In this document: positions 1-64,000 of the stretch, piece after piece
Layout of the letters: each line of letters opens with the position of its first letter
Numbering within the stretch: position 1 is the first letter of the stretch
Translations under genes and position numbers: made by a program
NCBI GenBank assembly: GCA_000165345.1
Contig: CM000434.1
Location: 832,001-896,000, forward strand
Direction of reading: 5' to 3'
Length of the DNA stretch: 64,000 nt
The notes under the pieces: generated by a model
Seen by the model: only the letters and a program-made list of their open reading frames with translations
Databases searched by the model: none
What the model was told of the DNA's origin: nothing

Positions 1-163
1 TTCATAAATTTACGGAGAATTATATTGTCCAAAAAAGTGGAATATGAAGAACTACAGCAAAGGAAAATTTGATTTGGAAGTTTTATCAGGAAAAAAACAC
101 TGAGGGGGATGGCTTTCCCGAAAATAAATAGGCGCCATAAAGACAAAAAAAAAGTGGAAATAC

Positions 164-234
164 AGGAGCTACTGGGAATCGAACCCAGGCTACCGGAATC
201 AAAATCCGGGGTCCTACCGCTAGACTATAGCTCC
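164..234 (-). tRNA. tRNA-Gln (anticodon UUG)
   Basis: The reverse complement of 164..234 is GGAGCTATAGTCTAGCGGTAGGACCCCGGATTTTGATTCCGGTAGCCTGGGTTCGATTCCCAGTAGCTCCT. It has a 7-bp acceptor stem, a GTCT/GGAC D-stem and a CCGGA/TCCGG anticodon stem. The anticodon loop is TTTTGAT with U33, anticodon TTG and A37. The T-stem is CTGGG/CCCAG with loop TTCGATT. No CCA is encoded, as expected for a eukaryotic tRNA. Confidence 0.85.
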
Positions 235-487
235 TTACGCCGCTATGGTGATTTTATAAAGAGTTAATCTATACAAATCAAAATATTAAGCTTAATAAAA
301 CTCAGATAAATTTTTGTTCAAGAAGGAAATTAACAAGGCATTCTATTTAAAGATTAATAAATAGATTATTCAATTAAATATTTTGGAAAATAAACGAAGT
401 TTAAAAAAATTTTTGATGAACTATTATGGAAGAAAATGATCAATGTTAAGTTTTGAGAGATAAAAGTATTAAGAAATAAATAAATAT

Positions 488-3220
488 TTAGTAGTTACTA
501 TATAAAAGTGGGTTAGATACAGTCTTTGCATTAATTGGAGTGAATCTGAACCAAAAAGGCATCCAAGGAGTAATTCCAAAAGAAGAAGAATCTAGTATTA
601 ATACATCAGCATGCGTCCTGACTTGTGTATGTGTGGGATTATAAAGAGGATTTACAAGCTCTTTGTGGAATATTATAGAGGAATTTAGAGAAAGAAGGGA
701 TTCAACTTGGCCATTATCCAGATTACCTTTAGAATTATTCTTAATAGAATACATTATTGTATCCCATAAAGAAACCGTCGAATTTCTAGAATCTATACAA
801 AATCTCTCATACTCATTATCACAATGAAAATTCCCAAATAAACTATTATTTAAGTGATCAGCAATAATAATTAATAGGTTTGGATGAAATTGGAATTCTG
901 TTGGAAACTGATTATAGCATTGGTAAACACAATCTAACCATTGGATAAATATTGGAGATCTTTCTGACTCGTTTTCTAAACAAGATTCTTTGCCAGGAGT
1001 ACCAGATCTGGAATGAAATTTGTGACCAGAAAGTATGAATTCTTTTTCTATAAGTGAAAGAAATCCCTGAATTGTTCTGTAATAAGGGTCCATACAAAGC
1101 ATTGCAAGTGCTGTTAGTTGTGAAGTTCTATCCCATCCATCACTACAATGTACCAAAACTCCTTTTTCCCTAATCAAATGATCAACAATCTTATTTGATG
1201 ATGCAAGGATCATACTAATTAAGTCATACCAGCCTGTTGAATCTATTTCTGAAATCAACTTTAATCCCGTTAAATTCTCTGAATTATTCATTCTATTCAA
1301 AGAAGCAAGTACTGATTGAGCTTGAACAGAACTGATATCTCCTTGGTTAAGTAAATTCATCACTTTCTCAAAATTAGCATTACCAACACTCAAATCTTGA
1401 TTTGATGAAGTTTTTTGAATTACTGAAACCAACTTATTCCAAGAATCACGAACCTTATGGATATTTTCAATATTCAAAAACTCTAATTTACAATTGGTAT
1501 AATGATCAATATTCTCAAATCCAGCTCCTGTTGCTTTATTAGCAAATGCATTCAATTTTGGTCTAGCATCCAGTATTGCAAAAGGTCTTTCTTCTTTTGG
1601 GTCTCCATTATTTTTGTAAAAGCTGGAAATGGTTGTTATCATCATCTCGTCCTCAATACATCTTTTAAACGCAGATTTTGGCTGACTAGACCTCCATAGA
1701 GTGCACTTTAAATCTGGGTTTGTCCAGCTTAAAATTGGTATTCTTCCCTTTGATCTAAATGCTGCTACTTTAATTAGTTGTGAATCGGATATGTTTTCAG
1801 GAACCACAATTATTCTTGGGTATGAAGAACAAAGCTCGAAGTTTTGATTCACATTTGTGAATCTTAAAGGAAATCTTGAAGTATTTTCATTAATTAAACC
1901 TGATGATATTGGAACTCCTTGTCTATTATATTCTTTCAAAATATCAAACTCAAAAATCCCATTAATTGAAGAAAATAATGGTAAACTCTCAAAATTCTCC
2001 CTAAAAGTATACGAAAACAAGTTTTTATGCAAAGTCTCGTTCAGAATATTTTGAATACTATTTTGAATTAGCTTTTTGTCTTGCTCAGAGCTTACTATTA
2101 GAATTTGGATCGATCTCAAATCTTTGGTTGAAATATCCAATGTGTAAGTACAACTTTTGGAATTCATATTTATTTGGCCATTCTGCCCAATTCCTGAACC
2201 TCCAATTGTTGTACCTAATGACCCTACTAGATTCAAGTTATTTCCAATATATTGTCCTGGAATTGTATGGTTATTACTGCCTTCTGTGTTTACTCCATTA
2301 TTATCATTACCAGAAATCAAAGAGCTAACCCCAATCTGAGTTATTGAATGAATTGGAATATGAAGAAAGCCTGATTTGTACATCCAAGATACTGAAAATC
2401 TTTTTACTATTGTCAATGCTTTATTGTTAATATTCTTTTGGAAAAGAGGAGCAAGAATTATTCTAAAGTTTGTCATAATGAAGGATCCAAAAATAGGACC
2501 TACCAGACCTTGAGCAGAAATTCCACACTCTTTACTAAATAACAACAACTTTTCACCAGGAAGAAGTATAATACTCATATTTTTAGTTATATTCTCCGCA
2601 TCAGCCTCACAAATTTCCAGACTTGTATTTGATATTGGACCTTTATTATTATGAATCTTGGAAAGGATCTCTGACCATCTGGATAGATCCTGAGCCTTTT
2701 GATTATTGCTATTACTCACTATCATATTCGAAGTGGTTTCTCTTAATGCATTCTGTATTTGAGAACTAATATTCTGCGTTACTGTGTTTGCTAAAGAAGA
2801 AAATAAACCTGAAACACTTGTGGATGTTCTTAAATTTGAACTGGATTTATTAATATTTGTTGTGGGGTTACTGATATTACTTCGGCTCTCTGGTACTATT
2901 GTTGGAGAAGCTAGCATAGGCTTAACTTCAACTGATCTTCCTTGTGTGCTTGGAAATGGATCAAATAATGAAAGATCTTCTAAAGTTTTATTCAACGGCT
3001 TTTTATCCATATCAAAGTTCTGATATTGTGAATTTAAGTTATTATTATCTCTACCTTCAAAACAATCATTCAAGGATGAAACCTGCTTGTATATTGAAAG
3101 AGGATCATTACCAGCTTCTAATGACTGAAGATTTATTTCTTCACTCCCCTTATACACTGAGTTATATAATCTATCAGTGGAGTCATTTTCAGTACTAATA
3201 CTTCCTAATTCCCCATTCAT
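488..3220 (-). CDS. Myotubularin-related phosphoinositide 3-phosphatase (MTMR family)
   Basis: The long minus-strand ORF 488..3259 in the track contains the myotubularin active-site signature VHCSDGWDRTSQ (CX5R P-loop), followed by a conserved helical region. The N-terminus is Asn/Ser-rich low complexity. The track start at 3259 is a TTG codon. The first real ATG (NSYN-M-NGELG) is at 3220..3218. Confidence 0.8.
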   Translation of the reverse strand: MNGELGSISTENDSTDRLYNSVYKGSEEINLQSLEAGNDPLSIYKQVSSLNDCFEGRDNNNLNSQYQNFDMDKKPLNKTLEDLSLFDPFPSTQGRSVEVKPMLASPTIVPESRSNISNPTTNINKSSSNLRTSTSVSGLFSSLANTVTQNISSQIQNALRETTSNMIVSNSNNQKAQDLSRWSEILSKIHNNKGPISNTSLEICEADAENITKNMSIILLPGEKLLLFSKECGISAQGLVGPIFGSFIMTNFRIILAPLFQKNINNKALTIVKRFSVSWMYKSGFLHIPIHSITQIGVSSLISGNDNNGVNTEGSNNHTIPGQYIGNNLNLVGSLGTTIGGSGIGQNGQINMNSKSCTYTLDISTKDLRSIQILIVSSEQDKKLIQNSIQNILNETLHKNLFSYTFRENFESLPLFSSINGIFEFDILKEYNRQGVPISSGLINENTSRFPLRFTNVNQNFELCSSYPRIIVVPENISDSQLIKVAAFRSKGRIPILSWTNPDLKCTLWRSSQPKSAFKRCIEDEMMITTISSFYKNNGDPKEERPFAILDARPKLNAFANKATGAGFENIDHYTNCKLEFLNIENIHKVRDSWNKLVSVIQKTSSNQDLSVGNANFEKVMNLLNQGDISSVQAQSVLASLNRMNNSENLTGLKLISEIDSTGWYDLISMILASSNKIVDHLIREKGVLVHCSDGWDRTSQLTALAMLCMDPYYRTIQGFLSLIEKEFILSGHKFHSRSGTPGKESCLENESERSPIFIQWLDCVYQCYNQFPTEFQFHPNLLIIIADHLNNSLFGNFHCDNEYERFCIDSRNSTVSLWDTIMYSIKNNSKGNLDNGQVESLLSLNSSIIFHKELVNPLYNPTHTQVRTHADVLILDSSSFGITPWMPFWFRFTPINAKTVSNPLLYSNY

Positions 3221-3259
3221 ATTGTATGAATTATTTAGAATTATAAATACCAATATCAA

Positions 3260-3675
3260 TTACTTATTACAATAAGAAGCAACAAAAAGATTTCAAGATT
3301 TGGTGGATTCTTCTTTATCCTAAATTAGATTACTTTTCCACTCTTCTTATATCATTCAAGTCACCCTGAACCTCATCAAACAATATATTCAATTTCCCTA
3401 ACTCTTTAAATCATTCAGCAAATTCTTTAATCCGCACTTCATCTATTATTGAAAGTTATACTTTATATGTTAATACAAGAATATTATTAATTAACCATAT
3501 TGGCGCCATAACTCCCCTTAGAAATTGAGAATATTTTTATTATAGGGGGAAAAATGGCAAAGTAAAAAAAAAAAAAAAAGTTATATACCGGTAATGACGT
3601 GTTAATTTTTTTTGAGAAATTATATTAAAAAAATAAAATTGCTTAAAAAGACCAGAATTATTATAAAAGGAAAAT
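3260..3675. promoter_or_regulatory. Divergent intergenic promoter region (myotubularin minus, Derlin plus)
   Basis: It contains the E2F-like TTGGCGCCA at 3500..3508, ATACCGGTAATGACGTG at 3584..3601 and an A16 tract at 3565..3580. The same motifs recur in other intergenic regions of this window. Confidence 0.4.
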
Positions 3676-4503
3676 ATGTTCAATGATTCATCTCCACAAG
3701 GTTGGTATAAGAACTTACCTCCAATCACGAGGAGTATCCTCACAATAACATTTTTTTCAACTTTATTAATAACTTTTGGTATGTTGAATCCATGGTATAT
3801 TCTCTTTGATTGGGAGTACATTTTTCGCAAGGCACAAATTTGGAGATTCCTCACAAGCTTCTTTTTTGTGGGTCCATTTAGTATTGGATGGATTATGAGC
3901 CAATGGATGTTTACATCATTTTCATCAAAATTAGAGAGAAGTGGGTCGGTTGGTTCCTCATCTGGGTCTTATTTGTATTTTATATTGATTTTAATGACAG
4001 GAATTAACATAATAGGTACTGCTTTTGATTACCCCACAGGAAGAAAAATTGGAGGCTCTTCATTGATTTTTGGTATAATTTATTACTGGAGTAAGAAATT
4101 CCCAACTTCTTTGGTAAGTATTTGGGGATTCACTTTGCAAGCTTATCAGTTACCATATGCATTGTTATTTTTGGATGTTTTGACTGGTAACTCTTTGATT
4201 GACGATTTGATTGGATTATTAGCTGGACATTCTTATTACTATATTAGAGATATTATATATGAGAATAACGCAAATAACTTCTTAGCCAGAACTCCAAAGC
4301 ATTTTGACAAATTTGTTGACTACTCTTCTTTACTGATTAAGAACTATGTCTATGACTTTTCATCTTTAAATGGCCATCCTAATGTAATTAACTATCCAAA
4401 TTCAAATGTAAATAGAGCTGGTTCTTCTTACAATCCATTTTCAGGAAACTCTGCTCAACCTAGAGCCTTTTCAGGAAGGGGATTTAGGCTGGGTTCAGAT
4501 TAA
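3676..4503 (+). CDS. Derlin (Der1-like ERAD membrane protein)
   Basis: The 275-aa ORF starts at an ATG. It has four hydrophobic segments and carries the Derlin hallmark WRFLTSFFF (WR motif). The C-terminus ends GFRLGSD, which matches from memory the GQGFRLGDQ tail of Derlin-1. Confidence 0.8.
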   Translation: MFNDSSPQGWYKNLPPITRSILTITFFSTLLITFGMLNPWYILFDWEYIFRKAQIWRFLTSFFFVGPFSIGWIMSQWMFTSFSSKLERSGSVGSSSGSYLYFILILMTGINIIGTAFDYPTGRKIGGSSLIFGIIYYWSKKFPTSLVSIWGFTLQAYQLPYALLFLDVLTGNSLIDDLIGLLAGHSYYYIRDIIYENNANNFLARTPKHFDKFVDYSSLLIKNYVYDFSSLNGHPNVINYPNSNVNRAGSSYNPFSGNSAQPRAFSGRGFRLGSD

Positions 4504-4851
4504 GCTCAGAAAAGTTGAACTAGAAGATATATAAGTTAGTATTTTCTTACCATAGTATGGCTTTCCTTTATTATTTTAACTGCTAGTTTATAAATCTAAT
4601 ATAATTTTACATCCTAGTTATATATGTATATGATTATTTCAATCGATAAGAATTTGAAGATACAGGAGGAGAGAAACAATGAAGAAGAAAAAGGTGATCG
4701 TTTTCTAGATAATTATTTAGTTGCTATTAGCCGAGTAGAATTTTGCATTGATAGTATTGATATATAAATAATTCAATAGATCTATATACCCAATTAAGGG
4801 AACACAAGACTCCATCGAATAAATTAACTACTCTCTTCATCAATCTTTCTT

Positions 4852-6120
4852 TTATACTGTCCTGGTAGCTTTTTCATATAAAACATCAACGACATTTGAA
4901 AGATTGTCGAATGTAGAGATAAGTTCAGGAATCTTTAAATTAGAATTCTGATTCTCATCATAGATAGTAAGAACTTCAGTTCTTTGATCAATATTTCCCT
5001 GAATCAACTTGTTTAAAATCATTTCAATAACCTTGGAATAAACTCTTTCGGAAGAAAGATTGAGGAATAAAGCAAGTTGAGAGATTTCAATGTGTGAATA
5101 AGATTCCAAAATTCTTAAAATATTCTGTTCCATCAAACTTTCATACAAGTTATTAATATGTCTGTGAATGACCATATCACTGCTTAACTCGGTTTCATAA
5201 TTCTTTAAAACATCCTCGAACATACTAAGAGATCTATTTTCGCAGCAAGATGCAACCATTCTCAAGGCTTCAATCTCTCTCATCTGGAACTTAACTTTAT
5301 TTTTACCAGAAAGTAGAGAAGCTAAATTATTGGTTTGTTGGGACATGATCTTTGATAACAACATATACTTTAATGATTGCAAGGCTCTTTCATCATTTGC
5401 AATATTAAATGCCTCGAAAGCTTCATAAAAGTACGAGAATGATGTCTTAAAATCTTCTTCATCAGCAAGTATAATGCCAGATTGTAGATCTATATCAGCC
5501 TGTAAGAGAGGAGGACAGTGAATGGAGTTTGCATTAGTTCTAGCTGCTGTCAAAGCTGCCTTAGACTTGGGTAAGTTACGAATTCTATACTCAAGTTTAC
5601 TTTCTATCAAATAAGCCTCCACTAATAGAATCTTATCGTCAACCTTTTTAACTTCTTTAATCAACTTTTCAATATAGTCTAAACCTTTAACAAATTGACT
5701 AGAGTTCAAATAAACCATTGCTAAACGAGCAGTAATTCTATGTCTCAAGAATGTACGCTTCTCTTCTAAGCACCATTCAATACACTCCAAACAAAGTTGT
5801 TCTTGTAGTTTTTCGGTATCTGGAATTTTTGACATCATATCCATTAGATTTCGAATAATCTTTGCAACTCTAGCTTTTGGTAGTCCACCAATTATTGGTC
5901 TAATAGTTTTAATAAGCTCTTTCAATTCATTTGCCATGCCTTGTTTCATATATATTTCTCCTAATGTATAGATTGCCTGCTCTTGAATTTTGGTTCCATC
6001 TTCTATTTCATCCAAGTTGTCTTTTTTAATCAATTCGATTAATATTGGAATTGATAATTTGAAGTCTGTCTCCATCAGAGACTTTGCCTTCTCAAAATCA
6101 TCCTTAATACTTATTTCCAT
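4852..6120 (-). CDS. 26S proteasome regulatory particle non-ATPase subunit Rpn6/PSMD11 (PCI domain)
   Basis: The 422-aa ORF starts at an ATG. It aligns end to end with Rpn6/PSMD11 as I remember it. Matching motifs include LCLECIEW, LPKSKAALTAARTNANSIHCPP, QSGIILADEEDFKTSFSYFYEAFEAF and LKYMLLSKIM, and the C-terminal PCI region ends VVDVLYEKA. Confidence 0.85.
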   Translation of the reverse strand: MEISIKDDFEKAKSLMETDFKLSIPILIELIKKDNLDEIEDGTKIQEQAIYTLGEIYMKQGMANELKELIKTIRPIIGGLPKARVAKIIRNLMDMMSKIPDTEKLQEQLCLECIEWCLEEKRTFLRHRITARLAMVYLNSSQFVKGLDYIEKLIKEVKKVDDKILLVEAYLIESKLEYRIRNLPKSKAALTAARTNANSIHCPPLLQADIDLQSGIILADEEDFKTSFSYFYEAFEAFNIANDERALQSLKYMLLSKIMSQQTNNLASLLSGKNKVKFQMREIEALRMVASCCENRSLSMFEDVLKNYETELSSDMVIHRHINNLYESLMEQNILRILESYSHIEISQLALFLNLSSERVYSKVIEMILNKLIQGNIDQRTEVLTIYDENQNSNLKIPELISTFDNLSNVVDVLYEKATRTV

Positions 6121-6376
6121 TATTACTACTCACTCAATCCCTAGTTTGTTTTTCTTTCTTCCTTTCAAATAAGGAGGGTGGCTTTTGGTGAAATCAAAAT
6201 TTGAATTTGTCGCACCTTCTTACTTGTCAAACTTTAAGAGTTGATTCTCAAATTAATGTATGAAATTATTAATTTAAAAAAAAAATTGTCGTTTTAAATA
6301 ATAATTTTGTATTTTTCCCCCTTTATTATTATGTTACAATTATTCTCTTCTTGAACTTATTAGCTTAGATGCATAT

Positions 6377-6388
6377 TGGGCGCGCCCA
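6377..6388. promoter_or_regulatory. E2F-like palindrome TGGGCGCGCCCA in the Rpn6 / 6583-gene divergent intergenic region
   Basis: It is a perfect GC palindrome inside an otherwise AT-rich spacer. Confidence 0.35.
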
Positions 6389-6582
6389 AATAACCCCACG
6401 AAATACATAAATGTGCTGTTCAATGAATATCGAAAATAGATTAACATGCCAGAATAAATGTGATATTATAACTTTAGCTTCATTGAATAATTTGAATACG
6501 AAATGTGTCATTATTATTATTGAATTATATTGAAAGTTTGCTATAAGTGTTGTATGTATAAATATTTTGATGAAAAAAGAAA

Positions 6583-7588
6583 ATGAAATTCCAAAGTGAG
6601 AAAAATGAGGAAAATAAAGAAAGCATAAATAAGTCATCTTCAGCATTGATAAACTCATTAAGAAACCAAATTAATAAAGTATCAGCCTTGAATAAATTTC
6701 GCTTCATAAATAGTAATAAAAAGCCACTTGAAAATGAAGTCCAAATAAGTGATATTGCAGATAAAATTCGCAATAAGATCTCAATAAATAAGTTAAACAA
6801 GAGTCCAGGGCTTGAGCATACAAACAATAAGTATTCTGAAGAAATTGGAGGCGCTTATTCACCATTTAGAAAGAGAAATAAAAATAATGAAAAATATTCC
6901 TTGCAAAATAAAATGTCAAATTTTGAACAAACCAGATCAGAACTTGAGAATCTCTTACTTTATAATATCAACAAGCTGCGTCATGAGAGAATTAAGCTGA
7001 AAAACTGCCAAATGAATAAAAATAATAGTCATGATGAGAATGAAATTCTATTTCCAAATATTTATACACCTCTATCTTCAATGAAGTTTATGAATATCCA
7101 AGAATTATTTTTGTTTCTTTCATTGTTTTATCATAATTACCAAAGAGAGTGGATCTTACCATTATTAAATAACTTGAAAAATCTCGAAATAATCTTTTTC
7201 ACCCCAGAAAGTACTTCATCTTCATACTCTTCAACAATAATTACAGGTAGATACACTAAAATTTTAAATGAGGAATATTTGTTTTCAAGCAATGCACCAA
7301 TTTCAAAACTGATTTTAAATTCCGCAAAGTAAGTTACATTTATTAATTCCACTTTATAGCTTAATGCTTACTTAAAATTTCCTGAATAAATATTAATTTA
7401 TCTTTTATTTAAGGTGGCAAAAGGTTTCAAAAATTATAGAATCAGAAAATATTCAAGATTTCTCAACTGCTGTGTTTATATTTATTAACCCAAATATAAT
7501 TCAAACAAGTGAATGTGTATTTATCTCATCAGGTCTTTTCTTCATTTGCAACTTTGCACACCTCTTAACTTGTTTTGTTAGCAAGTAA
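6583..7588 (+). CDS. Hypothetical Asn/Lys-rich protein; candidate 2-exon model join(6583..7328,7414..7588) giving a hydrophobic C-terminal tail
   Basis: The 249-aa ATG-initiated ORF ends at a TAA that sits inside a GTAAGT donor (7329..7334). A downstream acceptor TTTATTTAAG (ending at 7413) splices in frame to 58 more stop-free codons. Those codons end in a hydrophobic tail, VFIFINPNIIQTSECVFISSGLFFICNFAHLLTCFVSK. This is a de novo prediction with no recognised family. Confidence 0.45.
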
Positions 7589-7735
7589 AACACTAGAAAT
7601 TGTCGAACTTGGTCTTTTACCAACATTTAATATTATTTGTCTACTTCAACTTTTATTTACTCTTTTTTTAATTATTAATACTATTTCTATTTCAAAAATA
7701 TTTTGTCCACATGAAATTTATTAATTTTCACACAT

Positions 7736-7849
7736 ACCGGTACTAAATATTTCTGATGACGTGTATAATTTTTTTTAATAAGTTTGCATGTGGAAATTGT
7801 CATACCGGTATATGCAATTACTATTATGTGTGGAAAAATTGCATGTAAG
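7736..7849. promoter_or_regulatory. Motif cluster ACCGGT x2, TGCATG x2, GACGTG
   Basis: ACCGGT occurs at 7736..7741 and 7804..7809. TTTGCATGTGG is at 7793..7803, GACGTG at about 7759 and GCATGTAAG at 7841..7849. The cluster lies about 520 bp upstream of the AAMP-like gene. Confidence 0.35.
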
Positions 7850-8366
7850 AAGTAGATGTTTAGAAGTGGTTGCATTGATGAATTTTAAATATTAAAAATA
7901 TAATTTCGAGAGTTAATTAAAAAAAAATGCATATATAATAATAATAATTGTGGATGTAAATTTAATAAATAATGTTTCTTATTTATTATTGAATTGGCTA
8001 TAATCCAGAAAATAATCTACAATAAGTGAAATTGAGAAGAAAGTAACCTATGCTTAAAAAATACAAGTAAAAAAGTAAATAATTTGAATCAAGGGTAATA
8101 ACTAAAAATCAACAAATAATCATTTTTATCTACCCTTATATATTGCAAGAGATTCATTAATATTGATCGACTCATAATATTTAATATTAGCAAATCGGAA
8201 TTTTTTTTTATTCCATAATTCTAAAATGGTAATTAATTGCCTTTTTTAGACTGGGCGGGAAGTCGAAATATTATTTAAAGTTTAAGCTTGACATTAAGAA
8301 AAAAAAATTTGGATTTGGTGTTATTTAGGAAAAAGTTGTGAGAATTTGTTTGTTTAAGTACTAAAG

Positions 8367-9725
8367 ATGGATATGGAAATAGATTCAAATATTTCAGATG
8401 AAGAATATACTGGAATGGATGAAGATCCAGTATTGATAGTATCTGGAGATGAGCTTGATAGGTAAGTTAAAAGAAAATAACATTAGAACTTGATTAATAT
8501 TAAAATCGCACTAAATAAAACTTTTAGGGATGATGAAGATGAGGAAATGCCACTCTTTGATGTTCCTGATGAATCATCAGCTACAATCTTATCAATTGAT
8601 TCTCCAATTTGCTGTATAGATATAGATCCTACAAGAAGAGGTCGAATATTATTCGGAGGATGTGACGATAAAGCATATGTATCAAATTTACCAGAAAATC
8701 CTGTCTATTCTAGTGAGCAGGGAACTGAGAGACTTAACTTAGGTTTTGAAAAAGTATTTCAAGGTCATTCAGATACAGTTTCATGCGTTTCTTATTCAAC
8801 GGATGGAAAATATTTTGCAACAGGAGGTTGTGATGGAACTATAAGAGTTTATGGTAATGAAGTTTCAAATGAAGGCCAACTTATTTCAATTCTGGAGGGT
8901 CCATCTGATGAGCTTGAATTCATAAGGTGGCATCCGCGTGGACCATGTATATTTGGAGGTGGAGTAGATGGAACAGGATGGCTATGGATGGCTCCTGATG
9001 GAAGAGTATTATCTGTACTTTCTGGTCATGGAGATAGTATTACATGCGGAGATTTTAGTAATGAAGGTAAAATAGTTTGCACAGGATCTCTAGATGGAAG
9101 CGTAATTATTTGGAATCCAAAAAATGGAGAAAGTTTGCACAAAATTACAAGAAATAGTTTTGTTAATAACGCAGGTGACTCATCTTATTTAGAGGAATTG
9201 GGTATAGTTTCAATGAGAAGTCACAAAAAGAATCCGTTACTTGCTGTTGGGTTTACTAATGGTTTATTTTCTCTAATTCAACCTGATACTGGCAAAGTTC
9301 TAAGCTTAAACAACAGACATCATGATTCTCTAGATTGCATTGAATTCATTAATCATTTAGAAGATCCTCTGTTAGCTACTGGAGATATGTCTGGAGAATT
9401 AATTGTTTGGAATTATGAATACAATAGAGAAAATTTTGTAATGAAGAATCAGGAATTGGAACATTCAAATGGAGTCTTGCCTGGTATTACTAGTATATGC
9501 TGGGGTGGAGATAGAAACAATACCTTAATTGCAACGGGGTGTTTAGATGGAACTATTAGATTATGGGACTTTAGAACAGGAGAAAATGTTAAAATTCTTA
9601 AAGGGCATAAAAGTGGAATATTATCCATGAAAATCGTAGAATTCGGTTTTCAAGGAACCAACGTATTAAGGATGGTATCTACAGGAGATGATGGAAGATG
9701 CTTACTTTGGGATGTAAGAATGTAA
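8367..9725 (+). CDS. AAMP/Sqt1-like WD40 repeat protein (probable ribosomal uL16 assembly chaperone); join(8367..8461,8528..9725)
   Basis: Exon 1 runs from ATG 8367 to a GTAAGT donor at 8462 and encodes an acidic N-terminus, MDMEIDSNISDEEYTGMDEDPVLIVSGDELD. A 66-nt intron ends at the acceptor CTTTTAG (8527), and the reading frame is preserved as AG|G. The WD40 body shows block similarity to AAMP: FGGCDDKAYV, GHSDTVSC, EFIRWHPRGP, DGTGWLWM and TGSLDGSVIIWN. Confidence 0.75.
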
Positions 9726-9790
9726 TAAGGAAAAAAAACAAGATTCAAATCATAATAATTTTAAAAGTGACTAAATTCTGTCTATAATCA

Positions 9791-10981
9791 TTAACAAATT
9801 ATCTTTAATACATCTTGAAGAGCTTTTGTATACTGGTTTAAGGCCTGGACAATGTCATCATCTGCAGCTTCTCTATTTTGGGATTCTTTTGCAATATCGT
9901 TTTTTATGTGAGCAATCTCCTCAAGTACGAAGTTTTGGAATTTATCTTGAGTCTTTTCAATCTTATCTTTGAGCTGGTTAAAACTATCATTTATTGAACT
10001 CAAAACCATTTCTTTATTATTAACTTCTCTCCCAATCTCCTCCTCTACATGATTCTCAAGCTCCTTCAAGAACAGTTTCATTTGCTCCTCCTTTTCTTCT
10101 GCTATATTATATTCTCTCTCAGCAATTGACTTGGCATTCATTATTTCATTCACAAGACTTTGGTGCTTATGTTCGAATTCCTCAATTATTTGTGATTTTT
10201 CGCTCACCATCTCTTTCTCAATTACAGATAACCTTTCGTCCAAACTCTTGCAAGCTATAGAAAGCTGGTCCAATTTTCCAGAAAACACATCCTCTAATCT
10301 TTGTTGTATTGAAGACATTTGTTCCTCAAAATTTCTCTTCATGTTTGATTGGATTTCATTTCTTTGTTGGTTCTCAGCTTCTATGGCCTTCTTTAACTTC
10401 ATTGTATTCTCCTTTAATACTTGGAGCCTATTCTCCTCATATTCCCTTTTTTGGCGAGTATCATTTCTTAATTGTTTCTCTAACCCAAGTAATTGGCCTT
10501 GAATTTGTCCAAGCTTTTGTTTTGTTGATAGGGGAAGAGACGAATTACCGATTAAAGATGTAGGAGAATGAATAAGCCCGCTAGTACTTGTTTCTGCTAC
10601 AGTTATTGGACTCAAACTTGTTGTAGCAATTGATGTATTATTTGTTGAATTTAAATTACTAATGGTACCTCCTAATTGTTGAGAAAATAAAGCACTGAGA
10701 GACCCATTCTTTCTACCAAGTGAATTTTTTAAATTTGTCTGGTTCTGTTTTATGTTTCTACTTGATAAACTTAATTGCAAATGCTTTGGTGATTGTGAAG
10801 TTCCTCCTGTTTGGCTGTTAAATCCTGAAAGATTAAGATTCTCATTACCCACAACAACTTCATCAAGGTTTGTTGTAATATCCAAATTGGTCTTTATTTC
10901 GTTTACTGGTGCTACAATTCCTCCTGTTGATATTGTTAAAGACGACTTATTAATCAAATCCATTATTTCTTCTTTTAACAT
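9791..10981 (-). CDS. Striated fiber assemblin (SF-assemblin family coiled-coil protein)
   Basis: The 396-aa ORF starts at an ATG. It has a Ser/Thr/Asn-rich head and a long heptad-repeat rod. The C-terminus, ALNQYTKALQDVLKIIC, matches the conserved SF-assemblin end (NDYTIALQEGLKIV) as I remember it. Confidence 0.7.
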   Translation of the reverse strand: MLKEEIMDLINKSSLTISTGGIVAPVNEIKTNLDITTNLDEVVVGNENLNLSGFNSQTGGTSQSPKHLQLSLSSRNIKQNQTNLKNSLGRKNGSLSALFSQQLGGTISNLNSTNNTSIATTSLSPITVAETSTSGLIHSPTSLIGNSSLPLSTKQKLGQIQGQLLGLEKQLRNDTRQKREYEENRLQVLKENTMKLKKAIEAENQQRNEIQSNMKRNFEEQMSSIQQRLEDVFSGKLDQLSIACKSLDERLSVIEKEMVSEKSQIIEEFEHKHQSLVNEIMNAKSIAEREYNIAEEKEEQMKLFLKELENHVEEEIGREVNNKEMVLSSINDSFNQLKDKIEKTQDKFQNFVLEEIAHIKNDIAKESQNREAADDDIVQALNQYTKALQDVLKIIC

Positions 10982-21600: not shown

Positions 21601-24600
21601 ATAGTCATATTCACTAATTAGGAAAAGTATCGTGAATAAGTAAATTAATGAAATAATTTGTATGAAGAAGAATAAGTATTTGATAATAGACTGAAGATTT
21701 GTATTTTTTTGAGAGTTTTTTTGCTTAAAATAATTCATTGGAGCATTCAACAAATTACTCTTTGTAGTTTTAATAGTATTCATAGACTTTTTATCCTTAA
21801 TATTTTCTTTTAAAGAGTTATCCTTATAAATATACCAAGGTGATGTGAAAATTAAAGACAATGCCAACAATACTGAATCAATGACTTTTCCTGATGCAGA
21901 TACTGGGAAAATTTCTGCAAAATCTCTTAATCTAAATACAGAATATGGCAATGTATTTAAAAAAGCTTTTCTCGTATATTTGAGAATATTTTTTGTTAAT
22001 AACTGAATTGATGATTTTGACTTAAAATTTGAATTTTGGCTTTCATTAGTTACACCCGATATTCCTCTTTTTTTTTCTTTTTTATTTTGTCTGATTAACC
22101 CACTTTTTGTTTTTTTATTTGAATTTATTTTCTTTTTAATCTTTTCCTTACTCCAATCGTTTATCATGTTTTTGATATAAAAGACTTTGAGATATGATAT
22201 AATTGCCCAAAGTAATATGTAAATTATAGATGTCAATAGAATTGCAGAAGAAACTCGAATAGCTGATGGAATTATATGATTATGAGGACTTGTATTTAAT
22301 AAAGTAATGAATTTTGCTTTTTTAGCCAATAGTTCTTCAAACGTAGTATATGAACTTGATTTATCACAGATTGGATGTTTATTCATCATTCCATAAAGTT
22401 TACTTCTACTTATTAAGGGACCTAAATCAGTAACATTAGCTTTAGCTGGTATTTCTGGTATGTAACCAAGATGAATTTTTTGATAATCACTATTTAGACT
22501 TGGAATATAACATTCAGTTTTTTCACCAATACATTGAGAATCTATCAGCAATGTACTGGATGGATCAAATTCATGTTCATGATCTTGACTAAAAATCATG
22601 GGTACCCATAAGACCTCTTTTATTTGCATAATATTACAAATGTTTGGTAGCTCTATTAAGCAGTTACCCAAATATGTATTTATTCCCATTTTTTTATCCA
22701 TCTTTTTATATAATGCATCAATTCCAGTTTCATGTGTAGGTGTTGTTTCCATATTATCTTGACCAAAATAGTCAAAGTCGTCCAATATTCCTTGTATCTT
22801 CTCATTTAAATTGTTGCTTTGAGTATTTTCAATAGCATCATTAATATTTAGATTCTCTAATCTGTTTTTAAGAGTATGAAGTCCTTGAATCTTTGAAAAA
22901 TCCACGTTCTTTCCTAAGAAGAGTTCAGCTTCATTATTTCTTGGATAATTACAGGTGGAGTTCTGTAAAATTTTGATAATATGTTCAAAACTACTGGAAC
23001 GTACAAATTTGGTCATTTCTGGAGACAATAATTGTTTTACTAGATTGATAGCTTCTCCTAAAGAATCAGTTTTTCGATATTCTGTTTTAGTCTTTGATAA
23101 ATTAACTAATTCATCATTTTTGTCAGTATAATTTTGGAAAAGTTTAGTCTTTTGAGAAAAAATGGTGTCAAAGTTACTAAAAATAGATTCATATTCTCCG
23201 CTAGTATCGTGTTGAGAAATATGATCATCTTCTTCAAAATAACCTCTTCTCATTTCACTTCTCACAAAATTCATTTGTTCTTCAAGTTCATTCTGCTCGT
23301 CCAGCTCATTCTGTTTTTCCACTTCCTTATTGTTTTCAGTAAAATCAAATTGATACTGCAAAAAGAAATCGCGACTAAATTCTGGATTAGAGTAAATACT
23401 ACCTTCAACGGAACTACTGCTCTTTACTTTCTCATTAAAAGTAGTATTTTCTAGCTTTACTGAAACATTTACATCTCTTCCATTTGAATCAGAAGCTGTC
23501 AAACTTTCATTAATATACTGGAAGATTTTATTGTGTTCAATACTATTAATTTTAGCCAAATTATCTAGCTCAGTCTCATCTGAATCAGTCTCTGAATTAG
23601 AATCAATTTCACGAATTTCTCCTTCAATACCATTCGAAAGAATAATAATTCTAACCAAAAGTGTAACGGGAATAGCCATCAAATCATCTAAATTTGGAAA
23701 TTCTGGAGGTAATGAACCCAATAATCTGGAAGCAACTTGGATACTCACTTCTGATGAGTAATCAAGACTTGAAAGTACTTCTGATAGTGTCTGGACTCTT
23801 CCTAAAAGAATATTTCGAATAATATCATCCTTTCCTAAAATTGTTGCAGTAATAAGAGCATGCTGTAATGCATGAATACACCAAAAGCTTTGTAACATTG
23901 CCTCCCTTAATATTGACTGTAATACCACTTTTGACGTATAATTTTTATTTAATAAAAGTAGTAATGATAAGATCGAAATTGAATTATCATACTCTGAAGT
24001 ACCTATAATAGGTATCGATCGTGGTGTAGGAATTGAGTACCTTTTTAAAGGCTTACAAAAACATCTCACGACAAATGAACTGACGTGGAAGTCTATGGCT
24101 GGTGATGAGAGATATTCAACAATTTTATGTTCACCTGTAATATCGTTTCCTGAGCTAACCGCAAGTTCGTACCAAAGAGTTGTATTGGTTTTTGGATTTT
24201 GAAACATAAGCATTTCCTCGAGAATTTGGAACTTAGGCAACTTATTGTTATTGTTTCCAGAAAATTTGAACTCATTAATTTGATCAAACTCTTCAAACAT
24301 TTTAAAAGATTTTTTACTGCTAATAGTTGGTTTATATAAAAGTGAATTTTCTTTATTAAGTTCTCTGCTCTCTTTTAACATCAATTCCTCCTGATAATTG
24401 ATTTTGTAAATAAGGTGGCCAATAGGAAGGTTCCCATATATATCAGGTTCATGAAGTTCGCAAAGTTCAAAATCCAATACCCCAGTATTAGTCTGAAACT
24501 TGTAGAAACTAACCAAAATCCTAATCAGATCTTCATCTCCAAGATGAGCCATCCACCAAAGCAAGTTCCGGCCTTCATTATCCCTAACAATGCATATATC

Positions 24601-25593
24601 CTTGTTATATGCCTTGATTTCTGGGAGTAATAGAGAAAAGATGACTTTTTTATCAAATCCTCTTTTAATTGCAGTAATAATACGAAGAATTTTATCCTTT
24701 GCATTGGCCAACTTTCTGTTAATTTCGGAAAGAGTTGAATTTAAAGGTAACTTTTCATTACTGGAAATATACTCGTTATCAATATTATTCCTCACAATAT
24801 ACTTGGAAAAGGAGGAATGTTCAATTAATTTATTTAATAACTTTTTGTTTCCTGACTCAATAATAAACGAAATCGCATCTTTTCCTTCAAGGGTTAAATC
24901 AGTCATAGATGCTCCGTAGTCCAAAAGCAACTCCAAGAATTCCTCGGTATTTGTTGACATTCCGTCTTTTAATAAGAAATAAAATGGGGTTAGCCCATTT
25001 CTGTCTGGAATATTTGGGTTTGATCCACATTTTAACAGAAAATGAGTCATCCTCAAATTCTTTGAGATTACACTGTAAAATAATGGAGACAAATCCCTAT
25101 TATCTGAGTAATCAATATTGGCTCCGTTAAGTAATAATAATGCCACTAATGGTAAGTTGCTTCTTTGAACAGCATTAATCAATGGACTGATTCCATTCGC
25201 ACCAACTATGTTTACATCTGCTCCATGTTCTATCAAATATAACGAGATAGTATAGGAAATATATCCATTTTGTCTAGTTGAAATGAGTAAGGCAGTTTCT
25301 CCTGTTGAATTAGAAATTGAATTAATATTATTAACGCATAACCTATCAAGCATAGCAGTGATTGCCTCAAGATCCTGTAGCCTAATACTTTCATGGAATT
25401 CATCCACTAAATCAAGACATTCTTCTGTGTAAGCAATATCTTTTTGGCATTCACAGTTATTTTTCTGGATTACATTTACCAATGAATCTGAAATACTGTT
25501 TAATGGGCAACCAATAGGAAATATTTGTTTGGTTCCTATGCAAAACAATATCTTAAACGTTAAAAGAAAAATTGAACATAGATAAATCTTCAT
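18601..25593 (-). CDS. Giant (2330 aa) ankyrin-repeat multi-pass membrane protein, function unknown
   Basis: It is a single uninterrupted ORF starting at an ATG with a signal-like N-terminus, MKIYLCSIFLLTFKILFCIG. N-terminal ANK repeats are present (ETALLISTRQNGY..HGADVNIVGANGISPLINAVQRSNLPLVALLLLNGANIDYSDNRDLSPLFYSV..NGLTPFYFLL). It has long Asn/Ser low-complexity tracts and at least 8 hydrophobic helices in the C-terminal two-thirds. Confidence 0.65.
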   Translation of the reverse strand: MKIYLCSIFLLTFKILFCIGTKQIFPIGCPLNSISDSLVNVIQKNNCECQKDIAYTEECLDLVDEFHESIRLQDLEAITAMLDRLCVNNINSISNSTGETALLISTRQNGYISYTISLYLIEHGADVNIVGANGISPLINAVQRSNLPLVALLLLNGANIDYSDNRDLSPLFYSVISKNLRMTHFLLKCGSNPNIPDRNGLTPFYFLLKDGMSTNTEEFLELLLDYGASMTDLTLEGKDAISFIIESGNKKLLNKLIEHSSFSKYIVRNNIDNEYISSNEKLPLNSTLSEINRKLANAKDKILRIITAIKRGFDKKVIFSLLLPEIKAYNKDICIVRDNEGRNLLWWMAHLGDEDLIRILVSFYKFQTNTGVLDFELCELHEPDIYGNLPIGHLIYKINYQEELMLKESRELNKENSLLYKPTISSKKSFKMFEEFDQINEFKFSGNNNNKLPKFQILEEMLMFQNPKTNTTLWYELAVSSGNDITGEHKIVEYLSSPAIDFHVSSFVVRCFCKPLKRYSIPTPRSIPIIGTSEYDNSISILSLLLLLNKNYTSKVVLQSILREAMLQSFWCIHALQHALITATILGKDDIIRNILLGRVQTLSEVLSSLDYSSEVSIQVASRLLGSLPPEFPNLDDLMAIPVTLLVRIIILSNGIEGEIREIDSNSETDSDETELDNLAKINSIEHNKIFQYINESLTASDSNGRDVNVSVKLENTTFNEKVKSSSSVEGSIYSNPEFSRDFFLQYQFDFTENNKEVEKQNELDEQNELEEQMNFVRSEMRRGYFEEDDHISQHDTSGEYESIFSNFDTIFSQKTKLFQNYTDKNDELVNLSKTKTEYRKTDSLGEAINLVKQLLSPEMTKFVRSSSFEHIIKILQNSTCNYPRNNEAELFLGKNVDFSKIQGLHTLKNRLENLNINDAIENTQSNNLNEKIQGILDDFDYFGQDNMETTPTHETGIDALYKKMDKKMGINTYLGNCLIELPNICNIMQIKEVLWVPMIFSQDHEHEFDPSSTLLIDSQCIGEKTECYIPSLNSDYQKIHLGYIPEIPAKANVTDLGPLISRSKLYGMMNKHPICDKSSSYTTFEELLAKKAKFITLLNTSPHNHIIPSAIRVSSAILLTSIIYILLWAIISYLKVFYIKNMINDWSKEKIKKKINSNKKTKSGLIRQNKKEKKRGISGVTNESQNSNFKSKSSIQLLTKNILKYTRKAFLNTLPYSVFRLRDFAEIFPVSASGKVIDSVLLALSLIFTSPWYIYKDNSLKENIKDKKSMNTIKTTKSNLLNAPMNYFKQKNSQKNTNLQSIIKYLFFFIQIISLIYLFTILFLISEYDYIWFLIGVIITATLCSSVRIYYTHEFVSNYCNKYFCGFSKEYYLYNYYYYKKSVENRKNIRNIYSNLLNCAMNSSTLIKNNYFSHNNNNEYDYDFDCDKSDIDKNSNNKINSEVPILDNQIEISPNMLIPQKLSSQKLSSRNKSHMDLIPELHAQVHHRFGGSFISELNNSQSGSSFSTSNYYINTKASHSYSNEVNGCSVTSQPDSSSNFSSPNTARFNLLGVSSSNVTTFGSRSYSRFTSYSSSSSKYFENNNFADDENLSSSESNEDTNSLGSDLESITKKNDDDKYINRIKLNPNHSKVNKVKVMKKSSVKVKKSSTGGEYICLPDLLSITSTISNDTSSGDKYLRTPWIQNYNSKIESNDINIAFDINSSKSSSFGLVNDKFCSTLSGPAIRITRSNTANKRFKSVLSNYCNRIKNTQQIYQSDTNISSKTSIYINSKRQKKIPSINDNFNNFIKSNNQVKRSIRLRKIRNIISSAEDNLSCDNIRTNIGNVVTNNQIHKPLYRLVDEVSYNTPYEYFNVVITCKIISCIVAMSSNISITLFKSNSYLIRDSTLYFLYNKSPITVYIIECIFTYWISNLIFEILKGLIILLFFVKQRKRLCIVLVQHIPTQFKYSNVQEFIQIVSYWRSAIQHILYKNTKLWTSFLNASVSINTLIFFCIGKIMLVAIYNKKNRIYNNRVSDLSSSTMLSKNPSSNQNLNGLSASGSTNIVRGSFDKDISRILTTSPNIIGGGISTNLLNELNSRSIGDHFMNNFFKTGSFSTNKNQFMDSISNIDYILNSNNEDNYNMNKYNDISSMIDLNDHYYTNIPGEGTNNFINNINLMRSIRSGMNNNDNNPVISHSTLTYSNLASISNIKTSALSFMLTIPQYATSYLSYQGTIPSSSENNMINTYSNCETIFLTMGIVMFIFSSYVIRLLYQINRTSVRTHSWLQNILHRTPPGAGIYIVIEKVLLVINSTPPLLKICGFDITEKLSGFCLYIFTPLAILTFFKFTT

Positions 25594-26180
25594 CTTTATA
25601 ATTCACCTTGATAACTTCAAGTTCATTAAATTTTCATATTATTTGCAGTTTATCTTAATCCAATTTAAATAGTAAATTATCTCATTAATCAGACTTGGAC
25701 TCTGCCTATGAGTTTATTACTTTATTTGATTTCTGAATAACTCTATCGGTGTGTTCAGTTTAATGTTATTGAATTTATTTCAATAGTGTCATTTCAAAGT
25801 TCTGGCACCTAGCTCCTTATAATAGCAAGCTGTATTAATCTTTTTGAAAATGTCTTATTAATTACTGCTGAAATACTAATAACCCGTTTTATTCAACTAA
25901 ATTACCTTATTAAAATTAAATTTCTTTCCTATTTCATTTATTAACATCGCCTTCACCATTAAACTCCCCCCATGTCGGTACCATAAAATAGCAATTTTTC
26001 CGCTCATTAATTGTAAAATTAATTTGCCCACATTAATTTGACAAAAAATTTCAAATCTTTAAATTAATTTACCATTTTTTGTTTTTAATTTAATTTCTTT
26101 AATAATTTTTTTTTTAACCTTTTTAACCCAAAACAATACAATTGCAATATAAATTGTCCACATTGAAAAAAAAAATTTAT

Positions 26181-26284
26181 TGCATGCATGCAATTTACAC
26201 GTAAGATTAAAAAAAGTGTGCATGTGGATGAATAACAATTGAACGAAGCTAATACCGGTATGTGAATTTTACATATTTACGTGG
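26181..26284. promoter_or_regulatory. Motif cluster TGCATGCATGCA, ACACGTAAG, ACCGGT, TACGTGGG upstream of the giant ankyrin gene
   Basis: TGCATGCATGCA is at 26181..26192 and ACCGGT at 26254..26259. ACGTG elements are at about 26199 and about 26279. Confidence 0.35.
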
Positions 26285-26338
26285 GAGAAAAAAAATTATT
26301 TGGAGAAAAAATAAATTATAAAATTAATATTTTAAAAG

Positions 26339-27562
26339 CTAACTATCCCATTGAAAATGGTCAGCAATTGTTAAGAAAACTTCAATAACAAGATCATCAG
26401 GGTTGTTTGACCCAATTCCACTTTTACTATTTGAAGTACTCGACTTGTTCTTATTAGTCGTTTTTGTGATTCTGGCAGAACCATCGGAAAGTCTTTTTGG
26501 CTTGCCGCCCGAAAGAGATGAATCATGCTGTTCTGAAGATTTATTGCCTAAATCTTTATCTTCTTTTCCTGAATTAGCATCAATTGACTTTTTGACATTA
26601 ATTGAGCTACCCCAAGATGCATAGAGTTGGTGCCATATCCTATGTCTTAGAATAGTCCCTGTGTTTACAAGATACTCAATTCTGGAAAGTTTGAAAACAC
26701 CATTTCCCTTCTCAGTAAGCATTTTTATTGACTTTAAAAACTCATAGAAATACATTGCAAGACGGTATCTTGTTAACTGCCTACTCCCTCTTATTAATTC
26801 ATCATCCATAACTTCCAGATGCATAAAATATTGCCTCACAAACCTAACAATATCAATCTCATCAAAAAAGACCTTTGATTGTCCTTTTATTTCTAATCTT
26901 GTATCGCATGTGTGTGGCTGAGGATGCTGGTGATCACAGAAGACTATATGTTCAGCTAAAAGTTTATCTAAAGTCACCACAACATGAGACTTCATTTGAT
27001 CTACAGAAACTGGTAATAACTTGTGATTATGTTTTAGAGCTGCAACTATTGGACTATATTTGAATCTATTAAGAGGTAAATTTCTTCCAGCTTCCAAAAA
27101 GAAAAATCTTATTGCTGCAAACCAGAAATCCATTGTCATTCTAGTTAGTGGAACATTAAAGAAATAGCAATTCTTTAAAGAATATCTAATATAGCCATCA
27201 CAATATCTATTTAACATCTTGCAAACAAGCCTCAATTCTAACAAATATTTATCTTCTACAAAATCAAACAAATTTCTTTTTGCTCTAAGACTCAGCTTTG
27301 AAAATACTTCCAACAATGTTACATTTACTATTGTTATTTCACGCTTTATTACAGGTTTTACTTCTTCTTTTACTTCATTATTTTTATCAGAATTTCCAAC
27401 CAATTTTTTTTCTTCGTTATTCTCATTATCGCTAGAGTGTTTACTTTCATTTCTGTCTAATTCATCTTCGCTTGTATTTGAGCTGCCACTGTTGGATCTC
27501 TCATTGCTACTTTCCTCATTTAATATAGAATTCCAGTTTACTACAAACTCTGATCTTACCAT
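26339..27562 (-). CDS. Hypothetical protein (possible F-box-like N-terminal motif)
   Basis: The 407-aa ORF starts at an ATG. It has Ser/Asn/Glu-rich termini. The segment VTLLEVFSKLSLRAKRNLFDFV...LRLVCKMLNRY resembles the F-box spacing L..E.L..IFS.L....L......VCK.W. There is no other recognised domain. Confidence 0.45.
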   Translation of the reverse strand: MVRSEFVVNWNSILNEESSNERSNSGSSNTSEDELDRNESKHSSDNENNEEKKLVGNSDKNNEVKEEVKPVIKREITIVNVTLLEVFSKLSLRAKRNLFDFVEDKYLLELRLVCKMLNRYCDGYIRYSLKNCYFFNVPLTRMTMDFWFAAIRFFFLEAGRNLPLNRFKYSPIVAALKHNHKLLPVSVDQMKSHVVVTLDKLLAEHIVFCDHQHPQPHTCDTRLEIKGQSKVFFDEIDIVRFVRQYFMHLEVMDDELIRGSRQLTRYRLAMYFYEFLKSIKMLTEKGNGVFKLSRIEYLVNTGTILRHRIWHQLYASWGSSINVKKSIDANSGKEDKDLGNKSSEQHDSSLSGGKPKRLSDGSARITKTTNKNKSSTSNSKSGIGSNNPDDLVIEVFLTIADHFQWDS

Positions 27563-27752
27563 TCCTTATCTCCTCTCCAATAATTAATTTTTTTTTAAAT
27601 TCGTCTTTTTTTCATTATTATATATTTAGACGCTGTGTGAACACACGGCAATTTCCATCTAAATCCTCTAACACTAAGAAAAAAAAAAGAGGCAAGGCAT
27701 TTTTTTTCAATATTAACCTGCAAGCTAACCATTTTCCTAATTATAACTAACG

Positions 27753-28393
27753 TTAAATCTCCTCTCCACTTTCCTCTGTATCAATATCGCTTATATTCAT
27801 TCCATTATCATCCACAATGTATGATTGCATCTTGCAATTTTCCAATGGTGCTTTTTGAATATTCATTATCTATATAAAGAAAAATTAATTAAAACAATAA
27901 ATTTTTTCGAAATTATTAATAAAAACTCTCAATAATCACTTACCTTCTCGACTAAAGAATAGTCACCTTTCGAACATTGGTCGTACATTTCACAAATCAA
28001 CTCAGCGACCTCCAAATCACTATCATCTTCTACAATAGTAGAAAATCTTGTTTCCATTGCTTCCATTAAGAAATTTGCCAAATTATTCGAATTTACCTTC
28101 CTTCCTATAAATTATTAAAAGTTAATTTTTCAATGATTTTTTCCCACCTCTAGTAATAAAGAGTAACAGACGTTTCTACCTACCTGATTGAAAAGACATT
28201 ATTACTTCCTGAATTAATTCTTCACGCTTCTTATTTGCAAACCTGCCTGACCATCCTCCTTCTACTGAAAGGTTCAAAATAGTCCTTAAAATTGTTACTA
28301 TTGATCAAGAATAACATTACAGAACTCAACTCACCATGTGGAAAATACTTGGTTGACTCCTTGTACAAAAACTTGAAAACGTTGTGAGTCCAT
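27753..28393 (-). CDS. TSR2: Pre-rRNA-processing protein TSR2 homolog (eS26 chaperone family), multi-exon; exons 28458..28335, 28264..28184, 28104..27944, 27869..27753; 5-prime end unresolved
   Basis: This gene is absent from the ORF track. Four exons are joined by introns of 70, 79 and 74 nt with GTGAGT, GTAGGT and GTAAGT donors, YAG acceptors and consistent phases. The product reads ...NVFKFLYKESTKYFPHVEGGWSGRFANKKREELIQEVIMSFQSGRKVNSNNLANFLMEAMETRFSTIVEDDSDLEVAELICEMYDQCSKGDYSLVEKIMN... and ends in an acidic tail. The central blocks match the TSR2 core as I remember it (AVENSWGG, FDTVVEDGS). The only ATG (28393..28391) lies in a different frame from the spliced downstream frame. Confidence 0.55.
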
Positions 28394-28556
28394 TGGAATA
28401 TTAAAGCGAGAAAAAATCTTAAAATAATACTAAATGGTCTATATTGTAAATATTCAAGCTATAATTTAGAAAGTTTAAATAAATTATACTTATTCTTCAC
28501 TAATTCTTATATACCTTTTTTTTACCTATTATCTCTCAAATATTTAAAAAAGACTG

Positions 28557-28654
28557 TTGGCGCCTCTTTGTCGAAAAAGTCATGCACAGGTATATGCAAT
28601 ACTTTTGCATGTAGCTATATAAAATGTCATGCACTCATGTGGATAACACGTAAT
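28557..28654. promoter_or_regulatory. E2F-like TTGGCGCC plus four GCATG/CATGCA elements and ACACGTAAT, upstream of TSR2
   Basis: TTGGCGCC is at 28557..28564. CATGCAC, TGCATGTAGC and GTCATGCACTCATGTGG lie in 28581..28642, and ACACGTAAT is at 28646..28654. Confidence 0.35.
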
Positions 28655-28726
28655 AAATGAAAATAATAATAGTGAAAGTTAAGAATGAGTGCTTGAATCA
28701 TTATAAAAAATGAGCTTGGAATCTAT

Positions 28727-29359
28727 TTAATTTTTCTCTAAATAATTAGAGATAATTTCTAATTCAGCTTGGCAGTTATAGCAATTAAATTTCTCAATTT
28801 TGTGAATTTCATCCAGAACTTTGTTATCAAATGGAGTTGACGAATTGTTTGGATATTTCTTATTCGAATCTATTAGCTTCTGCTGAACAAATTCATCAAT
28901 ATTATTTGCGATTATGCAAGTAAAGCTCAAAATAAAGTCATAATTCGATTTAATTAAAGTACAAAGTTTCAAAGAATTATGTAATACTTGGACTCTTTTA
29001 ATACTTGTTATTTTAGAATCTTTATCAGAATTATAATGATTAAAAGTTGAGTACTCATCATTAATCCATTTAATTGTTTTTTCAAGATTTGAAAAATGTT
29101 CTTTAAAAAACTGATTAACATAACTACGTAATTCTGAAGATAAATTTTTGATTCTAGTGGTAAGATCATTTATTATATTAAATCTGCTTGATTGAAGAGT
29201 TTCTTCTGAAGTTTGATTACAAATAATATCATTGGAGAAATGCAGCTCAAGAGTTGCAAGTAAATGAGATATGGCATTAACGGATCTCTGTATATACTTC
29301 GAAAGTGTATTCCAACCTTTCCCAATTTGGTGAGCTATTTCTATGTAAGTTTCCTTCAT
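28727..29359 (-). CDS. Hypothetical protein (210 aa)
   Basis: It is an ATG-initiated ORF with helical character and no motif I recognise. Its 3-prime end abuts the TSR2 promoter region. Confidence 0.45.
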   Translation of the reverse strand: MKETYIEIAHQIGKGWNTLSKYIQRSVNAISHLLATLELHFSNDIICNQTSEETLQSSRFNIINDLTTRIKNLSSELRSYVNQFFKEHFSNLEKTIKWINDEYSTFNHYNSDKDSKITSIKRVQVLHNSLKLCTLIKSNYDFILSFTCIIANNIDEFVQQKLIDSNKKYPNNSSTPFDNKVLDEIHKIEKFNCYNCQAELEIISNYLEKN

Positions 29360-29977
29360 TTTTTCCTATCTGTAATAAGCTACCCTCTCACAAGATAAGA
29401 AAATTGGCAATATAGAAATACTTTGGATCAAGGCAACTATTGGAAACTGGAATAAGTGAATATTTACAAATAAAAATTCAAGTCAAGTCCCCACATTCAC
29501 CCAACAAACTTGAATCAATGCAGAATGTGCTCCATGGAGTAAATATGATAATCTCAATTGCTATAAATTCAACATCAGACAAATCTAAATTGCTCAAGAA
29601 AAAATAAAGCTTATTTTATTCACCTACTATACAAATTTAATTAACCCAATTATATCTTTGTGTTAATATATAATATTTATATTATTATATGGCGACCCTT
29701 TGTTGAGACAAGACGTGCGAGCCCTTAGCACACTAGTAACACGCAGTCTTAATATGAATTTGTATAGATCTTTAAATGGTAATCTGTTGATGAGGGGAAA
29801 GGTCTGAATTTGAAGGTATTAAAAAATTAATCAGTTAAAAAAAAGGTCATGTCAAATTGAGGAGGTAAAGACAAGTAATATTTGCACGAAGGAAAATATC
29901 GAATAAAACTGAGGGTAATTAACCTTGGTGATCTATAAATTATATTAATTAAGTAAATTAATTTAATATAGTTAAAG

Positions 29978-31711
29978 ATGACTACAGTTAGCGAAGCAGT
30001 GAGAAATAGCTGGATGCATATCTTTTCTTTTGACAGTGCTATTCCTAGAAGTAACCAAAGGGAAACGATTGGGGAAGTTTTAAAAGAAATTAATCGCATA
30101 AAGGATGAAATGCAAACATTGCATTTAAGGTTTTCTGACATTGAGCAGGGCAAATTAGACATATTATCAATTGAAAATGTAGAATCTCAATTTGAGAAAC
30201 TTAAACAGCAACTTCAGTTACATACTCTTTTAATCAGCGAGTTAAGAAAGTATCATACTGAAATAGAAGATTTGAAGAATAAGGAAGAATATAGAACTCA
30301 AGAAGAGAGAGAATTGAAGAATGAAATTAGGAAGTTAAAAAGTGATTTCCATTTATTATCCGAGACTGTTAATAGCAGAAATTCAATTCAAAACTCTAAT
30401 ATTCCAAGTATTATATCAAAACTAGAAGGTTTACAGATAGAATTTGATTCTTTAAATAATAGAATGATTAAGAATGAGAAAACTAAGGCTGAAGTTGAAT
30501 CATTAAAAAGAGATGTTGAAAATTTATCAATTATGAAGAAGTCATATGATGATCAGAGTTTTATTATTAAACAAATGAAAGAAGATATTCACTCAATTCA
30601 ATCGGTAATACAAGAAGACATTCCTCAACTCAAAAACGAAATTCAAAGAAAGATGAACAAAACTATACAAGCTACTAATGAGCTTAAGGAAAACTTTGGG
30701 GAGCTTAAGGATCAATTTAAACAGATTACTGAAGAAAGAAGACATGATCACAATGTAATTACTCAATTAGCAACCCAAGCAGAGCAGCTAAGAATACAGA
30801 TACAAACAATAAAGATGAGTCAAAAAGACAGTTCATCTAGTAAAATGAGGCAAGAGGAATTGGTGAATCAATGTGTGAAAAATATCGCAAAATTGGCGGA
30901 AAGTGTTAACAACCTTCAAGAAAAAATTTCCAATCATCTTATCGGATTATCTATCGCAAAGTCTAATAATAGTTTTTCAGTTGTTGGGTCAAAAAGTAAT
31001 TCGCATATTAAAACTCCAATCGTAATTAACAAAACTACTCCAAAAGGTAATTACTATGAAGTAGCAACCAATGGAAGTGAAAACTATAAAAGAATGTCTA
31101 GCAAGTCAAAGAACTCACCAAGAAGTCATAATAAATATACAGGCAATCATTTCACTCTTCCTGATACTCCCTCAACCCAAGCTCCCCCAGTTTTATCATC
31201 CAGTTCTGTGGGAAGACTTAGTTCATTCTTTGGTAACAGAGAGTTGAGTGGAATTGCAAGCTCAAGTAGTCTTACCTCAAGTAACTACATTGAAAGTAGC
31301 AATATTGATAGTGCCAATAATAGTAGACCAACTACAAACAATACTTGTGATCAAGAAGATGATATTATCACGCCTTCAACTATTGAAGAGGAAAGAATTA
31401 TTACAAAAAGAAGAGTATCAACAGATGGATTTTTGCAGGATTGTAGTTTAAAGCACTCTTCCACTAGCTTCCTAGAGATCAAAAGCAGTGTGAACTCTTC
31501 TGAAGAAACCAACTGTACAACTTCTAGTGAAAATTTCTTAATTAGAAATACTCTTCATCCAAGAAGTGATTTAGTTATGATGTCTACATTAACTGAGTCC
31601 AATTCAAAGTTATCATCAAGTATCACCACTCCAAAAAAGTCGGGAGATAGATCCAAGACTACGAGTTGCAATGGCAATCATGCTATATCTGACTTTCTGA
31701 GTCATTTTTAA
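29978..31711 (+). CDS. Coiled-coil protein with Ser-rich C-terminal tail
   Basis: The 577-aa ORF starts at an ATG. The first 330 aa or so are strongly heptad-periodic and rich in K, E, L and Q. The C-terminal 240 aa are Ser/Thr/Asn low complexity. Confidence 0.55.
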   Translation: MTTVSEAVRNSWMHIFSFDSAIPRSNQRETIGEVLKEINRIKDEMQTLHLRFSDIEQGKLDILSIENVESQFEKLKQQLQLHTLLISELRKYHTEIEDLKNKEEYRTQEERELKNEIRKLKSDFHLLSETVNSRNSIQNSNIPSIISKLEGLQIEFDSLNNRMIKNEKTKAEVESLKRDVENLSIMKKSYDDQSFIIKQMKEDIHSIQSVIQEDIPQLKNEIQRKMNKTIQATNELKENFGELKDQFKQITEERRHDHNVITQLATQAEQLRIQIQTIKMSQKDSSSSKMRQEELVNQCVKNIAKLAESVNNLQEKISNHLIGLSIAKSNNSFSVVGSKSNSHIKTPIVINKTTPKGNYYEVATNGSENYKRMSSKSKNSPRSHNKYTGNHFTLPDTPSTQAPPVLSSSSVGRLSSFFGNRELSGIASSSSLTSSNYIESSNIDSANNSRPTTNNTCDQEDDIITPSTIEEERIITKRRVSTDGFLQDCSLKHSSTSFLEIKSSVNSSEETNCTTSSENFLIRNTLHPRSDLVMMSTLTESNSKLSSSITTPKKSGDRSKTTSCNGNHAISDFLSHF

Positions 31712-32266
31712 ATTAATGTGGAATATATTTCAATTGGAGTGGAAGAGAATGCTCAATTCTCGTCTTTTTTACTAAATAGGATTTAATCGCATTATTTAAT
31801 CCCAAGTTCAACTCCCGAATTACAAGAGTTCAACAATTCGAGTTAATATAAGTATTTAAGTAGACGAGTTAAAATTCCGTTACCTTAAGTGTGTATTCAT
31901 AAACTAATTAAGTAAGGAGAGATATTATAATTTATTTAAAGCTACCATATTTTAAATATAAACGAAAGAGAAATGATGTTAAGTGTTGTTTTTTCCCTTA
32001 ATGTTTATTTAAAATACAAATTAAAACAAAAAATAAAGAACAAACTTTTATTTGCACTAATTATGATGAAATAGAAATTAAGTCCCATGATATCTTAAAT
32101 TACTGTGGTTATTACTAAGGAAAAAATAGTTCTGAAATCTAATATCACTCCAGAAAATATGCTCTTGATTCTAGAGTATCATCCTTTTAATTATCTCTAA
32201 TATTAATAATAATCATGTTTAATTTGTATTCCCTTCTTTCTTTTAAATTGAGCATATAATTAGACT

Positions 32267-33772
32267 TTAAATGTCTTCATTTAATAGCTGAGCTTTAATA
32301 TAGTTCCCCTTTAAGGTATGATTAGGAGGAAGTTCTAGCTTAAAGTAAAGTTGAGCATTAGGAACAAATCCAGCTTTTAGTAAAGTAAGTTTTTTGTCTG
32401 GGATAACTTTTAAGATTGGAGGAGATTGATAAACATACCAATTCATGGAGGATATATTTGGATTGATGCAATCCTTAACAGATTGAATTAGATCATAAGT
32501 TGTGTGGTTGGGTCTAAATTGGAGTTGAAGAATATATTTATCTGGAAAAACAACTCTAATTGATGAATGGGAATGAACTTTCCTTTTCAAGAGTGACTTA
32601 AGATATTCATTAGTTCTGCTTTTAAATGTAGGAGCCTTTCCAAGTATTGAATCTTTAATTCTCTGAATTTCAGATTGTTCAAAATGAGAATTGTCATCTT
32701 CATCAAAATCTTCTGGAGATTCCATATCATTGATTGCTTTAACCAAGTTATCAAACTTTTGTATATTCGAAGAATGAATAACAAAGGGCTTAGTGCAAGT
32801 GATATTTCCACTATCTTGGAGATTTTGTTCATCTATAGTCCCATTTTCCATATCTCTTTCCCTTTTCTTGATCTCAGATTCCATTTTTCGCCTTTCTTCA
32901 ATAGCAGATTTCATTAGCTTCCTTGAAACATCATTATTTGTACTAACTGAGGTTGAAGATATATTTGAAACATATGGGTTAAAGTGAGAAATCTTAACTG
33001 AGCCTTCGCCTGAGGTATCAATTGAAGTTAAATCACAAGAGACAAGCTTTGGGTATTCGATCCTGTTTTTCTCACAAAAGATAGCTAATAGATGATGACA
33101 ATCTGTTAAACGAGATATATAAGCAATAGGAAGCTCGAGATATTCCTCTTCTTCTTCTTCTTCTTCTTCTTCTTCTTTGTCCTTAGTAATATCTACAGAA
33201 ATCCTGTGTATTTGGCTTGGTTTAAGCTTCACAATAACAAACCCCACAGACTTTAGCACATTCAATGCTTCTGAAAAGCTTCCAACAGTGGATGCAAATT
33301 TAGGATTTTTCATTTTAATTCTTCTAATTTTTCCTTTTCTAGGCTCTTTAATAATTGAATCAATGATCTTAAATAATATATCAGTTACTGCCTTTAACTT
33401 TTCCTTACAGATTCTGCCTAGTGATTCGACAGAATTATATAGTGATGGAGTCATTTCAAGATTTTCTGGTGTCAAGTACTCGAATTCCCAAGTATCATCT
33501 TCTTTTAATATTTCCTTTACTTCTTCTTTCGAGTCTTCTTCAGCTTTAGGCTCGTTTACTTGTGAAAATATTCGTTTTCTAATCATATCAACCAGCCTTA
33601 AGGGAATATTCATAGTTTCCCATTGCTCATTCGTAACATCCTTTAATAGTTCTATTTTGTCATACCAGTTCTTATTCACAATTGTATCAACAAATATCTT
33701 CATCTCCTGATCTTTCCTCCCCATTTCCTTTCCTAATTCCAATATAAGTTCCTCTACCTCATTTGCACCCAT
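32267..33772 (-). CDS. UBXD1/UBXN6-like p97/Cdc48 cofactor (PUB domain + C-terminal UBX domain)
   Basis: The 501-aa ORF starts at an ATG. It has a PUB/PUG-like block, KGKIRRIKMKNPKFASTVGSFSEALNVLKSVGF. The C-terminal UBX fold carries the RVVFPDKY loop motif and a ubiquitin-like beta pattern through LKAGFVPNAQLYFKL. A Glu12 run is encoded by the (GAA)n repeat. Confidence 0.65.
   Translation of the reverse strand: MGANEVEELILELGKEMGRKDQEMKIFVDTIVNKNWYDKIELLKDVTNEQWETMNIPLRLVDMIRKRIFSQVNEPKAEEDSKEEVKEILKEDDTWEFEYLTPENLEMTPSLYNSVESLGRICKEKLKAVTDILFKIIDSIIKEPRKGKIRRIKMKNPKFASTVGSFSEALNVLKSVGFVIVKLKPSQIHRISVDITKDKEEEEEEEEEEEYLELPIAYISRLTDCHHLLAIFCEKNRIEYPKLVSCDLTSIDTSGEGSVKISHFNPYVSNISSTSVSTNNDVSRKLMKSAIEERRKMESEIKKRERDMENGTIDEQNLQDSGNITCTKPFVIHSSNIQKFDNLVKAINDMESPEDFDEDDNSHFEQSEIQRIKDSILGKAPTFKSRTNEYLKSLLKRKVHSHSSIRVVFPDKYILQLQFRPNHTTYDLIQSVKDCINPNISSMNWYVYQSPPILKVIPDKKLTLLKAGFVPNAQLYFKLELPPNHTLKGNYIKAQLLNEDI
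33145..33177. repeat. (CTT)n / (GAA)n trinucleotide microsatellite, about 11 units, inside the UBX gene (encodes poly-Glu)
   Basis: A CTTCTTCTT... run is visible on the plus strand. Confidence 0.8.
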
Positions 33773-34096
33773 TTAATCAAAGAAATTACAATATCTCCTT
33801 CAAAAATTGTCTAAGATGTTGCTTTTGTTCTCATTTGGGATGTTACCGCCAAATTCATTTTACTGCATTTTTGAATCTGTCAAATCAAAAATTAAAAATG
33901 ATTTTTAAAAAAAAAAATTATTGTAATTGTAATTGTACTGAGTTGAGAGCTTTCATACAAATAAATCGCTCAGATCAGCCATTTAACATTTATTTTACCG
34001 ATTCCATTGGAGCAAATATTGGATATTCATCCTTTTTAAATAAATATTTAATTTTGATTGCTTTCTTGAATAATTACATGCAAAAAATACGCATGT

Positions 34097-34121
34097 GGCG
34101 CCATTTGGTTTGAGCGCCATG
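34097..34121. promoter_or_regulatory. Tandem E2F-like sites TGGCGCCA and GAGCGCCATG in the UBX / eS30 divergent spacer
   Basis: The sequence reads GCATGTGGCGCCATTTGGTTTGAGCGCCATG. Confidence 0.35.
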
Positions 34122-34383
34122 TCTCGTTTTTGAGACGCCTTTAAGTATAGGTATTAAAAAGGAATAAATTTTGTCAATAATAGTATAGAAAACATTTAAA
34201 AATAATTGGATAGAAGGTTTAAATATTAATTTAAATAGTAAATAAAAGCTAATACTAATACGTATATTTGGAAATTAATAATAATAAAGTTTATAATAGT
34301 CCCTGCCAGAAGGGTTGAATTTCTTCCAATTGTTAAAGTTTATTTCATTAGTCGATAAATCTTATTTTAATAAATTCTGAAAT

Positions 34384-34560
34384 ATGGCTAAAGCACACGG
34401 TTCATTAGCTCGTGCAGGTAAAGTAAAGAATCAAACTCCACGTGTTGAGAAACAGGAGAAAAAGAAGGCTTTGACTGGAAGAGCCAAGAAGAGACAACAA
34501 TATAACAGAAGATTCGTCAGTGTTGTTGCTGGACGCAGAAAATGCAATCCACAATCATAA
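34384..34560 (+). CDS. RPS30: 40S ribosomal protein eS30 (58 aa)
   Basis: The ORF is below the track's size cut-off. It encodes [58 protein letters not shown], which matches the conserved eS30 sequence ([41 protein letters not shown]) closely. Confidence 0.85.
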
Positions 34561-35222
34561 GATTCTGGTTTGTGGCCATTTTATAGCCTTTATTAGTATA
34601 TTAATGTGACTCTTTTTACCAAGAGATATTGGAATTGGAAAGAAATCTAGGAACAACATTATATTCCTGTGTAACTATTTTCTTTGAATGACTGCATAGA
34701 GATATGAAGTGGGTACTAACATTCTGGTTTTATCGGACTGCCGTTTCTTCTAACTTTCCTTTAATTCTTTGAATCAATATCACTTATACGAGAGTTGTTT
34801 GGATCTTGGTTCATATTATTTGCAACTGAATACAAACAGCACGGACAATTTAGGTATACAATTGAAGTAGATTAGAAATTATTCTATAATTTTAATCTGA
34901 ACTTTATTAATTTTGACTATGTTATATAGTTTCATATATTAGGCATTTATGTCTGATTACTCAGCTTTTTTTTATGCTCTCTGAAGGGTGAACTAAGAAG
35001 TTCAGAGTATATGGTTTACAGATTAATTCGTTTTCGATGTTTGCATTACTAGTACTACTATAGTGTAAAAGAGGAGTTTCTCAGGAATATGAATCAAAAA
35101 TTTATTAAATATGAAAAAAAACATGAATATTAAGATCATTCTTTTTAGGTGATTTAATAATTTCGATTTAACGAAAACTTTAAACGAGAAAAAAAACGCA
35201 GGCCTCTCGCAAATATTAAAGA

Positions 35223-35294
35223 GGGGTTATCCGGGAATCGAACCCGGGACCTCATGTACCCGAAACATGAATCATACCACTAGACTAACAACCC
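35223..35294 (-). tRNA. tRNA-Pro (anticodon CGG)
   Basis: The reverse complement is GGGTTGTTAGTCTAGTGGTATGATTCATGTTTCGGGTACATGAGGTCCCGGGTTCGATTCCCGGATAACCCC. The acceptor stem GGGTTGT/ATAACCC has one G-U pair. The anticodon stem is CATGT/ACATG with loop TTCGGGT, giving anticodon CGG. The T-arm is CCGGG-TTCGATT-CCCGG. The D-arm GTCTAG(T/G)GGTATGATTC matches the conserved eukaryotic tRNA-Pro D-arm as I remember it. Confidence 0.85.
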
Positions 35295-35365
35295 TAATGT
35301 ACACGCTGGTGTTTAAAATAAGTTAATTCATATAAAAATAAGGGATTAACAAATAGCTACTGGAA

Positions 35366-36318
35366 TTAATTCTTGCTAAGTTGATTGCATCTATCTAGTG
35401 ATGAGTAAAGACAATCTTGAAAAATTTTCCCAATTAGTCGATCCTCAAGTATATCAATTCCTGCTTGAGTAGAACCTCCGGGAGTAGATACTTTTGATTG
35501 AAAAACTTGTGGATCAATGGAAGACTCAAAAAGCAACTTGGAAGTGCCATACATCGTTTCTATGACAAGCTTTCTTGCAAGATCCTCAGGAATCCCAATT
35601 TTGATTCCAGATTGTATGAAATGATGAGCAATATTAGAAAAGTACCCAGGCCCACATCCACTAATGCTAGTACAATGCGAGAAGATATCTTCATTAATTT
35701 TATAAACTGTACCACATGAACTCAAGATTTCAATGATTTCATTTGAGTTATTTTGTTTATACTTAGTAAAGTGTGCGACAGGATTTTCATAATAAAGCCA
35801 TGTTCCCTGACAAATTGACAAGGTTAAATTTGGCATTACTCTTATGCAGTGTATTTCATTTGACTGAAATTCCTTTAATATATCACTAATAGTTTTTCCT
35901 GCACAAACTGAAATTAATACTTTGTCGCCTGACTTTAGATCACTTTCTATATTCAAATTATTTATTTCACTTAGAATTTGGCTCAAAATATGTGGTTTTA
36001 CGCATATAAATATTAATTCGGAATTACCAACTAAACTTTGAAAATTTTCTGATATATTAATTCCAGAGAATTCTCTCTTAAGTGATTCTAGCGAATTTTT
36101 ATTAGAATCAAATAAAAAAATTTGATCAGATTTTATTTTTTCGGACGATAAAAACCCTGATATAATTGCATTTGCAATATTTCCACACCCAATAAAACCT
36201 AAATATTGTTTTTAAATTATTATGATCAAAATTAAGAAAAATTAATTTTAATTGTAAACACTCCAACAGTATTATTAACCATTGCAATTCACATACCTAT
36301 TTTTCTCTCTGATATCAT
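35366..36318 (-). CDS. Pyrroline-5-carboxylate reductase (ProC/P5CR); join(36318..36297,36198..35366)
   Basis: The ORF in the track carries the P5CR C-terminal dimerisation domain (CGPGYFSNIAHHFIQSGIKIGIPEDLARKLVIETMYGTSKLL..STPGGSTQAGIDILE). The open frame extends upstream through the Rossmann fold, GFIGCGNIANAIISGF, but has no ATG. A 22-nt first exon, ATGATATCAGAGAGAAAAATAG, with a GTATGT donor and a 98-nt intron ending ATATTTAG, supplies MISERKI-G in frame (phase 1). Confidence 0.7.
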
Positions 36319-36430
36319 CTCAAATCTTTGCTCAAATTAAAATTTATTCAGAAACAAAAGATGAAAGTATAATCATTAATGATTTTATTTTTTAAAAAAT
36401 TATAACGTATTCCCGCCAAAATTCGTCAAT

Positions 36431-36558
36431 TGCATGTAAGTCGTCCACAAAAATGCATGTAAATACCGGTTTATGAAAAAATGTGTATGACACGTGTATA
36501 TCAATTTTTTCAAAAAAAAATAGTGGGTATGACATCATAAATAGAAGCAGTTGCATGC
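36431..36558. promoter_or_regulatory. Divergent promoter motif cluster (TGCATGTAAG, TGCATGTAAATACCGGT, ACACGTG, TGCATGC) between P5CR and the mucin-like gene
   Basis: ACCGGT is at 36465..36470, ACACGTG at 36490..36496 and TGCATGC at 36552..36558. Confidence 0.35.
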
Positions 36559-36906
36559 GAAAGAAAAGTATTAAATTTTACATAAATTCGAGAGTTGTAT
36601 TATAATCATAATAAAAACAAAATAAAGATAGTAAATGTAAGGAAAGAATAAAAAGAAAGAATACAAAAAGAATATGATTAACAAAAAAAGTTAAAACTAA
36701 AGAATAAAGTTAAATATATTTGAGATTTACAGATATTTAATAACGTAATTATAAGTTAAATTGAAGATAGTATACATGGACATTAATAGGATTGAAATAA
36801 GATAGAAAAGTTAAAATACGAGAGAAAAAACTTAATATAAAGGGAACAAAAGCTAAGAGGCAATTAATATAGCAAAAGAAAAAGAAAATTCAATTAATTG
36901 TTTGAA

Positions 36907-39900
36907 ATGTTTACAGGGAGTGACTTGAAAAACTTAGTATTGAAAACTCTATTATTATTGCTACTGGAATACCTTATCATCAACTTTCCAGGAGTCTCAT
37001 CAATTGATGAAAAGGTTCAGGAAAGGAAAGATGATCCAGTAGCACATATGGACCCTGCCCCACCAATACTATTTAAGGAAATGAAAAGTCCAATTGTAGG
37101 AGTGGGTGATATTTGTTTTGGAAACAACTGTAACTATTACCAAGAAAGTAAAGAAAATAGTCCATCCAAAGACAGAGAAAGCTATCATTCAGTTGGTTCC
37201 AAAGTTACAAGGTATATATGTATATTATTATCAGAAAATACTTTTACTAGGGAAAAAGAGGCAGATTTGTTTTTTGAAAGATTAAATGAATATACAGAAA
37301 CTTCAGAATTGCCATTTTCATATGTTGAATTTTACGAGAAACTTGGAGTTTTTGTAATTGATGTTAGATCCAGTATTAAAGAGTATGAAGAACGCAGTAT
37401 ATTTCCCTTGGCTGAAGGTTTGAAACTTATCAAAAAGTTAGATATTTTAAACAAGGCTGACTGTACTAAAGATTCTCTTTTAAGTGAACAATCGGTATTT
37501 ACAAGTGGAAATGAAGATAAATCTACTGAGAATTACAGTAATAGCTATAAGTGGAATTGGAGCAGTATTCCTAATAATTTTGTAAATTTTAATCGAATCT
37601 TGAAATCCGAAGAGTCTCAAGGAAATATTACGAATAACAATCAAGGCACAGAATATTTAACAGATGAAGCAAAGCTATACAAAGAGTTGGATGGTTACTT
37701 TTTGAAAAAGTTCAATGAAGCATCTAATCTACTTAATAAACTAAATATGTTCTCTTCCCCATCCTCTTCATCATCAAATTTCAATAATCCTACTGTTTCA
37801 TCAACATCATTTTCCGGAGGGAGGCAATCTTCTCTTTGGAATGCACTCAACTTTTTATCCAGTTTCTCAAATAAGGAAGAAAAGTCTAGATCTACGCCAA
37901 TCCAGGAAATTGAAGATCCAATTTTTGGAAAAATGGACCCAACAGATGGTAATTCTAAATTAACAATATCTCCACTATACCTTCTTGGGATGAATCTCAA
38001 AGGAAAAAACATTACAGAGCTATCTCAAAAGTTCAAAAATCAAACATCTCCTATCGTTCCTGTAGATATGTCTAGAGAAGATATTAGCTTGGACAATGAT
38101 CTTGCAATGAATATAGCAACAGTAATCTTCAAAGGAATGAGTGATTCCGCTGCAAAGCTTCCACCTCCTTTTGGGAACCCTGCAGTCAAAAATGAGCAAA
38201 AGTTTCCAGAATATAATTACAAAAACCATATAAATTATCTTGAAACAAATGCAAATAATAACTATTATAATTCCCCATCAATCTCTAACTGGAGTTATAA
38301 ACCCATACCACAGGGTAACAATAATGTAATTGGTGGATATGAAAATGACCAAAGCCAACTCAATATTCAAAGTGATCACTTTAAAGGAGGAAGTTTTCAT
38401 CCAAGTTCAAGTAATAATGCTATCAATACAATTGATAATTCCATTATTGGATTTAATAGTGTTTCTCAAGTTAACTCAAATAGTAATTCTAATAAAGTAG
38501 GAGTTCATTCTCAATCTGGTTCTGGCTTAGCTCCAAATATTTTTGAATCAATAGATACATGGGGAAAACAGAGCTCAGCTTATCAATCAACTTCTTCTTC
38601 CGCCTCCCCTCCATCATATTATGCAACAAATGGTATTAAAACTATTAATCCAAATCAAGTGACTTCTAATGGAAAGAGTAATCCTGATTTAAAAGTACCA
38701 ACCATTAATTCTCCATCAACTTCAGAATGGATGAGAAAGACTATTTCAAAGCAAAATGAGGGTGGGATAAAGCAACCGTCATTTATTAACAGTCAAAATA
38801 ATCAAACAGAAATTAATAAATTTGCAAATAATATGAACCAAAATACCCCCCCAATTGTTAATTCAAATGGTAATCACTTTAATTCTCCATTTTCACAGCT
38901 TTCAAAGTTTTCTAACAATCCATTCCATGGAAATTCTGCCGGAACAACATTTGTCAAAATGAATGGTAGTGTTTTTGATGATGATAATGATATCACTTCT
39001 TTCCATCCTGAAGGATTTATCAATAAACTTCCAGAACATGTACAAAAGAATATGACTCAATCTCAAAGAGACAAAATTAACTTAATAAATGCATTTATTG
39101 GTACTGGATTTGATACAATTCTTCAGATGAATAATATAGATTCTAGTTCAAGTTATGGTAATCAGAATAATGATTTCTTTAGAAGTTCTCCTCCAAAAAG
39201 AAGATTATTTGAGATTGACTCTTCAACAAGAGGAAACAAAATGGTGATTGATGAAAACATGAAAGACCCGAATTTAAGTGATCAATCAAATAAAGAATAT
39301 GAAATGTATGCCAAATTGCTGAGTAATATTGATACGAACCAAGGTCAAGATACTGCAATGGCCTATGTGACAGGATGTGATTGTGATAGATTTCCTGAAG
39401 GAGTTGCATGTCCCATGGTGCTTTCAGGAGAAGCGAATATTGAATGTATTGGGTATAAAGTTTGGAATAGTGCAAGAAAAGGTGCTCCATTGAGTGAGAT
39501 AGCTTCAGCAATAGATTCTGCAATTACTTCTAAAGCAAGAAATATTATTTTGCCTTTAAAGTTTGATACAAAGACAATTGAAGAAAATCGAGCAGCTCCA
39601 AGAATTTTGAGGCACATCATGAGAAGAACTTCAAGAGAGAATGGAATACTATTTGCCTTACCAACAGGAAATAATGGTAAGCAGGAGTTGGATGGAAGCT
39701 TAGACTTTCCTTGCGACGATTTGACAGGAATGTACGCTTTTTGTGTGGGTTCAATTAACAACAAAAATGGAATGCCTTCGAGTTTTTCCAATGTTCCTCA
39801 GTTAAATAATGCAATCTATGCTAATGGTGAGGATGTTGAATCAATTGGAATAAATCAACAAAGACGATTATTTTCTGGTACCGGTATTGCTTTAGCTCAA

Positions 39901-42900
39901 TCAATTGGTGCTTTAAATATTATTCAAGGTATTACAAAGGATAAAACGAGCTCATTTGACCAGCTTGCTATCCTGTACAGTGCCCCTAAAAAACTTCCAT
40001 CAAGGAATTTTTTGGAGCAGCTTTTTGCAAACTCGAGTCCGATTACATTCAAGCCTCAACAGCAACAACAACAATTCCAGAAACAAAGCTCTAGGAACGA
40101 GACAGGTTCTTCAGATCCTGTTTTAATGTTTGGTATGGGATCTGGAAACAATACAAATGGTGCTTTAGGATCAGTATCTCATGAAAGGATCATGAATTCG
40201 AGTCTAATGAGTGGAAATAGAGACAATGATTTAGATGCAATAATGGCCAGGATTGAGAGCATTGAAAAAAGTCTTGCAAAGTCAGGTTTAGATGGTGGCA
40301 CCGTTTTCAAGGGAGAATTTCCAGTTGGTGGTCCATTTTCTTCACCTTCTGATTCCTCTACTTTCTCATCCTCTTCCACTACCACAACTACTACAACCAC
40401 CAGTCCAGTCAGCACTACAACTTCCAATGCTTCTACTCTAACCAATATAACCACAGAAATTCCTCAAATATTAAATTATACAAACATAAGTAGTTCCAGT
40501 ACATCCACTCCTTCTATTAGTCTCAACACTTCTACCCCTAACATCGTAACAACTCTTCCCTCTAACATCACAACAAACCCTCCTTCCAGCATCACGACAA
40601 ACCCTCCTTCCAGTATCAAAACAAACCCTCCTTCCAGCATCGTAACGACACCTTCCTCCAACATCGCAACAAATACTCCTTCCAATATCACTACTACCAC
40701 CACCACCAGTCCTTCCAGAACTCCCAGAGCCTCTAATCCTCCTCTTACGGAAAACAAAGAAGAAGAATATGGTCACTATAAGGAATCTAACTATAGTCCA
40801 GAAATAATAGGAGTTGTTCTAGATCCAAAGGAAGTAACTGAAGTCTCCAGATTAGTTCATTCCAGTAATGAACATTATAATGAGTACTATGATAGATATG
40901 GAAATCATGATACTGTTGATCACGAATATGAAAATGACGATGGGTACCGACAATACTATATTGATGGAAATGAAGACAAGAATCACAACTACGGCAATAC
41001 ATTTAATTCAGAGGAAAATATGTCAAGAAATCTTTGTTATGAAGAGGAAACCAGGTTTTACAGTCCCTTAGAAATGGCTATACCCGTAGATAATATTGAG
41101 CAGTGTATATTATCCTGTAGTAATACCCCAGACTGTAGATACTATTCGTATGGAGCATTCCTTAAAGGCCCTGGAAGCATTATTGGGACATGTATATTAA
41201 TGCCTGATAAACAAGGATCGGTAGCTTTACCAAACTTCCAATCTGGAGCTCTAGGATGCCCAGTTTCTGCTAGTATTGCTTATGCTCAGGCTATGGAAGA
41301 AAGACTAATACAAGGTATTAGTAATGCAAATGAAAATAGTCAAAAAAGTTCTTCTGCTCAAGTTAATAACAATTTAAACTCGGATTGGCCAGGCATACTT
41401 TCCACCTCTACTGTAGCAGTTAAAAGTATGAGTGGATTCTTATCTAGATTTCCTCTCAACGATATACTTCAAACAAGTATTTCCTTATATAATTCAGGAT
41501 TTCTCGATCAAAAAGGTGCTTTAAGACCAAGTGGAGCTTTTGAAAAGCAAAGTATATTACCCCCTCCTGGAGTTGGATCTCCACATGTAGTATGTACCCT
41601 ACAAGGTATGCAATGTTGTGTCCCACAGAAATCTGCTAAAGGATGGAGAAAAAAGCCACCAAGTTTTCTTAGAGTTGAAGATCCTTCATGCGAAGCTATT
41701 TATGTCTCAAAAACAGATATGTTCTGTGCAACCACATCATTATATGATAACCAGGATATCTCTTCATCAGGATATAATTCACTTGATGATTTTAGAAGCC
41801 AACCCTCATTTTCATCAAATTCTTATAGTACTAATCCAAAACCTTCAGGAAGCTGTGGAATGGTTATAATTGAAACAAGTGAGCATCTTATTTTTCAAAA
41901 CACTCTAAAAATGCCTTCTAAAGAGATGAATAATGCATTATGTGAATGTAAGCTGAATAAAAGAGATAAAAGCATACATGGATCTGGTACTTGGGAATAC
42001 TCAGTACAAGCAGTACAAGCTGCAATGAGTCGCAAAGTTGAAGGAGATCAACTTTCTTCTGGAGTTGCTCAAGCTTTAGCTTGGGTAGAAGCAGTTGGGA
42101 ATGATCCAAATCCAGCAGTGAATGGACTTGGTGAGCTTATTTCCCAAGTTGCTCAAAGACCAAATTCAGATGTTGAGTTAATTACTCAGATACCTGCAAT
42201 TAGTCAAAATGCTGTTTCTAATATGCTTTACAATCAACAACAACAACAGATTGAAGAGCAAGAACAAATTATTAAGAAACAACAATCTATTCAGCAATAC
42301 AATAATATGAGATATTTATTATCTCAAAATGAAACTGATACTAATAACGCTAACACTCAAAGTCAATCAGATCAATGTGTAACAAGTTGGCCAGAAAAAT
42401 GTCAAATTTGGAAATCTAAATGTGAGGATAACTTAATATATGGTTATAAAAATCCTCAATGCGTACCATTGACTATTTTAGAGAATGGATGTCCAATGAA
42501 ACAGGTTGGATTCAAGGTGAATCAAATAAATCCAGGAATTTTGAGCTTCAGTTTTAAACCTATGAGATTTTCAGATAATTCACCATTCAGAATTGCTTGT
42601 CAGTTTTCACTCATCAAATGTACTCTAGCAAATATTAAAAGCAAATGTAAATCAAATGGTACTAATAACTTTAAGAAACCAAAGAATTTGAACGGAGACG
42701 ATGAAAACAATGCAATTAATAACATTAGAAAACATTTAAATAATCATAAAAATCAAAATAATAATAAAAATAACAACTTATTTCACAGAAAAGACACTAA
42801 TGATAAAAGTAAAAATAATGAACTAAAACATTTATTCAAAATTCCAATGAACTATCTTCCGTATATTCCAAAAGATACAGGAGAAAGTGACGAGAAATCT

Positions 42901-43716
42901 GAGAATATTGTAGCAAAGTATATTAGAGTCCATTTTCCTCAAGCAGGAAACTTTTCAAATATGACAATGGTAAAACTATTAAACAAAGAGACTAAGAGAG
43001 AATTTGCAGCAAAAATGATTAATGAGGAGGAAATACCAAAAAACAATACTATTGAGGATGTATTAATTGACGAGAATTCAAATTTTGAGTATCTTGGTAA
43101 GGTAGAGATAGTTACTCAAGATGAAAATGATGAGGACTACTCAACTATTAAATATGAAAATACATCAATTATTTCTGATAGAATGGGAGTTGATATTGAA
43201 AATAAGGATGTTATTTTCAGTCATCTTATAAAGTCAAGCAACGAAAGTAAAATATACAAAGAACCTTTGCTTTTAGATAAATATCAACCAGATTTTACAG
43301 GTGAATCATTTCCTGAATTCAAGATGGAGAAAGTTGTAATTCCTAATGAAAAAAGTACTGAAAATGAAATATCTCAGAGTTTTAATAAAGATTACAACTC
43401 TGAATCAAAATTAGGAACAAACGAAAAAAAAGAAAATTGGAATAATCACCAAAATGAAAATGGAGATTTGGATGAATATGAAGACTTATACTACTATGGA
43501 TTTGAAAATGATTATGGAAGCAATCATAGCAAGAATCAAATTAGTGACTTTATTCCTTTCATTTCAACCAATAACAAGAAAAACAAATGGGAAGTTCAAA
43601 TAAACAAATCTTCTGGAGATAATAGAAATATACAATATAAAATAACCAAAAAGAATATTCTTTTATTTATATTTGCTTGTTATACTCCTATAATTCTCAT
43701 GTTTGGTTTTATTTAA
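36907..43716 (+). CDS. Giant secreted mucin-like glycoprotein (about 2270 aa) with Thr/Pro tandem repeats, a PAN/apple-like Cys domain and a C-terminal hydrophobic (GPI-signal or TM) tail
   Basis: It is an uninterrupted ORF. The real ATG is at 36907 (the track starts at a TTG), followed by a signal peptide, LVLKTLLLLLLEYLIINFPGVSS. A poly-Thr run, TTTTTTTTSPVSTTTS, is followed by eight or more TTNPPSSI-type repeats. A Cys-patterned block, CYEEETRFYSPLEMAIPVDNIEQCILSCSNTPDCRYYSYGAFL..GTCILM, fits a PAN/apple fold. There are many N-glycosylation sequons. The terminus, ILLFIFACYTPIILMFGFI, is hydrophobic. Confidence 0.65.
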   Translation: MFTGSDLKNLVLKTLLLLLLEYLIINFPGVSSIDEKVQERKDDPVAHMDPAPPILFKEMKSPIVGVGDICFGNNCNYYQESKENSPSKDRESYHSVGSKVTRYICILLSENTFTREKEADLFFERLNEYTETSELPFSYVEFYEKLGVFVIDVRSSIKEYEERSIFPLAEGLKLIKKLDILNKADCTKDSLLSEQSVFTSGNEDKSTENYSNSYKWNWSSIPNNFVNFNRILKSEESQGNITNNNQGTEYLTDEAKLYKELDGYFLKKFNEASNLLNKLNMFSSPSSSSSNFNNPTVSSTSFSGGRQSSLWNALNFLSSFSNKEEKSRSTPIQEIEDPIFGKMDPTDGNSKLTISPLYLLGMNLKGKNITELSQKFKNQTSPIVPVDMSREDISLDNDLAMNIATVIFKGMSDSAAKLPPPFGNPAVKNEQKFPEYNYKNHINYLETNANNNYYNSPSISNWSYKPIPQGNNNVIGGYENDQSQLNIQSDHFKGGSFHPSSSNNAINTIDNSIIGFNSVSQVNSNSNSNKVGVHSQSGSGLAPNIFESIDTWGKQSSAYQSTSSSASPPSYYATNGIKTINPNQVTSNGKSNPDLKVPTINSPSTSEWMRKTISKQNEGGIKQPSFINSQNNQTEINKFANNMNQNTPPIVNSNGNHFNSPFSQLSKFSNNPFHGNSAGTTFVKMNGSVFDDDNDITSFHPEGFINKLPEHVQKNMTQSQRDKINLINAFIGTGFDTILQMNNIDSSSSYGNQNNDFFRSSPPKRRLFEIDSSTRGNKMVIDENMKDPNLSDQSNKEYEMYAKLLSNIDTNQGQDTAMAYVTGCDCDRFPEGVACPMVLSGEANIECIGYKVWNSARKGAPLSEIASAIDSAITSKARNIILPLKFDTKTIEENRAAPRILRHIMRRTSRENGILFALPTGNNGKQELDGSLDFPCDDLTGMYAFCVGSINNKNGMPSSFSNVPQLNNAIYANGEDVESIGINQQRRLFSGTGIALAQSIGALNIIQGITKDKTSSFDQLAILYSAPKKLPSRNFLEQLFANSSPITFKPQQQQQQFQKQSSRNETGSSDPVLMFGMGSGNNTNGALGSVSHERIMNSSLMSGNRDNDLDAIMARIESIEKSLAKSGLDGGTVFKGEFPVGGPFSSPSDSSTFSSSSTTTTTTTTSPVSTTTSNASTLTNITTEIPQILNYTNISSSSTSTPSISLNTSTPNIVTTLPSNITTNPPSSITTNPPSSIKTNPPSSIVTTPSSNIATNTPSNITTTTTTSPSRTPRASNPPLTENKEEEYGHYKESNYSPEIIGVVLDPKEVTEVSRLVHSSNEHYNEYYDRYGNHDTVDHEYENDDGYRQYYIDGNEDKNHNYGNTFNSEENMSRNLCYEEETRFYSPLEMAIPVDNIEQCILSCSNTPDCRYYSYGAFLKGPGSIIGTCILMPDKQGSVALPNFQSGALGCPVSASIAYAQAMEERLIQGISNANENSQKSSSAQVNNNLNSDWPGILSTSTVAVKSMSGFLSRFPLNDILQTSISLYNSGFLDQKGALRPSGAFEKQSILPPPGVGSPHVVCTLQGMQCCVPQKSAKGWRKKPPSFLRVEDPSCEAIYVSKTDMFCATTSLYDNQDISSSGYNSLDDFRSQPSFSSNSYSTNPKPSGSCGMVIIETSEHLIFQNTLKMPSKEMNNALCECKLNKRDKSIHGSGTWEYSVQAVQAAMSRKVEGDQLSSGVAQALAWVEAVGNDPNPAVNGLGELISQVAQRPNSDVELITQIPAISQNAVSNMLYNQQQQQIEEQEQIIKKQQSIQQYNNMRYLLSQNETDTNNANTQSQSDQCVTSWPEKCQIWKSKCEDNLIYGYKNPQCVPLTILENGCPMKQVGFKVNQINPGILSFSFKPMRFSDNSPFRIACQFSLIKCTLANIKSKCKSNGTNNFKKPKNLNGDDENNAINNIRKHLNNHKNQNNNKNNNLFHRKDTNDKSKNNELKHLFKIPMNYLPYIPKDTGESDEKSENIVAKYIRVHFPQAGNFSNMTMVKLLNKETKREFAAKMINEEEIPKNNTIEDVLIDENSNFEYLGKVEIVTQDENDEDYSTIKYENTSIISDRMGVDIENKDVIFSHLIKSSNESKIYKEPLLLDKYQPDFTGESFPEFKMEKVVIPNEKSTENEISQSFNKDYNSESKLGTNEKKENWNNHQNENGDLDEYEDLYYYGFENDYGSNHSKNQISDFIPFISTNNKKNKWEVQINKSSGDNRNIQYKITKKNILLFIFACYTPIILMFGFI
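40549..40700. repeat. Imperfect 24-nt tandem repeat (ACAAACCCTCCTTCCAGCATCACG)n, about 6 units, encoding TNPPSSI(T/V/K)T mucin repeats
   Basis: The repeat is read directly from the DNA, and the units diverge at third codon positions. An adjacent ACC/ACA/ACT Thr-codon run lies at 40375..40400. Confidence 0.8.
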
Positions 43717-43901
43717 GCATAGGAAAAACTACCCCACAGAATAATCATTCCAACTCTTCATGAATTACTTTGAAATAAAAAAAAAGATTTAAAAGGGAAC
43801 TAAGAAAAATTACAAAAATACCTAAGCAATAAAATTTGATTTCTTCCTCCTTCCCCCCATAAATCTAATATTAAAAATTTTTTAAAAAAAATATATAAAA
43901 A

Positions 43902-43945
43902 GGTACCCGGTACCTTTTTTTTGAAAGAAATTATATATGCCGGTA
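43902..43945. promoter_or_regulatory. Palindromic GGTACCCGGTACC plus GCCGGTATATT
   Basis: There are two ACCGGT-type elements 30 bp apart, about 280 bp upstream of a candidate first exon at 44221. Confidence 0.3.
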
Positions 43946-44561
43946 TATTATTTAACGGTGTGAAGATTAGCAAGAAAACTTTTTTTTTATTTAGGATCAT
44001 GGAAACTTGAAAGATTTGAGTTTTAATAGAGAAACAGTCAAAGCAGCTTTTTTTTTTTCTTCCTTTTATAACTCTAACTTAAGACACCAATAAATGGTGG
44101 ATCTGGAAATAAATATATATTAATATATTTCGATAATTCACCCGAAGTAAAAATTTGAAAATGCTGAAAATTGATAGGCAAAATAAAAAAGGGGCCTCTC
44201 AACCATTAGAAAGAAATATTATGAAATGTTCTCCTGAAGTAAGTTTTGAAAATGAGTAGGAAAGTTGGAGAAATGTATTTATAAATGTTATATTATATGC
44301 ATTACCAATTCCTTTATTTATTTGATTTCAACGTTATTATTATTCTATTTATATAAAATTCAAATTTTAAATATTTAAATATTAGATTAATTTAAGTTCC
44401 TTTGCATTTTTATTTTCTGAAATGGTTCAATATTCCCTATCTTGCCTGAAACCAGGAATTAGGCTTGAAGATAAGTAAGTTGATAAAATATTGACTTTAT
44501 TACCTTTGATGGATTGCAAATTGTTAATTATTAACTCTTTTAAAATTAAAGACTTCATGAA

Positions 44562-45111
44562 ATGGGGATTTCTGTTGGATTTAAAATAGTTGAGCTAATT
44601 TCAATTAGAGATAAAGCTCATCAAAAAAGAGAAACTAGAATACTTCAAATTCTTTCTTTTATATCTCAAAAGTGTTGGAAGTATTTATTTGGACATACTG
44701 GGGATTTACTTAAAGGGCAGGAATCTGATGATGAATGTAAGTTGAAAAATTATGATTTAAAGCTCAGAAAACCAAGAATATTTAAATTTCTTTTTCTCAG
44801 ATATGATCAATGATAAAAATCTTCTTTTAAACAAATTCATCTCTGTACCAAGGGTAGGTAGTGTTTGAATATTATTACAATAATAATAATTTTAACAAAA
44901 TGATTAATTAACCAATATTTAGGATCTTGAACATATTAATTGTGGTGCATATGCTGCAGGAATTGTATCAGGTATTCTAGATAGTTCAGAATTTCCTGCC
45001 AATGTGACAGCTCATACCACTGAAGATACCCCAAATAACTATAGTACAACCATTTTGATTAAATTCGACAAATCTGTACTTCTTAGAGATAAATCTATTC
45101 AATCATTTTAG
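44562..45111 (+). CDS. TRAPP complex subunit TRAPPC5/Trs31 (Bet3 family); join(44562..44736,44801..44853,44923..45111), with possible extra 5-prime exons 44221..44238 and 44456..44474
   Basis: The track shows only an 83-aa fragment. GTAAGT donors at 44737 and 44854, with acceptors TTTTTCTCAG (ending 44800) and ATATTTAG (ending 44922), give an in-frame product: ...RETRILQILSFISQKCWKYLFGHTGDLLKGQESDDE-YMINDKNLLLNKFISVPR-DLEHINCGAYAAGIVSGILDSSEFPANVTAHTTEDTPNNYSTTILIKFDKSVLLRDKSIQSF. This matches the TRAPPC5 C-terminus as I remember it (FPAKVTAH....TTLMIKFDESVIARD). Confidence 0.65.
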
Positions 45112-45225
45112 TGAATAACTTTTTACTCATTTTCACTCTTATTTACAGAATTAGCTTGAATAATTATTTATATCAATATTAGATTATATACTTGATTACC
45201 AATAATTGTTGAATAATAAAAACCA

Positions 45226-47136
45226 TTATAAATTACAGAATCTATATATAGTCACAGAATATTTAGGCACATTCAACATATAGGATACATTATTTTCTGC
45301 AGAATCTTGTATTGAATACTTGATTTGCCCTTTTTTAGGGCTTGTATAGCTACCATCCCATCCTCCGTATTCTTCAGATTGAGAATTAAACTCTTGCTTC
45401 AATTCCCTACCAAAAGATTGGATAATGTTCTGATCTATCTTAACTTGGTAATTATTTTCAAGCCATTCAGTTTTATCCATATTTACAACACATAAAAATG
45501 CTTTGTCCTTGCTTTTTCTAATAAAAACAACGACAAAGTTTGACGTGTTTACATTAAAATGAGAGAAGTTATTGTAATTTGAGGCAAATACTTCTTTTTC
45601 TTTAGTTTTAAGAAGATTGATATCTTTAACCAATTTTCTCATTTGTTGTGTGACTTGGTCATTATTCTTAATTAATCCCCAATCATAGTTATAAGCTTTA
45701 TCTTTAGCTGACCACCATTTCCCTTGTAGATTCTCTGTACCCATAAAAACCATTGGTATTCCAAAAGATATACAAGATAATGAATACAATAACCTACAGT
45801 ATGCTCTTGCATCCCAATTTTGTCTTCCACCAAATTGATCTACTATATATCTCCCAATGCGATCATCACCAGAGGGATTACCACCATTACATCTATTCCC
45901 AGCTTGATCATGATTCCCTAACATTGTTAGAATGCATTGACTAGTGGAATCAAACCCACTGTGACCTTGTATTAGAGATTTAGAATATCCAGAATTCCAT
46001 TCTTGCTGAGTTTTTTGGTTCCTAAACTGAGAAATAATATCATAATATGATGAGTGAATCCAACATGAATCAAATCCACATTCTTTTAAATAGTTTGGGT
46101 TTTCAGGTACAACTTCTGCAATTAGAAACCTACCAGGAAATTCTTCCTTCAATCTAAATGTGATATTCTTCAATAACCAGTTTGGCATATTATGAACACT
46201 ATCAAAACGTATTCCATCAACTCCATACTCACCCAAAAGTACTCTACATGCTTCATATAACATATCTTGTACTTCTTTTTTATGGAAATTGAATTTGGCT
46301 CCCCAGCCAGTATCACCACCTCCCTCAAAGTATATTCCTCCTTGGTGATTATATCCATCAAAATTCCATAGTGAGTTAAGCTTGGATGCTCCGTGATGAA
46401 GAACTAAATCTACAACAATAAATAAATCTTTTTCATGGACTTTCTGGACTAAATATATGAAGTCATCAACCGACCCTAAGTGACTATTAATACTTAATAG
46501 TAGCCTTGGGTTATAGCCCCATTCTCCACAATACTCTACAATAGGCATAAGCTCTAAACAATTAAAGTTTAAATCCTTAATGTTGTCGAGCCCATAGTCA
46601 GCAATTTGCCTAAAAAAGCTCGGGTTCTTGCTAAATTTTGCTTCAGATTGAAGTGGAAAGTACTCTGAAAATCTTCGAATGTAACTTTCAACGTGTAACT
46701 CATAAATAATTAAATGATTAAACTCATGTTTTTTTAAATATTCTCGAATTGACTTATTAAAGTTTCCAAGAGTATCAGTAATGTAAGATGAATCAGTATC
46801 ATAATCAGTATATCTAGCATAAGGATCCCTCCTTGTTATTTTTTCTCCATTTGATGTTTCCAACAGAAAGTGATACCTTTCATTCATATTCACATTTTTC
46901 ATTATCACTCTTTTTATATTTATTTCATCGTCATTTTCCATTAAGAAGCTTTCATTTGTACCACTATTTACGAGCCAAACATTCTTACAATGCACTACCC
47001 ATAACCTAAAAATACATATACCAAATTCTTTATAAAACATTGCTCCCATCTTTTTTTCCTGTTTCTTAATGTAATTTGGCAACTCTTCATATTTAATTTG
47101 ACTCCATTCAACCTTTTCATTTCTCAATTCACTCAT
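45226..47136 (-). CDS. GH13 alpha-glucan branching enzyme-like protein (amylopectin/glycogen metabolism) with an N-terminal CBM48-like domain
   Basis: The 636-aa ORF starts at an ATG. It carries the GH13 conserved regions I (VVDLVLHHGAS), II (GIRFDSVHNM, with the catalytic Asp), III (FLIAEVVPE, with the catalytic Glu) and IV (LGNHDQ). An N-terminal beta-sandwich (WVVHCKNVWLVNSG..YHFLLET..RRDPYAR) is typical of branching and debranching enzymes. Confidence 0.65.
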   Translation of the reverse strand: MSELRNEKVEWSQIKYEELPNYIKKQEKKMGAMFYKEFGICIFRLWVVHCKNVWLVNSGTNESFLMENDDEINIKRVIMKNVNMNERYHFLLETSNGEKITRRDPYARYTDYDTDSSYITDTLGNFNKSIREYLKKHEFNHLIIYELHVESYIRRFSEYFPLQSEAKFSKNPSFFRQIADYGLDNIKDLNFNCLELMPIVEYCGEWGYNPRLLLSINSHLGSVDDFIYLVQKVHEKDLFIVVDLVLHHGASKLNSLWNFDGYNHQGGIYFEGGGDTGWGAKFNFHKKEVQDMLYEACRVLLGEYGVDGIRFDSVHNMPNWLLKNITFRLKEEFPGRFLIAEVVPENPNYLKECGFDSCWIHSSYYDIISQFRNQKTQQEWNSGYSKSLIQGHSGFDSTSQCILTMLGNHDQAGNRCNGGNPSGDDRIGRYIVDQFGGRQNWDARAYCRLLYSLSCISFGIPMVFMGTENLQGKWWSAKDKAYNYDWGLIKNNDQVTQQMRKLVKDINLLKTKEKEVFASNYNNFSHFNVNTSNFVVVFIRKSKDKAFLCVVNMDKTEWLENNYQVKIDQNIIQSFGRELKQEFNSQSEEYGGWDGSYTSPKKGQIKYSIQDSAENNVSYMLNVPKYSVTIYRFCNL

Positions 47137-47310
47137 ATTAATTACTTGATTTGATTATTCAGTTTTGAAGCTTTTTATATATTCTTGTAAAAAGAATTTC
47201 TTTTTTTTTTTAAAAAAAAAAATAACTTTTTTTAAAGAATTATTTAATTAAAACAAATGTTAAACTATTTTTTTCCACATGCATTTGTACAGCTCTATAA
47301 ATTTGTTGTA

Positions 47311-47391
47311 TACCGGCATTTTAACAAATTTGCATGCATACGAAGTGACGTGTCATTTTTTTTTAAATGACTAATCGACACGTATGTGGAC
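47311..47391. promoter_or_regulatory. Motif cluster TACCGGCA, TGCATGCATACG, GACGTGTC, ACACGTATG between the branching-enzyme and GYF genes
   Basis: This is a divergent spacer; each gene starts on its own side. Confidence 0.35.
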
Positions 47392-48102
47392 AAATATGTT
47401 ACAAAGAATAAATAACAAAGATTCGCTAAAATTTAGAATTTTGATTTTTTTTCCAATTTTTTTTTAAAAAAAGGGAATAAATGTAAAAATAAAATCATCG
47501 TAATAAGTGTCAAATACTACAATCGAAAGAAAAGAAAATCGATCTGGATATTTCTCTTCCATTTTAAATAATCATATTCAAAAAATAATATTATAGTTAA
47601 CTGAATATCATGGTAAATATATTTGGTGAAGAGTAATATTTTCAAATATTAAGTTAAACTCGATAAAAAAAAAATAATTTTTTGAAATATTTACAATATA
47701 TATCAATATTAAATAAATTATTAAAGTTGGCGCGTAAATGTTAATGTCAAATAGAAATAGCCAGATACTTTAAAACAGTCAAAAAGGGAAGATAAGTAGT
47801 TATTATATATTAAATTTCAATTGAAATTTAATATGTTTTTGCGTCAAAAATTTTAATATAAAAATTCAAAAATAGTTATTTGAGACTAAAAAAAAATTCA
47901 ACAAATACTTTAATATTTAATAAAAAGACTTTCAATATATAAGTTATACTCTTAAATAACAATTTATTATAGTAAAAGATTCATTGATAAAACAATTGAC
48001 TAAAAGCTATTCTTTTTGGTATTTATGAGCAAAAGTTCAAGTGTAGTTTTCTTTGGGTTTTATTGGGATTAGACAAAATAGATGAGACTGTGAGTATACA
48101 AG

Positions 48103-50520
48103 ATGAGCCAAGATCGAAATAATTCATATAAATTGGATAAATCTAATTTAAATATTAGACAGATTATTTCAAAAAATATATATCCAATTGAGGTTTTATT
48201 AAAACTTTATAAGCCTTTAAATGTTCCAAGAAGTATCTTCAAATTGGAAACAGCTATTCAAAGGAGTAATATTCACACTTCGAATAATTTTGGATTTTCA
48301 AGAAATTCTGGCTCTAATAGACAATACTCTAATTATTTAGAAAGAAAACATAAAAATGGATATTTTAATAATCAAAATAAAGCTTTCAGTACGTTTGATA
48401 CAAATCACTCCCCCACAAAAAATCCACAAGTTTTTGAAGAGGGAGGAGCTAATGGAATAAATAATGGGTATTCTTGGAGGAAGAATAAGCCTATAACAGA
48501 TAATAATGTTAATCAAGAATCTAAACGTGGAAATCATACCAAACCAAGTAAAAACACTGAAAAAGTGGAGACTGCAATAGGATTTAGCGCTCGTAACCAA
48601 TTAACTGATTTAGAGAAAGATATGTCATCCATTGAGAAAATCTTAAACAATAGGTTTGAAAAGGAGAGCATTGATTCTGAGAAATTTATTAGAAATAAGC
48701 TTGTTATGGCATTAGAAGGAATTGACTCGAGAATTTCTCAAAGTCACAATACCGAAACGCTGTCGGGTGTTAATAATAGTGAGAAAATCAAAGTGCCATT
48801 TTCTGATAAGTTAATTGATACTGGAAGTGATTTAACTGATGAAAAGGCTCATAATGTAATTCACAGTGATTTCAAAGACATAATGTTATCTAATTACTAT
48901 TATCATGGTAATTGTGCAACAGCAGATTCAAGACTATTTAAGAGTAATATAGTCAAAAACAATGTATTGAATGGTAAGTTTGTAAACAATTCAAGAACCG
49001 TTCAGAATATAAGCTGTAACAATGATCTTAATAGCTTTAATGAGAGTAATATAGGAATTGATAGCAATAATATAAATGTTAATTTATTGGGTATTGAAAC
49101 TAATAAAGACCATTCAAGGGTAAATAATATCCAAAACAACTTTAATAATTTCAGAATTGATAACCAATTAATTCAAAATCAACATAAAGTTGGTCTGGAA
49201 ATGAGACAAGAAATAGATATGCTTAATATTCCGATTTGGTTATATAAAGAATCAGGTTCTTTAACAGTGAATGGACCTTTTTCAACAAGACATATGAGCA
49301 GTTTATGGAAAAGTTATACATTTACTCATGAAACATTGTTTACAATGACTTCAAAACATGTTTGGGGACCAATAAACTTATTTTACCCAGATGTTAAATC
49401 AACATTTACTTATATTCCTGATTTGGAAGTAATATTACAAAGACTTACAGATTCTTCAATCCAAAATGATAAAGTAGAGAAAATTAAAAGTGAGGATATT
49501 TCATCTATTATTTCAGAAATCAATGAGCTACAATTAGATGTTGGTGATCACCATATTTCTGCTCCGAAGTTGATTAGTAATGAAAAGGTGAATAAAAGTT
49601 TTAATACTGAAAAGAATTTATCCAGTACTCTAAGTTCTGGAAAAGATTCAGTTAAAGTGAAAGATTTAAAGTCTGATCGTGATAACTCAGTTGTCGAATC
49701 ACAAAAAAGTGAGAATAATTGTGATCTTGTATCAGAAATAATACAACCTTCATCCGCAAAAGTTCCTTGGGGAGGGGTTACTACTGAAAATTTTAAAGCA
49801 AAGAGAGAAGTTGTGAATTTCCAGGATATATTAAGAGAGGAAGAGATCACTTCTAAGGAAAAGCTTAGAATAGAAGCTATGAATCGAGCAAATAATAAGA
49901 GCAATAATTTGGAAGCTTTCAATAATAAAGATACACCTAAAGGTTGGAAAAGAATTCCGAAGGAAAGATCGTGTATTTTTTTGGATTCAATTGATGAACA
50001 AGATTCTTCAGTCAATGATCAAACTAATCAGATCTTATATAAAGTACCTTACTCGAATAATATTAATATTAATAATGGGAATAAATGGAAAGGTTGGGGA
50101 ATCAAATCTGGAGAATCAACAAATGCTGATTTATTTGAAACCATTGCTTTGAATTCGGTCAATAACTTTTCAACGAATCAAATACAACGAAACAATCAAA
50201 AGGGTTTCTGGGAAATGTGTAATTCCGACTCTTTACACAAAAGTTATATGTGGGGTAATAATAATCGTATTATGACATGTAATCAAGTTAATGAAAACAT
50301 TGGTTCAGAGGTAATCGATCATAAAGCAGAATGTAGTTTTGATGAGATTGAGAAGGAAGAAATAAATAAAGACCTTTACAAGGAATCTGAGCTTAATACC
50401 ACAACCAAACTTTTAAATCATAAAAATAAGAGAAAAAAAGGAAAGAAAGTAGACTCATCTCTGTTAGCTTTTGGAATCCGTTCAGACAAACCACGAAATT
50501 TGAATTATGATTTGGATTAG
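48103..50520 (+). CDS. GYF-domain-containing low-complexity protein
   Basis: The 805-aa ORF starts at an ATG and is Asn-rich. The central segment NIPIWLYKESGSLTVNGPFSTRHMSSLWKSYTFT fits the GYF consensus W.Y.D..G...GPF....M..W...GYF. There is a basic C-terminus, KNKRKKGKK. Confidence 0.5.
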   Translation: MSQDRNNSYKLDKSNLNIRQIISKNIYPIEVLLKLYKPLNVPRSIFKLETAIQRSNIHTSNNFGFSRNSGSNRQYSNYLERKHKNGYFNNQNKAFSTFDTNHSPTKNPQVFEEGGANGINNGYSWRKNKPITDNNVNQESKRGNHTKPSKNTEKVETAIGFSARNQLTDLEKDMSSIEKILNNRFEKESIDSEKFIRNKLVMALEGIDSRISQSHNTETLSGVNNSEKIKVPFSDKLIDTGSDLTDEKAHNVIHSDFKDIMLSNYYYHGNCATADSRLFKSNIVKNNVLNGKFVNNSRTVQNISCNNDLNSFNESNIGIDSNNINVNLLGIETNKDHSRVNNIQNNFNNFRIDNQLIQNQHKVGLEMRQEIDMLNIPIWLYKESGSLTVNGPFSTRHMSSLWKSYTFTHETLFTMTSKHVWGPINLFYPDVKSTFTYIPDLEVILQRLTDSSIQNDKVEKIKSEDISSIISEINELQLDVGDHHISAPKLISNEKVNKSFNTEKNLSSTLSSGKDSVKVKDLKSDRDNSVVESQKSENNCDLVSEIIQPSSAKVPWGGVTTENFKAKREVVNFQDILREEEITSKEKLRIEAMNRANNKSNNLEAFNNKDTPKGWKRIPKERSCIFLDSIDEQDSSVNDQTNQILYKVPYSNNININNGNKWKGWGIKSGESTNADLFETIALNSVNNFSTNQIQRNNQKGFWEMCNSDSLHKSYMWGNNNRIMTCNQVNENIGSEVIDHKAECSFDEIEKEEINKDLYKESELNTTTKLLNHKNKRKKGKKVDSSLLAFGIRSDKPRNLNYDLD

Positions 50521-50669
50521 GGATCAAATATAGTTAAATATTTAAAATGATCATTTATCAATCTTTTTTTTTACTATTTTTGAATATTTCTTGTATATTA
50601 TTTAATGTATATAATTGTAGAATTTTTCTTTCCCCCCACATACACACACATGTGGACAAATAATTCAAT

Positions 50670-50739
50670 ACCGGTATTTCGTAATATGACAAAATTGCAT
50701 GCACATACGTGTAAAAAAAGTTTGCATGCAATTACGTGG
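50670..50739. promoter_or_regulatory. Motif cluster ACCGGT, TGCATGCACATACGTG, TGCATGCAATTACGTGG
   Basis: ACCGGT is at 50670..50675. TGCATGCA occurs twice, each followed within 10 bp by ACGTG. The cluster is about 700 bp upstream of the 51438 gene. Confidence 0.35.
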
Positions 50740-51437
50740 TAGAAAGTAGATTATTATGCGAATAAGTAAATGCGATTAGTTTTTATAAAGTTAGTTTTAA
50801 TATATGAAATATAAGATTTTTTTTTCTTCTAAATTTGTTTCATCAGAAAAAAATTGGTAAAGAATAAATTTAGTTGAATAAAAAATAATAATAATAATAG
50901 GAAAACTTTAACTTTGATAAATAGTGGTTAAGTGAGTTATTATGGCCTTTAGCTACAAAAAAAATGGCTACACAGTTTGGCGGCAAGTGCGTAGAAATTG
51001 TGGATGTGTGTGAGAATGGAAATAAATTAAGCTGGAGAAAAAAAAAAAATCGTATTTAATAAAGTAAATGGAAAAGGCCTGCTCAAATAGAGAGGAAAGA
51101 AAGACCAAGAAAGAGAAATAGTATTGATCCAGCGAGAAGTGAAGAAAAGTAGGCGAGTAAAGATAGGAAAGAACGAAGATTGTGAAGTTGAAATATTGGA
51201 GTAGATGAACATAAATTGAGCCATAATAAAGAGGTATATATACATATATCTATATATGTATATATGCAATATATACGTGGAATGCATAATTAATAGAGAT
51301 ACAAGTTTCGAAGCAAAGGCATTTTCACGCACAAAATAATTTATTTTCTAGGTATTAAATTAAATTACATGAAATTAAATCGGAAATTTCAAAAGGAAAG
51401 CAAATATAATTGAAATTTTAGTGGATAATTCAATGAG

Positions 51438-52787
51438 ATGAGTTACAATATTGACTGGCCAAGGCAGGATTCCATTGATAATATTGGTTGTTCATATGAA
51501 AACTTAAATTATGAACATAGATCAAGTACCGCATCTAATGGTGGGAAGAGCAGAGAAAATAGCATATATGCTAACACTGCGTTATTCGAAGATCATTTTT
51601 CCCCAAGACTTTCGGAGGGTCTGAACTCAATGAGATTTTCGGATATTGGGGATATGACAGAGGAAGAGTGGTAAGTTGAGAAGCAAACATTTGTTTCATC
51701 TAATACGTTATCTAATTATTATTATCATTATTATTCTAGGAATAAACAACAACAAAGACAAAACTCACAGAGATATGATGCTTTGTATATTGTAAGTGAG
51801 AAAGAAGAAGATATCATGAAGATGAAGGGTACTAAGGACAAGTTGAAATTCAAGGAAATTGGTAATGAATCAAGAAAAACCAATAAAGATTCAATTTCAG
51901 ACACTTCACTGGGATATATTTGTAGTTTGATATATAACTTCAGAAACAATAATACAATAAGAAGTAAACAGTCACAACTTACTTTATGGGAAATTATGAA
52001 ACAGTTTTACCTGATTAACAATTTATTTTTTATACTTAAAGTCTTAAAAACTTTAATTTCAAGTAATAAGACTCATAGACTAAGTCAAGATATGGGATGG
52101 GTTTCTTTTATGTGCCTATTATCAACTTTCATGACCAGTATATTGGCATATTTAACGAGATCATTCATATTTTATCATCGTATTGCTGATAAATATACAA
52201 ACAAGTTATTTTCACCTTTTCATGTTTATTGCCAAATAAGAAAAGTTGGTGACGAAATGCCTGAAGCTTTATTCATGCTGGAAAGAGTTAATTGGACTTA
52301 TACTTTAATAATGCATATATTGGAAGACATTCCCCAATTATTTGCATCTTCAATTTTCTTATCATACTATGGAAATGATTTTTATGCATTCTTCATGATC
52401 ACATGGAGTTCTTGTATGATCATTACAACTTCCATCAGAATGGGTATTTCTTATCCTCTTATTGGAACTTTAAGTCTTATTTTCTCCAGAAAACCTCCCG
52501 TTGATTCGCCTACTTTGAATGAAGCAACCACAACAACATTGCATTTTCCTCTGTTTATGGCTGCAATCACTTTTATTTGGGCAGTTTCAGATAGTTTATG
52601 TCTATATTTCACTCATGGTTTCTGGACTATCCTTTTTTATTTTGGTCTAACAGCAAATATTCTTGCATCTACATTGTTTATATTATATTATGTACATCTT
52701 TCTAAGCAAGCATCAGCATATACGCGCCAATTAAATTCACTTTATTTTACAGAAGACTTTAGCAGAATTCAGTCAAGACATTTTTAA
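51438..52787 (+). CDS. Hypothetical multi-pass membrane protein; join(51438..51670,51740..52787)
   Basis: Exon 1 is a 78-aa ORF. By my count its ATG is at 51438, whereas the track lists 51444. It ends ...GAGTG|GTAAGT. A 69-nt intron ends TTATTCTAG (51739). TG+G restores Trp and continues into the 334-aa downstream ORF (track start is a TTG). The 426-aa product has 7 or more hydrophobic helices. The family is unknown. Confidence 0.6.
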
Positions 52788-52903
52788 GTTTTAGTATATT
52801 TTAGAAAAACTGGTAAAGTTATTGCAAGACTCAAGTCTATTTTCTTTATTGTCAGAAAATAGGCTAGCTAGGTTTTGAAATGAAAGTATGACGTGGTAAT
52901 ATT

Positions 52904-53533
52904 ATGCAAAGACTAACTCATGTAACTTGCTTTTTTCTAATTGTGTGTGGATGGGTAATTAATGTATTTTGGCCTTTTGTTGAAGGAATAGGAATAAGAG
53001 ACTTAGAAATTCATGGTACTTCAAAAAATAGTCAAAAAAATTCTTCTAATATTACATACTCTTGGTTTTTAGAAAATCCCAATGAGTTTGTAGAAGGAGA
53101 AAGTAGCAATAATGATACTAACTTAATAGGTACTTCGATACCATATAAAATTGAAGATGAAGATTATAAGTTAACTAAAGATACATCATATTATCAAAGA
53201 AAACATCATGATTTACTCTACTTAGATCAAGTTGGGATCTGGGTAAAGTTTCACGATTATGCCTCAAATGTTGATATATTAGTAGAAAGTACACAAACAA
53301 GAAATACTTTAACAGATTCTAGTCGCAAATATGGAAGATTGTTGGAAGATCAAATCAAAGGAAATCTAAGTAGAAATGGTTCAAATGAAGATCTTGGGTT
53401 ACACTCCTTAAGAAAAAATGGCAGGAAAAGTGGTTGGTGTTTGTTTCATTCATTTTTCCAAGTAGTTTCAAAAGATTGGTTGCTTGGCTGGAACTTTATA
53501 TGCAATTATTTTAAAGAATTCATACTGAAATAA
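52904..53533 (+). CDS. Hypothetical small secreted protein (209 aa)
   Basis: The ORF starts at an ATG with an N-terminal signal-like segment, MQRLTHVTCFFLIVCGWVINVFWPFVEG. The remainder is hydrophilic, and no domain was recognised. Confidence 0.45.
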   Translation: MQRLTHVTCFFLIVCGWVINVFWPFVEGIGIRDLEIHGTSKNSQKNSSNITYSWFLENPNEFVEGESSNNDTNLIGTSIPYKIEDEDYKLTKDTSYYQRKHHDLLYLDQVGIWVKFHDYASNVDILVESTQTRNTLTDSSRKYGRLLEDQIKGNLSRNGSNEDLGLHSLRKNGRKSGWCLFHSFFQVVSKDWLLGWNFICNYFKEFILK

Positions 53534-54324
53534 TTGGATAACTTTAAAAATAACAAGTTAAAAGGGCAAATGTTTATTTAATATTTTGAAATGTATAGTT
53601 TATCTACAGTACAGAGCTCATTGTTTGAGTGATGAACTTTAAGTCTTGGCTAATGGGAGAAGCAGGAAAGTCAGAACAGGAAACAAAAGATTTAACTTCT
53701 TTAGAAAATTAAAATCTTTTTATTAGACAGATTAGGATAACTATTTCAGATAAATGTTTATAAACACCCATAAATTCCAGTAATATTTATGGAGATACGT
53801 GGTAGTGGCGATATGGTTGGCGGGCCATAAGAGGAAAAGTTATAAAATAACTCAAAGCAGATAAGCCAAAGAGTTGTTAATTAAGAGCGGAAAGATTAAG
53901 TACAATAAAAAGAAATAGAAATTTATGTTAGATGATGGAACATTAGAATTAGGAAATGTGTTGATTCAGTTTAATTCCTTTAAATTTTTTAATATCAAAT
54001 TTGCATGTAAATTTTTTTTTTATCAAATAATTCAGTATCGATAATATATAAATTTATGCTTGGAATTTAGCCAAAAAGGCGCCAACCAGGCTTGCATGTC
54101 TCGTATTCGAGTATACTAAGGATAGTATATTATATTGGATATTGGGGGAATTAATAATATAAAAAAGATAGGCGCATGGACAGAGAGGATACTGCACACC
54201 AATATTGTATATATAAAGAAATAACCCACTTTATTTAGTTGAATCTTAGATAGATAAACTAATATTTTCGATATTTCTTAATTTTTTTTTTAAAAATTTG
54301 GAAGTGAAGCAAAACTTTTGCTAA

Positions 54325-55386
<1,062 letters not shown>

Positions 55387-55962
55387 ACTAGAACTTAAAG
55401 ATAAGTAAGAACGGAGTAAAACTTTTCGATACATAAACTCTCAAATTGGCATCATTTTATCGGCAATTGTTTTGCAAACCCTTTCAATGTCAACATGTTT
55501 TTCTCTGGCGCAAGCTACCATCTATCTCAATCGGATTTAAACATAAATGCCAACTTTCCCTGCTTCAAATCATCCTCTGCCACCACAGTTCTCTCGACTA
55601 CTCGTAGGGAAATACTGATGTTAAATTGCTAGCGTTGAAAGTGGTTCTTTGGGGGGTCCAGGGAGTTAGCGAGTTGTGTGTAAATGAACATTTACTACCA
55701 AGACTTACTATCGCATGCAGTTTAATCGCCTTTGAAGACTTTCTTCATTATTAGTGTCAAATAGTTTATTTCTCTGTTAATCGAAATGTTAATTACTCAA
55801 TTTCAATCTCAATTAGACCCTTTTTTCTCGAAAAATCGATCTGAGCTTTACTTCATTTAGTTTAATGTTTAGGAGCGAACTGTCCACATAAAATTAGTCA
55901 AGCATTACGTATATTGCTATTATGCTTTGCATGAATGGGGGGCGAAATAGTATTTTTTTATA

Positions 55963-56019
55963 CCGGTATGCAAGTGGAGTGCAAAGAAATTACTAATTTG
56001 CATGTTTTTGGCGCCAAAG
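55963..56019. promoter_or_regulatory. ACCGGT + TGCATG + palindromic E2F-like TTTGGCGCCAAA upstream of hexokinase
   Basis: ACCGGT is at 55963..55968, TGCATG at 55999..56004 and TTGGCGCCAAA at 56009..56019. The cluster lies about 215 bp upstream of the hexokinase ATG. Confidence 0.4.
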
Positions 56020-56234
56020 TTTGTGAAAAATTTCTGAATTTATTAATTATTTAGAATTATCATTTAATATAAATTAATAAAGTTATTGGTAGAAATTAGT
56101 AAGTGTGATATAAGTATCAGTATAATTGAACGGTCTGATTAATATTTCTGAGCAAGGTAAAGATAGAAAAGAAATAAATTAGAAATTTACGACTATAATA
56201 TAAATATATATAATTAAATTAAAACAAAGCTAAA

Positions 56235-57791
56235 ATGGAAGAGGAAAATCAAGCCAAGAGGCTGTTTGATTTATATGAAGAATATTTTTTCCTTTCAAAT
56301 TTAAAGCTGCTGGAGTTGGTTGATGATTTTCACAAATCTTTAGAAGACGGACTTGAAAATCACGCAAATCGACTAAAAATTGACAAATACCATTCCAATT
56401 ACAAGCCTTTTAAAATGTTAGACTCTTGTGTTGATAGACTTCCAACTGGGAAGGAAAAAGGAGTTTATTATGCTATTGATATGGGTGGCACTAATTTACG
56501 ATGTGTTAGAGTAAATTTACTTGGTAATGGCCAAAGTGAAACAAAATTTAAAAAGGTTAAATTGTCAGAAATGAAAGTGTCTTCTACTGGGAAGGTTGTA
56601 AATAGCAACAAAATTTCCAAAGTTGATCAAGAAGTCAATATTTTTGATAAAACTGTATCTTCAGAAACAATGTTTAATTCAATTGCAGTTTTCTTTAATG
56701 AGTTTTTGGATGAATGTGGCGACTTAAATGATTTGACCAATGATAATAATGTAGGCAATCTCCCATTAGAAGTTGGCTTCACCTTTTCTTTTCCTATCGT
56801 GCAATCTAAAATTGCAAGTGCAAAACTGGTAATATGGACAAAAGAAATTGAAACAGGTAGATTAACTGATGATCCTGTTGAAGGAAAAGATATTGGTGAT
56901 TTATTGAATTTAGCCTTTAAAAGAAATGGAGTACCAGCTCAATGTAAATGCGTTTTAAATGATACAGTTGGAACCCTTATATCAGCAATGTATGATTTAA
57001 ATATTAATAATTATTGCGACAATAACCACTCTTTAAAAGTTAATTTTCCAAATAATATATCTGAAAATCAACCATTAATTGGAATTGTGGTTGGAACTGG
57101 AGTAAATGCTTGCTACCTTGAACCAAATTCTTCAAATTTTGGTTATAAAGGAGTTATTATTAATACAGAGTGTGGAGACTTTTATTCAACCAAATTACCC
57201 ATAACTGATTGTGATTACTCTATGGATTGGTTTAGTGATAATAGAGGAGAACAGATATTTGAAAAAATGATTAGTGGAACTTATTTAGGAGAAATCTCTC
57301 GGTTATTAATTATCAATTTTTTAAAAAACAAAACTCCAGAGATTTTCTTCCAAAAGAATTCATTAAAAACTGAACATATTGCCAAAATTATTAGCCATTT
57401 CAATGATAATCATCAAAAATATAACCAAAACCATGATTTAAAGTCTATTGAAAATTATTTAAAGGAAACATTTTCTTCAAATCTTGATCATAATTCCACT
57501 TATATTATTGCAAAAATATCACAGATGGTACTCATGAGAGCAGCATCTCTTGTCTCAGCCATTATTGCTGCATTTTTCAAAAGGTTTAATAAGCCACGCA
57601 ATCAAATTACCATTGCCATAGATGGATCAGTTTGGACTAAAATACCCAAATTCCAAAAATACGTTAAAGATTCACTCTCATCTTTGATTCAAGAGAGCGG
57701 ATATCTTGGCTCAATACATTTTTATGAATCAGATGATGGATCTGGAAGAGGTGCTGCTATTCTTGCTAGCACTACAGTCAATACACATTGA
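56235..57791 (+). CDS. HK: Hexokinase
   Basis: The hexokinase signature blocks are all present: AIDMGGTNLRCVRV (phosphate 1), LGFTFSFP, the sugar-binding LNDTVGTL, the connect block GIVVGTGVNACY, and INTECGDF. Confidence 0.9.
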   Translation: MEEENQAKRLFDLYEEYFFLSNLKLLELVDDFHKSLEDGLENHANRLKIDKYHSNYKPFKMLDSCVDRLPTGKEKGVYYAIDMGGTNLRCVRVNLLGNGQSETKFKKVKLSEMKVSSTGKVVNSNKISKVDQEVNIFDKTVSSETMFNSIAVFFNEFLDECGDLNDLTNDNNVGNLPLEVGFTFSFPIVQSKIASAKLVIWTKEIETGRLTDDPVEGKDIGDLLNLAFKRNGVPAQCKCVLNDTVGTLISAMYDLNINNYCDNNHSLKVNFPNNISENQPLIGIVVGTGVNACYLEPNSSNFGYKGVIINTECGDFYSTKLPITDCDYSMDWFSDNRGEQIFEKMISGTYLGEISRLLIINFLKNKTPEIFFQKNSLKTEHIAKIISHFNDNHQKYNQNHDLKSIENYLKETFSSNLDHNSTYIIAKISQMVLMRAASLVSAIIAAFFKRFNKPRNQITIAIDGSVWTKIPKFQKYVKDSLSSLIQESGYLGSIHFYESDDGSGRGAAILASTTVNTH

Positions 57792-57937
57792 CCTTTTTAT
57801 AGTCCATCCTACTTTTTTGTAATTTCATTTCCGGTCATTTATTGTTTATACTTATTGTTCTTATTCATTGAAAATAATAGTAATTAATTCATCTTATTCA
57901 GATTTGTACATGCCAATGTTCATAGAAATAACAAAAA

Positions 57938-57955
57938 TTTGGCGCGCGCGCCAAA
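57938..57955. promoter_or_regulatory. Perfect 18-bp palindrome TTTGGCGCGCGCGCCAAA (E2F-like), about 230 bp upstream of CFIm25
   Basis: It was read directly from the sequence and is the only GC-rich element in that spacer. Confidence 0.4.
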
Positions 57956-58184
57956 TTTTTATTTTATTTAGAATTTAAAGAATTTCAATATTAATTTAAG
58001 GTTTTATTCTCAATATTTTTTTTTTTTTAATTAATAAATACCTTTTAAAGTTTAAATAATCCATTTGTTTGAAGTTGGAGTCCATTCTTGGCAGATATTT
58101 CTGCATAGATCTTTTAGGTCATAATTAATTTTAATCTTTAATTGAAAGTATTTTTTATGCACATTTTTTTGAATCTTTATACAA

Positions 58185-59018
58185 ATGCAGGAGGGTTCGA
58201 ATAATGTTAGTAACAATCTGATGAACGATAATAAAATTGAGGAGGATGTTTTAGAGCAGCCAACATTTTTAACAAACCAAAGTCTTTTGAACGAAGAGCA
58301 GAGTATGGCTACAAACGTTGATCATGAACCATCATGGTTAATTTATCCATTGAAGAATTATGGAATTCGAGTTCAAGATAATAGTGACGAAATTCAATCA
58401 AGTATCCCAATTAATGAAATGAATGGGTTTAATGTAAAGGTTGATAACTTTTTAAAAGATGGAATTGGACGTAGCGTTGCTGCATTAATGCTTACTCATC
58501 GTTATTTATGTCCACATGTAGTTTTACTTCAGAATGATTTAACGAGTGAATGGATGCTTCCAAATTGTACTTATAAGGCCTGGGAAAATCCTCGCATAGT
58601 ATTAGCAAACTTTTTAAAGTCAATGTTCCTTACAAGTTCGAGCATTAATAGTAATACTAATAACAGTGGAAGTAATAATGGCAATAATAATAGCTCGACA
58701 AATAATAACAATATAAATAATGCTTGTTCTGATAATGCAGTGGAAGTTGGGGAATACTTGGGAACTTGGTGGAGAACTGAGTTTAATTATTCTCCTTTGC
58801 CTTATTTACCTCCCCATTCAACAAGGCCCAAAGAAACAATAAGGATTTACCAGGTTATTCTTCCTCCAAAATTGCTATTTAAATTACCAAAGCACCATGT
58901 GTTAAAGAGCTTACCTCTGTTTGATTTGGACCCAAATATATTTGGAATAGCATGCGGTAGTATTCCCCAGCTTATTTCAAGATTTCAAATTCAATCAATG
59001 GTTCAGTCGGATAATTAG
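58185..59018 (+). CDS. Cleavage factor Im 25 kDa subunit (CPSF5/NUDT21, Nudix-fold mRNA 3-prime processing factor)
   Basis: It shows block identity to CFIm25 as I remember it: IYPLKNYGI (LYPLTNYTF), GRSVAALMLTHRYLCPHVVLLQ ([21 protein letters not shown]), GTWWRTEFNYSPLPYLPPHSTRPKE ([25 protein letters not shown]) and LPLFDLDPNIFGIACGSIPQLISRF. An Asn-rich insert is present. Confidence 0.8.
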   Translation: MQEGSNNVSNNLMNDNKIEEDVLEQPTFLTNQSLLNEEQSMATNVDHEPSWLIYPLKNYGIRVQDNSDEIQSSIPINEMNGFNVKVDNFLKDGIGRSVAALMLTHRYLCPHVVLLQNDLTSEWMLPNCTYKAWENPRIVLANFLKSMFLTSSSINSNTNNSGSNNGNNNSSTNNNNINNACSDNAVEVGEYLGTWWRTEFNYSPLPYLPPHSTRPKETIRIYQVILPPKLLFKLPKHHVLKSLPLFDLDPNIFGIACGSIPQLISRFQIQSMVQSDN

Positions 59019-59141
59019 AATTTATATTGAAAAGTTATTTTATTATTAGTAAAAGAAATAGATTTTGCTACATAATATTTTATATTATTCTCTTTTTGAT
59101 CGATTATGATAATAATCAATTTATTATTTTTATTAAATATA

Positions 59142-60545
59142 TTAATAAATAATAAATAGTAGCAGGCTGAGGATAATGGTTATTCCAAATGTAGCCATTT
59201 TAAGAACAGATTCTGAATTGGATGATAATGAGATGAACATAGGCCCATATTTACTATGTTTTGCCAATGTGAAGCCCACCATTAGGTTATCTCTATCAAA
59301 TATTGAGTAGTACTTTCGAATGAAGTTATTTCCAAGTACAAAAAGTGGACCTCTAGGAGCTGGAATATCAAGAGGGATATATCCAATGCTACAATAATGT
59401 TCTTGCGGGCCCCAATAATAGCTAAAAGCATTAAATGATGAAGGCCCTCCTTCATCAATTACATAGTCTTGAGGATCCATATGCATTTCTATCTCATTTC
59501 CATGAATATCTTCTATCACATAAGTTATTCTAGGAGAAGATAGATATCTATTACATTCTCCCTCCATGGGTATAACTTTGGTGATCTTTCTCATAAAACT
59601 ACTTGGGGCTGTGGAGACAGATGAACCAGTATCTATAGCTGCCTTGCAGTCCCCGAAGCAATAGTTCGTGCTAACCCCATTAATCTTTATATCTTTGATC
59701 TTGATTTCCCAGTAATGAGACCCAGTAAGTCGATGCCAGGTTATTTTTTGACCACTTATTGTGTATTTAGGATCAGCAGCTCCAAAAGAAATTGAACCTG
59801 GAGTACTTGAATCTCTGGAAATGTAAACTCCAAAAAGATTTCTTGGTAAAATGTTTCGTTCTTTAATATTCTCAACAATTGTTGGGATATTATTTTTTTT
59901 ACTGTTCTTATCTGGAAATCCAAGTCCTACCAAACCATCGAATGGTAATTCAGCAAAAGGAGATGTACTTTCCTCAATAGCCATCCCGAAAGACTGATCT
60001 TCTATCTTCAGCTTTCCAATATTTATGACTTCTTTACCAAACTTTAACACACAAGAACCCGTACCATATTGGATATATGTCTCCAATGATCCATCCCCCA
60101 ATTTTTGATAAGAGGTACTCAACTTTGGATCATACTTGTTGTGGGGCTCACAACCTTTATGCTTACATTCAATACTTGGAATCCATACACTGGAGCTTCC
60201 TGTATCAAAAATGACAACGAACTCTCTTGGAGGCGTTCCCACCTCAATTTTACCAAAATATTGACTATTTTGGTAATTTCTAAGATCCTGAGAGTCCATT
60301 GTCTCTGAATACTTACTCTTGGTAATCCACCTTGAAAAATAGTTGCCTTCTGAATATTTCATTCCTCCCTCAGATAGACTTAATTTTAACTCAACTTTTT
60401 GAGCATTTGAATTAAATAAGCCATTACTTAGTATAGCCTCCATTCCTAACTCTGCCCTAGCATTTGACCTAATCTTGTTTGATAATCCTTCACAAAAAGC
60501 TGATATTTTCAGCATCATTAAAATAAAAAACACTTGAAACACCAT
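59142..60545 (-). CDS. Pepsin-like (A1 family) aspartyl protease with signal peptide and C-terminal TM anchor
   Basis: Two catalytic motifs are present, FDTGSSSVWIPS and IDTGSSVSTAPS. A signal peptide, MVFQVFFILMMLKISAFC, is followed by a pro-segment, and there is a C-terminal hydrophobic tail, TFGITIILSLLLFIIY. Confidence 0.85.
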   Translation of the reverse strand: MVFQVFFILMMLKISAFCEGLSNKIRSNARAELGMEAILSNGLFNSNAQKVELKLSLSEGGMKYSEGNYFSRWITKSKYSETMDSQDLRNYQNSQYFGKIEVGTPPREFVVIFDTGSSSVWIPSIECKHKGCEPHNKYDPKLSTSYQKLGDGSLETYIQYGTGSCVLKFGKEVINIGKLKIEDQSFGMAIEESTSPFAELPFDGLVGLGFPDKNSKKNNIPTIVENIKERNILPRNLFGVYISRDSSTPGSISFGAADPKYTISGQKITWHRLTGSHYWEIKIKDIKINGVSTNYCFGDCKAAIDTGSSVSTAPSSFMRKITKVIPMEGECNRYLSSPRITYVIEDIHGNEIEMHMDPQDYVIDEGGPSSFNAFSYYWGPQEHYCSIGYIPLDIPAPRGPLFVLGNNFIRKYYSIFDRDNLMVGFTLAKHSKYGPMFISLSSNSESVLKMATFGITIILSLLLFIIY

Positions 60546-60791
60546 CTTGTATGTTGCACACTACTACGTTAAACTCTCTTTTATTTTATTTTGAATCTCA
60601 TTAGTTCTTTACACTTTAATTTCTCTTTAATTAATGTTTGTTTCAGAGTAGCTCCTACCTATATTGATGATTTGCAATTACTTTATTTTATTATTATTAT
60701 ATATACATGTAAATATTTACATATATATCTATATATATTTTTTTTTTGGTTTGAATTACATGTAATTATTGACTTTTCATGTTTTTTTATT

Positions 60792-60836
60792 TGCATGTAA
60801 ACACCGGTACGTGGCCTCTAGCAATAACCACGTAAT
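60792..60836. promoter_or_regulatory. TGCATGTAAACACCGGTACGTGG ... ACCACGTAA motif cluster in the aspartyl-protease / Rab1 divergent spacer
   Basis: ACCGGTACGTGG is at 60803..60814, flanked by TGCATG and a second ACGTA element. Confidence 0.35.
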
Positions 60837-61198
60837 AGGCGGTAAAAAAGCCAACCATTTGCCGCCAAAATACAGATAGCATGCTAATTATTTAAAATTT
60901 TGTAAGATTGCGGATTTTAAGGCAAATTAAAAGGAGGCAGGCTTTAATTTAAATAAGCTTCATGACAAAAAGTTGAGAAGAAAGAGATCTTATTTTTATT
61001 GAATATTTGTGTGTGTCTTTTCTCTTTTCAAAAGTATATTTGTCTCGAGAGAAAATTGAGATTATTCAGGAATAAAGTTGGTTTGTTTGAGGCATTTTGA
61101 TAAATAAAAGGAATAAGGGGTGTATAATATTCTCAAAATTAGAATATCATATACGCACACAGACATATTTGTTTATTTATTTACATATCAGGGTAAAG

Positions 61199-62095
61199 AT
61201 GTCAGCAGTTAGACAAAAGGAATAGTAAGTTGAGTATTTTTGGGCAAAGCGGGTATATTCATAACATGAGATAAAGATTGATTTTTGAAGTAAATATGAG
61301 GTGGAATATAATAGTGTAGATCTCATAAGTTTCTTGGCTTTTGCTCAGATCAGCTATTGGATGGCAAAATTCTAACATTATTAATTCATTTTTAGCGATT
61401 TTCTGTTCAAATTGGTTCTTATTGGAGATAGTGGAGTCGGAAAATCTTGCCTATTATTGAGATTTGCAGTAAGTTTTTACTTAAATTCAGGCAAATGTTC
61501 ATTCTTTGCCTAAATTCTATATTAGAGCGCAAAGTAATTTTCTTTTACTTAACAGGATGATTCTTTTACTGACAGCTATATCACTACAATTGGTGTGGAT
61601 TTCCGATTCAGAACTATCAAAATTGATGATAAAATAATAAAATTACAAATCTGGGATACTGCAGGACAAGAAAGGTTTAGAACCATTACTTCAGCATACT
61701 ACAGAGGTGCTGATGGAGTAGTACTTGTATATGATACAACTTCAACTTCATCTTTTGACCACATTGACGAGTGGGTAACTGAAGTTAACCGTTATACAAC
61801 CGACTCCACAAAAATCCTTATTGGAAACAAGTGCGATTTAACCTCACAGAAGATGGTTGACTTTGCTACCGGACAAAAAAAAGCTCAAGAGCTTCAAGTT
61901 GATTTCATGGAATCGAGCGCCAAAAATTCTACTAATGTCGAAGAATGCTTTGTAAACATAGCAAGAAAACTTCTAGAGAAAAAGCTGAAGAATGGCGAAA
62001 CTTCATCCAAACCCATTAATTCCCAGAATATCTACTTAAACCAGCATGGAGATGGTGGTTTAATTTCAGGTGTACTTTCTTCTTGTTGTAAGTAA
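61199..62095 (+). CDS. Rab1/Ypt1-family small GTPase; join(61199..61224,61396..61468,61556..62095)
   Basis: The track shows only the third exon, with a GTG start. Exon 1, ATGTCAGCAGTTAGACAAAAGGAATA|GTAAGT, is joined to exon 2 through the acceptor TTTTTAG (ending 61395). Exon 2 has a GTAAGT donor at 61469, and the next acceptor is TTAACAG (ending 61555). The product is [85 protein letters not shown]...GNKCDL...[12 protein letters not shown]...SSCCK. G1-G5 boxes and the Rab1 effector loop are all present. Confidence 0.85.
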
Positions 62096-62259
62096 TTTAA
62101 AATGATCCGTTAAATTTAGATGGCGCCAAATTCAAATAGAATAGTCTTGAATTTACAAATTCATTGAATACCAAAGGATTGCCAATATTAGTAAATTTCT
62201 TTAAGTAAACTCATTTTTTGAAACAATTTCTGTTATCTAATTGTATATAATGTACTAAT

Positions 62260-64000: not shown

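Follow-up and report, generated by a model that had tools for sequence, protein, structure and literature searches.

The window analyzed here, a stretch of 64 kb, corresponds to the cgd6_3790/3800 region of Cryptosporidium parvum chromosome 6. Four of its proteins are exact C. parvum matches, namely hexokinase (cgd6_3800), GAPDH (cgd6_3790), Rpn6 and CFIm25, and the genes that had been assigned earlier (Rpn6, eS30, GAPDH, hexokinase, CFIm25, TSR2/WGG and Rab/SET) were named correctly. Gene calls taken from identical C. parvum contigs were used to divide the window into a genic part (75.8%, GC 0.320) and an intergenic part (24.2%, GC 0.259). No E2F or DP protein was found among the window proteins scanned against Pfam.

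The palindrome GGCGCC is present 11 times in the window (at 131, 3502, 11338, 11591, 16028, 28559, 34097, 54078, 56010, 62122 and 63285). The GC-extended cores GGCGCGCC and GGCGCGCGCGCC form two further sites, which brings the number to 13, and the core GGC(GC)nC is common to all of them (Table 1). The coordinates in the original prediction were within 1-2 nt of the actual matches, but the copy at 63285 had been overlooked, and the tandem GGCGCC copy reported at 34114 is actually GAGCGCCA, one base off the core.

Table 1. E2F-type sites and adjoining elements in the window (gene strands in brackets; distances in nt)
Sequence	Position	Location	Distance to ATG	Adjoining element
GGCGCC (AATAGGCGCCATAA)	131..136	3'-3' spacer, Pus10 (+) / myotubularin (-); atypical
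tRNA-Gln(TTG) (-)	163-235			3' end ~27 from site 131
TGGCGCCA	3501..3508	divergent spacer, myotubularin (-) / Der1 (+)	287 and 174
TTGGGCGCGCCCAA, 8-bp core GGCGCGCC at 6379	6376..6389	divergent spacer, Rpn6 (-) / 249-aa gene (+)	266 and 204
TTGGCGCC	11338..11343	upstream of SF-assemblin (-)	362
GGCGCCA	11591..11596	upstream of SF-assemblin (-)	615	TGCATG (11609-11614) at 12; its GCATG core at 13
TTGGCGCC	16028..16033	divergent spacer, Ank670 (-) / Trx-domain gene (+)	547 and 617
TTGGCGCC	28559..28564	upstream of TSR2/WGG (-)	171	GCATG at 16
TGGCGCCA and one-mismatch copy GAGCGCCA	34096-34103 and 34112-34119	divergent spacer, PUB (-) / eS30 (+)		GCATG abuts first copy; CATGTCTCG after second
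TTGGCGCG, variant E2F-type core GGCGCG	47727..47734	divergent spacer, amylase-like (-) / 805-aa gene (+)
GGCGCCAA	54078..54083	upstream of GAPDH	289	TGCATGTCTCGTATTCGAGTA 9 further on
TTTGGCGCCAAA	56007..56018	upstream of hexokinase	225	TTTGCATG before it, gap of 5
TTGGCGCCAAA	56008	hexokinase upstream spacer
AAAAATTTGGCGCGCGCGCCAAATTTTT, 28-bp perfect palindrome with 10 bp of alternating GC	57933..57960	upstream of CFIm25	244
TTTGGCGCGCGCGCCAAA	57938	inside the 28-bp CFIm25 palindrome
GGCGCGCGCGCC, 12-bp core	57941-57952	within the CFIm25 palindrome
TGGCGCCA(AA)	62121..62128	upstream of 719-aa SET-like gene, just past Rab gene	138
TGGCGCCA	63284..63291	inside 719-aa SET-like CDS, codons ATG GCG CCA AAA		16 after TGCATGCATGCA

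GGCGCC is concentrated in spacers upstream of genes

Dinucleotide-preserving shuffles of the window contained on average 0.49 GGCGCC matches, with a maximum of 4, and none of the 100 shuffles gave the 11 matches observed. Ten of the 11 copies are intergenic (binomial P = 6e-6). The intergenic compartment is the more AT-rich part of the window, and it holds nearly all copies, at a density of 0.646 per kb vs 0.021 per kb in the genic part (~31-fold). Likewise, 17 of the 19 matches to SGCGCS are intergenic. It had been proposed that the frequency in spacers be compared with that in coding sequence after composition correction. The two are not equal: 10 intergenic copies were observed against 0.18-0.35 expected from order-1 and order-2 Markov models (0.18 for order 1), and a single genic copy against 0.34 in the first-order model. 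An order-3 expectation of 5.5 intergenic copies was discarded, because the tetramer counts behind it stem mostly from the motif copies themselves.

With one exception, the 12 intergenic sites share their spacer with at least one gene start, and the sites in these promoter-bearing spacers are found 138-617 nt upstream of the start codon, with five of them in divergent spacers. A site is present in 10 of the 21 promoter-bearing spacers vs one of the eight convergent spacers, a contrast that is not significant on its own in this 64-kb sample (Fisher P = 0.11). The exception is site 131, which had been listed among the elements of the promoter class. Pus10 is encoded on the + strand, and the spacer is therefore convergent; a protein-coding promoter was ruled out here, the sole nearby gene being the tRNA-Gln. 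Together with the copy at 63285 inside a coding sequence, this tRNA-adjacent site does not fit a simple promoter role.

The sites also share a flank preference, T(T)GGCGCC(A)A; of the 20 symmetrised half-sites, 14 carry T at -1 (A at +1). The form TGGCGCCA is found at four sites and TTTGGCGCCAAA at one, and these fit the classical E2F consensus TTTSGCGCSAAA (quoted via PMC3734150).

Conservation in other Cryptosporidium species

The comparison of orthologous spacers covered the chipmunk genotype I, C. ubiquitum, C. canis, C. felis, C. bovis, C. ryanae and C. muris. In all four comparable spacers (GAPDH, hexokinase, CFIm25 and SET-like gene), at least three other species retain the core, and up to six do so at a similar distance from the gene; in C. 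bovis and C. ryanae it is retained in part. The GAPDH site is kept in the chipmunk genotype I, C. ubiquitum and C. felis and reads GGCGGC in C. canis. At hexokinase, five species have GGCGCC, and C. bovis and C. ryanae have the variant GGCGGC. The CFIm25 core GGCGCGCGCGCC is identical in C. ubiquitum, C. canis and C. felis and 1 nt off in the chipmunk genotype, and TGGCGCCAAA at the SET-like gene is identical in C. parvum, the chipmunk genotype, C. ubiquitum, C. felis, C. bovis and C. ryanae. When the windows of a spacer are ranked by conservation, the one with the motif comes first of 843 at hexokinase and in the top 3 of 382 at CFIm25. In the orthologous spacers of C. muris, GGCGCC is mostly absent, and the conservation is therefore not genus-wide.

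These results bear on whether the pattern could be a by-product of composition or chance without function. The sample is a single 64-kb stretch, and the contrast between spacer classes would by itself allow such an explanation. It is already contradicted by the shuffles, by the higher density in the more AT-rich compartment and by the exact cores kept in spacers whose identity per column is otherwise only 57-65%, and its probability is close to nil.

The palindromes could also work through DNA structure instead of being recognized by a protein, with a cruciform at the long palindrome or Z-DNA at the run of alternating GC, e.g., to exclude nucleosomes or in the manner of an origin. Every core is palindromic, and the CFIm25 site, originally described as a perfect 18-bp palindrome, is in fact a perfect palindrome of 28 bp that includes the alternating GC tract. 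Its conserved part is the 12-bp core, and the A/T arms vary between species (e.g., AAATGGCGCGCGCGCCTCCC in C. ubiquitum). A cruciform at CFIm25 was rejected because the conservation is limited to this core and does not extend to the arms. In addition, most sites are palindromic over 6-8 bp only, which is too short for a cruciform, and a heterodimer that pairs two related winged-helix domains would be expected to bind a symmetric core (structure of E2F-DP, cited through PMC3734150). A structural role is thus very improbable.

E2F-type elements and the known C. parvum motif

In the compact genome of C. parvum, the sites in promoter-bearing spacers are probably E2F-type cis-regulatory elements, with the consensus T(T)GGCGCC(A)A and GC-extended variants of it, and binding of an E2F/DP heterodimer is the most likely mechanism. 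The near-exclusive occurrence in promoter spacers, the flanks and the positions kept across species agree with the E2F-like promoter element of the original prediction; the idea of a separate second class is poorly supported. E2F/DP occupancy and a transcriptional effect are suggested by the identity with the E2F consensus and by published ATAC-seq and expression-cluster work. In such a mechanism, the winged-helix heterodimers of the parasite would bind the symmetric SGCGCS core, and this binding would open or mark a promoter region that is short, frequently bidirectional and located some hundreds of bases before the start codons, often beside an ApiAP2-type GCATG site.

The observation as such is already known. 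An E2F-type motif has been described for C. parvum, including this chromosome, hexokinase and GAPDH (Bankier 2003; Mullapudi 2007; Oberstaller 2013/2014; Xiao 2025, an ATAC-seq preprint). Bankier 2003, as cited in PMC3734150 and PMC12246861, was the first to report the motif on chromosome 6 and found it to be over-represented in non-coding DNA there. All ten glycolysis genes have a GGCG-core motif upstream, and the upstream regions of hexokinase (cgd6_3800) and GAPDH (cgd6_3790) were part of the 2007 set from which it was derived (PMC1779779). Among the upstream motifs of C. parvum, the E2F motif TGGCGCCA shows the highest over-representation (PMC3734150; PMC4117751), and it is dominant in sporozoite ATAC-seq peaks, with bidirectional promoters making up more than half of these peaks (bioRxiv 10.1101/2025.01.17.633476). 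The genome encodes two E2F (cgd1_1560 and cgd6_1430) and two DP proteins (cgd7_3650 and cgd8_1850), and very few regulatory components have been experimentally confirmed according to a review from 2025 (PMC12246861). The promoter of the E2F gene has been used in a DiCre construct, in a paper that gives no motif information (PMC11337648). The sites in the window show no essential difference from this family (TGGCGCCA / [A/T][C/G]GCGC[G/C][A/T]), with which they share organism, chromosome, core, flanks and restriction to upstream non-coding DNA. Unmentioned in the cited C. parvum literature on the E2F motif (Bankier 2003 as reported in the two papers above) are the conservation of position across seven other species, the conserved GC-extended core of 12 bp at CFIm25, the pairing with GCATG and the conserved copy within a coding sequence. 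The added value of the present analysis is small and consists of the cross-species conservation, the GCATG pairing instead of a separate class, and the named promoters.

The canonical E2F/DP site of animals and plants, TTTSGCGCSAAA, has the symmetric SGCGCS core and the T-rich 5' and A-rich 3' flanks in common with the C. parvum motif, and both are found in promoters, often near the gene start. In contrast to the canonical regulon of cell-cycle or DNA-replication genes, the C. parvum motif is located upstream of very many kinds of genes (glycolysis, ribosome, proteasome and RNA processing), and no partner of the Rb family is known in apicomplexans (PMC3734150). In addition, strict GGCGCC prevails in the window, with 11 copies (13 with the GC-extended cores) vs 8 of GGCGGG/CCCGCC, whereas the asymmetric GGCGGG form is common in plants and animals.

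Pairing with GCATG

A GCATG is found within 30 nt of six of the 12 intergenic sites vs 1.3 expected (P ~0.001), and the two motif types are therefore often paired. The hexokinase and GAPDH spacers both conserve this layout. It had been suggested that the two motif classes partition genes into co-regulated sets. Some spacers of the window do carry only one motif type, but the partition itself is weak in view of the pairing and of the E2F motif being present upstream of 161 of 200 C. parvum expression clusters, which peak at any time point (PMC3734150, PMC4117751). With so many clusters, motif presence alone defines no expression class.

The tight pairing with an ApiAP2 motif could also indicate that GGCGCC is a functional promoter element read by a factor other than E2F/DP, such as a protein of the ApiAP2, Myb or zinc-finger type or a general factor marking start sites. 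E2F/DP binding has never been directly demonstrated in Cryptosporidium (PMC12246861), and clusters that peak at all time points are unlike those of a cell-cycle-specific regulator (PMC3734150). On the other hand, the motifs obtained for AP2 domains of C. parvum on protein-binding microarrays were TGCAT, CACACA and G-box and not GGCGCC (PMC4117751), and the motif fits the E2F consensus including the T/A flanks. Furthermore, Cryptosporidium is reportedly the sole apicomplexan genus that retains E2F/DP, and the motif dominates there. Another factor is hence an unlikely reader of these sites. Much of the early asexual-stage transcription is presumably driven by the E2F motif; given this presumed role and the retention of E2F/DP in this genus alone, the E2F-type sites are relevant to gene control in a major diarrhoeal pathogen. 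The hexokinase, GAPDH, CFIm25 and SET promoters would be the most informative targets for mutation or binding experiments.

A more tentative extension of the E2F/DP reading, possible but rather doubtful, is that the sites may belong to conserved composite modules with ApiAP2-type GCATG at short fixed spacing, instead of forming an independent class, and that such modules are under DNA-level selection inside coding sequence as well. The spacing is illustrated at hexokinase by TTTGCATG-N5-GGCGCC and at GAPDH by GGCGCC-N9-TGCATGTCTCG. Within the SET-like coding sequence, the module TGCATGCATGCA-N16-TGGCGCCA is present, and the DNA of its site at 63284 is identical in six species despite GCG being a rare Ala codon. 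If this extension were true, E2F and AP2 factors would be expected to act cooperatively, and there would be internal or antisense promoters that have so far gone unrecognised.

The ApiAP2 motif AP2_1 (TGCATGCA) has 47 matches vs 26 expected and occurs in the same spacers. Both motifs are over-represented, but their sequences differ and AP2_1 is bound in vitro by AP2 domains (PMC4117751). AP2_1 has been reported to be absent from the sporozoite ATAC-seq peaks in which E2F dominates (bioRxiv 10.1101/2025.01.17.633476).

As a general motif, CATGTCTCG is not enriched in the window (4 matches with one mismatch allowed vs 4.2 expected). Its only two exact copies follow E2F-like sites at eS30 and GAPDH.

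Gene map and distribution of GGCGCC-type sites

Four proteins encoded in the window (hexokinase, GAPDH, Rpn6 and CFIm25) have exact sequence matches among Cryptosporidium parvum Iowa II/ATCC entries. From the gene neighbourhoods on identical contigs, the window belongs to chromosome 6; in GCA_031892065.1 it spans about 829,162-893,161 of CP029785.1. Its G+C content is 30.6%. The gene map, built from the gene calls of the identical contigs and from Pfam scans, has 29 protein-coding genes, which together occupy 75.8% of the window, and two tRNA genes, tRNA-Gln(TTG) and tRNA-Pro(CGG), the latter without an E2F-type site nearby. The gene labels of the original prediction agree with this map. The hexokinase and GAPDH genes correspond to cgd6_3800 and cgd6_3790, respectively (PMC1779779).

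Positions of genes, motif-defined spacers and ACCGGT copies in the window
Feature	Position	Strand	Basis or setting
Rpn6	4852-6120	-	contig gene calls and Pfam
TSR2/WGG	27753-28393	-	contig gene calls and Pfam
eS30	34384-34560	+	contig gene calls and Pfam
GAPDH	54367-55386	+	contig gene calls and Pfam
Hexokinase	56235-57791	+	contig gene calls and Pfam
CFIm25	58185-59018	+	contig gene calls and Pfam
Rab	61199-62095	+	contig gene calls and Pfam
SET-like gene, 719 aa	from 62260	+	contig gene calls and Pfam
tRNA-Gln(TTG)	163-235	-	long convergent spacer, Pus10 / myotubularin
tRNA-Pro(CGG)	35223-35294	-	convergent spacer, eS30 / P5CR
Spacers with TGCATG/ACCGGT only	25594-26338, 50521-51437, 60546-61198		
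Spacers with E2F-type core, no TGCATG	3221-3675, 6121-6582, 57792-58184, 62096-62259		one ACCGGT in 3221-3675
ACCGGT	3587, 7736, 7804, 16370, 26254, 36465, 50670, 55962, 60803		promoter-bearing spacers
ACCGGT	39880		CDS

The hexamer GGCGCC is found 11 times in the window, against 0.49 expected and a maximum of 4 in 100 dinucleotide-preserving shuffles. Together with the GC-extended forms GGCGCGCC (6379) and GGCGCGCGCGCC (57941), each present in a single copy, this gives 13 GGC(GC)nC sites in all. The site positions proposed earlier were accurate to within 1-2 nt, and some details required revision: the second copy of a supposed tandem, at 34114, is GAGCGCCA, which differs from the GGCGCC core by one base; the copy at 63285 had been missed; and a palindrome described as 18 bp long is perfect over 28 bp (AAAAATTTGGCGCGCGCGCCAAATTTTT, 57933-57960). 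A flanking 5' T or 3' A at -1/+1 is present in 14 of 20 symmetrised half-sites, and four sites read TGGCGCCA and one TTTGGCGCCAAA. The canonical E2F/DP site is described as a symmetric 6-bp CG core with T- and A-rich flanks (PMC3734150), which the sites in the window match.

Intergenic DNA makes up 24% of the window and holds 10 of the 11 GGCGCC copies (binomial P = 6e-6), as well as 17 of the 19 copies of the broader SGCGCS core. The spacers are more AT-rich than the genes (G+C 0.259 vs 0.320), and the GGCGCC density is 0.646 per kb in intergenic and 0.021 per kb in genic DNA. First-order and second-order Markov models predict 0.18 and 0.35 intergenic copies, respectively, where 10 are observed. 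After composition correction, the frequency is higher in spacers than in CDS, so the equality that the original prediction named as refuting it does not hold.

Strict sites occur in 10 of 21 spacers with a gene start and in one of eight convergent (3'-3') spacers, a contrast that by itself is not significant in this small sample from one window (Fisher P = 0.11). When looser variants (GGCGGG, GGCGCG, GGCGCW) are counted, at least one E2F-type element is present in 14 of the 21 promoter-bearing spacers. The nearest downstream ATG lies 138-617 nt from the site, and divergent spacers hold five sites, each potentially serving two genes.

Conservation across Cryptosporidium species

The syntenic loci GAPDH-hexokinase-CFIm25-AspP-Rab-SET, found via hexokinase orthologues, were compared between C. 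parvum and chipmunk genotype I, C. ubiquitum, C. canis, C. felis, C. bovis, C. ryanae and C. muris. Species of the intestinal clade keep the E2F-type core at comparable distances from the ATG. At the aligned core position of the GAPDH spacer, C. canis has GGCGGC. In C. bovis and C. ryanae, GGCGCC is kept upstream of CFIm25 and SET, and the hexokinase position reads GGCGGC.

Distance from the E2F-type core to the ATG (nt) in orthologous spacers
Spacer	C. parvum	Chipmunk genotype I	C. ubiquitum	C. canis	C. felis
GAPDH	289	306	307		204
Hexokinase	225	238	225	194	133
CFIm25	244	240	291	237	291
SET	138	139	136		101

In the spacer alignments the motif forms a conserved island. The GAPDH, hexokinase and CFIm25 spacers align to C. 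parvum with a mean per-column identity of only 57-65%, and the short SET spacer with 78%. Of the 843 6-nt windows of the hexokinase spacer, the motif is the most conserved, and the 12-nt GGCGCGCGCGCC is within the top 3 of 382 windows of the CFIm25 spacer. Conservation of the 28-bp palindrome upstream of CFIm25 is confined to its GC core and does not extend to the A/T arms, which speaks against a role of the full-length palindrome itself.

The orthologous spacers of C. muris (L012 3943-4596, 5617-6000, 7672-8927 and 12414-12607) are mostly without GGCGCC, and upstream of its GAPDH only GGCGCG and AGCGCC are present. This pattern suggests either site turnover or a different motif usage in the gastric and intestinal clades.

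Probable E2F/DP binding and pairing with GCATG

With GGCGCC, the original prediction correctly rediscovers the already known E2F motif family of C. parvum, which was first noticed on this chromosome, and does so partly at the same genes. Among upstream motifs of C. parvum, the E2F motif 5'-TGGCGCCA-3' shows the strongest over-representation (PMC3734150), and its over-representation in non-coding DNA of chromosome 6 was already described by Bankier et al. 2003, as cited in PMC3734150. All ten glycolysis genes examined in another study, including cgd6_3800 and cgd6_3790, have a GGCG-core motif upstream (PMC1779779). What the window adds to this knowledge is minor: footprints across species, conservation of the GC-extended core, the pairing of E2F-type sites with GCATG, and an intragenic copy that is also conserved.

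The sites in the window are most likely E2F/DP binding sites, where parasite E2F/DP heterodimers would bind GGCGCC-type sequences in short, often bidirectional promoters. Every sequence-level property of E2F sites that was tested was found here; directly observed are the enrichment of the sites, where they lie, their preferred flanks and their conservation. Occupancy by E2F/DP and an effect on transcription are inferred from published work on the C. parvum motif, sporozoite ATAC-seq peaks, AP2 domains and E2F/DP genes. Protein-binding microarrays showed no binding of the E2F motif by AP2 domains of C. parvum (PMC4117751). Bidirectional promoters account for more than half of the sporozoite ATAC-seq peaks, in which E2F is the dominant motif and no AP2 motifs were seen (bioRxiv 10.1101/2025.01.17.633476). 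C. parvum has genes for two E2F and two DP proteins, which are expressed chiefly during early asexual development (PMC12246861). According to the same 2025 review, very few of these regulatory components have been experimentally validated, which keeps our confidence in E2F/DP at high rather than very high.

The original prediction also proposed that GGCGCC marks a second promoter class, which may partition the genes. Motif content per spacer confirms that spacers with one motif class only do exist. TGCATG and ACCGGT are each over-represented in the window, with 10 copies of ACCGGT against 1.6 expected, nine of them in promoter-bearing spacers and usually near TGCATG. The two motif types are not independent, however: GCATG lies within 30 nt of six of the 12 intergenic E2F-type sites, vs 1.3 expected from random intergenic positions (P about 0.001), and 161 of 200 published expression clusters, with peaks at any sampled time point, have the E2F motif upstream (PMC3734150, PMC4117751). 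The presence of a motif by itself therefore classifies poorly, and combinatorial use of the two motif types is the better-fitting interpretation. The pairing is itself conserved between species. Upstream of hexokinase (55999-56015 in the window, and orthologous loci L011 and L013-L017), TTTGCATG-N5-GGCGSC is common to seven species. Upstream of GAPDH, GGCGCC followed by TGCATGTCTCGTATTCGAGTA is common to five species; TGCATGTCTCGTATTCGAGTA contains the inverted repeat CTCG-N4-CGAG and is retained from C. parvum through to C. felis. An exact CATGTCTCG is located 3' of an E2F-type site upstream of both eS30 (34118-34126) and GAPDH (54095-54103), and this 9-mer is not enriched across the window.

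Sites at odds with a simple promoter role

Site 131 is not the promoter of a protein-coding gene: its spacer is convergent, between Pus10 (+ strand, ending left of the window) and myotubularin (- strand). It is located about 27 nt past the 3' end of tRNA-Gln, beyond its T-run.

Site 63285 lies within the SET-like CDS (ATG GCG CCA AAA, encoding M-A-P-K), in a module that reads TGCATGCATGCA-N16-TGGCGCCA (63257-63291). Six Cryptosporidium species share an identical ATGGCGCCAAA, with variation at adjacent synonymous positions; C. muris has ATGGCACCTAAG. GCG is a rare codon, accounting for only 1.8% of Ala codons in the window genes. As a single post-hoc case, this site hints at constraint at the DNA level, and the module may act in cis as an internal or antisense element.

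The convergent spacer 18373-18600 (228 bp) separates the 3' ends of a Trx-domain gene and a 2330-aa ankyrin gene, and no gene start is annotated close to it. Within this spacer, TGCATGCGCATGTTTGCGCGGGGATTGGGCGGGA (18554-18586) combines an AP2-type motif with two E2F-type variants (TTTGCGCG and GGCGGG) and could promote transcription of an antisense or non-coding RNA. The elements at 131, 63285 and 18554-18586 could all belong to promoters of unannotated, antisense or internal transcripts.

What the first reader, a model, noticed from the sequence alone, without database searches (positions are those of the whole stretch)
3584..60836. Recurrent composite intergenic module: TGCATG(CA) + ACCGGT(A) + (T/C)ACGTG
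At least 11 intergenic spacers in this window carry the hexamer ACCGGT, usually as TACCGGTA. Nearly every copy lies within about 100 bp of one or more TGCATG(CA) elements and an ACGTG/ACGTA element. The ACCGGT positions are 3587, 7736 and 7804, 16370, 18531 (CCGGTACC), 26254, 36465, 43902 and 43940, 47313, 50670, 55963 and 60803. I did not see the module inside any coding sequence I scanned; the only ACCGGT found inside a CDS is GATACCGTAC-like, at 63400. Most copies sit upstream of gene starts, often in divergent spacers. This co-occurrence is far tighter than chance in 30% GC DNA. It suggests a fixed cis-regulatory architecture or a conserved core-promoter/TSS element. TGCATGCA and GGCGCC classes of motif are already discussed for apicomplexan promoters. 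The ACCGGT partner and its fixed association with them may be less well characterised.
Basis: seen in the sequence. Interest (0 to 1): 0.7.

Follow-up and report, generated by a model that had tools for sequence, protein, structure and literature searches.

The report
Conserved ACCGGT promoter motif in Cryptosporidium
A short palindromic DNA word, ATACCGGTAT, sits between genes of the diarrhoea parasite Cryptosporidium parvum next to two other regulatory words and is kept at the same places across the genus, so it is very likely a binding site for an unidentified gene regulator that the published motif catalogues I could search do not list.

Summary
The window is C. parvum chromosome 6: its hexokinase and RPN6 are identical to cgd6_3800 and cgd6_3590.

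**Observation.**
- ACCGGT occurs 10 times against 1.6 expected.
- Nine copies lie in the 28% of the window that is non-coding (0.6 expected there).
- The consensus is the 10-bp palindrome ATACCGGTAT.
- Eight of nine have TGCATG within 50 bp, and eight of nine have ACGTG within 50 bp. About 1 of 9 is expected for random non-coding positions.
One copy inside a coding sequence (39880) was missed.

**Evidence of function.**
- The copies are not a repeat family or a known RNA.
- ACCGGT is 4- to 25-fold enriched in non-coding DNA of every other Cryptosporidium locus fetched.
- Seven of eight sites checked are kept in orthologous spacers, exactly or as ACCGGC, where only 5-23% of spacer 6-mers survive.

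**Interpretation.**
- It is most likely the site of an unidentified dimeric transcription factor.
- It sits in a flexible cis-regulatory module with the ApiAP2 site TGCATG(CA), an ACGTG site and TGTGGA.
- Spacing and distance to the start codon vary. A rigid architecture is not supported, and a core-promoter role is untested.

**Novelty.**
- C. parvum motif papers I could search do not list it.
- Oomycetes have the same orphan motif.

The parts
3585..3602 (.). Module 1, in the divergent spacer myotubularin | DER1 (cgd6_3580): ATACCGGTAA followed directly by TGACGTGT. It lies 89 bp upstream of the DER1 ATG and has no TGCATG.
   Evidence: TATACCGG[T/C]AATGACGTGT is kept in C. meleagridis and C. 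canis.
7706..7845 (.). Module 2, in the tandem spacer 249-aa gene | WD40 gene. It holds two ACCGGT sites (7736 ATACCGGTAC, 7804 ATACCGGTAT), TGACGTGT at 7759, TGCATG at 7785 and 7840, and TCCACA/TGTGGA at 7706, 7789 and 7829.
   Evidence: The 7736 site, the ACGTG, the GTCCACATG and the CATGTGGA are kept in C. canis. The 7804 site is AACCGGTA in C. meleagridis and is lost in C. canis.
16298..16426 (.). Module 3, in the divergent spacer Ank-670aa | 575-aa thioredoxin/OST3-like gene. Its order is TCCACA, TTGCATGCA, CACGTA, ATACCGGTAT (16368-16377), GGCGGGGCCCCAC, ACATGT, TACGTA.
   Evidence: It is aligned with C. ubiquitum (ATACCGGTT) and C. canis (ATACCGGC) inside a conserved block.
26157..26283 (.). 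Module 4, in the tandem (-,-) spacer between the 2330-aa ankyrin gene and the 407-aa gene. Its order is TCCACA, (TGCA)3, CACGTA, TGCATGTGGA, ATACCGGTAT (26252-26261), TTACGTGG. It lies 85 bp behind the stop of the 407-aa gene and 661 bp upstream of the ATG of the 2330-aa gene.
   Evidence: ACCGGTAT is kept in C. ubiquitum and C. canis.
36412..36496 (.). Module 5, in the divergent spacer P5C reductase (cgd6_3720) | 2269-aa gene. Its order is CCCGCC, TGCATG, TCCACA, TGCATG, ATACCGGTTT (36463-36472), GACACGTGT.
   Evidence: Orthologous spacers were not fetched, so conservation is untested.
50632..50738 (.). Module 6, in the tandem spacer cgd6_3760 | cgd6_3770. Its order is CCCCCCAC, CACACACA, ATGTGGACAAATAATT, ATACCGGTAT (50668-50677), TTGCATGCA, ACGTG, TTGCATGCA, ACGTG. 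It lies 150 bp behind the stop codon of the upstream gene.
   Evidence: TGTGGACAAATA..ATACCGG[T/C]ATTT is kept in C. ubiquitum, chipmunk genotype I and the Logan species. C. felis has TACCGGTATTT in the same spacer.
55883..56015 (.). Module 7, upstream of hexokinase cgd6_3800. Its order is GTCCACAT, TTACGTAT, TGCATG, GGGGGG, ATACCGGTAT (55960-55969), TGCATG, TTGGCGCC. ACCGGT lies 273 bp upstream of the ATG.
   Evidence: The whole 150-bp island is the conserved part of an otherwise poorly conserved 850-bp spacer. The site is ACCGGT in chipmunk genotype I and ACCGGC in C. ubiquitum and the Logan species.
60792..60833 (.). Module 8, in the divergent spacer aspartyl protease cgd6_3820 | Rab-type GTPase. 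It reads TTGCATGTAAACACCGGTACGTGGCC...CCACGTAA. It lies 258 bp upstream of the protease ATG.
   Evidence: It is identical over about 40 bp in C. ubiquitum, chipmunk genotype I and the Logan species.
47274..47390 (.). Variant module, in the divergent spacer glucan branching enzyme | cgd6_3760. It carries TATACCGGCA (47309-47318) with TCCACATGCA, TTGCATGCA, TGACGTGT and CACGT.
   Evidence: The same position is an exact ACCGGT in the Logan species and in C. muris, and ACCGGC in C. ubiquitum and chipmunk genotype I.
18527..18559 (.). Variant site CCCCGGTACC with CACGTGCATGCG, in a 228-bp convergent spacer between two 3' ends.
   Evidence: CCGGTACCT is kept in C. ubiquitum and cannot be aligned in C. 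canis.
43902..43949 (.). Two half-site variants (GGTACCCGGTACC and ATATGCCGGTATAT) with no TGCATG or ACGTG partner. They probably do not belong to the module class.
39880..39885 (.). The only ACCGGT inside a coding sequence (the 2269-aa ORF). It stands alone without partner motifs, and one such copy is what chance predicts.
   Evidence: (coding: 1 observed, 1.04 expected).

Best explanation
ATACCGGTAT (core ACCGGT, with ACCGGC tolerated on one side) is the binding site of a sequence-specific DNA-binding protein of Cryptosporidium that has not been identified. The symmetry of the site suggests that the protein binds as a dimer.

The site works as one component of a flexible cis-regulatory module of about 50-150 bp in gene-upstream spacers. 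The other components are:
- the ApiAP2 site TGCATG(C/T)A;
- an ACGT-core site, (TG)ACGTG(T/G);
- often (A)TGTGGA(C/A)A.

The module marks a subset of promoters, some of which also carry E2F sites. Many are divergent, and so possibly bidirectional.

What is shown and what is inferred:
- Shown: enrichment, clustering and purifying selection.
- Inferred: that the reader of the site is a transcription factor, that it cooperates with the TGCATG and ACGTG binders, and that the effect is on transcription.
For: 1. **Enrichment only in non-coding DNA.** ACCGGT is 9 observed against 0.60 expected in non-coding DNA, and 1 against 1.04 in coding DNA.
2. **Symmetric consensus.** Over 78 half-sites from 39 sites in ten loci, T at -1 occurs in 58 and A at -2 in 50.
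3. **Specificity.** Other CCGG or CG palindromes are not enriched.
4. **Tight local clustering** with TGCATG, ACGTG and TGTGGA, but not with E2F words. Spacers with ACCGGT or a variant hold 25 of the 32 non-coding TGCATG.
5. **Not copies of a repeat, and no Rfam RNA**.
6. **Same enrichment in every other Cryptosporidium locus** (observed / expected in non-coding DNA):
   - C. ubiquitum 3 / 0.24;
   - chipmunk genotype I 5 / 0.24;
   - C. meleagridis 3 / 0.16;
   - C. canis 4 / 0.45;
   - C. felis 2 / 0.5;
   - C. muris 2 / 0.17 and 4 / 0.21.
7. **Conservation in orthologous spacers.** Seven of 8 sites checked are kept, exactly or as ACCGGC, at the aligned position in species with 65-85% protein identity. 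Exact conservation against the background for spacer 6-mers is 2/3 against 5% (C. canis), 2/3 against 14% (C. ubiquitum) and 3/3 against 23% (chipmunk genotype I). This is similar to E2F and TGCATG sites.
8. **Site turnover typical of factor binding sites.** The GAPDH upstream region and the 28.5-kb spacer have ACCGGT in other species and decayed versions in C. parvum.
9. **Placement.** Exact sites occur in 4 of 7 divergent spacers, 4 of 14 tandem spacers and 0 of 6 convergent spacers.
10. **Orientation of ACGTG.** The nearest ACGTG points away from ACCGGT in 8 of 9 independent modules where orientation can be scored. This hints at an interaction.
11. **Co-expression hint.** Hexokinase and the aspartyl protease, both next to modules, fall in the same cluster of 200 in Oberstaller 2013.
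12. **Oomycete parallel.** The identical palindrome is an over-represented promoter motif that is conserved between species in oomycetes (PMC3597505, PMC3520976, PMC10031896).
Against: - There is no direct evidence of protein binding or of an effect on transcription.
- No TSS map was available, so the position relative to transcription starts is unknown.
- The sample is one 64-kb window plus about 200 kb of largely orthologous loci, not a whole genome.
- Published MEME, AlignACE and FIRE analyses of C. parvum upstream regions did not report the motif. That is odd for a word this enriched. Those analyses looked for cluster-specific over-representation.
- Module-adjacent genes are spread over many expression clusters.
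- Two sites lie just behind stop codons, far from the next ATG.
- Alignments with C. muris and C. felis are too poor to show positional conservation. Only presence in the same spacer can be shown.
Confidence: 0.72

Rival explanations
1. Core-promoter or TSS-positioning element. ACCGGT would be recognised by the basal machinery, or by a factor that fixes where transcription starts, at a set distance from the TSS.
For: - The motif is frequent, about one per 7 kb, so it could occur at a quarter or more of promoters.
- Its position relative to the flanking genes is stable between species:
  - DER1: 89 bp (C. parvum), 102-103 bp (C. canis);
  - aspartyl protease: 258 bp (C. parvum), 251 bp (C. ubiquitum), 271 bp (chipmunk genotype I), 322 bp (Logan species).
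- Being palindromic, it would suit bidirectional promoters. [quoted passage not shown]
Against: - The distance to the nearest downstream ATG varies from 89 to about 760 bp between loci.
- About two thirds of the non-convergent spacers in the window lack it, including the E2F-only spacers in front of RPN6 and NUDIX.
- Two copies can occur 68 bp apart (7736 and 7804).
- Sporozoite open-chromatin peaks at 5' ends were reported to be dominated by E2F motifs, with no other motif in the top three apart from poly-T.
Confidence: 0.1
2. Chromatin boundary or general regulatory factor site. An abundant DNA-binding protein, comparable in role to yeast Reb1 or Abf1, would bind the palindrome to keep spacers free of nucleosomes. 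It would also separate neighbouring transcription units, acting both behind 3' ends and in front of 5' ends in this very compact genome.
For: - Sites at 26254 and 50670 lie 85 and 150 bp behind stop codons, and that placement is conserved in four other species.
- A variant sits in a convergent spacer (18529).
- The site is palindromic and independent of orientation.
- Neighbouring genes belong to many different expression clusters.
Against: - There are no exact sites in the six convergent spacers.
- The tight association with the stage-linked ApiAP2 word TGCATG, rather than with all spacers, fits a regulatory module better than a general boundary.
- Many spacers lack the site.
Confidence: 0.1
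3. Promoter module for antisense or intergenic long non-coding RNAs rather than for the neighbouring protein-coding genes.
For: - C. parvum antisense lncRNAs start mostly near the 3' ends of genes.
- Their upstream 100 bp are enriched for E2F and TGCATGCA motifs, and bidirectional promoters are suspected (PMC7840661).
- Modules at 26254, 50670 and 18529 sit next to 3' ends.
Against: - Most modules sit in divergent or tandem spacers in front of protein-coding genes, at 89-450 bp from an ATG.
- The MEME search upstream of 396 lncRNAs did not name an ACCGGT motif among its top two motifs, E2F/DP1 and ApiAP2_1.
- This reading is a special case of the main explanation rather than an alternative to it.
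Confidence: 0.05
4. No function. The pattern would be a by-product of base composition, CpG behaviour, a decayed dispersed repeat, or chance.
For: The sample of independent sites is small (nine in the window).
Against: - None of 100 dinucleotide shuffles reaches the count.
- An order-1 model of the non-coding DNA itself expects 0.6.
- Other CG and CCGG palindromes are not enriched.
- No repeat family covers the sites.
- The sites are conserved in orthologous spacers far above background.
Confidence: 0.01

Closest known systems
Oomycete promoter motif TACCGGTA: M94 in Phytophthora infestans (Roy et al. 2013, PMC3597505), motif-9 GTACCGGTA (Seidl et al. 2012, PMC3520976) and streme-5 ATACCGGTAT in Plasmopara halstedii (PMC10031896)
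   Same: - The palindrome is identical down to the 10-bp consensus ATACCGGTAT.
- It is over-represented upstream of genes. Seidl's motif-9 occurs upstream of 1,284 genes.
- M94 is listed among the 'high-confidence' motifs of the P. infestans study, a class defined by features such as conservation between species, positional bias or palindromy.
- No binding protein has been assigned.
- In P. infestans it has a sister palindrome, TACATGTA (M93). ACATGT also occurs near some Cryptosporidium sites.
   Different: - The organisms are stramenopiles, not apicomplexans.
- There it is linked to infection-stage and effector (RXLR) genes.
- No association with TGCATG or ACGTG partners is described.
- Whether the same protein family reads it is unknown. 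The resemblance could be convergent.
AP2_1 motif TGCATGCA of Apicomplexa, bound by ApiAP2 domains (cgd2_3490, cgd1_3520 and cgd8_3230 in C. parvum; PF14_0633/AP2-Sp in Plasmodium)
   Same: - It is a short palindromic word that is strongly enriched in Cryptosporidium non-coding DNA and conserved.
- It is physically next to ACCGGT in 8 of 9 sites.
   Different: - The sequence is different.
- TGCATGCA has known binding proteins and is on every motif list. ACCGGT has neither.
- The main text of the C. parvum ApiAP2 array study names no ACCGGT-type motif. Its supplementary motif tables were not held.
E2F/DP sites ([C/G]GCGC[G/C], TTTGGCGGGAAA) of Cryptosporidium
   Same: - The core is GC-rich, contains CpG and is palindromic.
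- It is among the most enriched non-coding words in the window.
- It is conserved in orthologous spacers.
   Different: - E2F words are not preferentially near ACCGGT (P about 0.2).
- Several spacers carry E2F words with no ACCGGT, TGCATG or ACGTG.
- E2F dominates sporozoite open chromatin, whereas AP2 motifs were not seen there.
Grainyhead/CP2 binding site AACCGGTT of animals and fungi (recalled from general knowledge, not tested here)
   Same: The central hexamer ACCGGT and the dyad symmetry are the same.
   Different: - The flanks are T and A (T-ACCGGT-A), not A and T. T occurs at -1 in 58 of 78 half-sites and A in only 10.
- No CP2-domain protein is known to me in alveolates, and I could not test for one.
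ACGT-core elements (plant G-box/ABRE ACGTG[G/T], ATF/CREB-like TGACGT), read by bZIP or bHLH proteins (recalled from general knowledge)
   Same: The partner motif in the module reads (TG)ACGTG(T/G). FIRE found CACGTA/TACGTG in three C. parvum expression clusters.
   Different: This concerns the partner motif, not ACCGGT itself. The Cryptosporidium binding protein is unknown.

Membership tests
Heterotypic cis-regulatory module (cluster of different factor binding sites) | Three or more distinct over-represented motifs packed within about 150 bp, beyond chance | tested here: met
   TGCATG within 50 bp at 8 of 9 sites, ACGTG at 8 of 9 and both at 7 of 9, against 0.4-1.0 expected. TGTGGA lies within 100 bp at 7 of 9.
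Heterotypic cis-regulatory module (cluster of different factor binding sites) | Lies in non-coding DNA upstream of genes | tested here: met
   exact sites occur in 4 of 7 divergent, 4 of 14 tandem and 0 of 6 convergent spacers; coding DNA is at chance level.
Heterotypic cis-regulatory module (cluster of different factor binding sites) | Evolutionary conservation above the surrounding spacer | tested here: met
Heterotypic cis-regulatory module (cluster of different factor binding sites) | Bound by proteins and changes transcription when mutated | not testable with these tools
   This needs gel shift, protein-binding array or CUT&RUN experiments, and promoter mutagenesis.
Rigid composite element (fixed spacing and order) | Constant spacing and order of the component motifs between loci | tested here: not met
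   TGCATG lies from -43 to +49 of ACCGGT and ACGTG lies 6-37 bp away. Spacing is constant only between orthologous copies. ACGTG orientation is biased (8 of 9).
Core promoter element | Narrow, fixed position relative to the TSS | not testable with these tools
   No TSS data were available. One search returned genomic contigs only.
Core promoter element | Narrow range of distances to the start codon, and presence at most promoters | tested here: not met
   distances range from 89 to about 760 bp. About two thirds of non-convergent spacers lack the motif.
Oomycete TACCGGTA motif (M94 / motif-9 / streme-5) | Same palindromic consensus | tested here: met
   The consensus ATACCGGTAT matches streme-5 ATACCGGTAT and M94 TACCGGTA.
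Oomycete TACCGGTA motif (M94 / motif-9 / streme-5) | Over-represented upstream of genes and conserved in related species | tested here: met
   for Cryptosporidium. for oomycetes.
Oomycete TACCGGTA motif (M94 / motif-9 / streme-5) | Read by homologous proteins (common origin) | not testable with these tools
   The binding protein is unknown in both groups.
ApiAP2 AP2_1 motif family (TGCAT core) | Contains the TGCAT core or is similar to BGCATGCAH | tested here: not met
   ACCGGT shares no core with TGCATGCA. It is a neighbour of that motif, not a variant.
E2F/DP site | [C/G]GCGC[G/C] or GGCGGG core | tested here: not met
   No GCGC core is present. There is no spatial association with E2F words.
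Grainyhead/CP2 site | AACCGGTT consensus, with A at -1 and T at +1 of the hexamer | tested here: not met
   T at -1 occurs in 58 of 78 half-sites and A in 10 of 78.
Grainyhead/CP2 site | A CP2-domain protein encoded in the genome | not tested
Dispersed repeat or mobile-element remnant | Extended sequence similarity between copies beyond the short motifs | tested here: not met
   no repeat family includes the sites.
Known structured RNA gene | Match to an Rfam family | tested here: not met
   only two tRNAs were found, away from the modules.

The most novel reading that the evidence does not exclude
ATACCGGTAT may be an ancient cis-element shared by oomycetes and Cryptosporidium, that is, across the stramenopile-alveolate group. 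It would be read by homologous dimeric transcription factors that remain unidentified. In Cryptosporidium this factor, together with TGCATG-binding ApiAP2 proteins and an ACGTG binder, would define a second large promoter class. That class would cover perhaps a quarter or more of genes (my extrapolation from 8 of 21 non-convergent spacers in one window). It would stand beside the E2F/DP class and would control stage-regulated genes, including carbohydrate-metabolism genes.
Probability: 0.15. Interest if true: 0.75.

Novelty: new member of a known kind. Interest (0 to 1): 0.55.

Why it matters
How Cryptosporidium controls its genes is poorly understood. The accepted list of cis-elements is short: E2F, TGCATGCA, G-box, CACACA, GAGA, CAAT and a few unknown words. 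Most predicted DNA-binding proteins have no known site.

A palindrome that is as enriched as the E2F and AP2 words, is conserved from C. parvum to C. muris, and always travels with TGCATG and ACGTG gives three things:
- a concrete bait for finding a missing regulator;
- a defined module for building or tuning promoters in transgenic parasites;
- a testable handle on combinatorial control by ApiAP2 proteins.

The identical orphan motif in oomycete pathogens raises the possibility of a shared, old regulator. I rate the finding as useful and moderately surprising for specialists, not as a new kind of mechanism.

Tried and rejected
1. **TSS positions from transcript assemblies.** The look-up of the exact hexokinase protein returned only genomic contigs. 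The TSS question stays open.
2. **Known RNA genes in the spacers.** Only two tRNAs were found.
3. **Repeat or mobile-element origin.** No repeat family covers the sites.
4. **Generic CpG or CCGG effect.** Rejected, because TCCGGA, GCCGGC and most other CG palindromes are not enriched.
5. **Mutual exclusion with E2F.** Not supported. Four of 9 sites have an E2F word within 100 bp, although E2F-only spacers exist.
6. **Co-expression of module-adjacent genes.**
   - Hexokinase and the aspartyl protease share cluster 112.
   - The others fall in clusters 14, 42, 50, 80, 90, 98, 115 and 122.
   - This is inconclusive, because 200 clusters is very fine and the stored table is truncated.
7. **Positional alignment with C. 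muris and C. felis.** The spacers are too diverged, with background 6-mer conservation of 0.4-1.5%. Only presence of ACCGGT in the same spacer could be shown.
8. **Literature.**
   - There is no ACCGGT motif in PMC3734150 (text and stored supplement), PMC4117751, PMC1779779, PMC7840661, the 2025 ATAC-seq/polycistron preprint, PMC12246861 or PMC10233709.
   - Full-text searches for ACCGGT or CCGGT together with Cryptosporidium gave only primers.
   - Bankier et al. 2003 and Walzer et al. 2024 could not be read.
   - The supplement of the ApiAP2 array paper is not held.
   - 'Not described' therefore means 'not found in what I could search'.
9. **Identifying the binding protein.** This was not possible with the tools and caps.

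Full report
**What the window is**

The DNA is 30.6% G+C and is packed with long, mostly intron-less ORFs. The hexokinase ORF (56235-57791) is 518/518 identical to C. parvum Iowa II hexokinase cgd6_3800. The RPN6 ORF (4852-6120, minus strand) is 422/422 identical to C. parvum cgd6_3590. The same gene order is found at about 885 kb of C. parvum chromosome 6 assemblies.

The window therefore covers roughly cgd6_3570 to cgd6_3840. I masked coding DNA from ORFs, checked against gene calls in syntenic loci. About 72% is coding and 18.0 kb is non-coding, in 33 segments.

**Checking the observation**

- Exact ACCGGT occurs 10 times, against 1.57 expected from shuffles.
- Nine copies are non-coding, where 0.60 are expected from an order-1 model of the non-coding DNA itself. 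One copy, at 39880, is coding, where 1.04 are expected.
55963 is off by one. The sequence at 63400 is not the motif. The coding copy at 39880 was missed.
- Eight spacers carry the exact word, and eleven do if the variants are counted.
- The flanks are not random. Over 39 non-coding sites in ten Cryptosporidium loci, T precedes the hexamer in 58 of 78 half-sites and A precedes that T in 50 of 78. The consensus is the 10-bp palindrome ATACCGGTAT.
- In the window's non-coding DNA, ACCGGTAT (13 observed, 0.13 expected) and TACCGGTA (7 observed, 0.06 expected) are among the most enriched 8-mers, next to the E2F word GGCGCCAA and TGCATGCA.
- Of the 16 palindromic NNCGNN hexamers, only GGCGCC, CGCGCG, ACCGGT and CACGTG are enriched. 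This is not a general CpG or CCGG effect.

**The composite**

I placed nine sites at random within non-coding DNA 5000 times. This gave 0.99 sites with TGCATG within 50 bp, 0.81 with ACGTG and 0.41 with both. The observed numbers are 8, 8 and 7, never reached by chance.

A fourth word, TGTGGA/TCCACA (usually ATGTGGAC/A), lies within 100 bp of 7 of 9 sites (1.74 expected). E2F-type words are not associated (P about 0.2).

Per spacer, those with ACCGGT or a variant contain 25 of the 32 non-coding TGCATG. Several other spacers carry only E2F words: RPN6|249aa, 351aa|Ank, hexokinase|NUDIX and Rab|SET.

The association is real, but the architecture is not rigid:
- TGCATG lies at -43 to +49 and ACGTG at 6-37 bp.
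- The order relative to the flanking genes varies.
- One regularity may exist. ACGTG points away from ACCGGT in 8 of 9 independent modules that can be scored, which is marginal (two-sided P about 0.04).

**What it is not**

- No direct or inverted repeat family includes the sites. Their flanks share only the short words.
- Rfam finds only tRNA-Gln (163-235) and tRNA-Pro (35223-35294).

**Evidence from other species**

I fetched syntenic loci anchored on hexokinase, RPN6 and the 2330-aa ankyrin protein. The species are C. meleagridis, C. ubiquitum, Cryptosporidium sp. chipmunk genotype I, C. canis, C. felis, C. muris and an unnamed species from a public read set.

In every locus ACCGGT is 4- to 25-fold over expectation in non-coding DNA and at expectation in coding DNA. 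This holds in genomes with 41-46% G+C and in the distant gastric species C. muris.

Aligned orthologous spacers show the sites inside conserved islands:

| Site | What is kept |
|---|---|
| 3587 | TATACCGG[T/C]AATGACGTGT in C. meleagridis and C. canis |
| 7736 | ACCGGT with its ACGTG, GTCCACATG and CATGTGGA in C. canis |
| 16370 | Kept in C. ubiquitum; ACCGGC in C. canis |
| 26254 | Kept in both C. ubiquitum and C. canis |
| 50670 | Kept in C. ubiquitum and chipmunk genotype I; ACCGGC in the unnamed species; C. felis has TACCGGTATTT in the same spacer |
| 55962 | Kept in chipmunk genotype I; ACCGGC in C. ubiquitum and the unnamed species |
| 60803 | Lies in a block of about 40 bp identical in three species |

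The site at 7804 is kept only as AACCGGTA in C. meleagridis and is lost in C. canis. The site at 36465 was not covered.

The variant at 47311 (ACCGGC) is an exact ACCGGT in the unnamed species and in C. muris. ACCGGC therefore seems to be a tolerated form.

The reverse also occurs. C. ubiquitum and others have ACCGGT upstream of GAPDH and in the 28.5-kb spacer, where C. parvum has decayed versions. This is the turnover expected of factor binding sites.

Quantitatively, the fraction of window spacer 6-mers that are exactly conserved is 5% with C. canis, 14% with C. ubiquitum and 23% with chipmunk genotype I. For ACCGGT the figures are 2/3, 2/3 and 3/3, similar to E2F and TGCATG words.

**Placement**

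- Exact sites occur in 4 of 7 divergent, 4 of 14 tandem and 0 of 6 convergent spacers.
- The distance to the nearest downstream ATG is 89 bp (DER1), 258 bp (aspartyl protease), 273 bp (hexokinase), 275 bp, 442 bp, and 660-760 bp for three sites.
- The sites at 26254 and 50670 lie 85 and 150 bp behind the stop codon of the upstream gene, and that placement is conserved.
- I could not obtain TSS data.

**Most likely mechanism**

The shown facts fit the binding site of a dimeric sequence-specific DNA-binding protein. Those facts are:
- a symmetric 10-bp consensus;
- restriction to non-coding DNA;
- purifying selection with turnover;
- tight but flexible clustering with a known ApiAP2 site and an ACGT-core site.

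The protein would work combinatorially in a promoter-proximal module. Two steps are inferred:
- that the reader of the site is a transcription factor;
- that it cooperates with the TGCATG and ACGTG binders.

Two points from the literature fit a regulated subset of promoters:
- TGCATGCA clusters are enriched for glycolysis and polysaccharide metabolism. The modules here flank hexokinase and the glucan branching enzyme, and GAPDH in other species.
- Sporozoite open chromatin shows E2F but no AP2 motifs.

Hexokinase and the aspartyl protease share expression cluster 112 of 200. The other module neighbours are scattered.

**Rivals**

- A core-promoter or TSS element is disfavoured by the variable distance to the ATG and by the many promoters without the motif. 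It is not excluded without TSS maps.
- A boundary or general regulatory factor site is suggested by the 3'-proximal copies.
- Promoters of antisense lncRNAs would be a special case of the main idea.
- Chance, composition or repeats are excluded.

**Comparison with what is known**

The published C. parvum motif sets do not contain an ACCGGT motif:
- the 25 motifs of Oberstaller et al. 2013, whose stored supplement mentions CCGG only inside E2F-like words;
- Mullapudi et al. 2007;
- the main text of the ApiAP2 array study of 2014 (its supplement is not held);
- the lncRNA promoter analysis of 2021;
- the ATAC-seq study of 2025;
- the 2025 review table.

These were read. Full-text searches return only primers.

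FIRE did find the partner CACGTA/TACGTG in three clusters, one of which contains cgd6_3770 next to module 6. The unnamed A[T/A]G[T/A]GGA.A motif upstream of some oocyst-wall genes matches the TGTGGA partner.

The closest match for ACCGGT itself is outside the phylum. It is TACCGGTA (M94) in Phytophthora infestans, motif-9 of Seidl et al., and ATACCGGTAT (streme-5) in Plasmopara halstedii. All are orphan promoter motifs.

The animal and fungal Grainyhead site AACCGGTT shares the hexamer but not the flanks (the Grainyhead consensus is from my own knowledge).

**Verdict**

- The 'cis-regulatory' reading is well supported.
- The 'fixed architecture' reading is not supported.
- The 'core promoter' reading is untested.
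- This is a new member of a known kind, a conserved factor binding site within a promoter module, in an organism where few such sites are known.
- Limits: one window plus about 200 kb of mostly orthologous sequence, no binding or expression experiment, and an incomplete view of the literature.

Noticed in passing
window 7706-7834, 26223, 50651 and others: (A)TGTGGA(C/A)A / TGTCCACA is a fourth enriched non-coding word. CATGTGGA is 8 observed against 0.20 expected. It lies within 100 bp of 7 of 9 ACCGGT sites. It fits the unnamed A[T/A]G[T/A]GGA.A motif that Oberstaller 2013 reported upstream of class II oocyst-wall genes.
   Followed up: partly
window 60750-60960: A block of about 200 bp in the aspartyl protease | Rab spacer is almost invariant in C. 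ubiquitum, chipmunk genotype I and an unnamed species. It includes an inverted pair of E2F-like words, GGCGGTAA...TTGCCGCC. It is far more conserved than the rest of the spacer.
   Followed up: partly
window 18373-18600: A 228-bp convergent spacer between two 3' ends carries promoter-type words (CCGGTACC, CACGTGCATGCG, GGCGGG). The CCGGTACCT part is kept in C. ubiquitum, which has (ATGC)n there. It may be an antisense-RNA promoter.
   Followed up: partly
window 163-235 and 35223-35294: tRNA-Gln(ttg) and tRNA-Pro(cgg), both on the minus strand. The TACCGG at 191 lies inside the tRNA-Gln.
   Followed up: yes
window 40518-40709: Seven tandem copies of a 24-nt unit lie inside the 2269-aa ORF (36907-43716), in the most G+C-rich part of the window (37.8%). 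This may be a repetitive low-complexity protein segment, but I did not translate it.
   Followed up: no
window 43902-43949: GGTACC-C-GGTACC and ATATGCCGGTATAT lie 30 bp apart in the spacer behind the 2269-aa gene, without any TGCATG or ACGTG partner.
   Followed up: no
window 53534-54366 and about 28500; L001 7816, L002 7771/7795, L014 7001: There is site turnover. Other species have ACCGGT upstream of GAPDH and in the spacer before the 210-aa gene, where C. parvum has decayed versions (TTGGAAT, ACAGGTAT) within otherwise conserved blocks.
   Followed up: yes
window 6121-6582, 12826-13473, 57792-58184, 62093-62250: Several spacers contain E2F-type words but no ACCGGT, TGCATG, ACGTG or TGTGGA. 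This suggests an 'E2F-only' promoter type beside the composite-module type.
   Followed up: partly
L006 19800, L008 19324, L009 19729, L010 19757 (TsaD | RNase PH spacer, just outside the left end of the window): There is a further module with the same make-up (TTGCATGCA ... ATACCGGT ... TCCACATGTAA ... TTACGTGT) in C. meleagridis and C. canis. In C. muris only ACCGGT plus CATGCATG remain. It is an independent instance outside the window.
   Followed up: partly
window 26181-26192 and 63257-63268: (TGCA)3 runs, that is, overlapping TGCATGCA palindromes. One is in module 4. The other is inside the SET-domain ORF.
   Followed up: no

Follow-up and report, generated by a model that had tools for sequence, protein, structure and literature searches.

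Sixteen canonical, previously annotated introns in a segment of Cryptosporidium parvum chromosome 6

Genes of the segment and their annotation

The window is a 64,000-nucleotide stretch of Cryptosporidium parvum chromosome 6, the region examined running roughly from cgd6_3600 to cgd6_3830. The whole window contains 29 genes and 2 tRNAs, with 25 annotated protein-coding genes and 1 tRNA between positions 6583 and 62095; an Rfam scan of the window found nothing besides the 2 tRNAs. Gene order is the same as in the current C. parvum annotations (IOWA-ATCC and IOWA-BGF), and CP141123.1 is base-identical to the window across the segments compared (1 to 20981 and 49142 to 64000). The region is very probably a normal, syntenic stretch of chromosome 6. 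Another intron-rich gene, encoding an Evr1_Alr protein (140 aa, 751-nt span), lies just beyond the window.

The initial annotation had assigned introns to at least 7 of about 31 genes between 6583 and 62095, with a candidate eighth. All seven genes that it named do contain introns, but the annotated gene count is 25. We enumerated GT..AG models for each gene, bounded by its annotated span and protein length, and obtained a single solution per gene or one with consensus sites. The spliced models rebuilt from the window contain 16 GT-AG introns in eight genes, and the intron counts proposed for each gene were right, including the upper figure for TRAPPC5: one each in the AAMP-like gene (cgd6_3610), P5CR, the 51438 gene (cgd6_3770) and the candidate eighth (cgd6_3600, the 6583 gene), two in Rab1, three each in cgd6_3625 and TSR2, and four in TRAPPC5.

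6583..7588, + strand: cgd6_3600, hypothetical protein; spliced 306 aa, unspliced reading 249 aa
7329..7413, + strand: cgd6_3600 intron, 85 nt, GTAAGT..AAG, phase 2
8367..9725, + strand: cgd6_3610, WD40-repeat protein, 430 aa; exact match to QOY41246.1 and others
8462..8527, + strand: cgd6_3610 intron, 66 nt, GTAAGT..TAG
11717..12989, - strand: cgd6_3625, 367-aa membrane protein, identical to QOY41248.1 and others
12774..12829, - strand: cgd6_3625 intron 1, 56 nt, GTAAGT..TAG; conserved in C. ubiquitum, 7-nt intronic indel
12503..12561, - strand: cgd6_3625 intron 2, 59 nt, GTAAGT..CAG; conserved in C. ubiquitum, 1-nt intronic indel
12119..12172, - strand: cgd6_3625 intron 3, 54 nt, GTAAGT..TAG; position conserved in C. 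ubiquitum
27753..28393, - strand: cgd6_3665, TSR2 homolog, 145 aa; identical protein annotated in C. parvum and C. hominis
28285..28334, - strand: TSR2 intron 1, 50 nt, GTGAGT..AAG
28105..28183, - strand: TSR2 intron 2, 79 nt, GTAGGT..TAG
27870..27943, - strand: TSR2 intron 3, 74 nt, GTAAGT..TAG
35366..36318, - strand: pyrroline-5-carboxylate reductase (P5CR), 284 aa; exact match to QOY41258.1 and others
36199..36296, - strand: P5CR intron, 98 nt, GTATGT..TAG, phase 1
44161..45111, + strand: TRAPP complex subunit 5 (TRAPPC5), 197 aa; alternative annotated model 199 aa, both public
44239..44385, + strand: TRAPPC5 intron 1, 147 nt, GTAAGT..TAG; rival annotated version 44256-44396
44475..44551, + strand: TRAPPC5 intron 2, 77 nt, GTAAGT..AAG; position conserved
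44737..44800, + strand: TRAPPC5 intron 3, 64 nt, GTAAGT..CAG; conserved in C. ubiquitum and C. meleagridis
44854..44922, + strand: TRAPPC5 intron 4, 69 nt, GTAGGT..TAG; conserved in C. ubiquitum and C. meleagridis
51438..52787, + strand: cgd6_3770, 426-aa transmembrane protein, identical to QOY41263.1 and others
51671..51739, + strand: cgd6_3770 intron, 69 nt, GTAAGT..TAG, phase 2
61199..62095, + strand: Rab1-type GTPase, 212 aa; exact match to QOY41269.1 and others
61225..61395, + strand: Rab1 intron 1, 171 nt, GTAAGT..TAG; conserved in C. ubiquitum, 1/3/2-nt intronic indels
61469..61555, + strand: Rab1 intron 2, 87 nt, GTAAGT..CAG; conserved in C. ubiquitum, 2/3/1-nt intronic indels

Once the introns are removed, the reading frame of each gene is continuous and encodes a complete conserved protein. 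Five Pfam domains are covered end to end across the junctions: WGG in TSR2 (1-80 of 80), TRAPP in TRAPPC5 (1-154 of 154), F420_oxidored (1-94 of 94, from residue 6) and P5CR_dimer (1-105 of 105) in P5CR, and Ras in Rab1 (1-161 of 162, from residue 14). Because Ras coverage begins at residue 14, the Rab1 P-loop GDSGVGKS is present only once the gene is spliced. Exons 1 and 2 of Rab1 measure 26 and 73 nt. The first exon of P5CR has the proposed length of 22 nt (36297-36318). The cgd6_3625 protein has an N-terminal hydrophobic segment and a C-terminal transmembrane segment. The label AAMP, which had been given to cgd6_3610, was confirmed as far as the WD40 propeller but not for AAMP itself, as Pfam and PDB returned generic WD40 only. 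Functional products require splicing, through which Rab1 gains its P-loop, P5CR its start codon and N-terminal residues, TRAPPC5 and TSR2 their complete domains, and the cgd6_3600 protein its hydrophobic C-terminal tail.

Comparison with public C. parvum annotations recovered all nine spliced proteins of the eight genes residue for residue. All eight gene products are present in IOWA-ATCC (QOY412xx) and BGF (WRK329xx), and seven of them also in 43IA8 (WKS784xx) and CPHLJ (KAL53682xx). Our models do not differ substantively from the annotations of IOWA-ATCC (Baptista et al. 2022) and IOWA-BGF T2T (CP141123.1). The presence of identical models for all eight genes in the reference annotation removes the novelty of the intron predictions and leaves their correctness standing. 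All eight genes are indeed broken up or overlooked in the open reading frame track, as they are by prokaryote-style gene calls on Logan contigs. The suggestion that annotations of the region may be incomplete applies to the 2004 Iowa II set and not to the current ones, which contain the identical models. In Iowa II, P5CR, TRAPPC5, Rab1 and the cgd6_3770 gene are marked "partial," the WD40 protein has 392 aa and the cgd6_3600 protein has 249 aa; no Iowa II entry for cgd6_3625 or TSR2 was found among the cluster members listed. Some practical value of the models lies in these truncated or "partial" entries. The annotations also disagree with one another: the cgd6_3600 protein is given as 249 or 306 aa, TRAPPC5 as 197 or 199 aa, and start codons differ in a few cases.

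Splice signals, conservation and transcript evidence

All 16 introns begin with GT and end with AG. The four donor hexamers proposed initially account for every one of them: GTAAGT in 12 (75%), GTAGGT in 2, and GTGAGT and GTATGT in 1 each, the 4 non-GTAAGT donors differing from it at one position. Acceptors were described as YAG, which is true of 13 introns (10 TAG and 3 CAG), the other 3 having AAG. Thirteen introns likewise fall within the proposed 54 to 100 nt, while TSR2 intron 1 (50 nt), TRAPPC5 intron 1 (147 nt) and Rab1 intron 1 (171 nt) extend the range to 50-171 nt, with a mean of 81.6 nt and a GC content of 22.3%. The splice signals are above chance level: GTAAGTT, with an expected count of 9.4, occurs 18 times, and verified donors make up 11 of these. 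Chance GT..AG pairs were considered as an explanation and rejected. In seven of the eight genes the first intron lies within the first 20% of the coding sequence. All 16 are U2-type GT-AG spliceosomal introns of the canonical, short and AT-rich kind usual in Cryptosporidium, and their near-invariant GTAAGT 5' splice site could pair extensively with U1 snRNA.

A splice-site weight-matrix scan for extra introns yielded no further strong coding-intron candidate. In its ranking the 16 known introns were followed by new pairings of known sites and, below these, by candidates that were weak or antisense; as the 16 introns had also served as the training set for the matrices, the scan is partly circular. 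A search of the non-coding DNA for unannotated exons conserved in C. ubiquitum found only short promoter-like blocks.

We compared 13 introns with C. ubiquitum and 8, including the three of TSR2, with C. meleagridis, together covering all 16. GT and AG were kept at every homologous site in C. ubiquitum. Exons were 84.5% identical, with 7 gap runs that were all multiples of 3. Introns were 68.4% identical, and 16 of their 25 gap runs had a length not divisible by 3. Frame-breaking indels were confined to introns, and the C. meleagridis comparison gave the same pattern. C. ubiquitum carries the cgd6_3610 intron at an unchanged position, as a 65-nt GTAGGT..TAG intron that is 67.7% identical, versus 85-88% for the exons. 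Intron 3 of cgd6_3625 is 68.5% identical between flanking exons of 76-87%, and the cgd6_3770 intron, conserved with a 14-nt indel inside, is 58% identical versus 83-86% for its exons. Both C. ubiquitum (100 nt, GTACGT..TAG) and C. meleagridis retain the P5CR intron, and indels, of 1-2 nt, occur only within it. In TRAPPC5, indels of 7 and 6 nt in intron 2, which has a CAG acceptor in C. ubiquitum, and of 11 and 8 nt in intron 4 are intronic. The intron 1 donor, GTAAGTT, is invariant across three species. A 1-nt indel in C. ubiquitum falls between the two candidate donors and speaks against the 199-aa model, which is probably wrong at this intron.

The boundaries of the three TSR2 introns are conserved in C. 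meleagridis, and their excision is visible in a public contig. ENA contig ERZ21845938 NODE_14264 (564 nt) equals the minus strand from 28484 to 27718 with exactly these three introns missing. Removal from RNA is documented here for the TSR2 introns; for the other 13 it rests on the published blanket statement that RNA-seq supports 100% of the introns annotated in IOWA-ATCC (Baptista et al. 2022, PMC8744675). What the present analysis shows directly is the intron boundaries and how they are conserved, the exact matches to annotated proteins, and the TSR2 transcript evidence.

Frameshifts, sequencing errors or pseudogenes could also interrupt reading frames, and the fragmented open reading frames are the one observation that such a reading explains. 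It has practically no likelihood given that the structure recurs across several independent assemblies and across three species, that consensus GT-AG ends flank 16 of 16 interruptions, and that one cDNA-like contig is exactly spliced. We therefore rejected it on the conserved structure in C. ubiquitum and C. meleagridis and the intronless TSR2 contig.

The 3' intron of cgd6_3600

The intron of the candidate eighth gene is the one on which annotations disagree. The 306-aa model is exactly QOY41245.1, WRK32965.1 and CAD98401.1, while the 249-aa unspliced form is kept in four to five annotations (Iowa II, C. hominis, C. tyzzeri, 43IA8 and CPHLJ). This disagreement, a donor that shares bases with the stop codon ending the unspliced reading, an AAG acceptor, and an annotated C. 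ubiquitum model with a different acceptor and an unrelated tail would all fit the idea that some models, this intron in particular, are annotation artefacts. The C. ubiquitum DNA makes that idea highly improbable. The donor is conserved, the intron has diverged with indels of 10, 3 and 2 nt, and a CAG acceptor stands at the homologous site. Exon 2, which encodes the hydrophobic C-terminal tail, is 84.6% identical and free of indels up to a shared stop codon. Third codon positions account for 20 of its 27 differences, the codon changes comprise 18 synonymous and 7 non-synonymous ones, and re-splicing C. ubiquitum at the homologous CAG site gave a collinear 307-aa protein. Judged by these substitutions, exon 2 is under purifying selection. 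The intron initially proposed here as a candidate is real. At the level of sequence comparison, this evidence settles the disputed intron, the sole small addition to the known annotation that we make. Annotations of the ortholog in several species are probably truncated (249 aa), and that of C. ubiquitum is probably mis-spliced.

It is conceivable, though doubtful, that cgd6_3600 is a two-output gene in which regulated intron retention switches between a soluble and a membrane-anchored protein. The in-frame TAA within the phase-2 GTAAGT donor may end the unspliced product at residue 249 as a soluble protein, and the spliced mRNA may add the conserved 57-residue C terminus with its hydrophobic, tail-anchor-like segment.

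Intron density and comparison with known introns

The initial annotation had called the density of introns unusually high for an intron-poor genome. Cryptosporidium is indeed described as intron-poor, but the reported share of C. parvum genes with introns has risen from 4.3% (2004) to 10.8% (2015) (PMC4637869) and to 18.9% for IOWA-ATCC (PMC10438818, Table 1), the last from a single secondary table whose counting basis (coding introns or any exon break) is unstated. The T2T paper and a gene-regulation review yielded no intron statistics. Intron-containing genes make up 7-8 of the 25 (28-32%). Against 18.9%, the binomial P value is 0.084 for 8/25, 0.18 for 7/25 and 0.17 for 8/29 (0.08-0.30 overall), before correction for the approximately 142 64-kb windows per genome and for post-hoc selection. 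The excess is not significant, and about 12-43 of those windows would be expected to look alike. Only against the 2015 figure of 10.8% is it nominally significant (P = 0.004-0.03). The local density is thus modestly above the current genome-wide figure, and the data do not make it exceptional. Its apparent height arises from comparison with the outdated expectation of about 5% instead of 18.9%, and from the richness of the window in short genes, which are the ones carrying introns here: the intron genes are shorter than the rest (Mann-Whitney P = 0.014), all eight encoding at most 430 aa.

A genuine local hotspot, in which intron genes cluster non-randomly, for example as a highly expressed housekeeping block resisting intron loss, would agree with the 32% versus 18.9%, with 16 introns in 64 kb where the 2015 total of 688 would predict about 4.8, and with the intron-rich Evr1_Alr gene next door. 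We consider it improbable, as the uncorrected P values against 18.9% are only 0.08-0.30, gene length accounts for the effect, and the raw intron count overstates enrichment because introns of the same gene are non-independent.

The intron reading is therefore correct, already known and not exceptional, and the segment is almost certainly an ordinary stretch with canonical, annotated introns. Its biological import is small; splice signals read by eye can recover correct Cryptosporidium gene models. The description that 5% of genes have introns is outdated, IOWA-ATCC giving about 19%.

YTRAY motifs occur in most of the 16 introns, at inconsistent distances from the acceptor. Hemiascomycete yeasts have a strict TACTAAC branch point, and none of that type is evident in the window's introns. 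A clear branch-point consensus is also lacking in C. parvum generally (PMC2483917). The 16 introns resemble the genome-wide set of Cryptosporidium introns (Isaza et al. 2015, PMC4637869; Irimia and Roy 2008, PMC2483917), for which a mean length of 82-99 nt (84-99 nt in the comparison with Table 1 of PMC4637869), a GC content of 22% and GTAAGT in 84% have been published. They differ from that set in their AAG acceptors (3 of 16), and the genes in having 3.0 rather than 2.6 exons per intron-containing gene. As in other intron-poor genomes, the introns are concentrated near the 5' ends of short genes, perhaps for historical reasons. With other intron-poor eukaryotes, such as hemiascomycete yeasts (PMC2483917), they share a strong consensus at the 5' splice site, a marked bias of position toward the 5' end and the occurrence of very short first exons, here of 22 nt in P5CR and 26 nt in Rab1.

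Sixteen introns in eight genes

Exact look-ups of four unspliced proteins placed the window on Cryptosporidium parvum chromosome 6, at approximately 829-900 kb of CP029785.1, CP141123.1, and CM109966.1 and also within BX526834.1. It is identical in base sequence to CP141123.1 (IOWA-BGF) over 1-20981 and 49142-64000, and its GC content is uniform along its length at approximately 30%. By public gene calls, the window has 29 protein-coding genes, 25 of them in 6583-62095, where the initial annotation had counted about 31. For three of the genes, start codons vary among C. parvum annotations: 13474-15486 (-; 649 or 670 aa), 58185-59018 (+; 265 or 277 aa), and 59142-60545 (-; 458 or 467 aa).

In eight genes, the annotated span is longer than the codons of the product and its stop would fill, implying introns. 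For each gene, we enumerated all GT..AG intron combinations, requiring an open frame from annotated start to annotated stop and the annotated product length. Only one solution was found for six genes, and for TSR2, TRAPPC5, and Rab1 one consensus-site solution was present among a few poor ones. The enumeration yielded 16 introns.

Introns from the enumeration, and tRNA genes (window positions)
163-235, tRNA-Gln
7329-7413, plus strand, intron of the 6583 gene (cgd6_3600, hypothetical protein)
8462-8527, plus strand, intron of the WD40 gene (cgd6_3610)
12774-12829, 12503-12561, 12119-12172, minus strand, introns of cgd6_3625 (membrane protein)
28285-28334, 28105-28183, 27870-27943, minus strand, introns of TSR2 (cgd6_3665)
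35223-35294, tRNA-Pro
36199-36296, minus strand, intron of P5CR, following a 22-nt first exon
44239-44385, 44475-44551, 44737-44800, 44854-44922, plus strand, introns of TRAPPC5
51671-51739, plus strand, intron of cgd6_3770 (membrane protein)
61225-61395, 61469-61555, plus strand, introns of Rab1

These models reproduce every per-gene intron count of the initial annotation, the 22-nt first exon that it gave P5CR, and exactly its four donor hexamers (12 GTAAGT, 2 GTAGGT, 1 GTGAGT, and 1 GTATGT). Its intron length of 54-100 nt holds for 13 of 16 introns, the full range being 50-171 nt; likewise, its YAG acceptors are found in 13 of 16, the other three being AAG.

A splice-site weight-matrix scan of both strands of the window ranked all 16 introns within the top 17 and returned no further convincing coding intron, so the count is unlikely to grow. 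The best splice-like candidate reusing no verified splice site, 51909-51982 (-), lies antisense within cgd6_3770; it is 74 nt long with a perfect GTAAGTT donor and could be due to chance or could mark a spliced antisense lncRNA. Outside the window, some 5 to 6 kb beyond its end, the 140 aa of an Evr1_Alr protein (sulfhydryl oxidase) are encoded within a 751-nt span, so that this gene too must carry several introns.

Five independent lines of evidence agree that the 16 introns are real. All nine spliced proteins, both TRAPPC5 variants among them, match public annotations with NCBI accessions residue for residue. Apart from the five lines, Baptista et al. 2022 (PMC8744675) describe the introns of one such annotation, IOWA-ATCC, as 100% supported by RNA-seq. 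We aligned the syntenic loci of C. ubiquitum and C. meleagridis to the window. GT and AG are retained at the homologous position in all 13 introns tested against C. ubiquitum. Exon identity is 84.5%, and each of the 7 exonic gap runs is a multiple of three; intron identity is 68.4%, and 16 of the 25 intronic gap runs break the frame. Against C. meleagridis, a like pattern holds for the three TSR2 introns and for the introns of P5CR and TRAPPC5. Pfam domains are complete only when read across the splice junctions (TRAPP, 1-154 of 154; WGG, 1-80 of 80; F420_oxidored, 1-94 of 94). The Ras domain of Rab1 is covered over 1-161 of 162 from residue 14, which places the P-loop, GDSGVGKS, in exons 1-2. 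A 564-nt contig in an ENA assembly (ERZ21845938 NODE_14264) equals the minus strand from 28484 to 27718 exactly, less the three TSR2 introns, and looks like an assembled spliced transcript; with 91 nt before the coding sequence and 35 nt after it, the contig sets lower bounds on the UTRs of the TSR2 mRNA. Finally, the window contains 18 copies of the heptamer GTAAGTT, where 9.4 would be expected, and 11 of these copies are verified donors.

Disputed splice sites and annotation history

The intron of the 6583 gene, a candidate in the initial annotation, divides public annotations: the product is spliced (306 aa) in BX526834, IOWA-ATCC, and BGF and unspliced (249 aa) in Iowa II, C. hominis, C. 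tyzzeri, 43IA8, and CPHLJ, and the annotated C. ubiquitum ortholog has 270 aa with an unrelated tail. DNA alignment to C. ubiquitum revealed that the donor AAAGTAAGTT is conserved and that the acceptor, AAG in C. parvum, is CAG at exactly the same site. The intron is 64% identical, with indels of 10, 3, and 2 nt. Across its 175 nt, exon 2 has 84.6% identity, no indels, and a common stop codon; 20 of its 27 differences fall at third codon positions, and 18 codon changes are synonymous against 7 non-synonymous. On this alignment evidence, the intron is real. In the C. ubiquitum ortholog (LRBP01000017.1, 4214-5107), the annotated acceptor lies 11 nt beyond the conserved one, making the tail frame-shifted and non-homologous; re-splicing at the conserved acceptor (intron 4963-5032) gives 307 aa collinear with C. 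parvum. Judged by these comparisons, truncation is probable for the 249-aa models, and a wrong acceptor is probable for the 270-aa model.

Public annotations also split over the first TRAPPC5 intron, which is 44239-44385 in a 197-aa model and 44256-44396 in a 199-aa model. Two observations favor the 197-aa model: C. ubiquitum has a 1-nt indel in the stretch separating the candidate donors, and GTAAGTT at 44239 is invariant across three species.

As the initial annotation had pointed out, ORF-based calling fails here: a bacterial-style ORF list and Logan gene calls break up or miss each of the eight genes. Its suspicion that annotations may be incomplete is borne out for ORF-based and early sets but not for current references, which already contain every model; by the condition that it had set for its own refutation, this removes novelty but leaves the reading correct. 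The 2004 Iowa II entries for the intron genes are "partial" or truncated, and none for TSR2 or cgd6_3625 appeared among the matches listed. In the 2003 BX526834 annotation, TRAPPC5 and the 2,269-aa gene upstream of it are merged as a single 2,335-aa product (36907-45111). TRAPPC5 also shares a cluster with several C. canis entries of 2,157-2,338 aa that bear the names "signal peptide-containing protein" or "subtilisin," an indication that this fusion error recurs in that species. Reannotations from 2015 to 2023 put the early failures right. What was reported is a correct reading of a known, ordinary feature. The analysis adds only two small points to it, resolving by cross-species comparison the 6583-gene intron and the first TRAPPC5 intron.

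Intron density and conserved noncoding elements

Intron-containing genes made up 4.3% of C. parvum genes in the original annotation, 10.8% in the 2015 reannotation (PMC4637869), and 18.9% of 3,896 genes in IOWA-ATCC (PMC10438818 Table 1). Here the share is 8/25 (32%), 7/25 without the disputed 6583 gene, or 8/29 over the whole window. Binomial tails against 18.9% are P = 0.084, 0.18, and 0.17, respectively; the same counts give P = 0.004-0.03 against 10.8% and well under 0.001 against 4.3%. The density thus looks unusual only by an outdated baseline, and the excess over 18.9% falls short of significance even before allowing for the approximately 142 windows of 64 kb in the 9.1-Mb genome, dozens of which would be expected to resemble this one. 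A simple correlate of the remaining excess is short gene length: the intron genes are all ≤430 aa (n = 8) and the intron-less genes reach 2,330 aa (n = 21; Mann-Whitney P = 0.014).

The 16-nt motif GCATGTAAAYACCGGT occurs twice (36455-36470 and 60793-60808, +) against 0.03 expected, one copy in the upstream intergenic region that separates P5CR from the 2,269-aa gene and the other in that separating an aspartyl protease gene from Rab1. Both copies lie within blocks approximately 90% conserved with C. ubiquitum, and the motif is probably a promoter element. Noncoding blocks at 50957-51038 and 62112-62172, upstream of cgd6_3770 and of a 719-aa gene, are also conserved with C. ubiquitum and have GGCGG/GGCGCC cores (TTTGGCGGCAAG, GATGGCGCCAAA); they may resemble the E2F-like motif reported for Cryptosporidium promoters.

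Intron type

The window introns average 81.6 nt and 22.3% GC, and 75% start with GTAAGT, which would pair with U1 snRNA. In seven of the eight genes, the first intron falls within the initial 20% of the coding sequence (P = 8e-5). A 5' bias in intron-poor genomes is usually credited to preferential loss of 3' introns by recombination with reverse-transcribed mRNA, and the same process may have shaped the bias in this window. The 2015 reannotation lists 688 introns with a mean of 99 nt and 22% GC (PMC4637869), and published Cryptosporidium introns have a mean of 82 nt and 84% GTAAGT and lack a clear branch-point motif (PMC2483917). The window introns match the published profile in length, GC content, and GTAAGT share and are ordinary U2-type introns of an intron-poor genome.

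What the first reader, a model, noticed from the sequence alone, without database searches (positions are those of the whole stretch)
27753..28564. TSR2 homologue missed by the ORF track: 5 exons, and the only ATG is out of frame with the spliced body
Four cleanly phased exons encode a recognisable TSR2 core. The acceptor-delimited open frame of the first of these (28458..28335) contains no ATG. The single ATG downstream of the promoter motifs (28393..28391, MDSQRFQVFVQGVNQVFSTW) is in the +1 frame relative to the frame that splices correctly. That reading also shows TSR2-like spacing, R-F-x3-V-x-W. Possible explanations are a sequencing indel near 28340-28390, an unusual or missed first intron, a non-AUG start, or a tiny upstream start exon. 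A candidate tiny exon is ATGCAAAA|GTATTG at about 28607, spliced to the acceptor TTTTAAG|A, which yields MQKFFLALIFQWTHNVFKF... but would place the GGCGCC motif inside an intron.
Basis: partly seen in the sequence, partly recalled or inferred. Interest (0 to 1): 0.55.

Follow-up and report, generated by a model that had tools for sequence, protein, structure and literature searches.

The report
Ordinary four-exon Cryptosporidium TSR2 gene

Summary
The window is Cryptosporidium parvum chromosome 6 (99.99% identical to CP029785.1). On the minus strand at 28393..27753 lies a real TSR2 homologue. It has four exons, not five: 28393..28335, 28284..28184, 28104..27944 and 27869..27753, encoding 145 aa.

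The real acceptor is AAG (28287..28285). With it, ATG 28393 reads straight through to the stop codon.

Four lines of evidence support this:
- The Pfam WGG/TSR2 match rises from 51 bits (profile positions 19-80) to 75 bits (1-80 of 80).
- The protein is 100% identical over its full length to the annotated C. parvum protein CPHLJ_6g3665.
- An intron-less 564-nt public contig equals the window exons joined at exactly these junctions. Its 91-nt 5' leader is collinear with the genome and has no ATG.
- Six Cryptosporidium species keep all three introns at the same positions. In four of them the decoy CAG is destroyed by synonymous changes within Leu-Ser-Val.

No indel, non-AUG start or upstream mini-exon is needed. 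The gene is already known and of low interest.

The parts
28394..28484 (-). 5' UTR, minimum extent. It has no ATG and has in-frame stops upstream of the start codon.
   Evidence: The 5' part of the intron-less contig L004 is collinear with the window here.
28335..28393 (-). Exon 1 coding part (59 nt). ATG at 28393..28391, encoding MDSQRFQVFVQGVNQVFST plus the first two bases of Trp20.
   Evidence: It matches Pfam WGG profile positions 1-12. Differences between species are mostly synonymous.
28285..28334 (-). Intron 1, 50 nt, GTGAGT...TTTTAAG, phase 2.
   Evidence: The junction ACATG|GACTATT is present in L004. The position and phase are the same in six species.
28184..28284 (-). Exon 2 (101 nt). 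It completes Trp20 and encodes TILNLSVEGGWSGRFANKKREELIQEVIMSFQS.
28265..28267 (-). It lies inside the codons CTT TCA GTA (Leu25-Ser26-Val27).
   Evidence: Splicing here gives a 418-nt, frameshifted CDS with many stops. The CAG is absent in C. ubiquitum, C. canis, C. felis and C. xiaoi through synonymous changes.
28105..28183 (-). Intron 2, 79 nt, GTAGGT...TTATAG, phase 1.
27944..28104 (-). Exon 3 (161 nt). It encodes the conserved core, including IVEDDSDLEVAELICEMY.
27870..27943 (-). Intron 3, 74 nt, GTAAGT...TATATAG, phase 0.
27753..27869 (-). Exon 4 coding part (117 nt including the TAA stop at 27755..27753). It ends in the short acidic tail DIDTEESGEEI.
27718..27752 (-). 3' UTR, minimum extent.
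   Evidence: The 3' end of contig L004 is collinear with the window.
28559..28564 (.). GGCGCC palindrome, an E2F/DP-like promoter motif. It lies 171 nt upstream of the ATG and about 75 nt upstream of the 5' end of the transcript contig.
   Evidence: Expected count in this 333-nt spacer is 0.0015. It is present upstream of TSR2 in 5 of 6 species, at -105 to -182. The core [C/G]GCGC[G/C] is described as the most abundant upstream motif in C. parvum (PMC3734150).
28581..28633 (-). Two copies of GTGCATGAC (TGCATG at 28633..28628 and 28586..28581), which are possible upstream elements.
   Evidence: A single TGCATG is found upstream of the gene in C. canis, C. felis and C. xiaoi. Function was not tested.

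Best explanation
The locus is the single-copy TSR2 gene of Cryptosporidium parvum, annotated as CPHLJ_6g3665. It has four exons on the minus strand and three canonical GT-AG introns of 50, 79 and 74 nt. Translation starts at the plain AUG at 28393. Intron 1 runs from the donor at 28334 to the AAG acceptor at 28287..28285, so Trp20 is split TG|G and the frame continues into TILNLSVEGGWSG....

Shown here: the gene structure, its transcription and splicing, and its membership of the TSR2/WGG family.

Inferred from the yeast and human work: the 145-aa protein most likely acts like Tsr2 there. That protein is a small helical, acidic-tailed 'escortin' that takes the newly imported ribosomal protein eS26 from its importin and hands it to the maturing 40S subunit. 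Transcription is probably driven by the conserved E2F-like GGCGCC element about 170 nt upstream of the ATG.
For: 1. Model A gives an open 438-nt CDS.
2. The ATG exon plus the disputed 20 nt therefore encode the missing N-terminal part of the domain.
3. phmmer against yeast Tsr2 (PDB 6G03) gives E = 8.4e-12, ungapped from residue 7 to 109, running across the exon 1/2 junction.
4. Model A is 100% identical at 100% coverage to an annotated C. parvum protein, and 99% identical to the C. hominis, C. meleagridis and C. tyzzeri proteins named TSR2.
5. Contig L004 (ENA ERZ21845938, 564 nt) equals window 28484..28335 + 28284..28184 + 28104..27944 + 27869..27718 base for base. The version spliced at CAG does not match.
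6. All three introns sit at the same position and phase in C. parvum, C. ubiquitum, C. canis, C. felis, C. xiaoi and C. serpentis. The decoy CAG is removed by synonymous changes in four of them. Across codons 1-33, nucleotide differences are concentrated at third positions, for example 17 of 20 in C. canis.
7. There is no indel in exon 1 in four assemblies.
8. The function of Tsr2 is taken from PMC6131548 and PMC4161973.
Against: - The nature of sample ERZ21845938 (RNA-derived or not) could not be checked. That L004 is a transcript is inferred from the absence of all three introns together with flanks collinear with the genome.
- Most residues that contact the eS26 ESS2 segment in yeast are not conserved here: Y41, W65, I69, D95, E96 and Y132 align with S18, E42, E46, T72, R73 and M109. 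The details of eS26 binding may therefore differ.
- The eponymous WGG motif is WSG here.
- The structure model was too weak to confirm the fold (pLDDT 62.6).
Confidence: 0.97

Rival explanations
1. The frame conflict is real. In this view the gene needs a sequencing-error correction, a non-AUG start, or a tiny upstream start exon (ATGCAAAA|GT at about 28607 spliced to TTTTAAG|A at about 28418).
For: With the CAG acceptor the body of the protein is in frame with an ATG-less open frame, 28458..28335.
Against: - Exon 1 is identical and indel-free in four assemblies.
- L004 runs collinear with the genome through the proposed acceptor at about 28418 and contains the AAG junction.
- The ATG-frame peptide is conserved in six species with mostly synonymous differences.
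Confidence: 0.01
2. Both acceptors are used. AAG at 28285 gives the productive mRNA. CAG at 28265 gives a minor isoform with a frameshift and an early stop, either as splicing noise or as a way to down-tune TSR2.
For: The CAG sits behind a good pyrimidine tract (CCTTTCAG), only 20 nt downstream of the AAG. It is also retained in the diverged assemblies L002 and L003 and in C. serpentis.
Against: - The CAG is lost in four of six species, so it is not conserved as a splice signal.
- Where it is kept, codon usage for Leu-Ser-Val explains it.
- The only transcript-like contig shows the AAG junction.
- A pattern scan for either isoform in JGI metagenome contigs found nothing, which is uninformative.
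Confidence: 0.07
3. The locus is a decaying or untranscribed pseudogene fragment that merely resembles TSR2.
For: No long ORF is present. The original annotations missed or truncated the gene: P0010 is a 97-aa C. parvum model that starts at Met49.
Against: - The spliced ORF is intact in six species.
- Third-position changes dominate.
- Introns diverge faster than exons: 62% against 89% identity with C. ubiquitum.
- An intron-less contig exists.
Confidence: 0.01

Closest known systems
C. parvum CPHLJ_6g3665 and its orthologues named 'Pre-rRNA-processing protein TSR2' in C. hominis, C. meleagridis, C. tyzzeri and C. ubiquitum
   Same: The protein is identical (145 aa, 100% identity, 100% coverage). 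The gene span is the same, 641 nt, in CP029785.1.
   Different: Nothing. This is the same gene. Only the older or automatic models differ: P0010 (97 aa, C. parvum), P0011 (131 aa, C. felis) and P0009 (157 aa, C. xiaoi) deviate at the N-terminus or at intron 1.
Saccharomyces cerevisiae Tsr2, the eS26 escortin (PDB 6G03/6G04; PMC6131548, PMC4161973)
   Same: - Same Pfam family, PF10273.
- 32% identity over 103 ungapped residues, E = 8.4e-12.
- Conserved Trp20 (yeast W43), the W-x-G motif and the VEDDS motif.
- Predicted all-helical domain followed by an acidic C-terminus.
   Different: - Shorter: 145 aa, with no N-terminal extension and a short acidic tail, where yeast has a long one starting near residue 160.
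- WGG is WSG.
- Most yeast residues that contact eS26-ESS2 are substituted: Y41S, W65E, I69E, D95T, E96R, Y132M.
- Binding to eS26 has not been tested in Cryptosporidium.
Human TSR2, the X-linked Diamond-Blackfan anaemia gene (E64G mutant described in PMC6131548)
   Same: Same family, and the same presumed role in delivering eS26.
   Different: It was not compared residue by residue here. The disease relevance does not transfer to the parasite.

Membership tests
TSR2 / WGG domain family (Pfam PF10273) | The whole-protein score is above Pfam's gathering threshold. | tested here: met
   75.2 bits against a cutoff of 26.8, E = 5.6e-21.
TSR2 / WGG domain family (Pfam PF10273) | The domain is covered end to end, including the N-terminal helix. 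| tested here: met
   Profile positions 1-80 of 80 align to residues 9-88. This happens only with the ATG exon and the AAG acceptor.
TSR2 / WGG domain family (Pfam PF10273) | Significant sequence similarity to an experimentally characterised member. | tested here: met
   Yeast Tsr2 (6g03_A): E = 8.4e-12, query residues 7-109 aligned to chain residues 34-136, ungapped.
TSR2 / WGG domain family (Pfam PF10273) | The eponymous Trp-Gly-Gly motif. | tested here: inconclusive
   The motif is W31-S32-G33 here. It is WSG in five Cryptosporidium species and WAG in C. serpentis. Trp and the second Gly are kept. Whether the first Gly is required is not known to me.
TSR2 / WGG domain family (Pfam PF10273) | A helical Tsr2-N fold. 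| tested here: inconclusive
   The AlphaFold2 model, built from a 14-sequence alignment, has mean pLDDT 62.6. It predicts five helices (3-19, 34-52, 59-73, 81-98, 103-109), but Foldseek against the PDB gave no match with E <= 0.001. The model is too weak to judge.
TSR2 / WGG domain family (Pfam PF10273) | An acidic C-terminal tail. | tested here: met
   The last 11 residues, DIDTEESGEEI, include six Asp or Glu. The tail is much shorter than in yeast.
Yeast-type Tsr2:eS26-ESS2 interface (a question of mechanism, not of family membership) | Conservation of the contact residues Y41, D64/W65/I66, I69, D95/E96 and Y132 listed in PMC6131548. | tested here: not met
   They map to S18, E41/E42/L43, E46, T72/R73 and M109. 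Only D64 to E and I66 to L are conservative changes.
Yeast-type Tsr2:eS26-ESS2 interface (a question of mechanism, not of family membership) | Physical binding to eS26 and release of eS26 from its importin. | not testable with these tools
   This needs biochemistry.
Canonical spliceosomal GT-AG introns | GT donor, AG acceptor, and junctions seen in a spliced molecule. | tested here: met
   The three introns are GTGAGT..AAG, GTAGGT..TAG and GTAAGT..TAG. All three junctions are present in L004. AAG acceptors make up 6 of the 18 introns of this gene across six species.

The most novel reading that the evidence does not exclude
The tandem 3' splice sites of intron 1 (AAG at 28285 and CAG at 28265, 20 nt apart) might both be used. 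The downstream site would yield a frameshifted, unproductive mRNA, which would give C. parvum a splicing-level throttle on TSR2 and hence on eS26 supply.
Probability: 0.04. Interest if true: 0.25.

Novelty: already known. Interest (0 to 1): 0.05.

Why it matters
It matters little biologically. The gene, its four-exon structure and its 145-aa product are already in public annotation.

The value is methodological. In this compact, intron-poor genome about 10.8% of genes have introns, per PMC4637869. Short multi-exon genes are therefore invisible to ORF tracks. A pyrimidine-rich CAG inside coding sequence can also mislead manual or automatic splice-site choice.

The same intron has tripped up database models. 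The C. felis and C. xiaoi entries, and an older truncated C. parvum entry, look wrong at exactly this point and could be corrected from the conserved model given here.

Tried and rejected
1. Both lose Pfam profile positions 1-18.
2. Sequencing indel: rejected by the alignment of four assemblies.
3. Structure route: the AlphaFold2 model had pLDDT 62.6, and Foldseek against the PDB gave only meaningless hits with E above 0.8, so nothing was learned.
4. A scan of JGI metagenome contigs for either spliced isoform (pattern with a 0-20 nt gap) gave 0 hits. It is uninformative, because that collection probably holds no Cryptosporidium transcripts.
5. A literature search for the presumed gene id cgd6_3665 found 0 papers.
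6. An Rfam and tRNA scan of the window found no RNA gene at the locus, only two tRNAs elsewhere.

Full report
**What the sequence is.** The window has about 30% G+C. Its stretch 23753..32393 is 99.988% identical, without gaps, to Cryptosporidium parvum chromosome record CP029785.1, positions 852914-861554. The finding therefore lies in the compact, intron-poor genome of an apicomplexan parasite. In that genome about 10.8% of genes have introns, with a mean intron length of about 99 nt (PMC4637869).

**Checking the observation.** I read 27500..28900 on the minus strand.
- The GTGAGT donor follows at 28334.
- No ORF of 60 aa or more covers the locus. The pieces are 50, 45, 37 and 33 aa, so 'missed by the ORF track' is correct.

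Two AG dinucleotides could end intron 1: TTTTAAG| at 28287..28285 and CCTTTCAG| at 28267..28265.
Exon 1 in the ATG frame ends with two bases of a codon (TG), whereas the body after the CAG needs one base, so the frames appear to be off by one.
- With the first acceptor, TG|G completes Trp20 and the frame runs on as ACT ATT TTG AAC CTT TCA GTA GAA GGA GGA TGG (TILNLSVEGGW).
- The four exons 28393..28335, 28284..28184, 28104..27944 and 27869..27753 then sum to 438 nt. That is 145 codons plus TAA, with introns of 50, 79 and 74 nt, all GT..AG.
- With the CAG acceptor the CDS is 418 nt, frameshifted and full of stops.
- The 'CAG' is simply the end of codon Ser26 (TCA) plus the first base of Val27 (GTA).

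**Four independent tests of the AAG model.**

1. Family profile. The 145-aa product matches Pfam PF10273 (WGG, 'Pre-rRNA-processing protein TSR2') at 75.2 bits, E = 5.6e-21, covering profile positions 1-80 of 80. The ATG exon plus the disputed 20 nt therefore supply exactly the missing N-terminal 18 profile positions. Yeast Tsr2 (PDB 6G03) aligns without gaps from residue 7 to 109, across the exon 1/2 junction, with E = 8.4e-12.

2. Existing annotation. The product is 100% identical over 100% of its length to the annotated C. parvum protein CPHLJ_6g3665. UniRef names it a pre-rRNA-processing protein TSR2 homologue. It is 99% identical to the proteins of C. hominis, C. meleagridis and C. tyzzeri. 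The called gene spans 641 nt in three assemblies, the same as 28393..27753.

3. A spliced molecule. The protein is also encoded, without interruption, on a 564-nt contig from ENA assembly ERZ21845938 (L004). That contig is identical base for base to window 28484..28335 + 28284..28184 + 28104..27944 + 27869..27718. The CAG-spliced concatenation does not match. A contig that lacks all three introns yet carries 91 nt of collinear 5' flank and 35 nt of 3' flank is best explained as assembled from RNA. I could not check the sample metadata, so that step is an inference. The 91-nt leader has no ATG and has in-frame stops. This excludes the mini-exon model for this molecule and leaves the GGCGCC motif upstream of the transcript rather than inside an intron.

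4. Comparative evidence. I fetched the orthologous loci of C. ubiquitum, C. canis, C. felis, C. xiaoi and C. serpentis. For each I searched exhaustively for the three-intron GT-AG model that best matches the C. parvum protein.
- All six species have the three introns at identical positions and phases. Intron 1 always splits TG|G of the conserved Trp and is followed by ACT.
- In four species the decoy is gone: CTT TCT GTG, CTG TCC GTG, TTA TCG GTG and TTA TCT GTA. All still encode Leu-Ser-Val.
- Over codons 1-33, differences from C. parvum fall overwhelmingly on third positions. The counts by codon position are 1/0/10 for C. ubiquitum, 2/1/17 for C. canis and 3/1/18 for C. felis. Synonymous codon changes outnumber non-synonymous ones by 10:1, 16:2 and 16:2.
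- Intron 1 diverges much faster than the coding sequence: 62% against 89% identity with C. ubiquitum.
- Four assemblies show no indel anywhere in exon 1. The substitutions in the more distant pair fall in the 5' UTR, in the intron and at one synonymous site.

**What the gene does (inferred).** In yeast, Tsr2 is an 'escortin'. [quoted passage not shown] It releases eS26 independently of RanGTP, shields it, and passes it to the pre-40S particle. Loss of Tsr2 causes 20S pre-rRNA to accumulate. A human TSR2 E64G mutation is linked to Diamond-Blackfan anaemia (PMC4161973, PMC6131548).

The Cryptosporidium protein shares the domain, the conserved Trp (yeast W43, here W20), the VEDDS motif and an acidic C-terminus. 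I therefore expect the same role.

There are caveats. I mapped yeast residue numbers through the ungapped alignment. The residues that the NMR study lists as contacts for the eS26 ESS2 segment are mostly replaced here (Y41S, W65E, I69E, D95T, E96R, Y132M), and WGG is WSG. The binding details may have co-evolved with the parasite's eS26. An AlphaFold2 model from the shallow 14-sequence alignment was all-helical but of low confidence (pLDDT 62.6). It gave no meaningful Foldseek hit, so the fold could not be confirmed structurally.

**Promoter region.** The 333-nt spacer between the upstream gene's stop codon (28727) and the ATG contains one GGCGCC, at 28564..28559.
- The expected count from base composition is 0.0015.
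- A GGCGCC is present upstream of TSR2 in five of the six species, at -105 to -182.
- The window as a whole holds 11 copies against 0.8 expected.
- This matches the E2F/DP-like core [C/G]GCGC[G/C]. That core is reported as the most abundant upstream motif in C. parvum and as over-represented upstream of ribosomal-protein genes and in clusters enriched for RNA-processing functions (PMC3734150).

**Verdict.** The anomaly is not real, and there are four exons, not five. The gene is already annotated with exactly the structure derived here. The only residual, low-probability point of interest is whether the downstream CAG is occasionally used as an alternative, unproductive acceptor. It is not conserved as such. 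Novelty: already known. Interest: low.

Noticed in passing
L009:1501-2130 (C. felis) and L008:1501-2201 (C. xiaoi): The database protein models for these orthologues deviate from the conserved structure exactly at intron 1. P0011 (131 aa) lacks TLLNLSVEGGWSGR, and P0009 (157 aa) has a 10-aa insertion, CVVLYLLLILR. The conserved four-exon model gives clean 145-aa and 147-aa proteins, so these entries look mis-annotated.
   Followed up: yes
window 27753..28200 (-): An older C. parvum database model (P0010, 97 aa, 'hypothetical predicted protein, unknown function') starts at the internal Met49 in exon 2. Earlier annotators also failed to find exon 1 and intron 1.
   Followed up: partly
whole window; 28559..28564 in particular: GGCGCC occurs 11 times in the 64-kb window against 0.8 expected from base composition. 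This fits the reported genome-wide over-representation of E2F-like motifs in C. parvum upstream regions. The other ten sites were not examined.
   Followed up: partly
window 163..235 (-) and 35223..35294 (-): Two tRNA genes, tRNA-Gln(TTG) and tRNA-Pro(CGG), were found by both ARAGORN and Rfam.
   Followed up: no
window 28727..29359 (-) and about 26339..27562 (-): The neighbours of TSR2 lie on the same strand. The upstream one is a 210-aa intron-less ORF and the downstream one a gene of about 407 aa. Neither has a Pfam hit on record. The same gene order is kept in all six Cryptosporidium species examined. The spacers are only about 190-330 nt.
   Followed up: no
window 27753..28393 (-), protein residues 18, 42, 46, 72, 73, 109: The yeast Tsr2 residues that contact the eS26 ESS2 segment are mostly non-conservatively replaced in the Cryptosporidium protein. 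This hints at a diverged or co-evolved interface. The parasite's eS26 was not examined.
   Followed up: partly
window 40001..42000 and 54001..56000: Two 2-kb bins have clearly higher G+C (0.37-0.38) than the rest of the window (0.26-0.33). The cause was not examined.
   Followed up: no

What the first reader, a model, noticed from the sequence alone, without database searches (positions are those of the whole stretch)
36907..43716. Giant GPI/TM-tailed mucin-like glycoprotein with PAN/apple-like domain and DNA-level tandem repeats
The 2270-aa secreted protein has poly-Thr and TTNPPSSI repeats encoded by an imperfect 24-nt tandem array (40549..40700). Such arrays are prone to slippage and are classic sources of strain-level length polymorphism. 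Mucin repeat genes are used for subtyping in this parasite group. The Cys-patterned PAN/apple-like module (41020-41200) suggests a host-adhesion function. Antisense ORFs in the track (40179..40776) are artefacts of the repeat.
Basis: partly seen in the sequence, partly recalled or inferred. Interest (0 to 1): 0.55.

Follow-up and report, generated by a model that had tools for sequence, protein, structure and literature searches.

The report
Dead-protease, apple-domain parasite surface protein
This is the already annotated Cryptosporidium parvum gene cgd6_3730: a giant, probably lipid-anchored surface protein whose conserved core is a catalytically dead subtilisin-like domain, one apple domain and cysteine-rich modules, and whose short sugar-bearing repeat is only a fast-evolving spacer.

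Summary
Window 36907..43716 (+) is one 2269-aa ORF, identical to C. parvum Iowa II cgd6_3730. It carries an imperfect 24-nt repeat (8-aa units, 40501-40692), a six-Cys apple/PAN domain (41035-41259), a signal peptide and a hydrophobic tail that ends at the C-terminus.

The label "giant mucin" is misleading. The Ser/Thr/Pro-rich stretch is about 130 aa (6% of the protein). It is the least conserved part (dN/dS 0.6-0.8).

- Two Cys-rich modules follow the apple domain.
- These parts are under strong purifying selection (dN/dS 0-0.17).
- They occur in the same order in gregarines, Rhytidocystis, Cardiosporidium and the chromerid Vitrella.

The repeat number differs by whole units between species: C. 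parvum has two more than C. hominis and C. tyzzeri, and three more than C. meleagridis. It does not differ among the three C. parvum alleles available.

My best reading is a non-enzymatic, GPI-type anchored binding or scaffold protein of the sporozoite pellicle. A published antiserum stains the pellicle. A sub-threshold ZP-C-like signal in the last Cys module is the only potentially surprising lead.

The parts
36907..43716 (+). Single-exon coding sequence of cgd6_3730 (2269 aa plus stop).
   Evidence: ORF. Identical to EAK89986.1/Q5CWU1. The published antigen peptide sits at aa 564-574.
36907..37002 (+). N-terminal signal-peptide-like region (aa 1-32; hydrophobic core LLLLLLEYLIINF, then PGVSS).
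   Evidence: Kyte-Doolittle window above 1.6 at aa 7-33. Public names say 'signal peptide'. The cleavage site was not predicted with a dedicated tool.
37003..39303 (+). N-terminal about 770 aa. It has no Pfam domain and is Asn/Ser-rich with a few conserved blocks. It is detectably conserved only within Cryptosporidium.
   Evidence: Conservation profile. Pfam gives nothing. A local HMM hits only C. muris and one short block in Rhytidocystis. dN/dS 0.08-0.24.
39322..40011 (+). Pseudo-subtilase domain (aa 806-1035): peptidase S8 fold without a catalytic triad. Gly993 (39883-39885) takes the place of Ser221. Asn922 takes the place of the oxyanion Asn155. The only His in aa 790-1050 is H903, in the helix that aligns to BPN' 133-144.
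40342..40731 (+). Ser/Thr/Pro-rich mucin-like spacer (aa 1146-1275; 67% S+T+P, 71 Ser/Thr) with Thr runs. It is the least conserved segment.
   Evidence: Composition. Conservation 0.10-0.18 identity to distant Cryptosporidium species. dN/dS 0.62-0.84 between species; 7 nonsynonymous to 1 synonymous differences within C. parvum.
40501..40692 (+). Imperfect 24-nt (8-aa) tandem array of eight units in register. Three are near-identical (TNPPSSIT / TNPPSSIK / TNPPSSIV).
   Evidence: Tandem Repeats Finder. In-frame units. Whole-unit differences between species at the DNA level.
41035..41259 (+). Apple/PAN domain (aa 1377-1451), Cys spacing C-x22-C-x3-C-x5-C-x18-C-x21-C.
   Evidence: Pfam PAN_1 19.8 bits, E 7e-4, just under the cut-off of 21.4. 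Homologues at the same position pass it: 35.7, 25.8, 25.0 and 23.9 bits. All six Cys are invariant in the family. The profile hits FXI, kallikrein, TgMIC4, EtMIC5 and SML-2 apple domains. There are no nonsynonymous changes in three species pairs.
41404..42276 (+). Conserved 8-Cys domain of unknown fold plus the following conserved segment (aa 1500-1790). Motifs: PPPGVG-x-P-x-V-x-C, GM-x-CCVP, CATT, MNNA[IL]CEC, WEYS. Parts are 100% identical across Cryptosporidium species.
   Evidence: Conservation. Family alignment A4 has 8 invariant Cys. No sequence match in PDB and no Pfam family; only a faint ZP-N hit. It is the most widely shared part of the family, including Neospora and Besnoitia.
42373..42651 (+). 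C-terminal Cys-rich module (aa 1823-1915). Its last about 60 residues resemble the C-terminal half of a ZP-C subdomain (…C-x-P-x3-ILENGCP…SFSFKPMRF…FRIACQFSLIKC…).
   Evidence: Six of 8 family segments hit Pfam PF00100 below threshold, best E 4.2e-4, C. parvum 18.1 bits against a cut-off of 24.6. The only PDB hit of the focused profile is uromodulin, E 0.06, in the same register. None of 10 shuffles with Cys positions fixed hits ZP-C. The assignment is unproven.
42652..43656 (+). Lys/Asn/Glu-rich membrane-proximal tail. It contains conserved motifs (…YIRVHFPQAG…, F-x-Y-LGKVEIV, EPLLLDKYQP) that recur colinearly in gregarine, Rhytidocystis and Vitrella homologues.
   Evidence: Tail comparison. 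Weak HMM support with a restricted search space. Within Cryptosporidium, identity to distant species is 0.5-0.66 in the conserved blocks at aa 2001-2080.
43657..43713 (+). C-terminal hydrophobic segment (aa 2251-2269, ILLFIFACYTPIILMFGFI) that ends the protein. It looks like a GPI-attachment signal, with small residues (KSSGDN) 13-16 aa upstream.
   Evidence: Hydropathy. The same terminal hydrophobic tail occurs in all Cryptosporidium orthologues and in Rhytidocystis, Cardiosporidium and Ancora. No GPI predictor was available.

Best explanation
The locus is C. parvum cgd6_3730, a single-exon gene for a 2269-aa secretory protein. It belongs to an old, previously undescribed family of Apicomplexa and chromerids.

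What is shown. From N- to C-terminus the protein has:
- a signal peptide;
- a long genus-specific N-terminal region;
- a subtilisin-fold domain that has lost its catalytic machinery (Gly in place of the nucleophile Ser, and no His available);
- a short Ser/Thr/Pro-rich spacer, partly encoded by a slippage-prone 24-nt repeat;
- one apple/PAN domain;
- two conserved Cys-rich modules;
- a C-terminal hydrophobic tail with no cytoplasmic residues.
The folded modules are under strong purifying selection. The spacer evolves almost neutrally in sequence and in unit number.

What is inferred. The protein is attached to the outer face of the parasite plasma membrane, probably through a GPI anchor. It acts without catalysis, as a binding or scaffold molecule. 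The apple domain would bind a carbohydrate or protein ligand, as apple domains do in TgMIC4, EtMIC5 and SML-2. The dead subtilase would act as a ligand-binding surface, as in PCSK9 or C. difficile CspC. The O-glycosylated spacer would be an extended, protease-resistant hinge between the pseudo-subtilase and the rest. Its length can change without harm. That tolerance would explain why repeat units are gained and lost between species.
For: Identity: the window protein is 100% EAK89986.1, and the cgd6_3730 antigen peptide matches at aa 564-574.

Loss of catalysis: 'SGTGIA' aligns to 'NGTSMA' of BPN'. The only His in aa 790-1050 is H903. No family member has Asp or His at the motif positions, although two keep 'GTS'.

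The domain is still functional: dN/dS 0.03-0.05, and 79-90% identity to C. canis, C. xiaoi and C. ryanae.

Apple domain.

Old family with the same domain order: Selenidium, Ancora, Polyplicarium, Rhytidocystis, Cardiosporidium and Vitrella. Neospora and Besnoitia share the 8-Cys domain only.

Spacer: 6% of the length, least conserved, dN/dS 0.62-0.84, whole-unit indels between species.

Anchor: a terminal hydrophobic tail is conserved across the family.

Localisation: a peptide antiserum stains the sporozoite pellicle with some granules, stronger anteriorly, and was judged non-micronemal.
Against: - No biochemical test of proteolytic activity exists. The Asp32 and His64 equivalents were assigned by motif position and by absence of His, not from a residue-level structural superposition.
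- The GPI anchor is inferred from tail topology only. The spacer between the candidate omega site and the hydrophobic tail (12-13 aa) is longer than usual.
- O-glycosylation is not shown.
- The localisation rests on one unpurified antiserum against an 11-aa peptide, with no knockout control.
- Array data show low antibody reactivity in infected infants to in-vitro-translated fragments. That is not what one expects of a dominant exposed antigen. Unglycosylated fragments may, however, lack the relevant epitopes.
- No ligand is known.
Confidence: 0.6

Rival explanations
1. One reading: the protein is essentially a mucin-type adhesin, like gp900, gp40/15 or the mucins. Its O-glycosylated repeat would be the functional, host-facing and strain-variable part, useful for subtyping.
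For: The S/T/P-rich stretch has Thr runs and a 24-nt repeat. Repeat number differs between species by whole units. Within C. parvum, 8 of 10 amino-acid differences between two isolates fall in aa 1071-1284. In aa 1120-1290 there are 7 nonsynonymous and 1 synonymous difference, which is compatible with diversifying pressure.
Against: - The stretch is about 130 of 2269 aa.
- In C. canis, C. xiaoi and C. ryanae it is replaced by unrelated low-complexity sequence.
- Three distinct C. parvum alleles have the same unit number.
- The repeat lies between two folded domains, not at an exposed end.
- No paper in the library uses the locus for typing.
- Counts within C. parvum are too small for a selection test.
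Confidence: 0.15
2. It is an active subtilisin-like serine protease, as the UniRef name 'subtilisin' and the 'Peptidase S8/S53 domain' annotation imply. It would be tethered to the surface and process parasite or host proteins, like SUB1 or SUB2.
Against: - Gly replaces the nucleophile Ser in all Cryptosporidium orthologues.
- No His exists in the segment where His64 must lie.
- The Asp32 motif reads V-T-G instead of D-T/S-G.
- Pfam Peptidase_S8 does not match at E<1.
- The whole family lacks the triad.
Confidence: 0.04
3. It is a ZP-like extracellular matrix protein. The conserved C-terminal half would be a diverged zona-pellucida module. It would be released from its anchor and polymerise into a surface coat or contribute to the oocyst or sporozoite matrix, with PAN and the mucin spacer acting as in LET-653, NompA or uromodulin.
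For: - ZP-C (PF00100) is the only Pfam family hit repeatedly by the last Cys module: 6 of 8 members, best E 4.2e-4, always profile positions about 70-132.
- One member also hits cuticlin CUT_C.
- Uromodulin is the only PDB hit of the focused profile, in the same register, at E 0.06, which is not significant on its own.
- None of 10 Cys-fixed shuffles hits ZP-C.
- There are faint ZP-N hits upstream, in the right order.
- The context fits: PAN plus a PTS-rich linker plus a C-terminal anchor, as described for LET-653.
Against: - All scores are below Pfam's cut-off (18 bits against 24.6).
- Only the C-terminal half of ZP-C is matched, and there is too little sequence upstream for the first half.
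- In the wider profile A6 the top PDB hit was Flo11.
- ZP-N support is one hit at E 0.0018, and the Cys spacing does not fit.
- I did not recognise a furin-type site next to the module by eye; no systematic search was made.
- No structure prediction could be run on this region.
Confidence: 0.2
4. It is a micronemal adhesin discharged at invasion, as it was originally predicted in silico.
For: It has an apple domain related to those of the micronemal proteins TgMIC4, EtMIC5 and SML-2. It was chosen as a microneme candidate by in silico criteria, and staining is stronger in the anterior half with some granules.
Against: The authors scored it as pellicular and non-micronemal. It has no cytoplasmic tail and no transmembrane helix of the kind rhomboids cleave. 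It has a terminal GPI-type tail instead.
Confidence: 0.08

Closest known systems
Apicomplexan apple/PAN-domain proteins (T. gondii MIC4, E. tenella MIC5, Sarcocystis SML-2) and the vertebrate factor XI / plasma kallikrein apple domains
   Same: Six-Cys apple domain with C-x3-C-x5-C spacing. The family profile matches these solved domains at E 4e-21 to 5.5e-10. In the parasite proteins the domain is a lectin or protein-binding unit (established knowledge).
   Different: There is only one apple domain here, and it is embedded in a 2269-aa protein with other modules. Staining is pellicular rather than micronemal. The ligand is unknown. The C. parvum copy scores just under Pfam's cut-off.
Subtilase-fold proteins that act by binding, not catalysis: C. 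difficile pseudoproteases CspC and CspA, and PCSK9
   Different: These are unrelated lineages and contexts. PCSK9 keeps an active triad for self-cleavage. No prodomain was identified here. No ligand is known.
Active apicomplexan subtilases (CpSUB1 cgd6_4840, Plasmodium SUB1)
   Same: Peptidase S8 fold. P. vivax and P. falciparum SUB1 are among the best structural matches. T. gondii SUB1 is GPI-anchored (my knowledge, not tested here).
   Different: The Asp-His-Ser triad is absent here. Pfam Peptidase_S8 does not match.
Cryptosporidium mucin-like glycoproteins (gp900, gp40/15 = gp60, the mucin cluster)
   Same: A Ser/Thr-rich, presumably O-glycosylated stretch encoded by a repeat that changes in unit number. 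It has a signal peptide and a GPI-type tail like gp60 (my knowledge for gp60; for this gene).
   Different: The mucin part is 6% of the protein and lies between folded domains. No length variation was seen within C. parvum. It is not used as a typing locus in the searchable literature.
PAN + mucin-linker + ZP-domain matrix proteins (C. elegans LET-653; uromodulin as a GPI-anchored ZP protein)
   Same: The order is PAN, then a Pro/Thr/Ser-rich linker, then a Cys-rich C-terminal module, then a C-terminal anchor. The ZP-C signal is sub-threshold but recurrent.
   Different: Membership is not established: scores are below cut-off, only half of ZP-C is matched, and no clear ZP-N or furin site was found. 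There are extra domains (pseudo-subtilase, 8-Cys domain). ZP modules are regarded as a metazoan feature (my knowledge).

Membership tests
Peptidase S8 (subtilase) family | Subtilisin alpha/beta fold | tested here: met
Peptidase S8 (subtilase) family | Significant sequence similarity to subtilases | tested here: met
   The 12-sequence family profile hits 134 PDB subtilases, best E 5.5e-8. The Cryptosporidium-only profile gives E 0.004. Pfam PF00082 itself gives no hit at E<1.
Peptidase S8 (subtilase) family | Catalytic triad Asp32-His64-Ser221 (BPN' numbering) | tested here: not met
   The Ser221 position is Gly993. The only His in aa 790-1050 is H903, which aligns to BPN' 133-144. The Asp32 motif reads VTG rather than D[TS]G (manual alignment). 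It is therefore a non-peptidase homologue.
Peptidase S8 (subtilase) family | Oxyanion-hole Asn155 | tested here: met
   'TGNNG' aligns to 'AGNEG', giving Asn922. This position is Asp in most gregarine homologues.
PAN/apple domain | Six conserved Cys with apple spacing (C…C-x3-C-x5-C…C…C) | tested here: met
   Cys 1377, 1400, 1404, 1410, 1429 and 1451. All six are invariant in nine family members.
PAN/apple domain | Pfam PAN_1 at or above the gathering score | tested here: inconclusive
   C. parvum scores 19.8 bits against 21.4. Homologues at the equivalent position pass: 35.7, 25.8, 25.0 and 23.9 bits.
PAN/apple domain | Profile similarity to solved apple domains | tested here: met
   FXI E 4.2e-21, kallikrein 2.4e-20, TgMIC4 6.1e-13, EtMIC5 2.7e-10, SML-2 5.5e-10, plasminogen 6e-4.
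Mucin-type glycoprotein | Ser/Thr/Pro-rich tandem-repeat region | tested here: met
   aa 1146-1275 is 67% S+T+P, with eight 8-aa units.
Mucin-type glycoprotein | The mucin domain makes up the bulk of the protein | tested here: not met
   About 130 of 2269 aa. It is not conserved in C. canis, C. xiaoi or C. ryanae.
Mucin-type glycoprotein | Dense O-glycosylation | not testable with these tools
   No predictor and no experimental data were available.
GPI-anchored protein | Signal peptide plus a C-terminal hydrophobic segment that ends the protein with no cytoplasmic tail | tested here: met
   Hydropathy. The tail is conserved in the family.
GPI-anchored protein | Omega site of small residues 8-12 aa before the hydrophobic segment | tested here: inconclusive
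   Ser-Ser-Gly-Asp-Asn (2235-2239) lies 12-16 aa upstream, which is a longer spacer than usual. The equivalent positions in other species are also small residues. No predictor was run.
GPI-anchored protein | Lipid anchor shown experimentally | not testable with these tools
   Tomazic et al. 2018 list a predicted GPI-anchored 'CpSUB2'. The paper is not held, so I could not confirm that it is this gene.
Zona pellucida (ZP) module | ZP-C subdomain recognised by profile | tested here: inconclusive
   Six of 8 segments hit PF00100 below cut-off: best E 4.2e-4, 18.1 bits for C. parvum against 24.6, profile positions about 70-132 of 133 only. Uromodulin E 0.06. None of 10 Cys-fixed shuffles hits. With longer flanks only the Selenidium segment still hits.
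Zona pellucida (ZP) module | ZP-N subdomain upstream | tested here: inconclusive
   PF23344 matches 2 of 16 members at E 0.063-0.13 and one shorter segment at E 0.0018. The Cys spacing does not fit. There is no PDB support.
Zona pellucida (ZP) module | Consensus furin site and external hydrophobic patch between ZP-C and the anchor; polymerisation | not tested
   I only inspected the tail by eye and recognised no clear R-x-K/R-R site. Polymerisation needs an experiment.
VNTR typing locus | Unit number varies among isolates of one species | tested here: not met
   Three distinct C. parvum alleles (Iowa II, KAL5368252, ERR14760746) have the same array. C. hominis assemblies differ only by one-residue indels. 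The sample is very small.

The most novel reading that the evidence does not exclude
The conserved C-terminal half (aa about 1500-1915) is a highly diverged zona-pellucida-type module. Under this reading, cgd6_3730 and its relatives in gregarines, marosporids, nephromycids, coccidia and the chromerid Vitrella are GPI-anchored PAN-mucin-ZP-like matrix proteins. They would be shed and polymerise into a coat on the zoite or oocyst. This would place a ZP-like module, coupled to a dead subtilase, outside animals.
Probability: 0.2. Interest if true: 0.75.

Novelty: new member of a known kind. Interest (0 to 1): 0.36.

Why it matters
As submitted, the finding is an ordinary, already annotated gene. 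Its signal peptide, apple domain, S8/S53 domain and hydrophobic tail are all in the public names. The repeat behaves like any coding minisatellite.

Three things are worth keeping.
- The database name 'subtilisin' is misleading, because the domain cannot be a serine protease. This matters for protease inventories and drug-target lists of Cryptosporidium.
- The pseudo-subtilase, apple domain and Cys-rich modules form a strongly constrained cassette. It predates the split of Apicomplexa and chromerids and has no described function. It is therefore a reasonable candidate for a conserved surface or matrix function of zoites.
- If the ZP-C-like signal is real, it would change the view that ZP modules are restricted to animals.

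For typing, the locus separates species by length. On present data it does not separate C. parvum isolates.

Tried and rejected
- AlphaFold2 on the six-sequence Cryptosporidium-only alignment of aa 780-1060 gave pLDDT 33 and was unusable. This cost one of the two prediction jobs, so neither the PAN module nor the ZP-C-like module could be modelled.
- The search for homologous proteins returned nothing for the alignment queries A1 and A4, not even the known orthologues. The exhaustive representative search supplied the distant homologues instead.
- hhalign of A1 against a single BPN' sequence was uninformative.
- The afdb50 fold library was not available.
- The sigma-70 promoter and terminator scan is meaningless for this eukaryote.
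- Profiles of the 8-Cys domain (A4, A8) found no solved relative. The only hits were insignificant matches to glucosidase II beta.
- The Flo11 hit of profile A6 (E 0.019) disappeared with the focused profile A7 and was treated as chance.
- Literature look-ups for the Neospora, Besnoitia, C. muris and Cardiosporidium locus tags found nothing.
- The paper that may name this gene CpSUB2 is not held.
- I considered a classical type I transmembrane protein and rejected it, because no residue follows the hydrophobic segment.
- I considered an active protease and rejected it on the missing Ser and His.
Full report
**1. What is at the coordinates**

The window is AT-rich (about 30% G+C). On the + strand it holds one uninterrupted ORF. 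The first ATG is at 36907 and the stop codon ends at 43716, giving 2269 aa.

The translation is identical, residue for residue, to EAK89986.1 / Q5CWU1 of Cryptosporidium parvum Iowa II. The same sequence is deposited for three later C. parvum assemblies. [quoted passage not shown]

The peptide SSASPPSYYAT lies at aa 564-574. This matches the antigen published for cgd6_3730, a 2269-aa protein. The neighbouring ORFs encode GAPDH, hexokinase, a P5C-reductase fragment, a myotubularin-like phosphatase, an alpha-amylase-family (glucan-metabolism) protein and ankyrin proteins. This is an ordinary housekeeping neighbourhood on chromosome 6.

**2. The observation**

Tandem Repeats Finder reports a 24-nt array at 40566-40691 (5.2 copies, 79% matches, score 145). 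It also reports an overlapping 48-nt reading. Read in frame, eight 8-aa units run from 40501 to 40692: TSTPSISL, NTSTPNIV, TTLPSNIT, TNPPSSIT, TNPPSSIK, TNPPSSIV, TTPSSNIA, TNTPSNIT. Thr runs flank them.

The Ser/Thr/Pro-rich zone is aa 1146-1275, with 67% S+T+P. The hydrophobic signal region is aa 7-33. A 19-aa hydrophobic stretch ends the protein. Six Cys at aa 1377-1451 have the apple spacing.

The antisense ORFs are real as open frames (for example 40471..40776). They sit on a sense strand that is only 6% G in this zone, so a compositional origin is reasonable.

**3. The repeat and polymorphism**

I aligned the orthologous proteins and then the orthologous DNA from four other assemblies. 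C. parvum carries exactly two more 24-nt units than C. hominis and C. tyzzeri. It carries three more than C. meleagridis. All these differences are in register with the repeat. C. tyzzeri and C. hominis share the short form, so the extra units are most simply a C. parvum-lineage gain.

Within species the picture is different. Three distinct C. parvum alleles (Iowa II, KAL5368252 and a Logan assembly of run ERR14760746) have the same array. They differ only by substitutions, and 8 of the 10 fall in aa 1071-1284. C. hominis assemblies differ by single-residue indels in or near the Thr runs.

It is met for the few C. parvum sequences available. The sample is far too small to close the question.

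**4. Where the constraint lies**

Identity to C. canis, C. xiaoi and C. ryanae is 10-18% in the mucin-like zone. It is 79-90% in aa 800-1040 and up to 100% in parts of aa 1400-1760.

Nei-Gojobori estimates against C. hominis, C. tyzzeri and C. meleagridis:

| Region | dN/dS |
|---|---|
| aa 800-1045 (subtilase-like) | 0.03-0.05 |
| Apple domain | 0 (no nonsynonymous change) |
| aa 1456-1925 | 0.08-0.17 |
| Mucin-like zone | 0.62-0.84 |

The protein is therefore not 'a mucin'. It is a multidomain protein with a nearly unconstrained spacer.

**5. The subtilase-like domain is a pseudo-enzyme**

Pfam does not detect Peptidase_S8. A profile of Cryptosporidium orthologues hits a Bacillus intracellular subtilase at E 0.004. 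A profile that includes the distant homologues hits 134 solved subtilases, best E 5.5e-8.

In the HMM alignment to BPN', 'TGNNG' lies on 'AGNEG', so the oxyanion Asn is retained as Asn922. 'SGTGIA' lies on 'NGTSMA', so the nucleophile Ser221 is Gly993. The only His between aa 790 and 1050 is H903, in the helix that aligns to BPN' 133-144. Nothing can therefore stand in for His64. By motif position the D-[TS]-G of Asp32 reads V-T-G. This last step is my manual alignment.

No family member has the triad. Selenidium serpulae and Vitrella still read 'GTS', which fits descent from an active enzyme. The very low dN/dS shows that the dead domain is still needed.

**6. The apple domain**

Pfam PAN_1 scores 19.8 bits, against a cut-off of 21.4. 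Homologues at the equivalent position pass the cut-off with 35.7, 25.8, 25.0 and 23.9 bits. The six Cys are invariant in nine family members.

The family profile hits:
- factor XI apple domains (E 4e-21);
- plasma kallikrein (E 2.4e-20);
- T. gondii MIC4 (E 6e-13);
- E. tenella MIC5 (E 2.7e-10);
- Sarcocystis SML-2 (E 5.5e-10);
- plasminogen and HGF.

The assignment is secure at the sequence level.

**7. An old family**

An exhaustive HMMER search of 1.84 billion representatives, using aa 800-1930, found 38 proteins. Their sources are:
- gregarines (Selenidium pygospionis, S. serpulae, Ancora sagittata, Polyplicarium);
- Rhytidocystis;
- Cardiosporidium;
- the coccidia Neospora and Besnoitia;
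- the chromerid Vitrella;
- other Cryptosporidium species.

The order pseudo-subtilase, apple, 8-Cys domain, conserved segment, second Cys module is kept in gregarines, Rhytidocystis and Cardiosporidium. Vitrella keeps the same order, but its apple domain is not detected by Pfam or the A2 profile and was aligned by hand. In the coccidia only the 8-Cys domain is recognised, at the C-terminus of 1900-2200-aa proteins.

The 8-Cys domain has 8 invariant Cys and the motifs PPPG-x-G-x-P-x-V-x-C, GM-x-CCVP, CATT, MNNA[IL]CEC and WEYS. It has no Pfam family and no solved relative.

A C-terminal hydrophobic stretch that ends the protein recurs in Cryptosporidium, Rhytidocystis, Cardiosporidium and Ancora. 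This is the topology of a GPI signal, not of a type I membrane protein. Two reviews cite Tomazic et al. 2018 for a predicted GPI-anchored C. parvum antigen called CpSUB2. It may be this gene, but the paper is not held.

**8. The ZP-C-like lead**

The last Cys module (aa 1823-1915) reads …QC-VPLTILENGCP…ILSFSFKPMRF…FRIACQFSLIKC…. This resembles the end of a ZP-C subdomain.

Evidence for the resemblance:
- Scanned as 67-aa segments, 6 of 8 family members hit Pfam PF00100 (ZP-C) as their only recurrent family. The best E is 4.2e-4. The C. parvum segment scores 18.1 bits against a cut-off of 24.6. The match always covers profile positions about 70-132 of 133. One member also touches cuticlin CUT_C.
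- The only solved protein matched by the focused profile is uromodulin (E 0.06), in the same register.
- Ten shuffles that keep the Cys in place give no ZP-C hit.

Evidence against it:
- Every score is below threshold.
- With longer flanks only the Selenidium segment still hits.
- Only half of ZP-C is covered.
- ZP-N support upstream is faint.
- I recognised no furin-type site by eye.

The architectural parallel is with PAN + Pro/Thr/Ser linker + ZP proteins such as LET-653. I treat this as an unproven lead with a probability of about 0.2.

**9. What is known experimentally**

One paper names the gene. It was picked in silico as a microneme candidate. An antiserum to aa 564-574 stained the sporozoite pellicle with some granules, more strongly in the anterior half, and the authors set the protein aside as non-micronemal.

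On a protein microarray probed with infant sera, cgd6_3730 fragments gave low median signals (0.03, 0.007 and -0.07). The top antigens gave about 0.4-0.5.

**10. Interpretation**

The shown facts are the gene identity, the domain order, the loss of the catalytic Ser and His, the apple domain, the selection pattern, the between-species unit changes and the age of the family.

The inferred part is the function. I read the protein as a GPI-type anchored, non-catalytic binding or scaffold protein of the zoite surface. The apple domain and the dead subtilase would be its interaction surfaces. The O-glycosylated repeat would be a length-tolerant hinge.

The rival readings are less likely, for the reasons given in their entries:
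- a mucin adhesin with a functional repeat;
- an active protease;
- a micronemal adhesin;
- a ZP-like polymer.

**11. Verdict**

As submitted, the finding is a correct description of an already annotated gene, with one over-reading ('mucin') and one important omission (the pseudo-subtilase and the conserved C-terminal cassette). It is a new, uncharacterised member of known kinds: apple-domain surface proteins and non-peptidase subtilase homologues. Interest is modest. It would rise only if the ZP-like reading or a conserved surface function is confirmed.

Noticed in passing
window 39322-40011; public names: UniRef labels this protein and its orthologues 'subtilisin', although the nucleophile Ser and the catalytic His are absent. 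This looks like rule-based over-annotation that could inflate protease counts for Cryptosporidium.
   Followed up: yes
C. muris RN66 proteins P0018 (CMU_016980, 1164 aa) and P0017 (CMU_016990, 753 aa): The C. muris orthologue is split into two adjacent gene models, and the break falls inside the apple domain. P0018 ends in '…CILACSNTLNVDFTHMVHF' and P0017 starts 'MPDKQGSV…'. C. serpentis has one 1943-aa protein in the same 90% cluster. This is probably a frameshift or a gene-model error.
   Followed up: partly
window 40120-40760 (aa 1071-1284): Between C. parvum Iowa II and the isolate assembled from run ERR14760746, 8 of 10 amino-acid differences fall in this 9% of the protein. In aa 1120-1290 there are 7 nonsynonymous and 1 synonymous change. 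This hints at diversifying pressure on the spacer, but the counts are too small to test.
   Followed up: partly
window 42904-43356 (aa about 2000-2150): The tail between the last Cys module and the hydrophobic end has conserved motifs: YIRVHFPQAG, F-x-Y-LGKVEIV and EPLLLDKYQP. They recur in the same order in Selenidium, Rhytidocystis, Ancora, another gregarine transcriptome and Vitrella. This suggests one more family domain that my A2 profile did not cover.
   Followed up: partly
CAD98415.1 (P0012, 2335 aa) versus window 36907-43716: The older chromosome 6 gene model lacks 13 aa near residue 101 and has 79 extra residues at the C-terminus compared with the 2269-aa ORF in the window. The current model fits the uninterrupted ORF and its stop codon at 43714-43716.
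   Followed up: no
window 18601-25593 (-): A second giant ORF (2330 aa) with N-terminal ankyrin repeats and no other Pfam domain.
   Followed up: no
tool behaviour: the search for homologous proteins returned no hit at all for two alignment queries, even though close orthologues exist in that collection. Negative results from that tool with alignment input should not be trusted.
   Followed up: no
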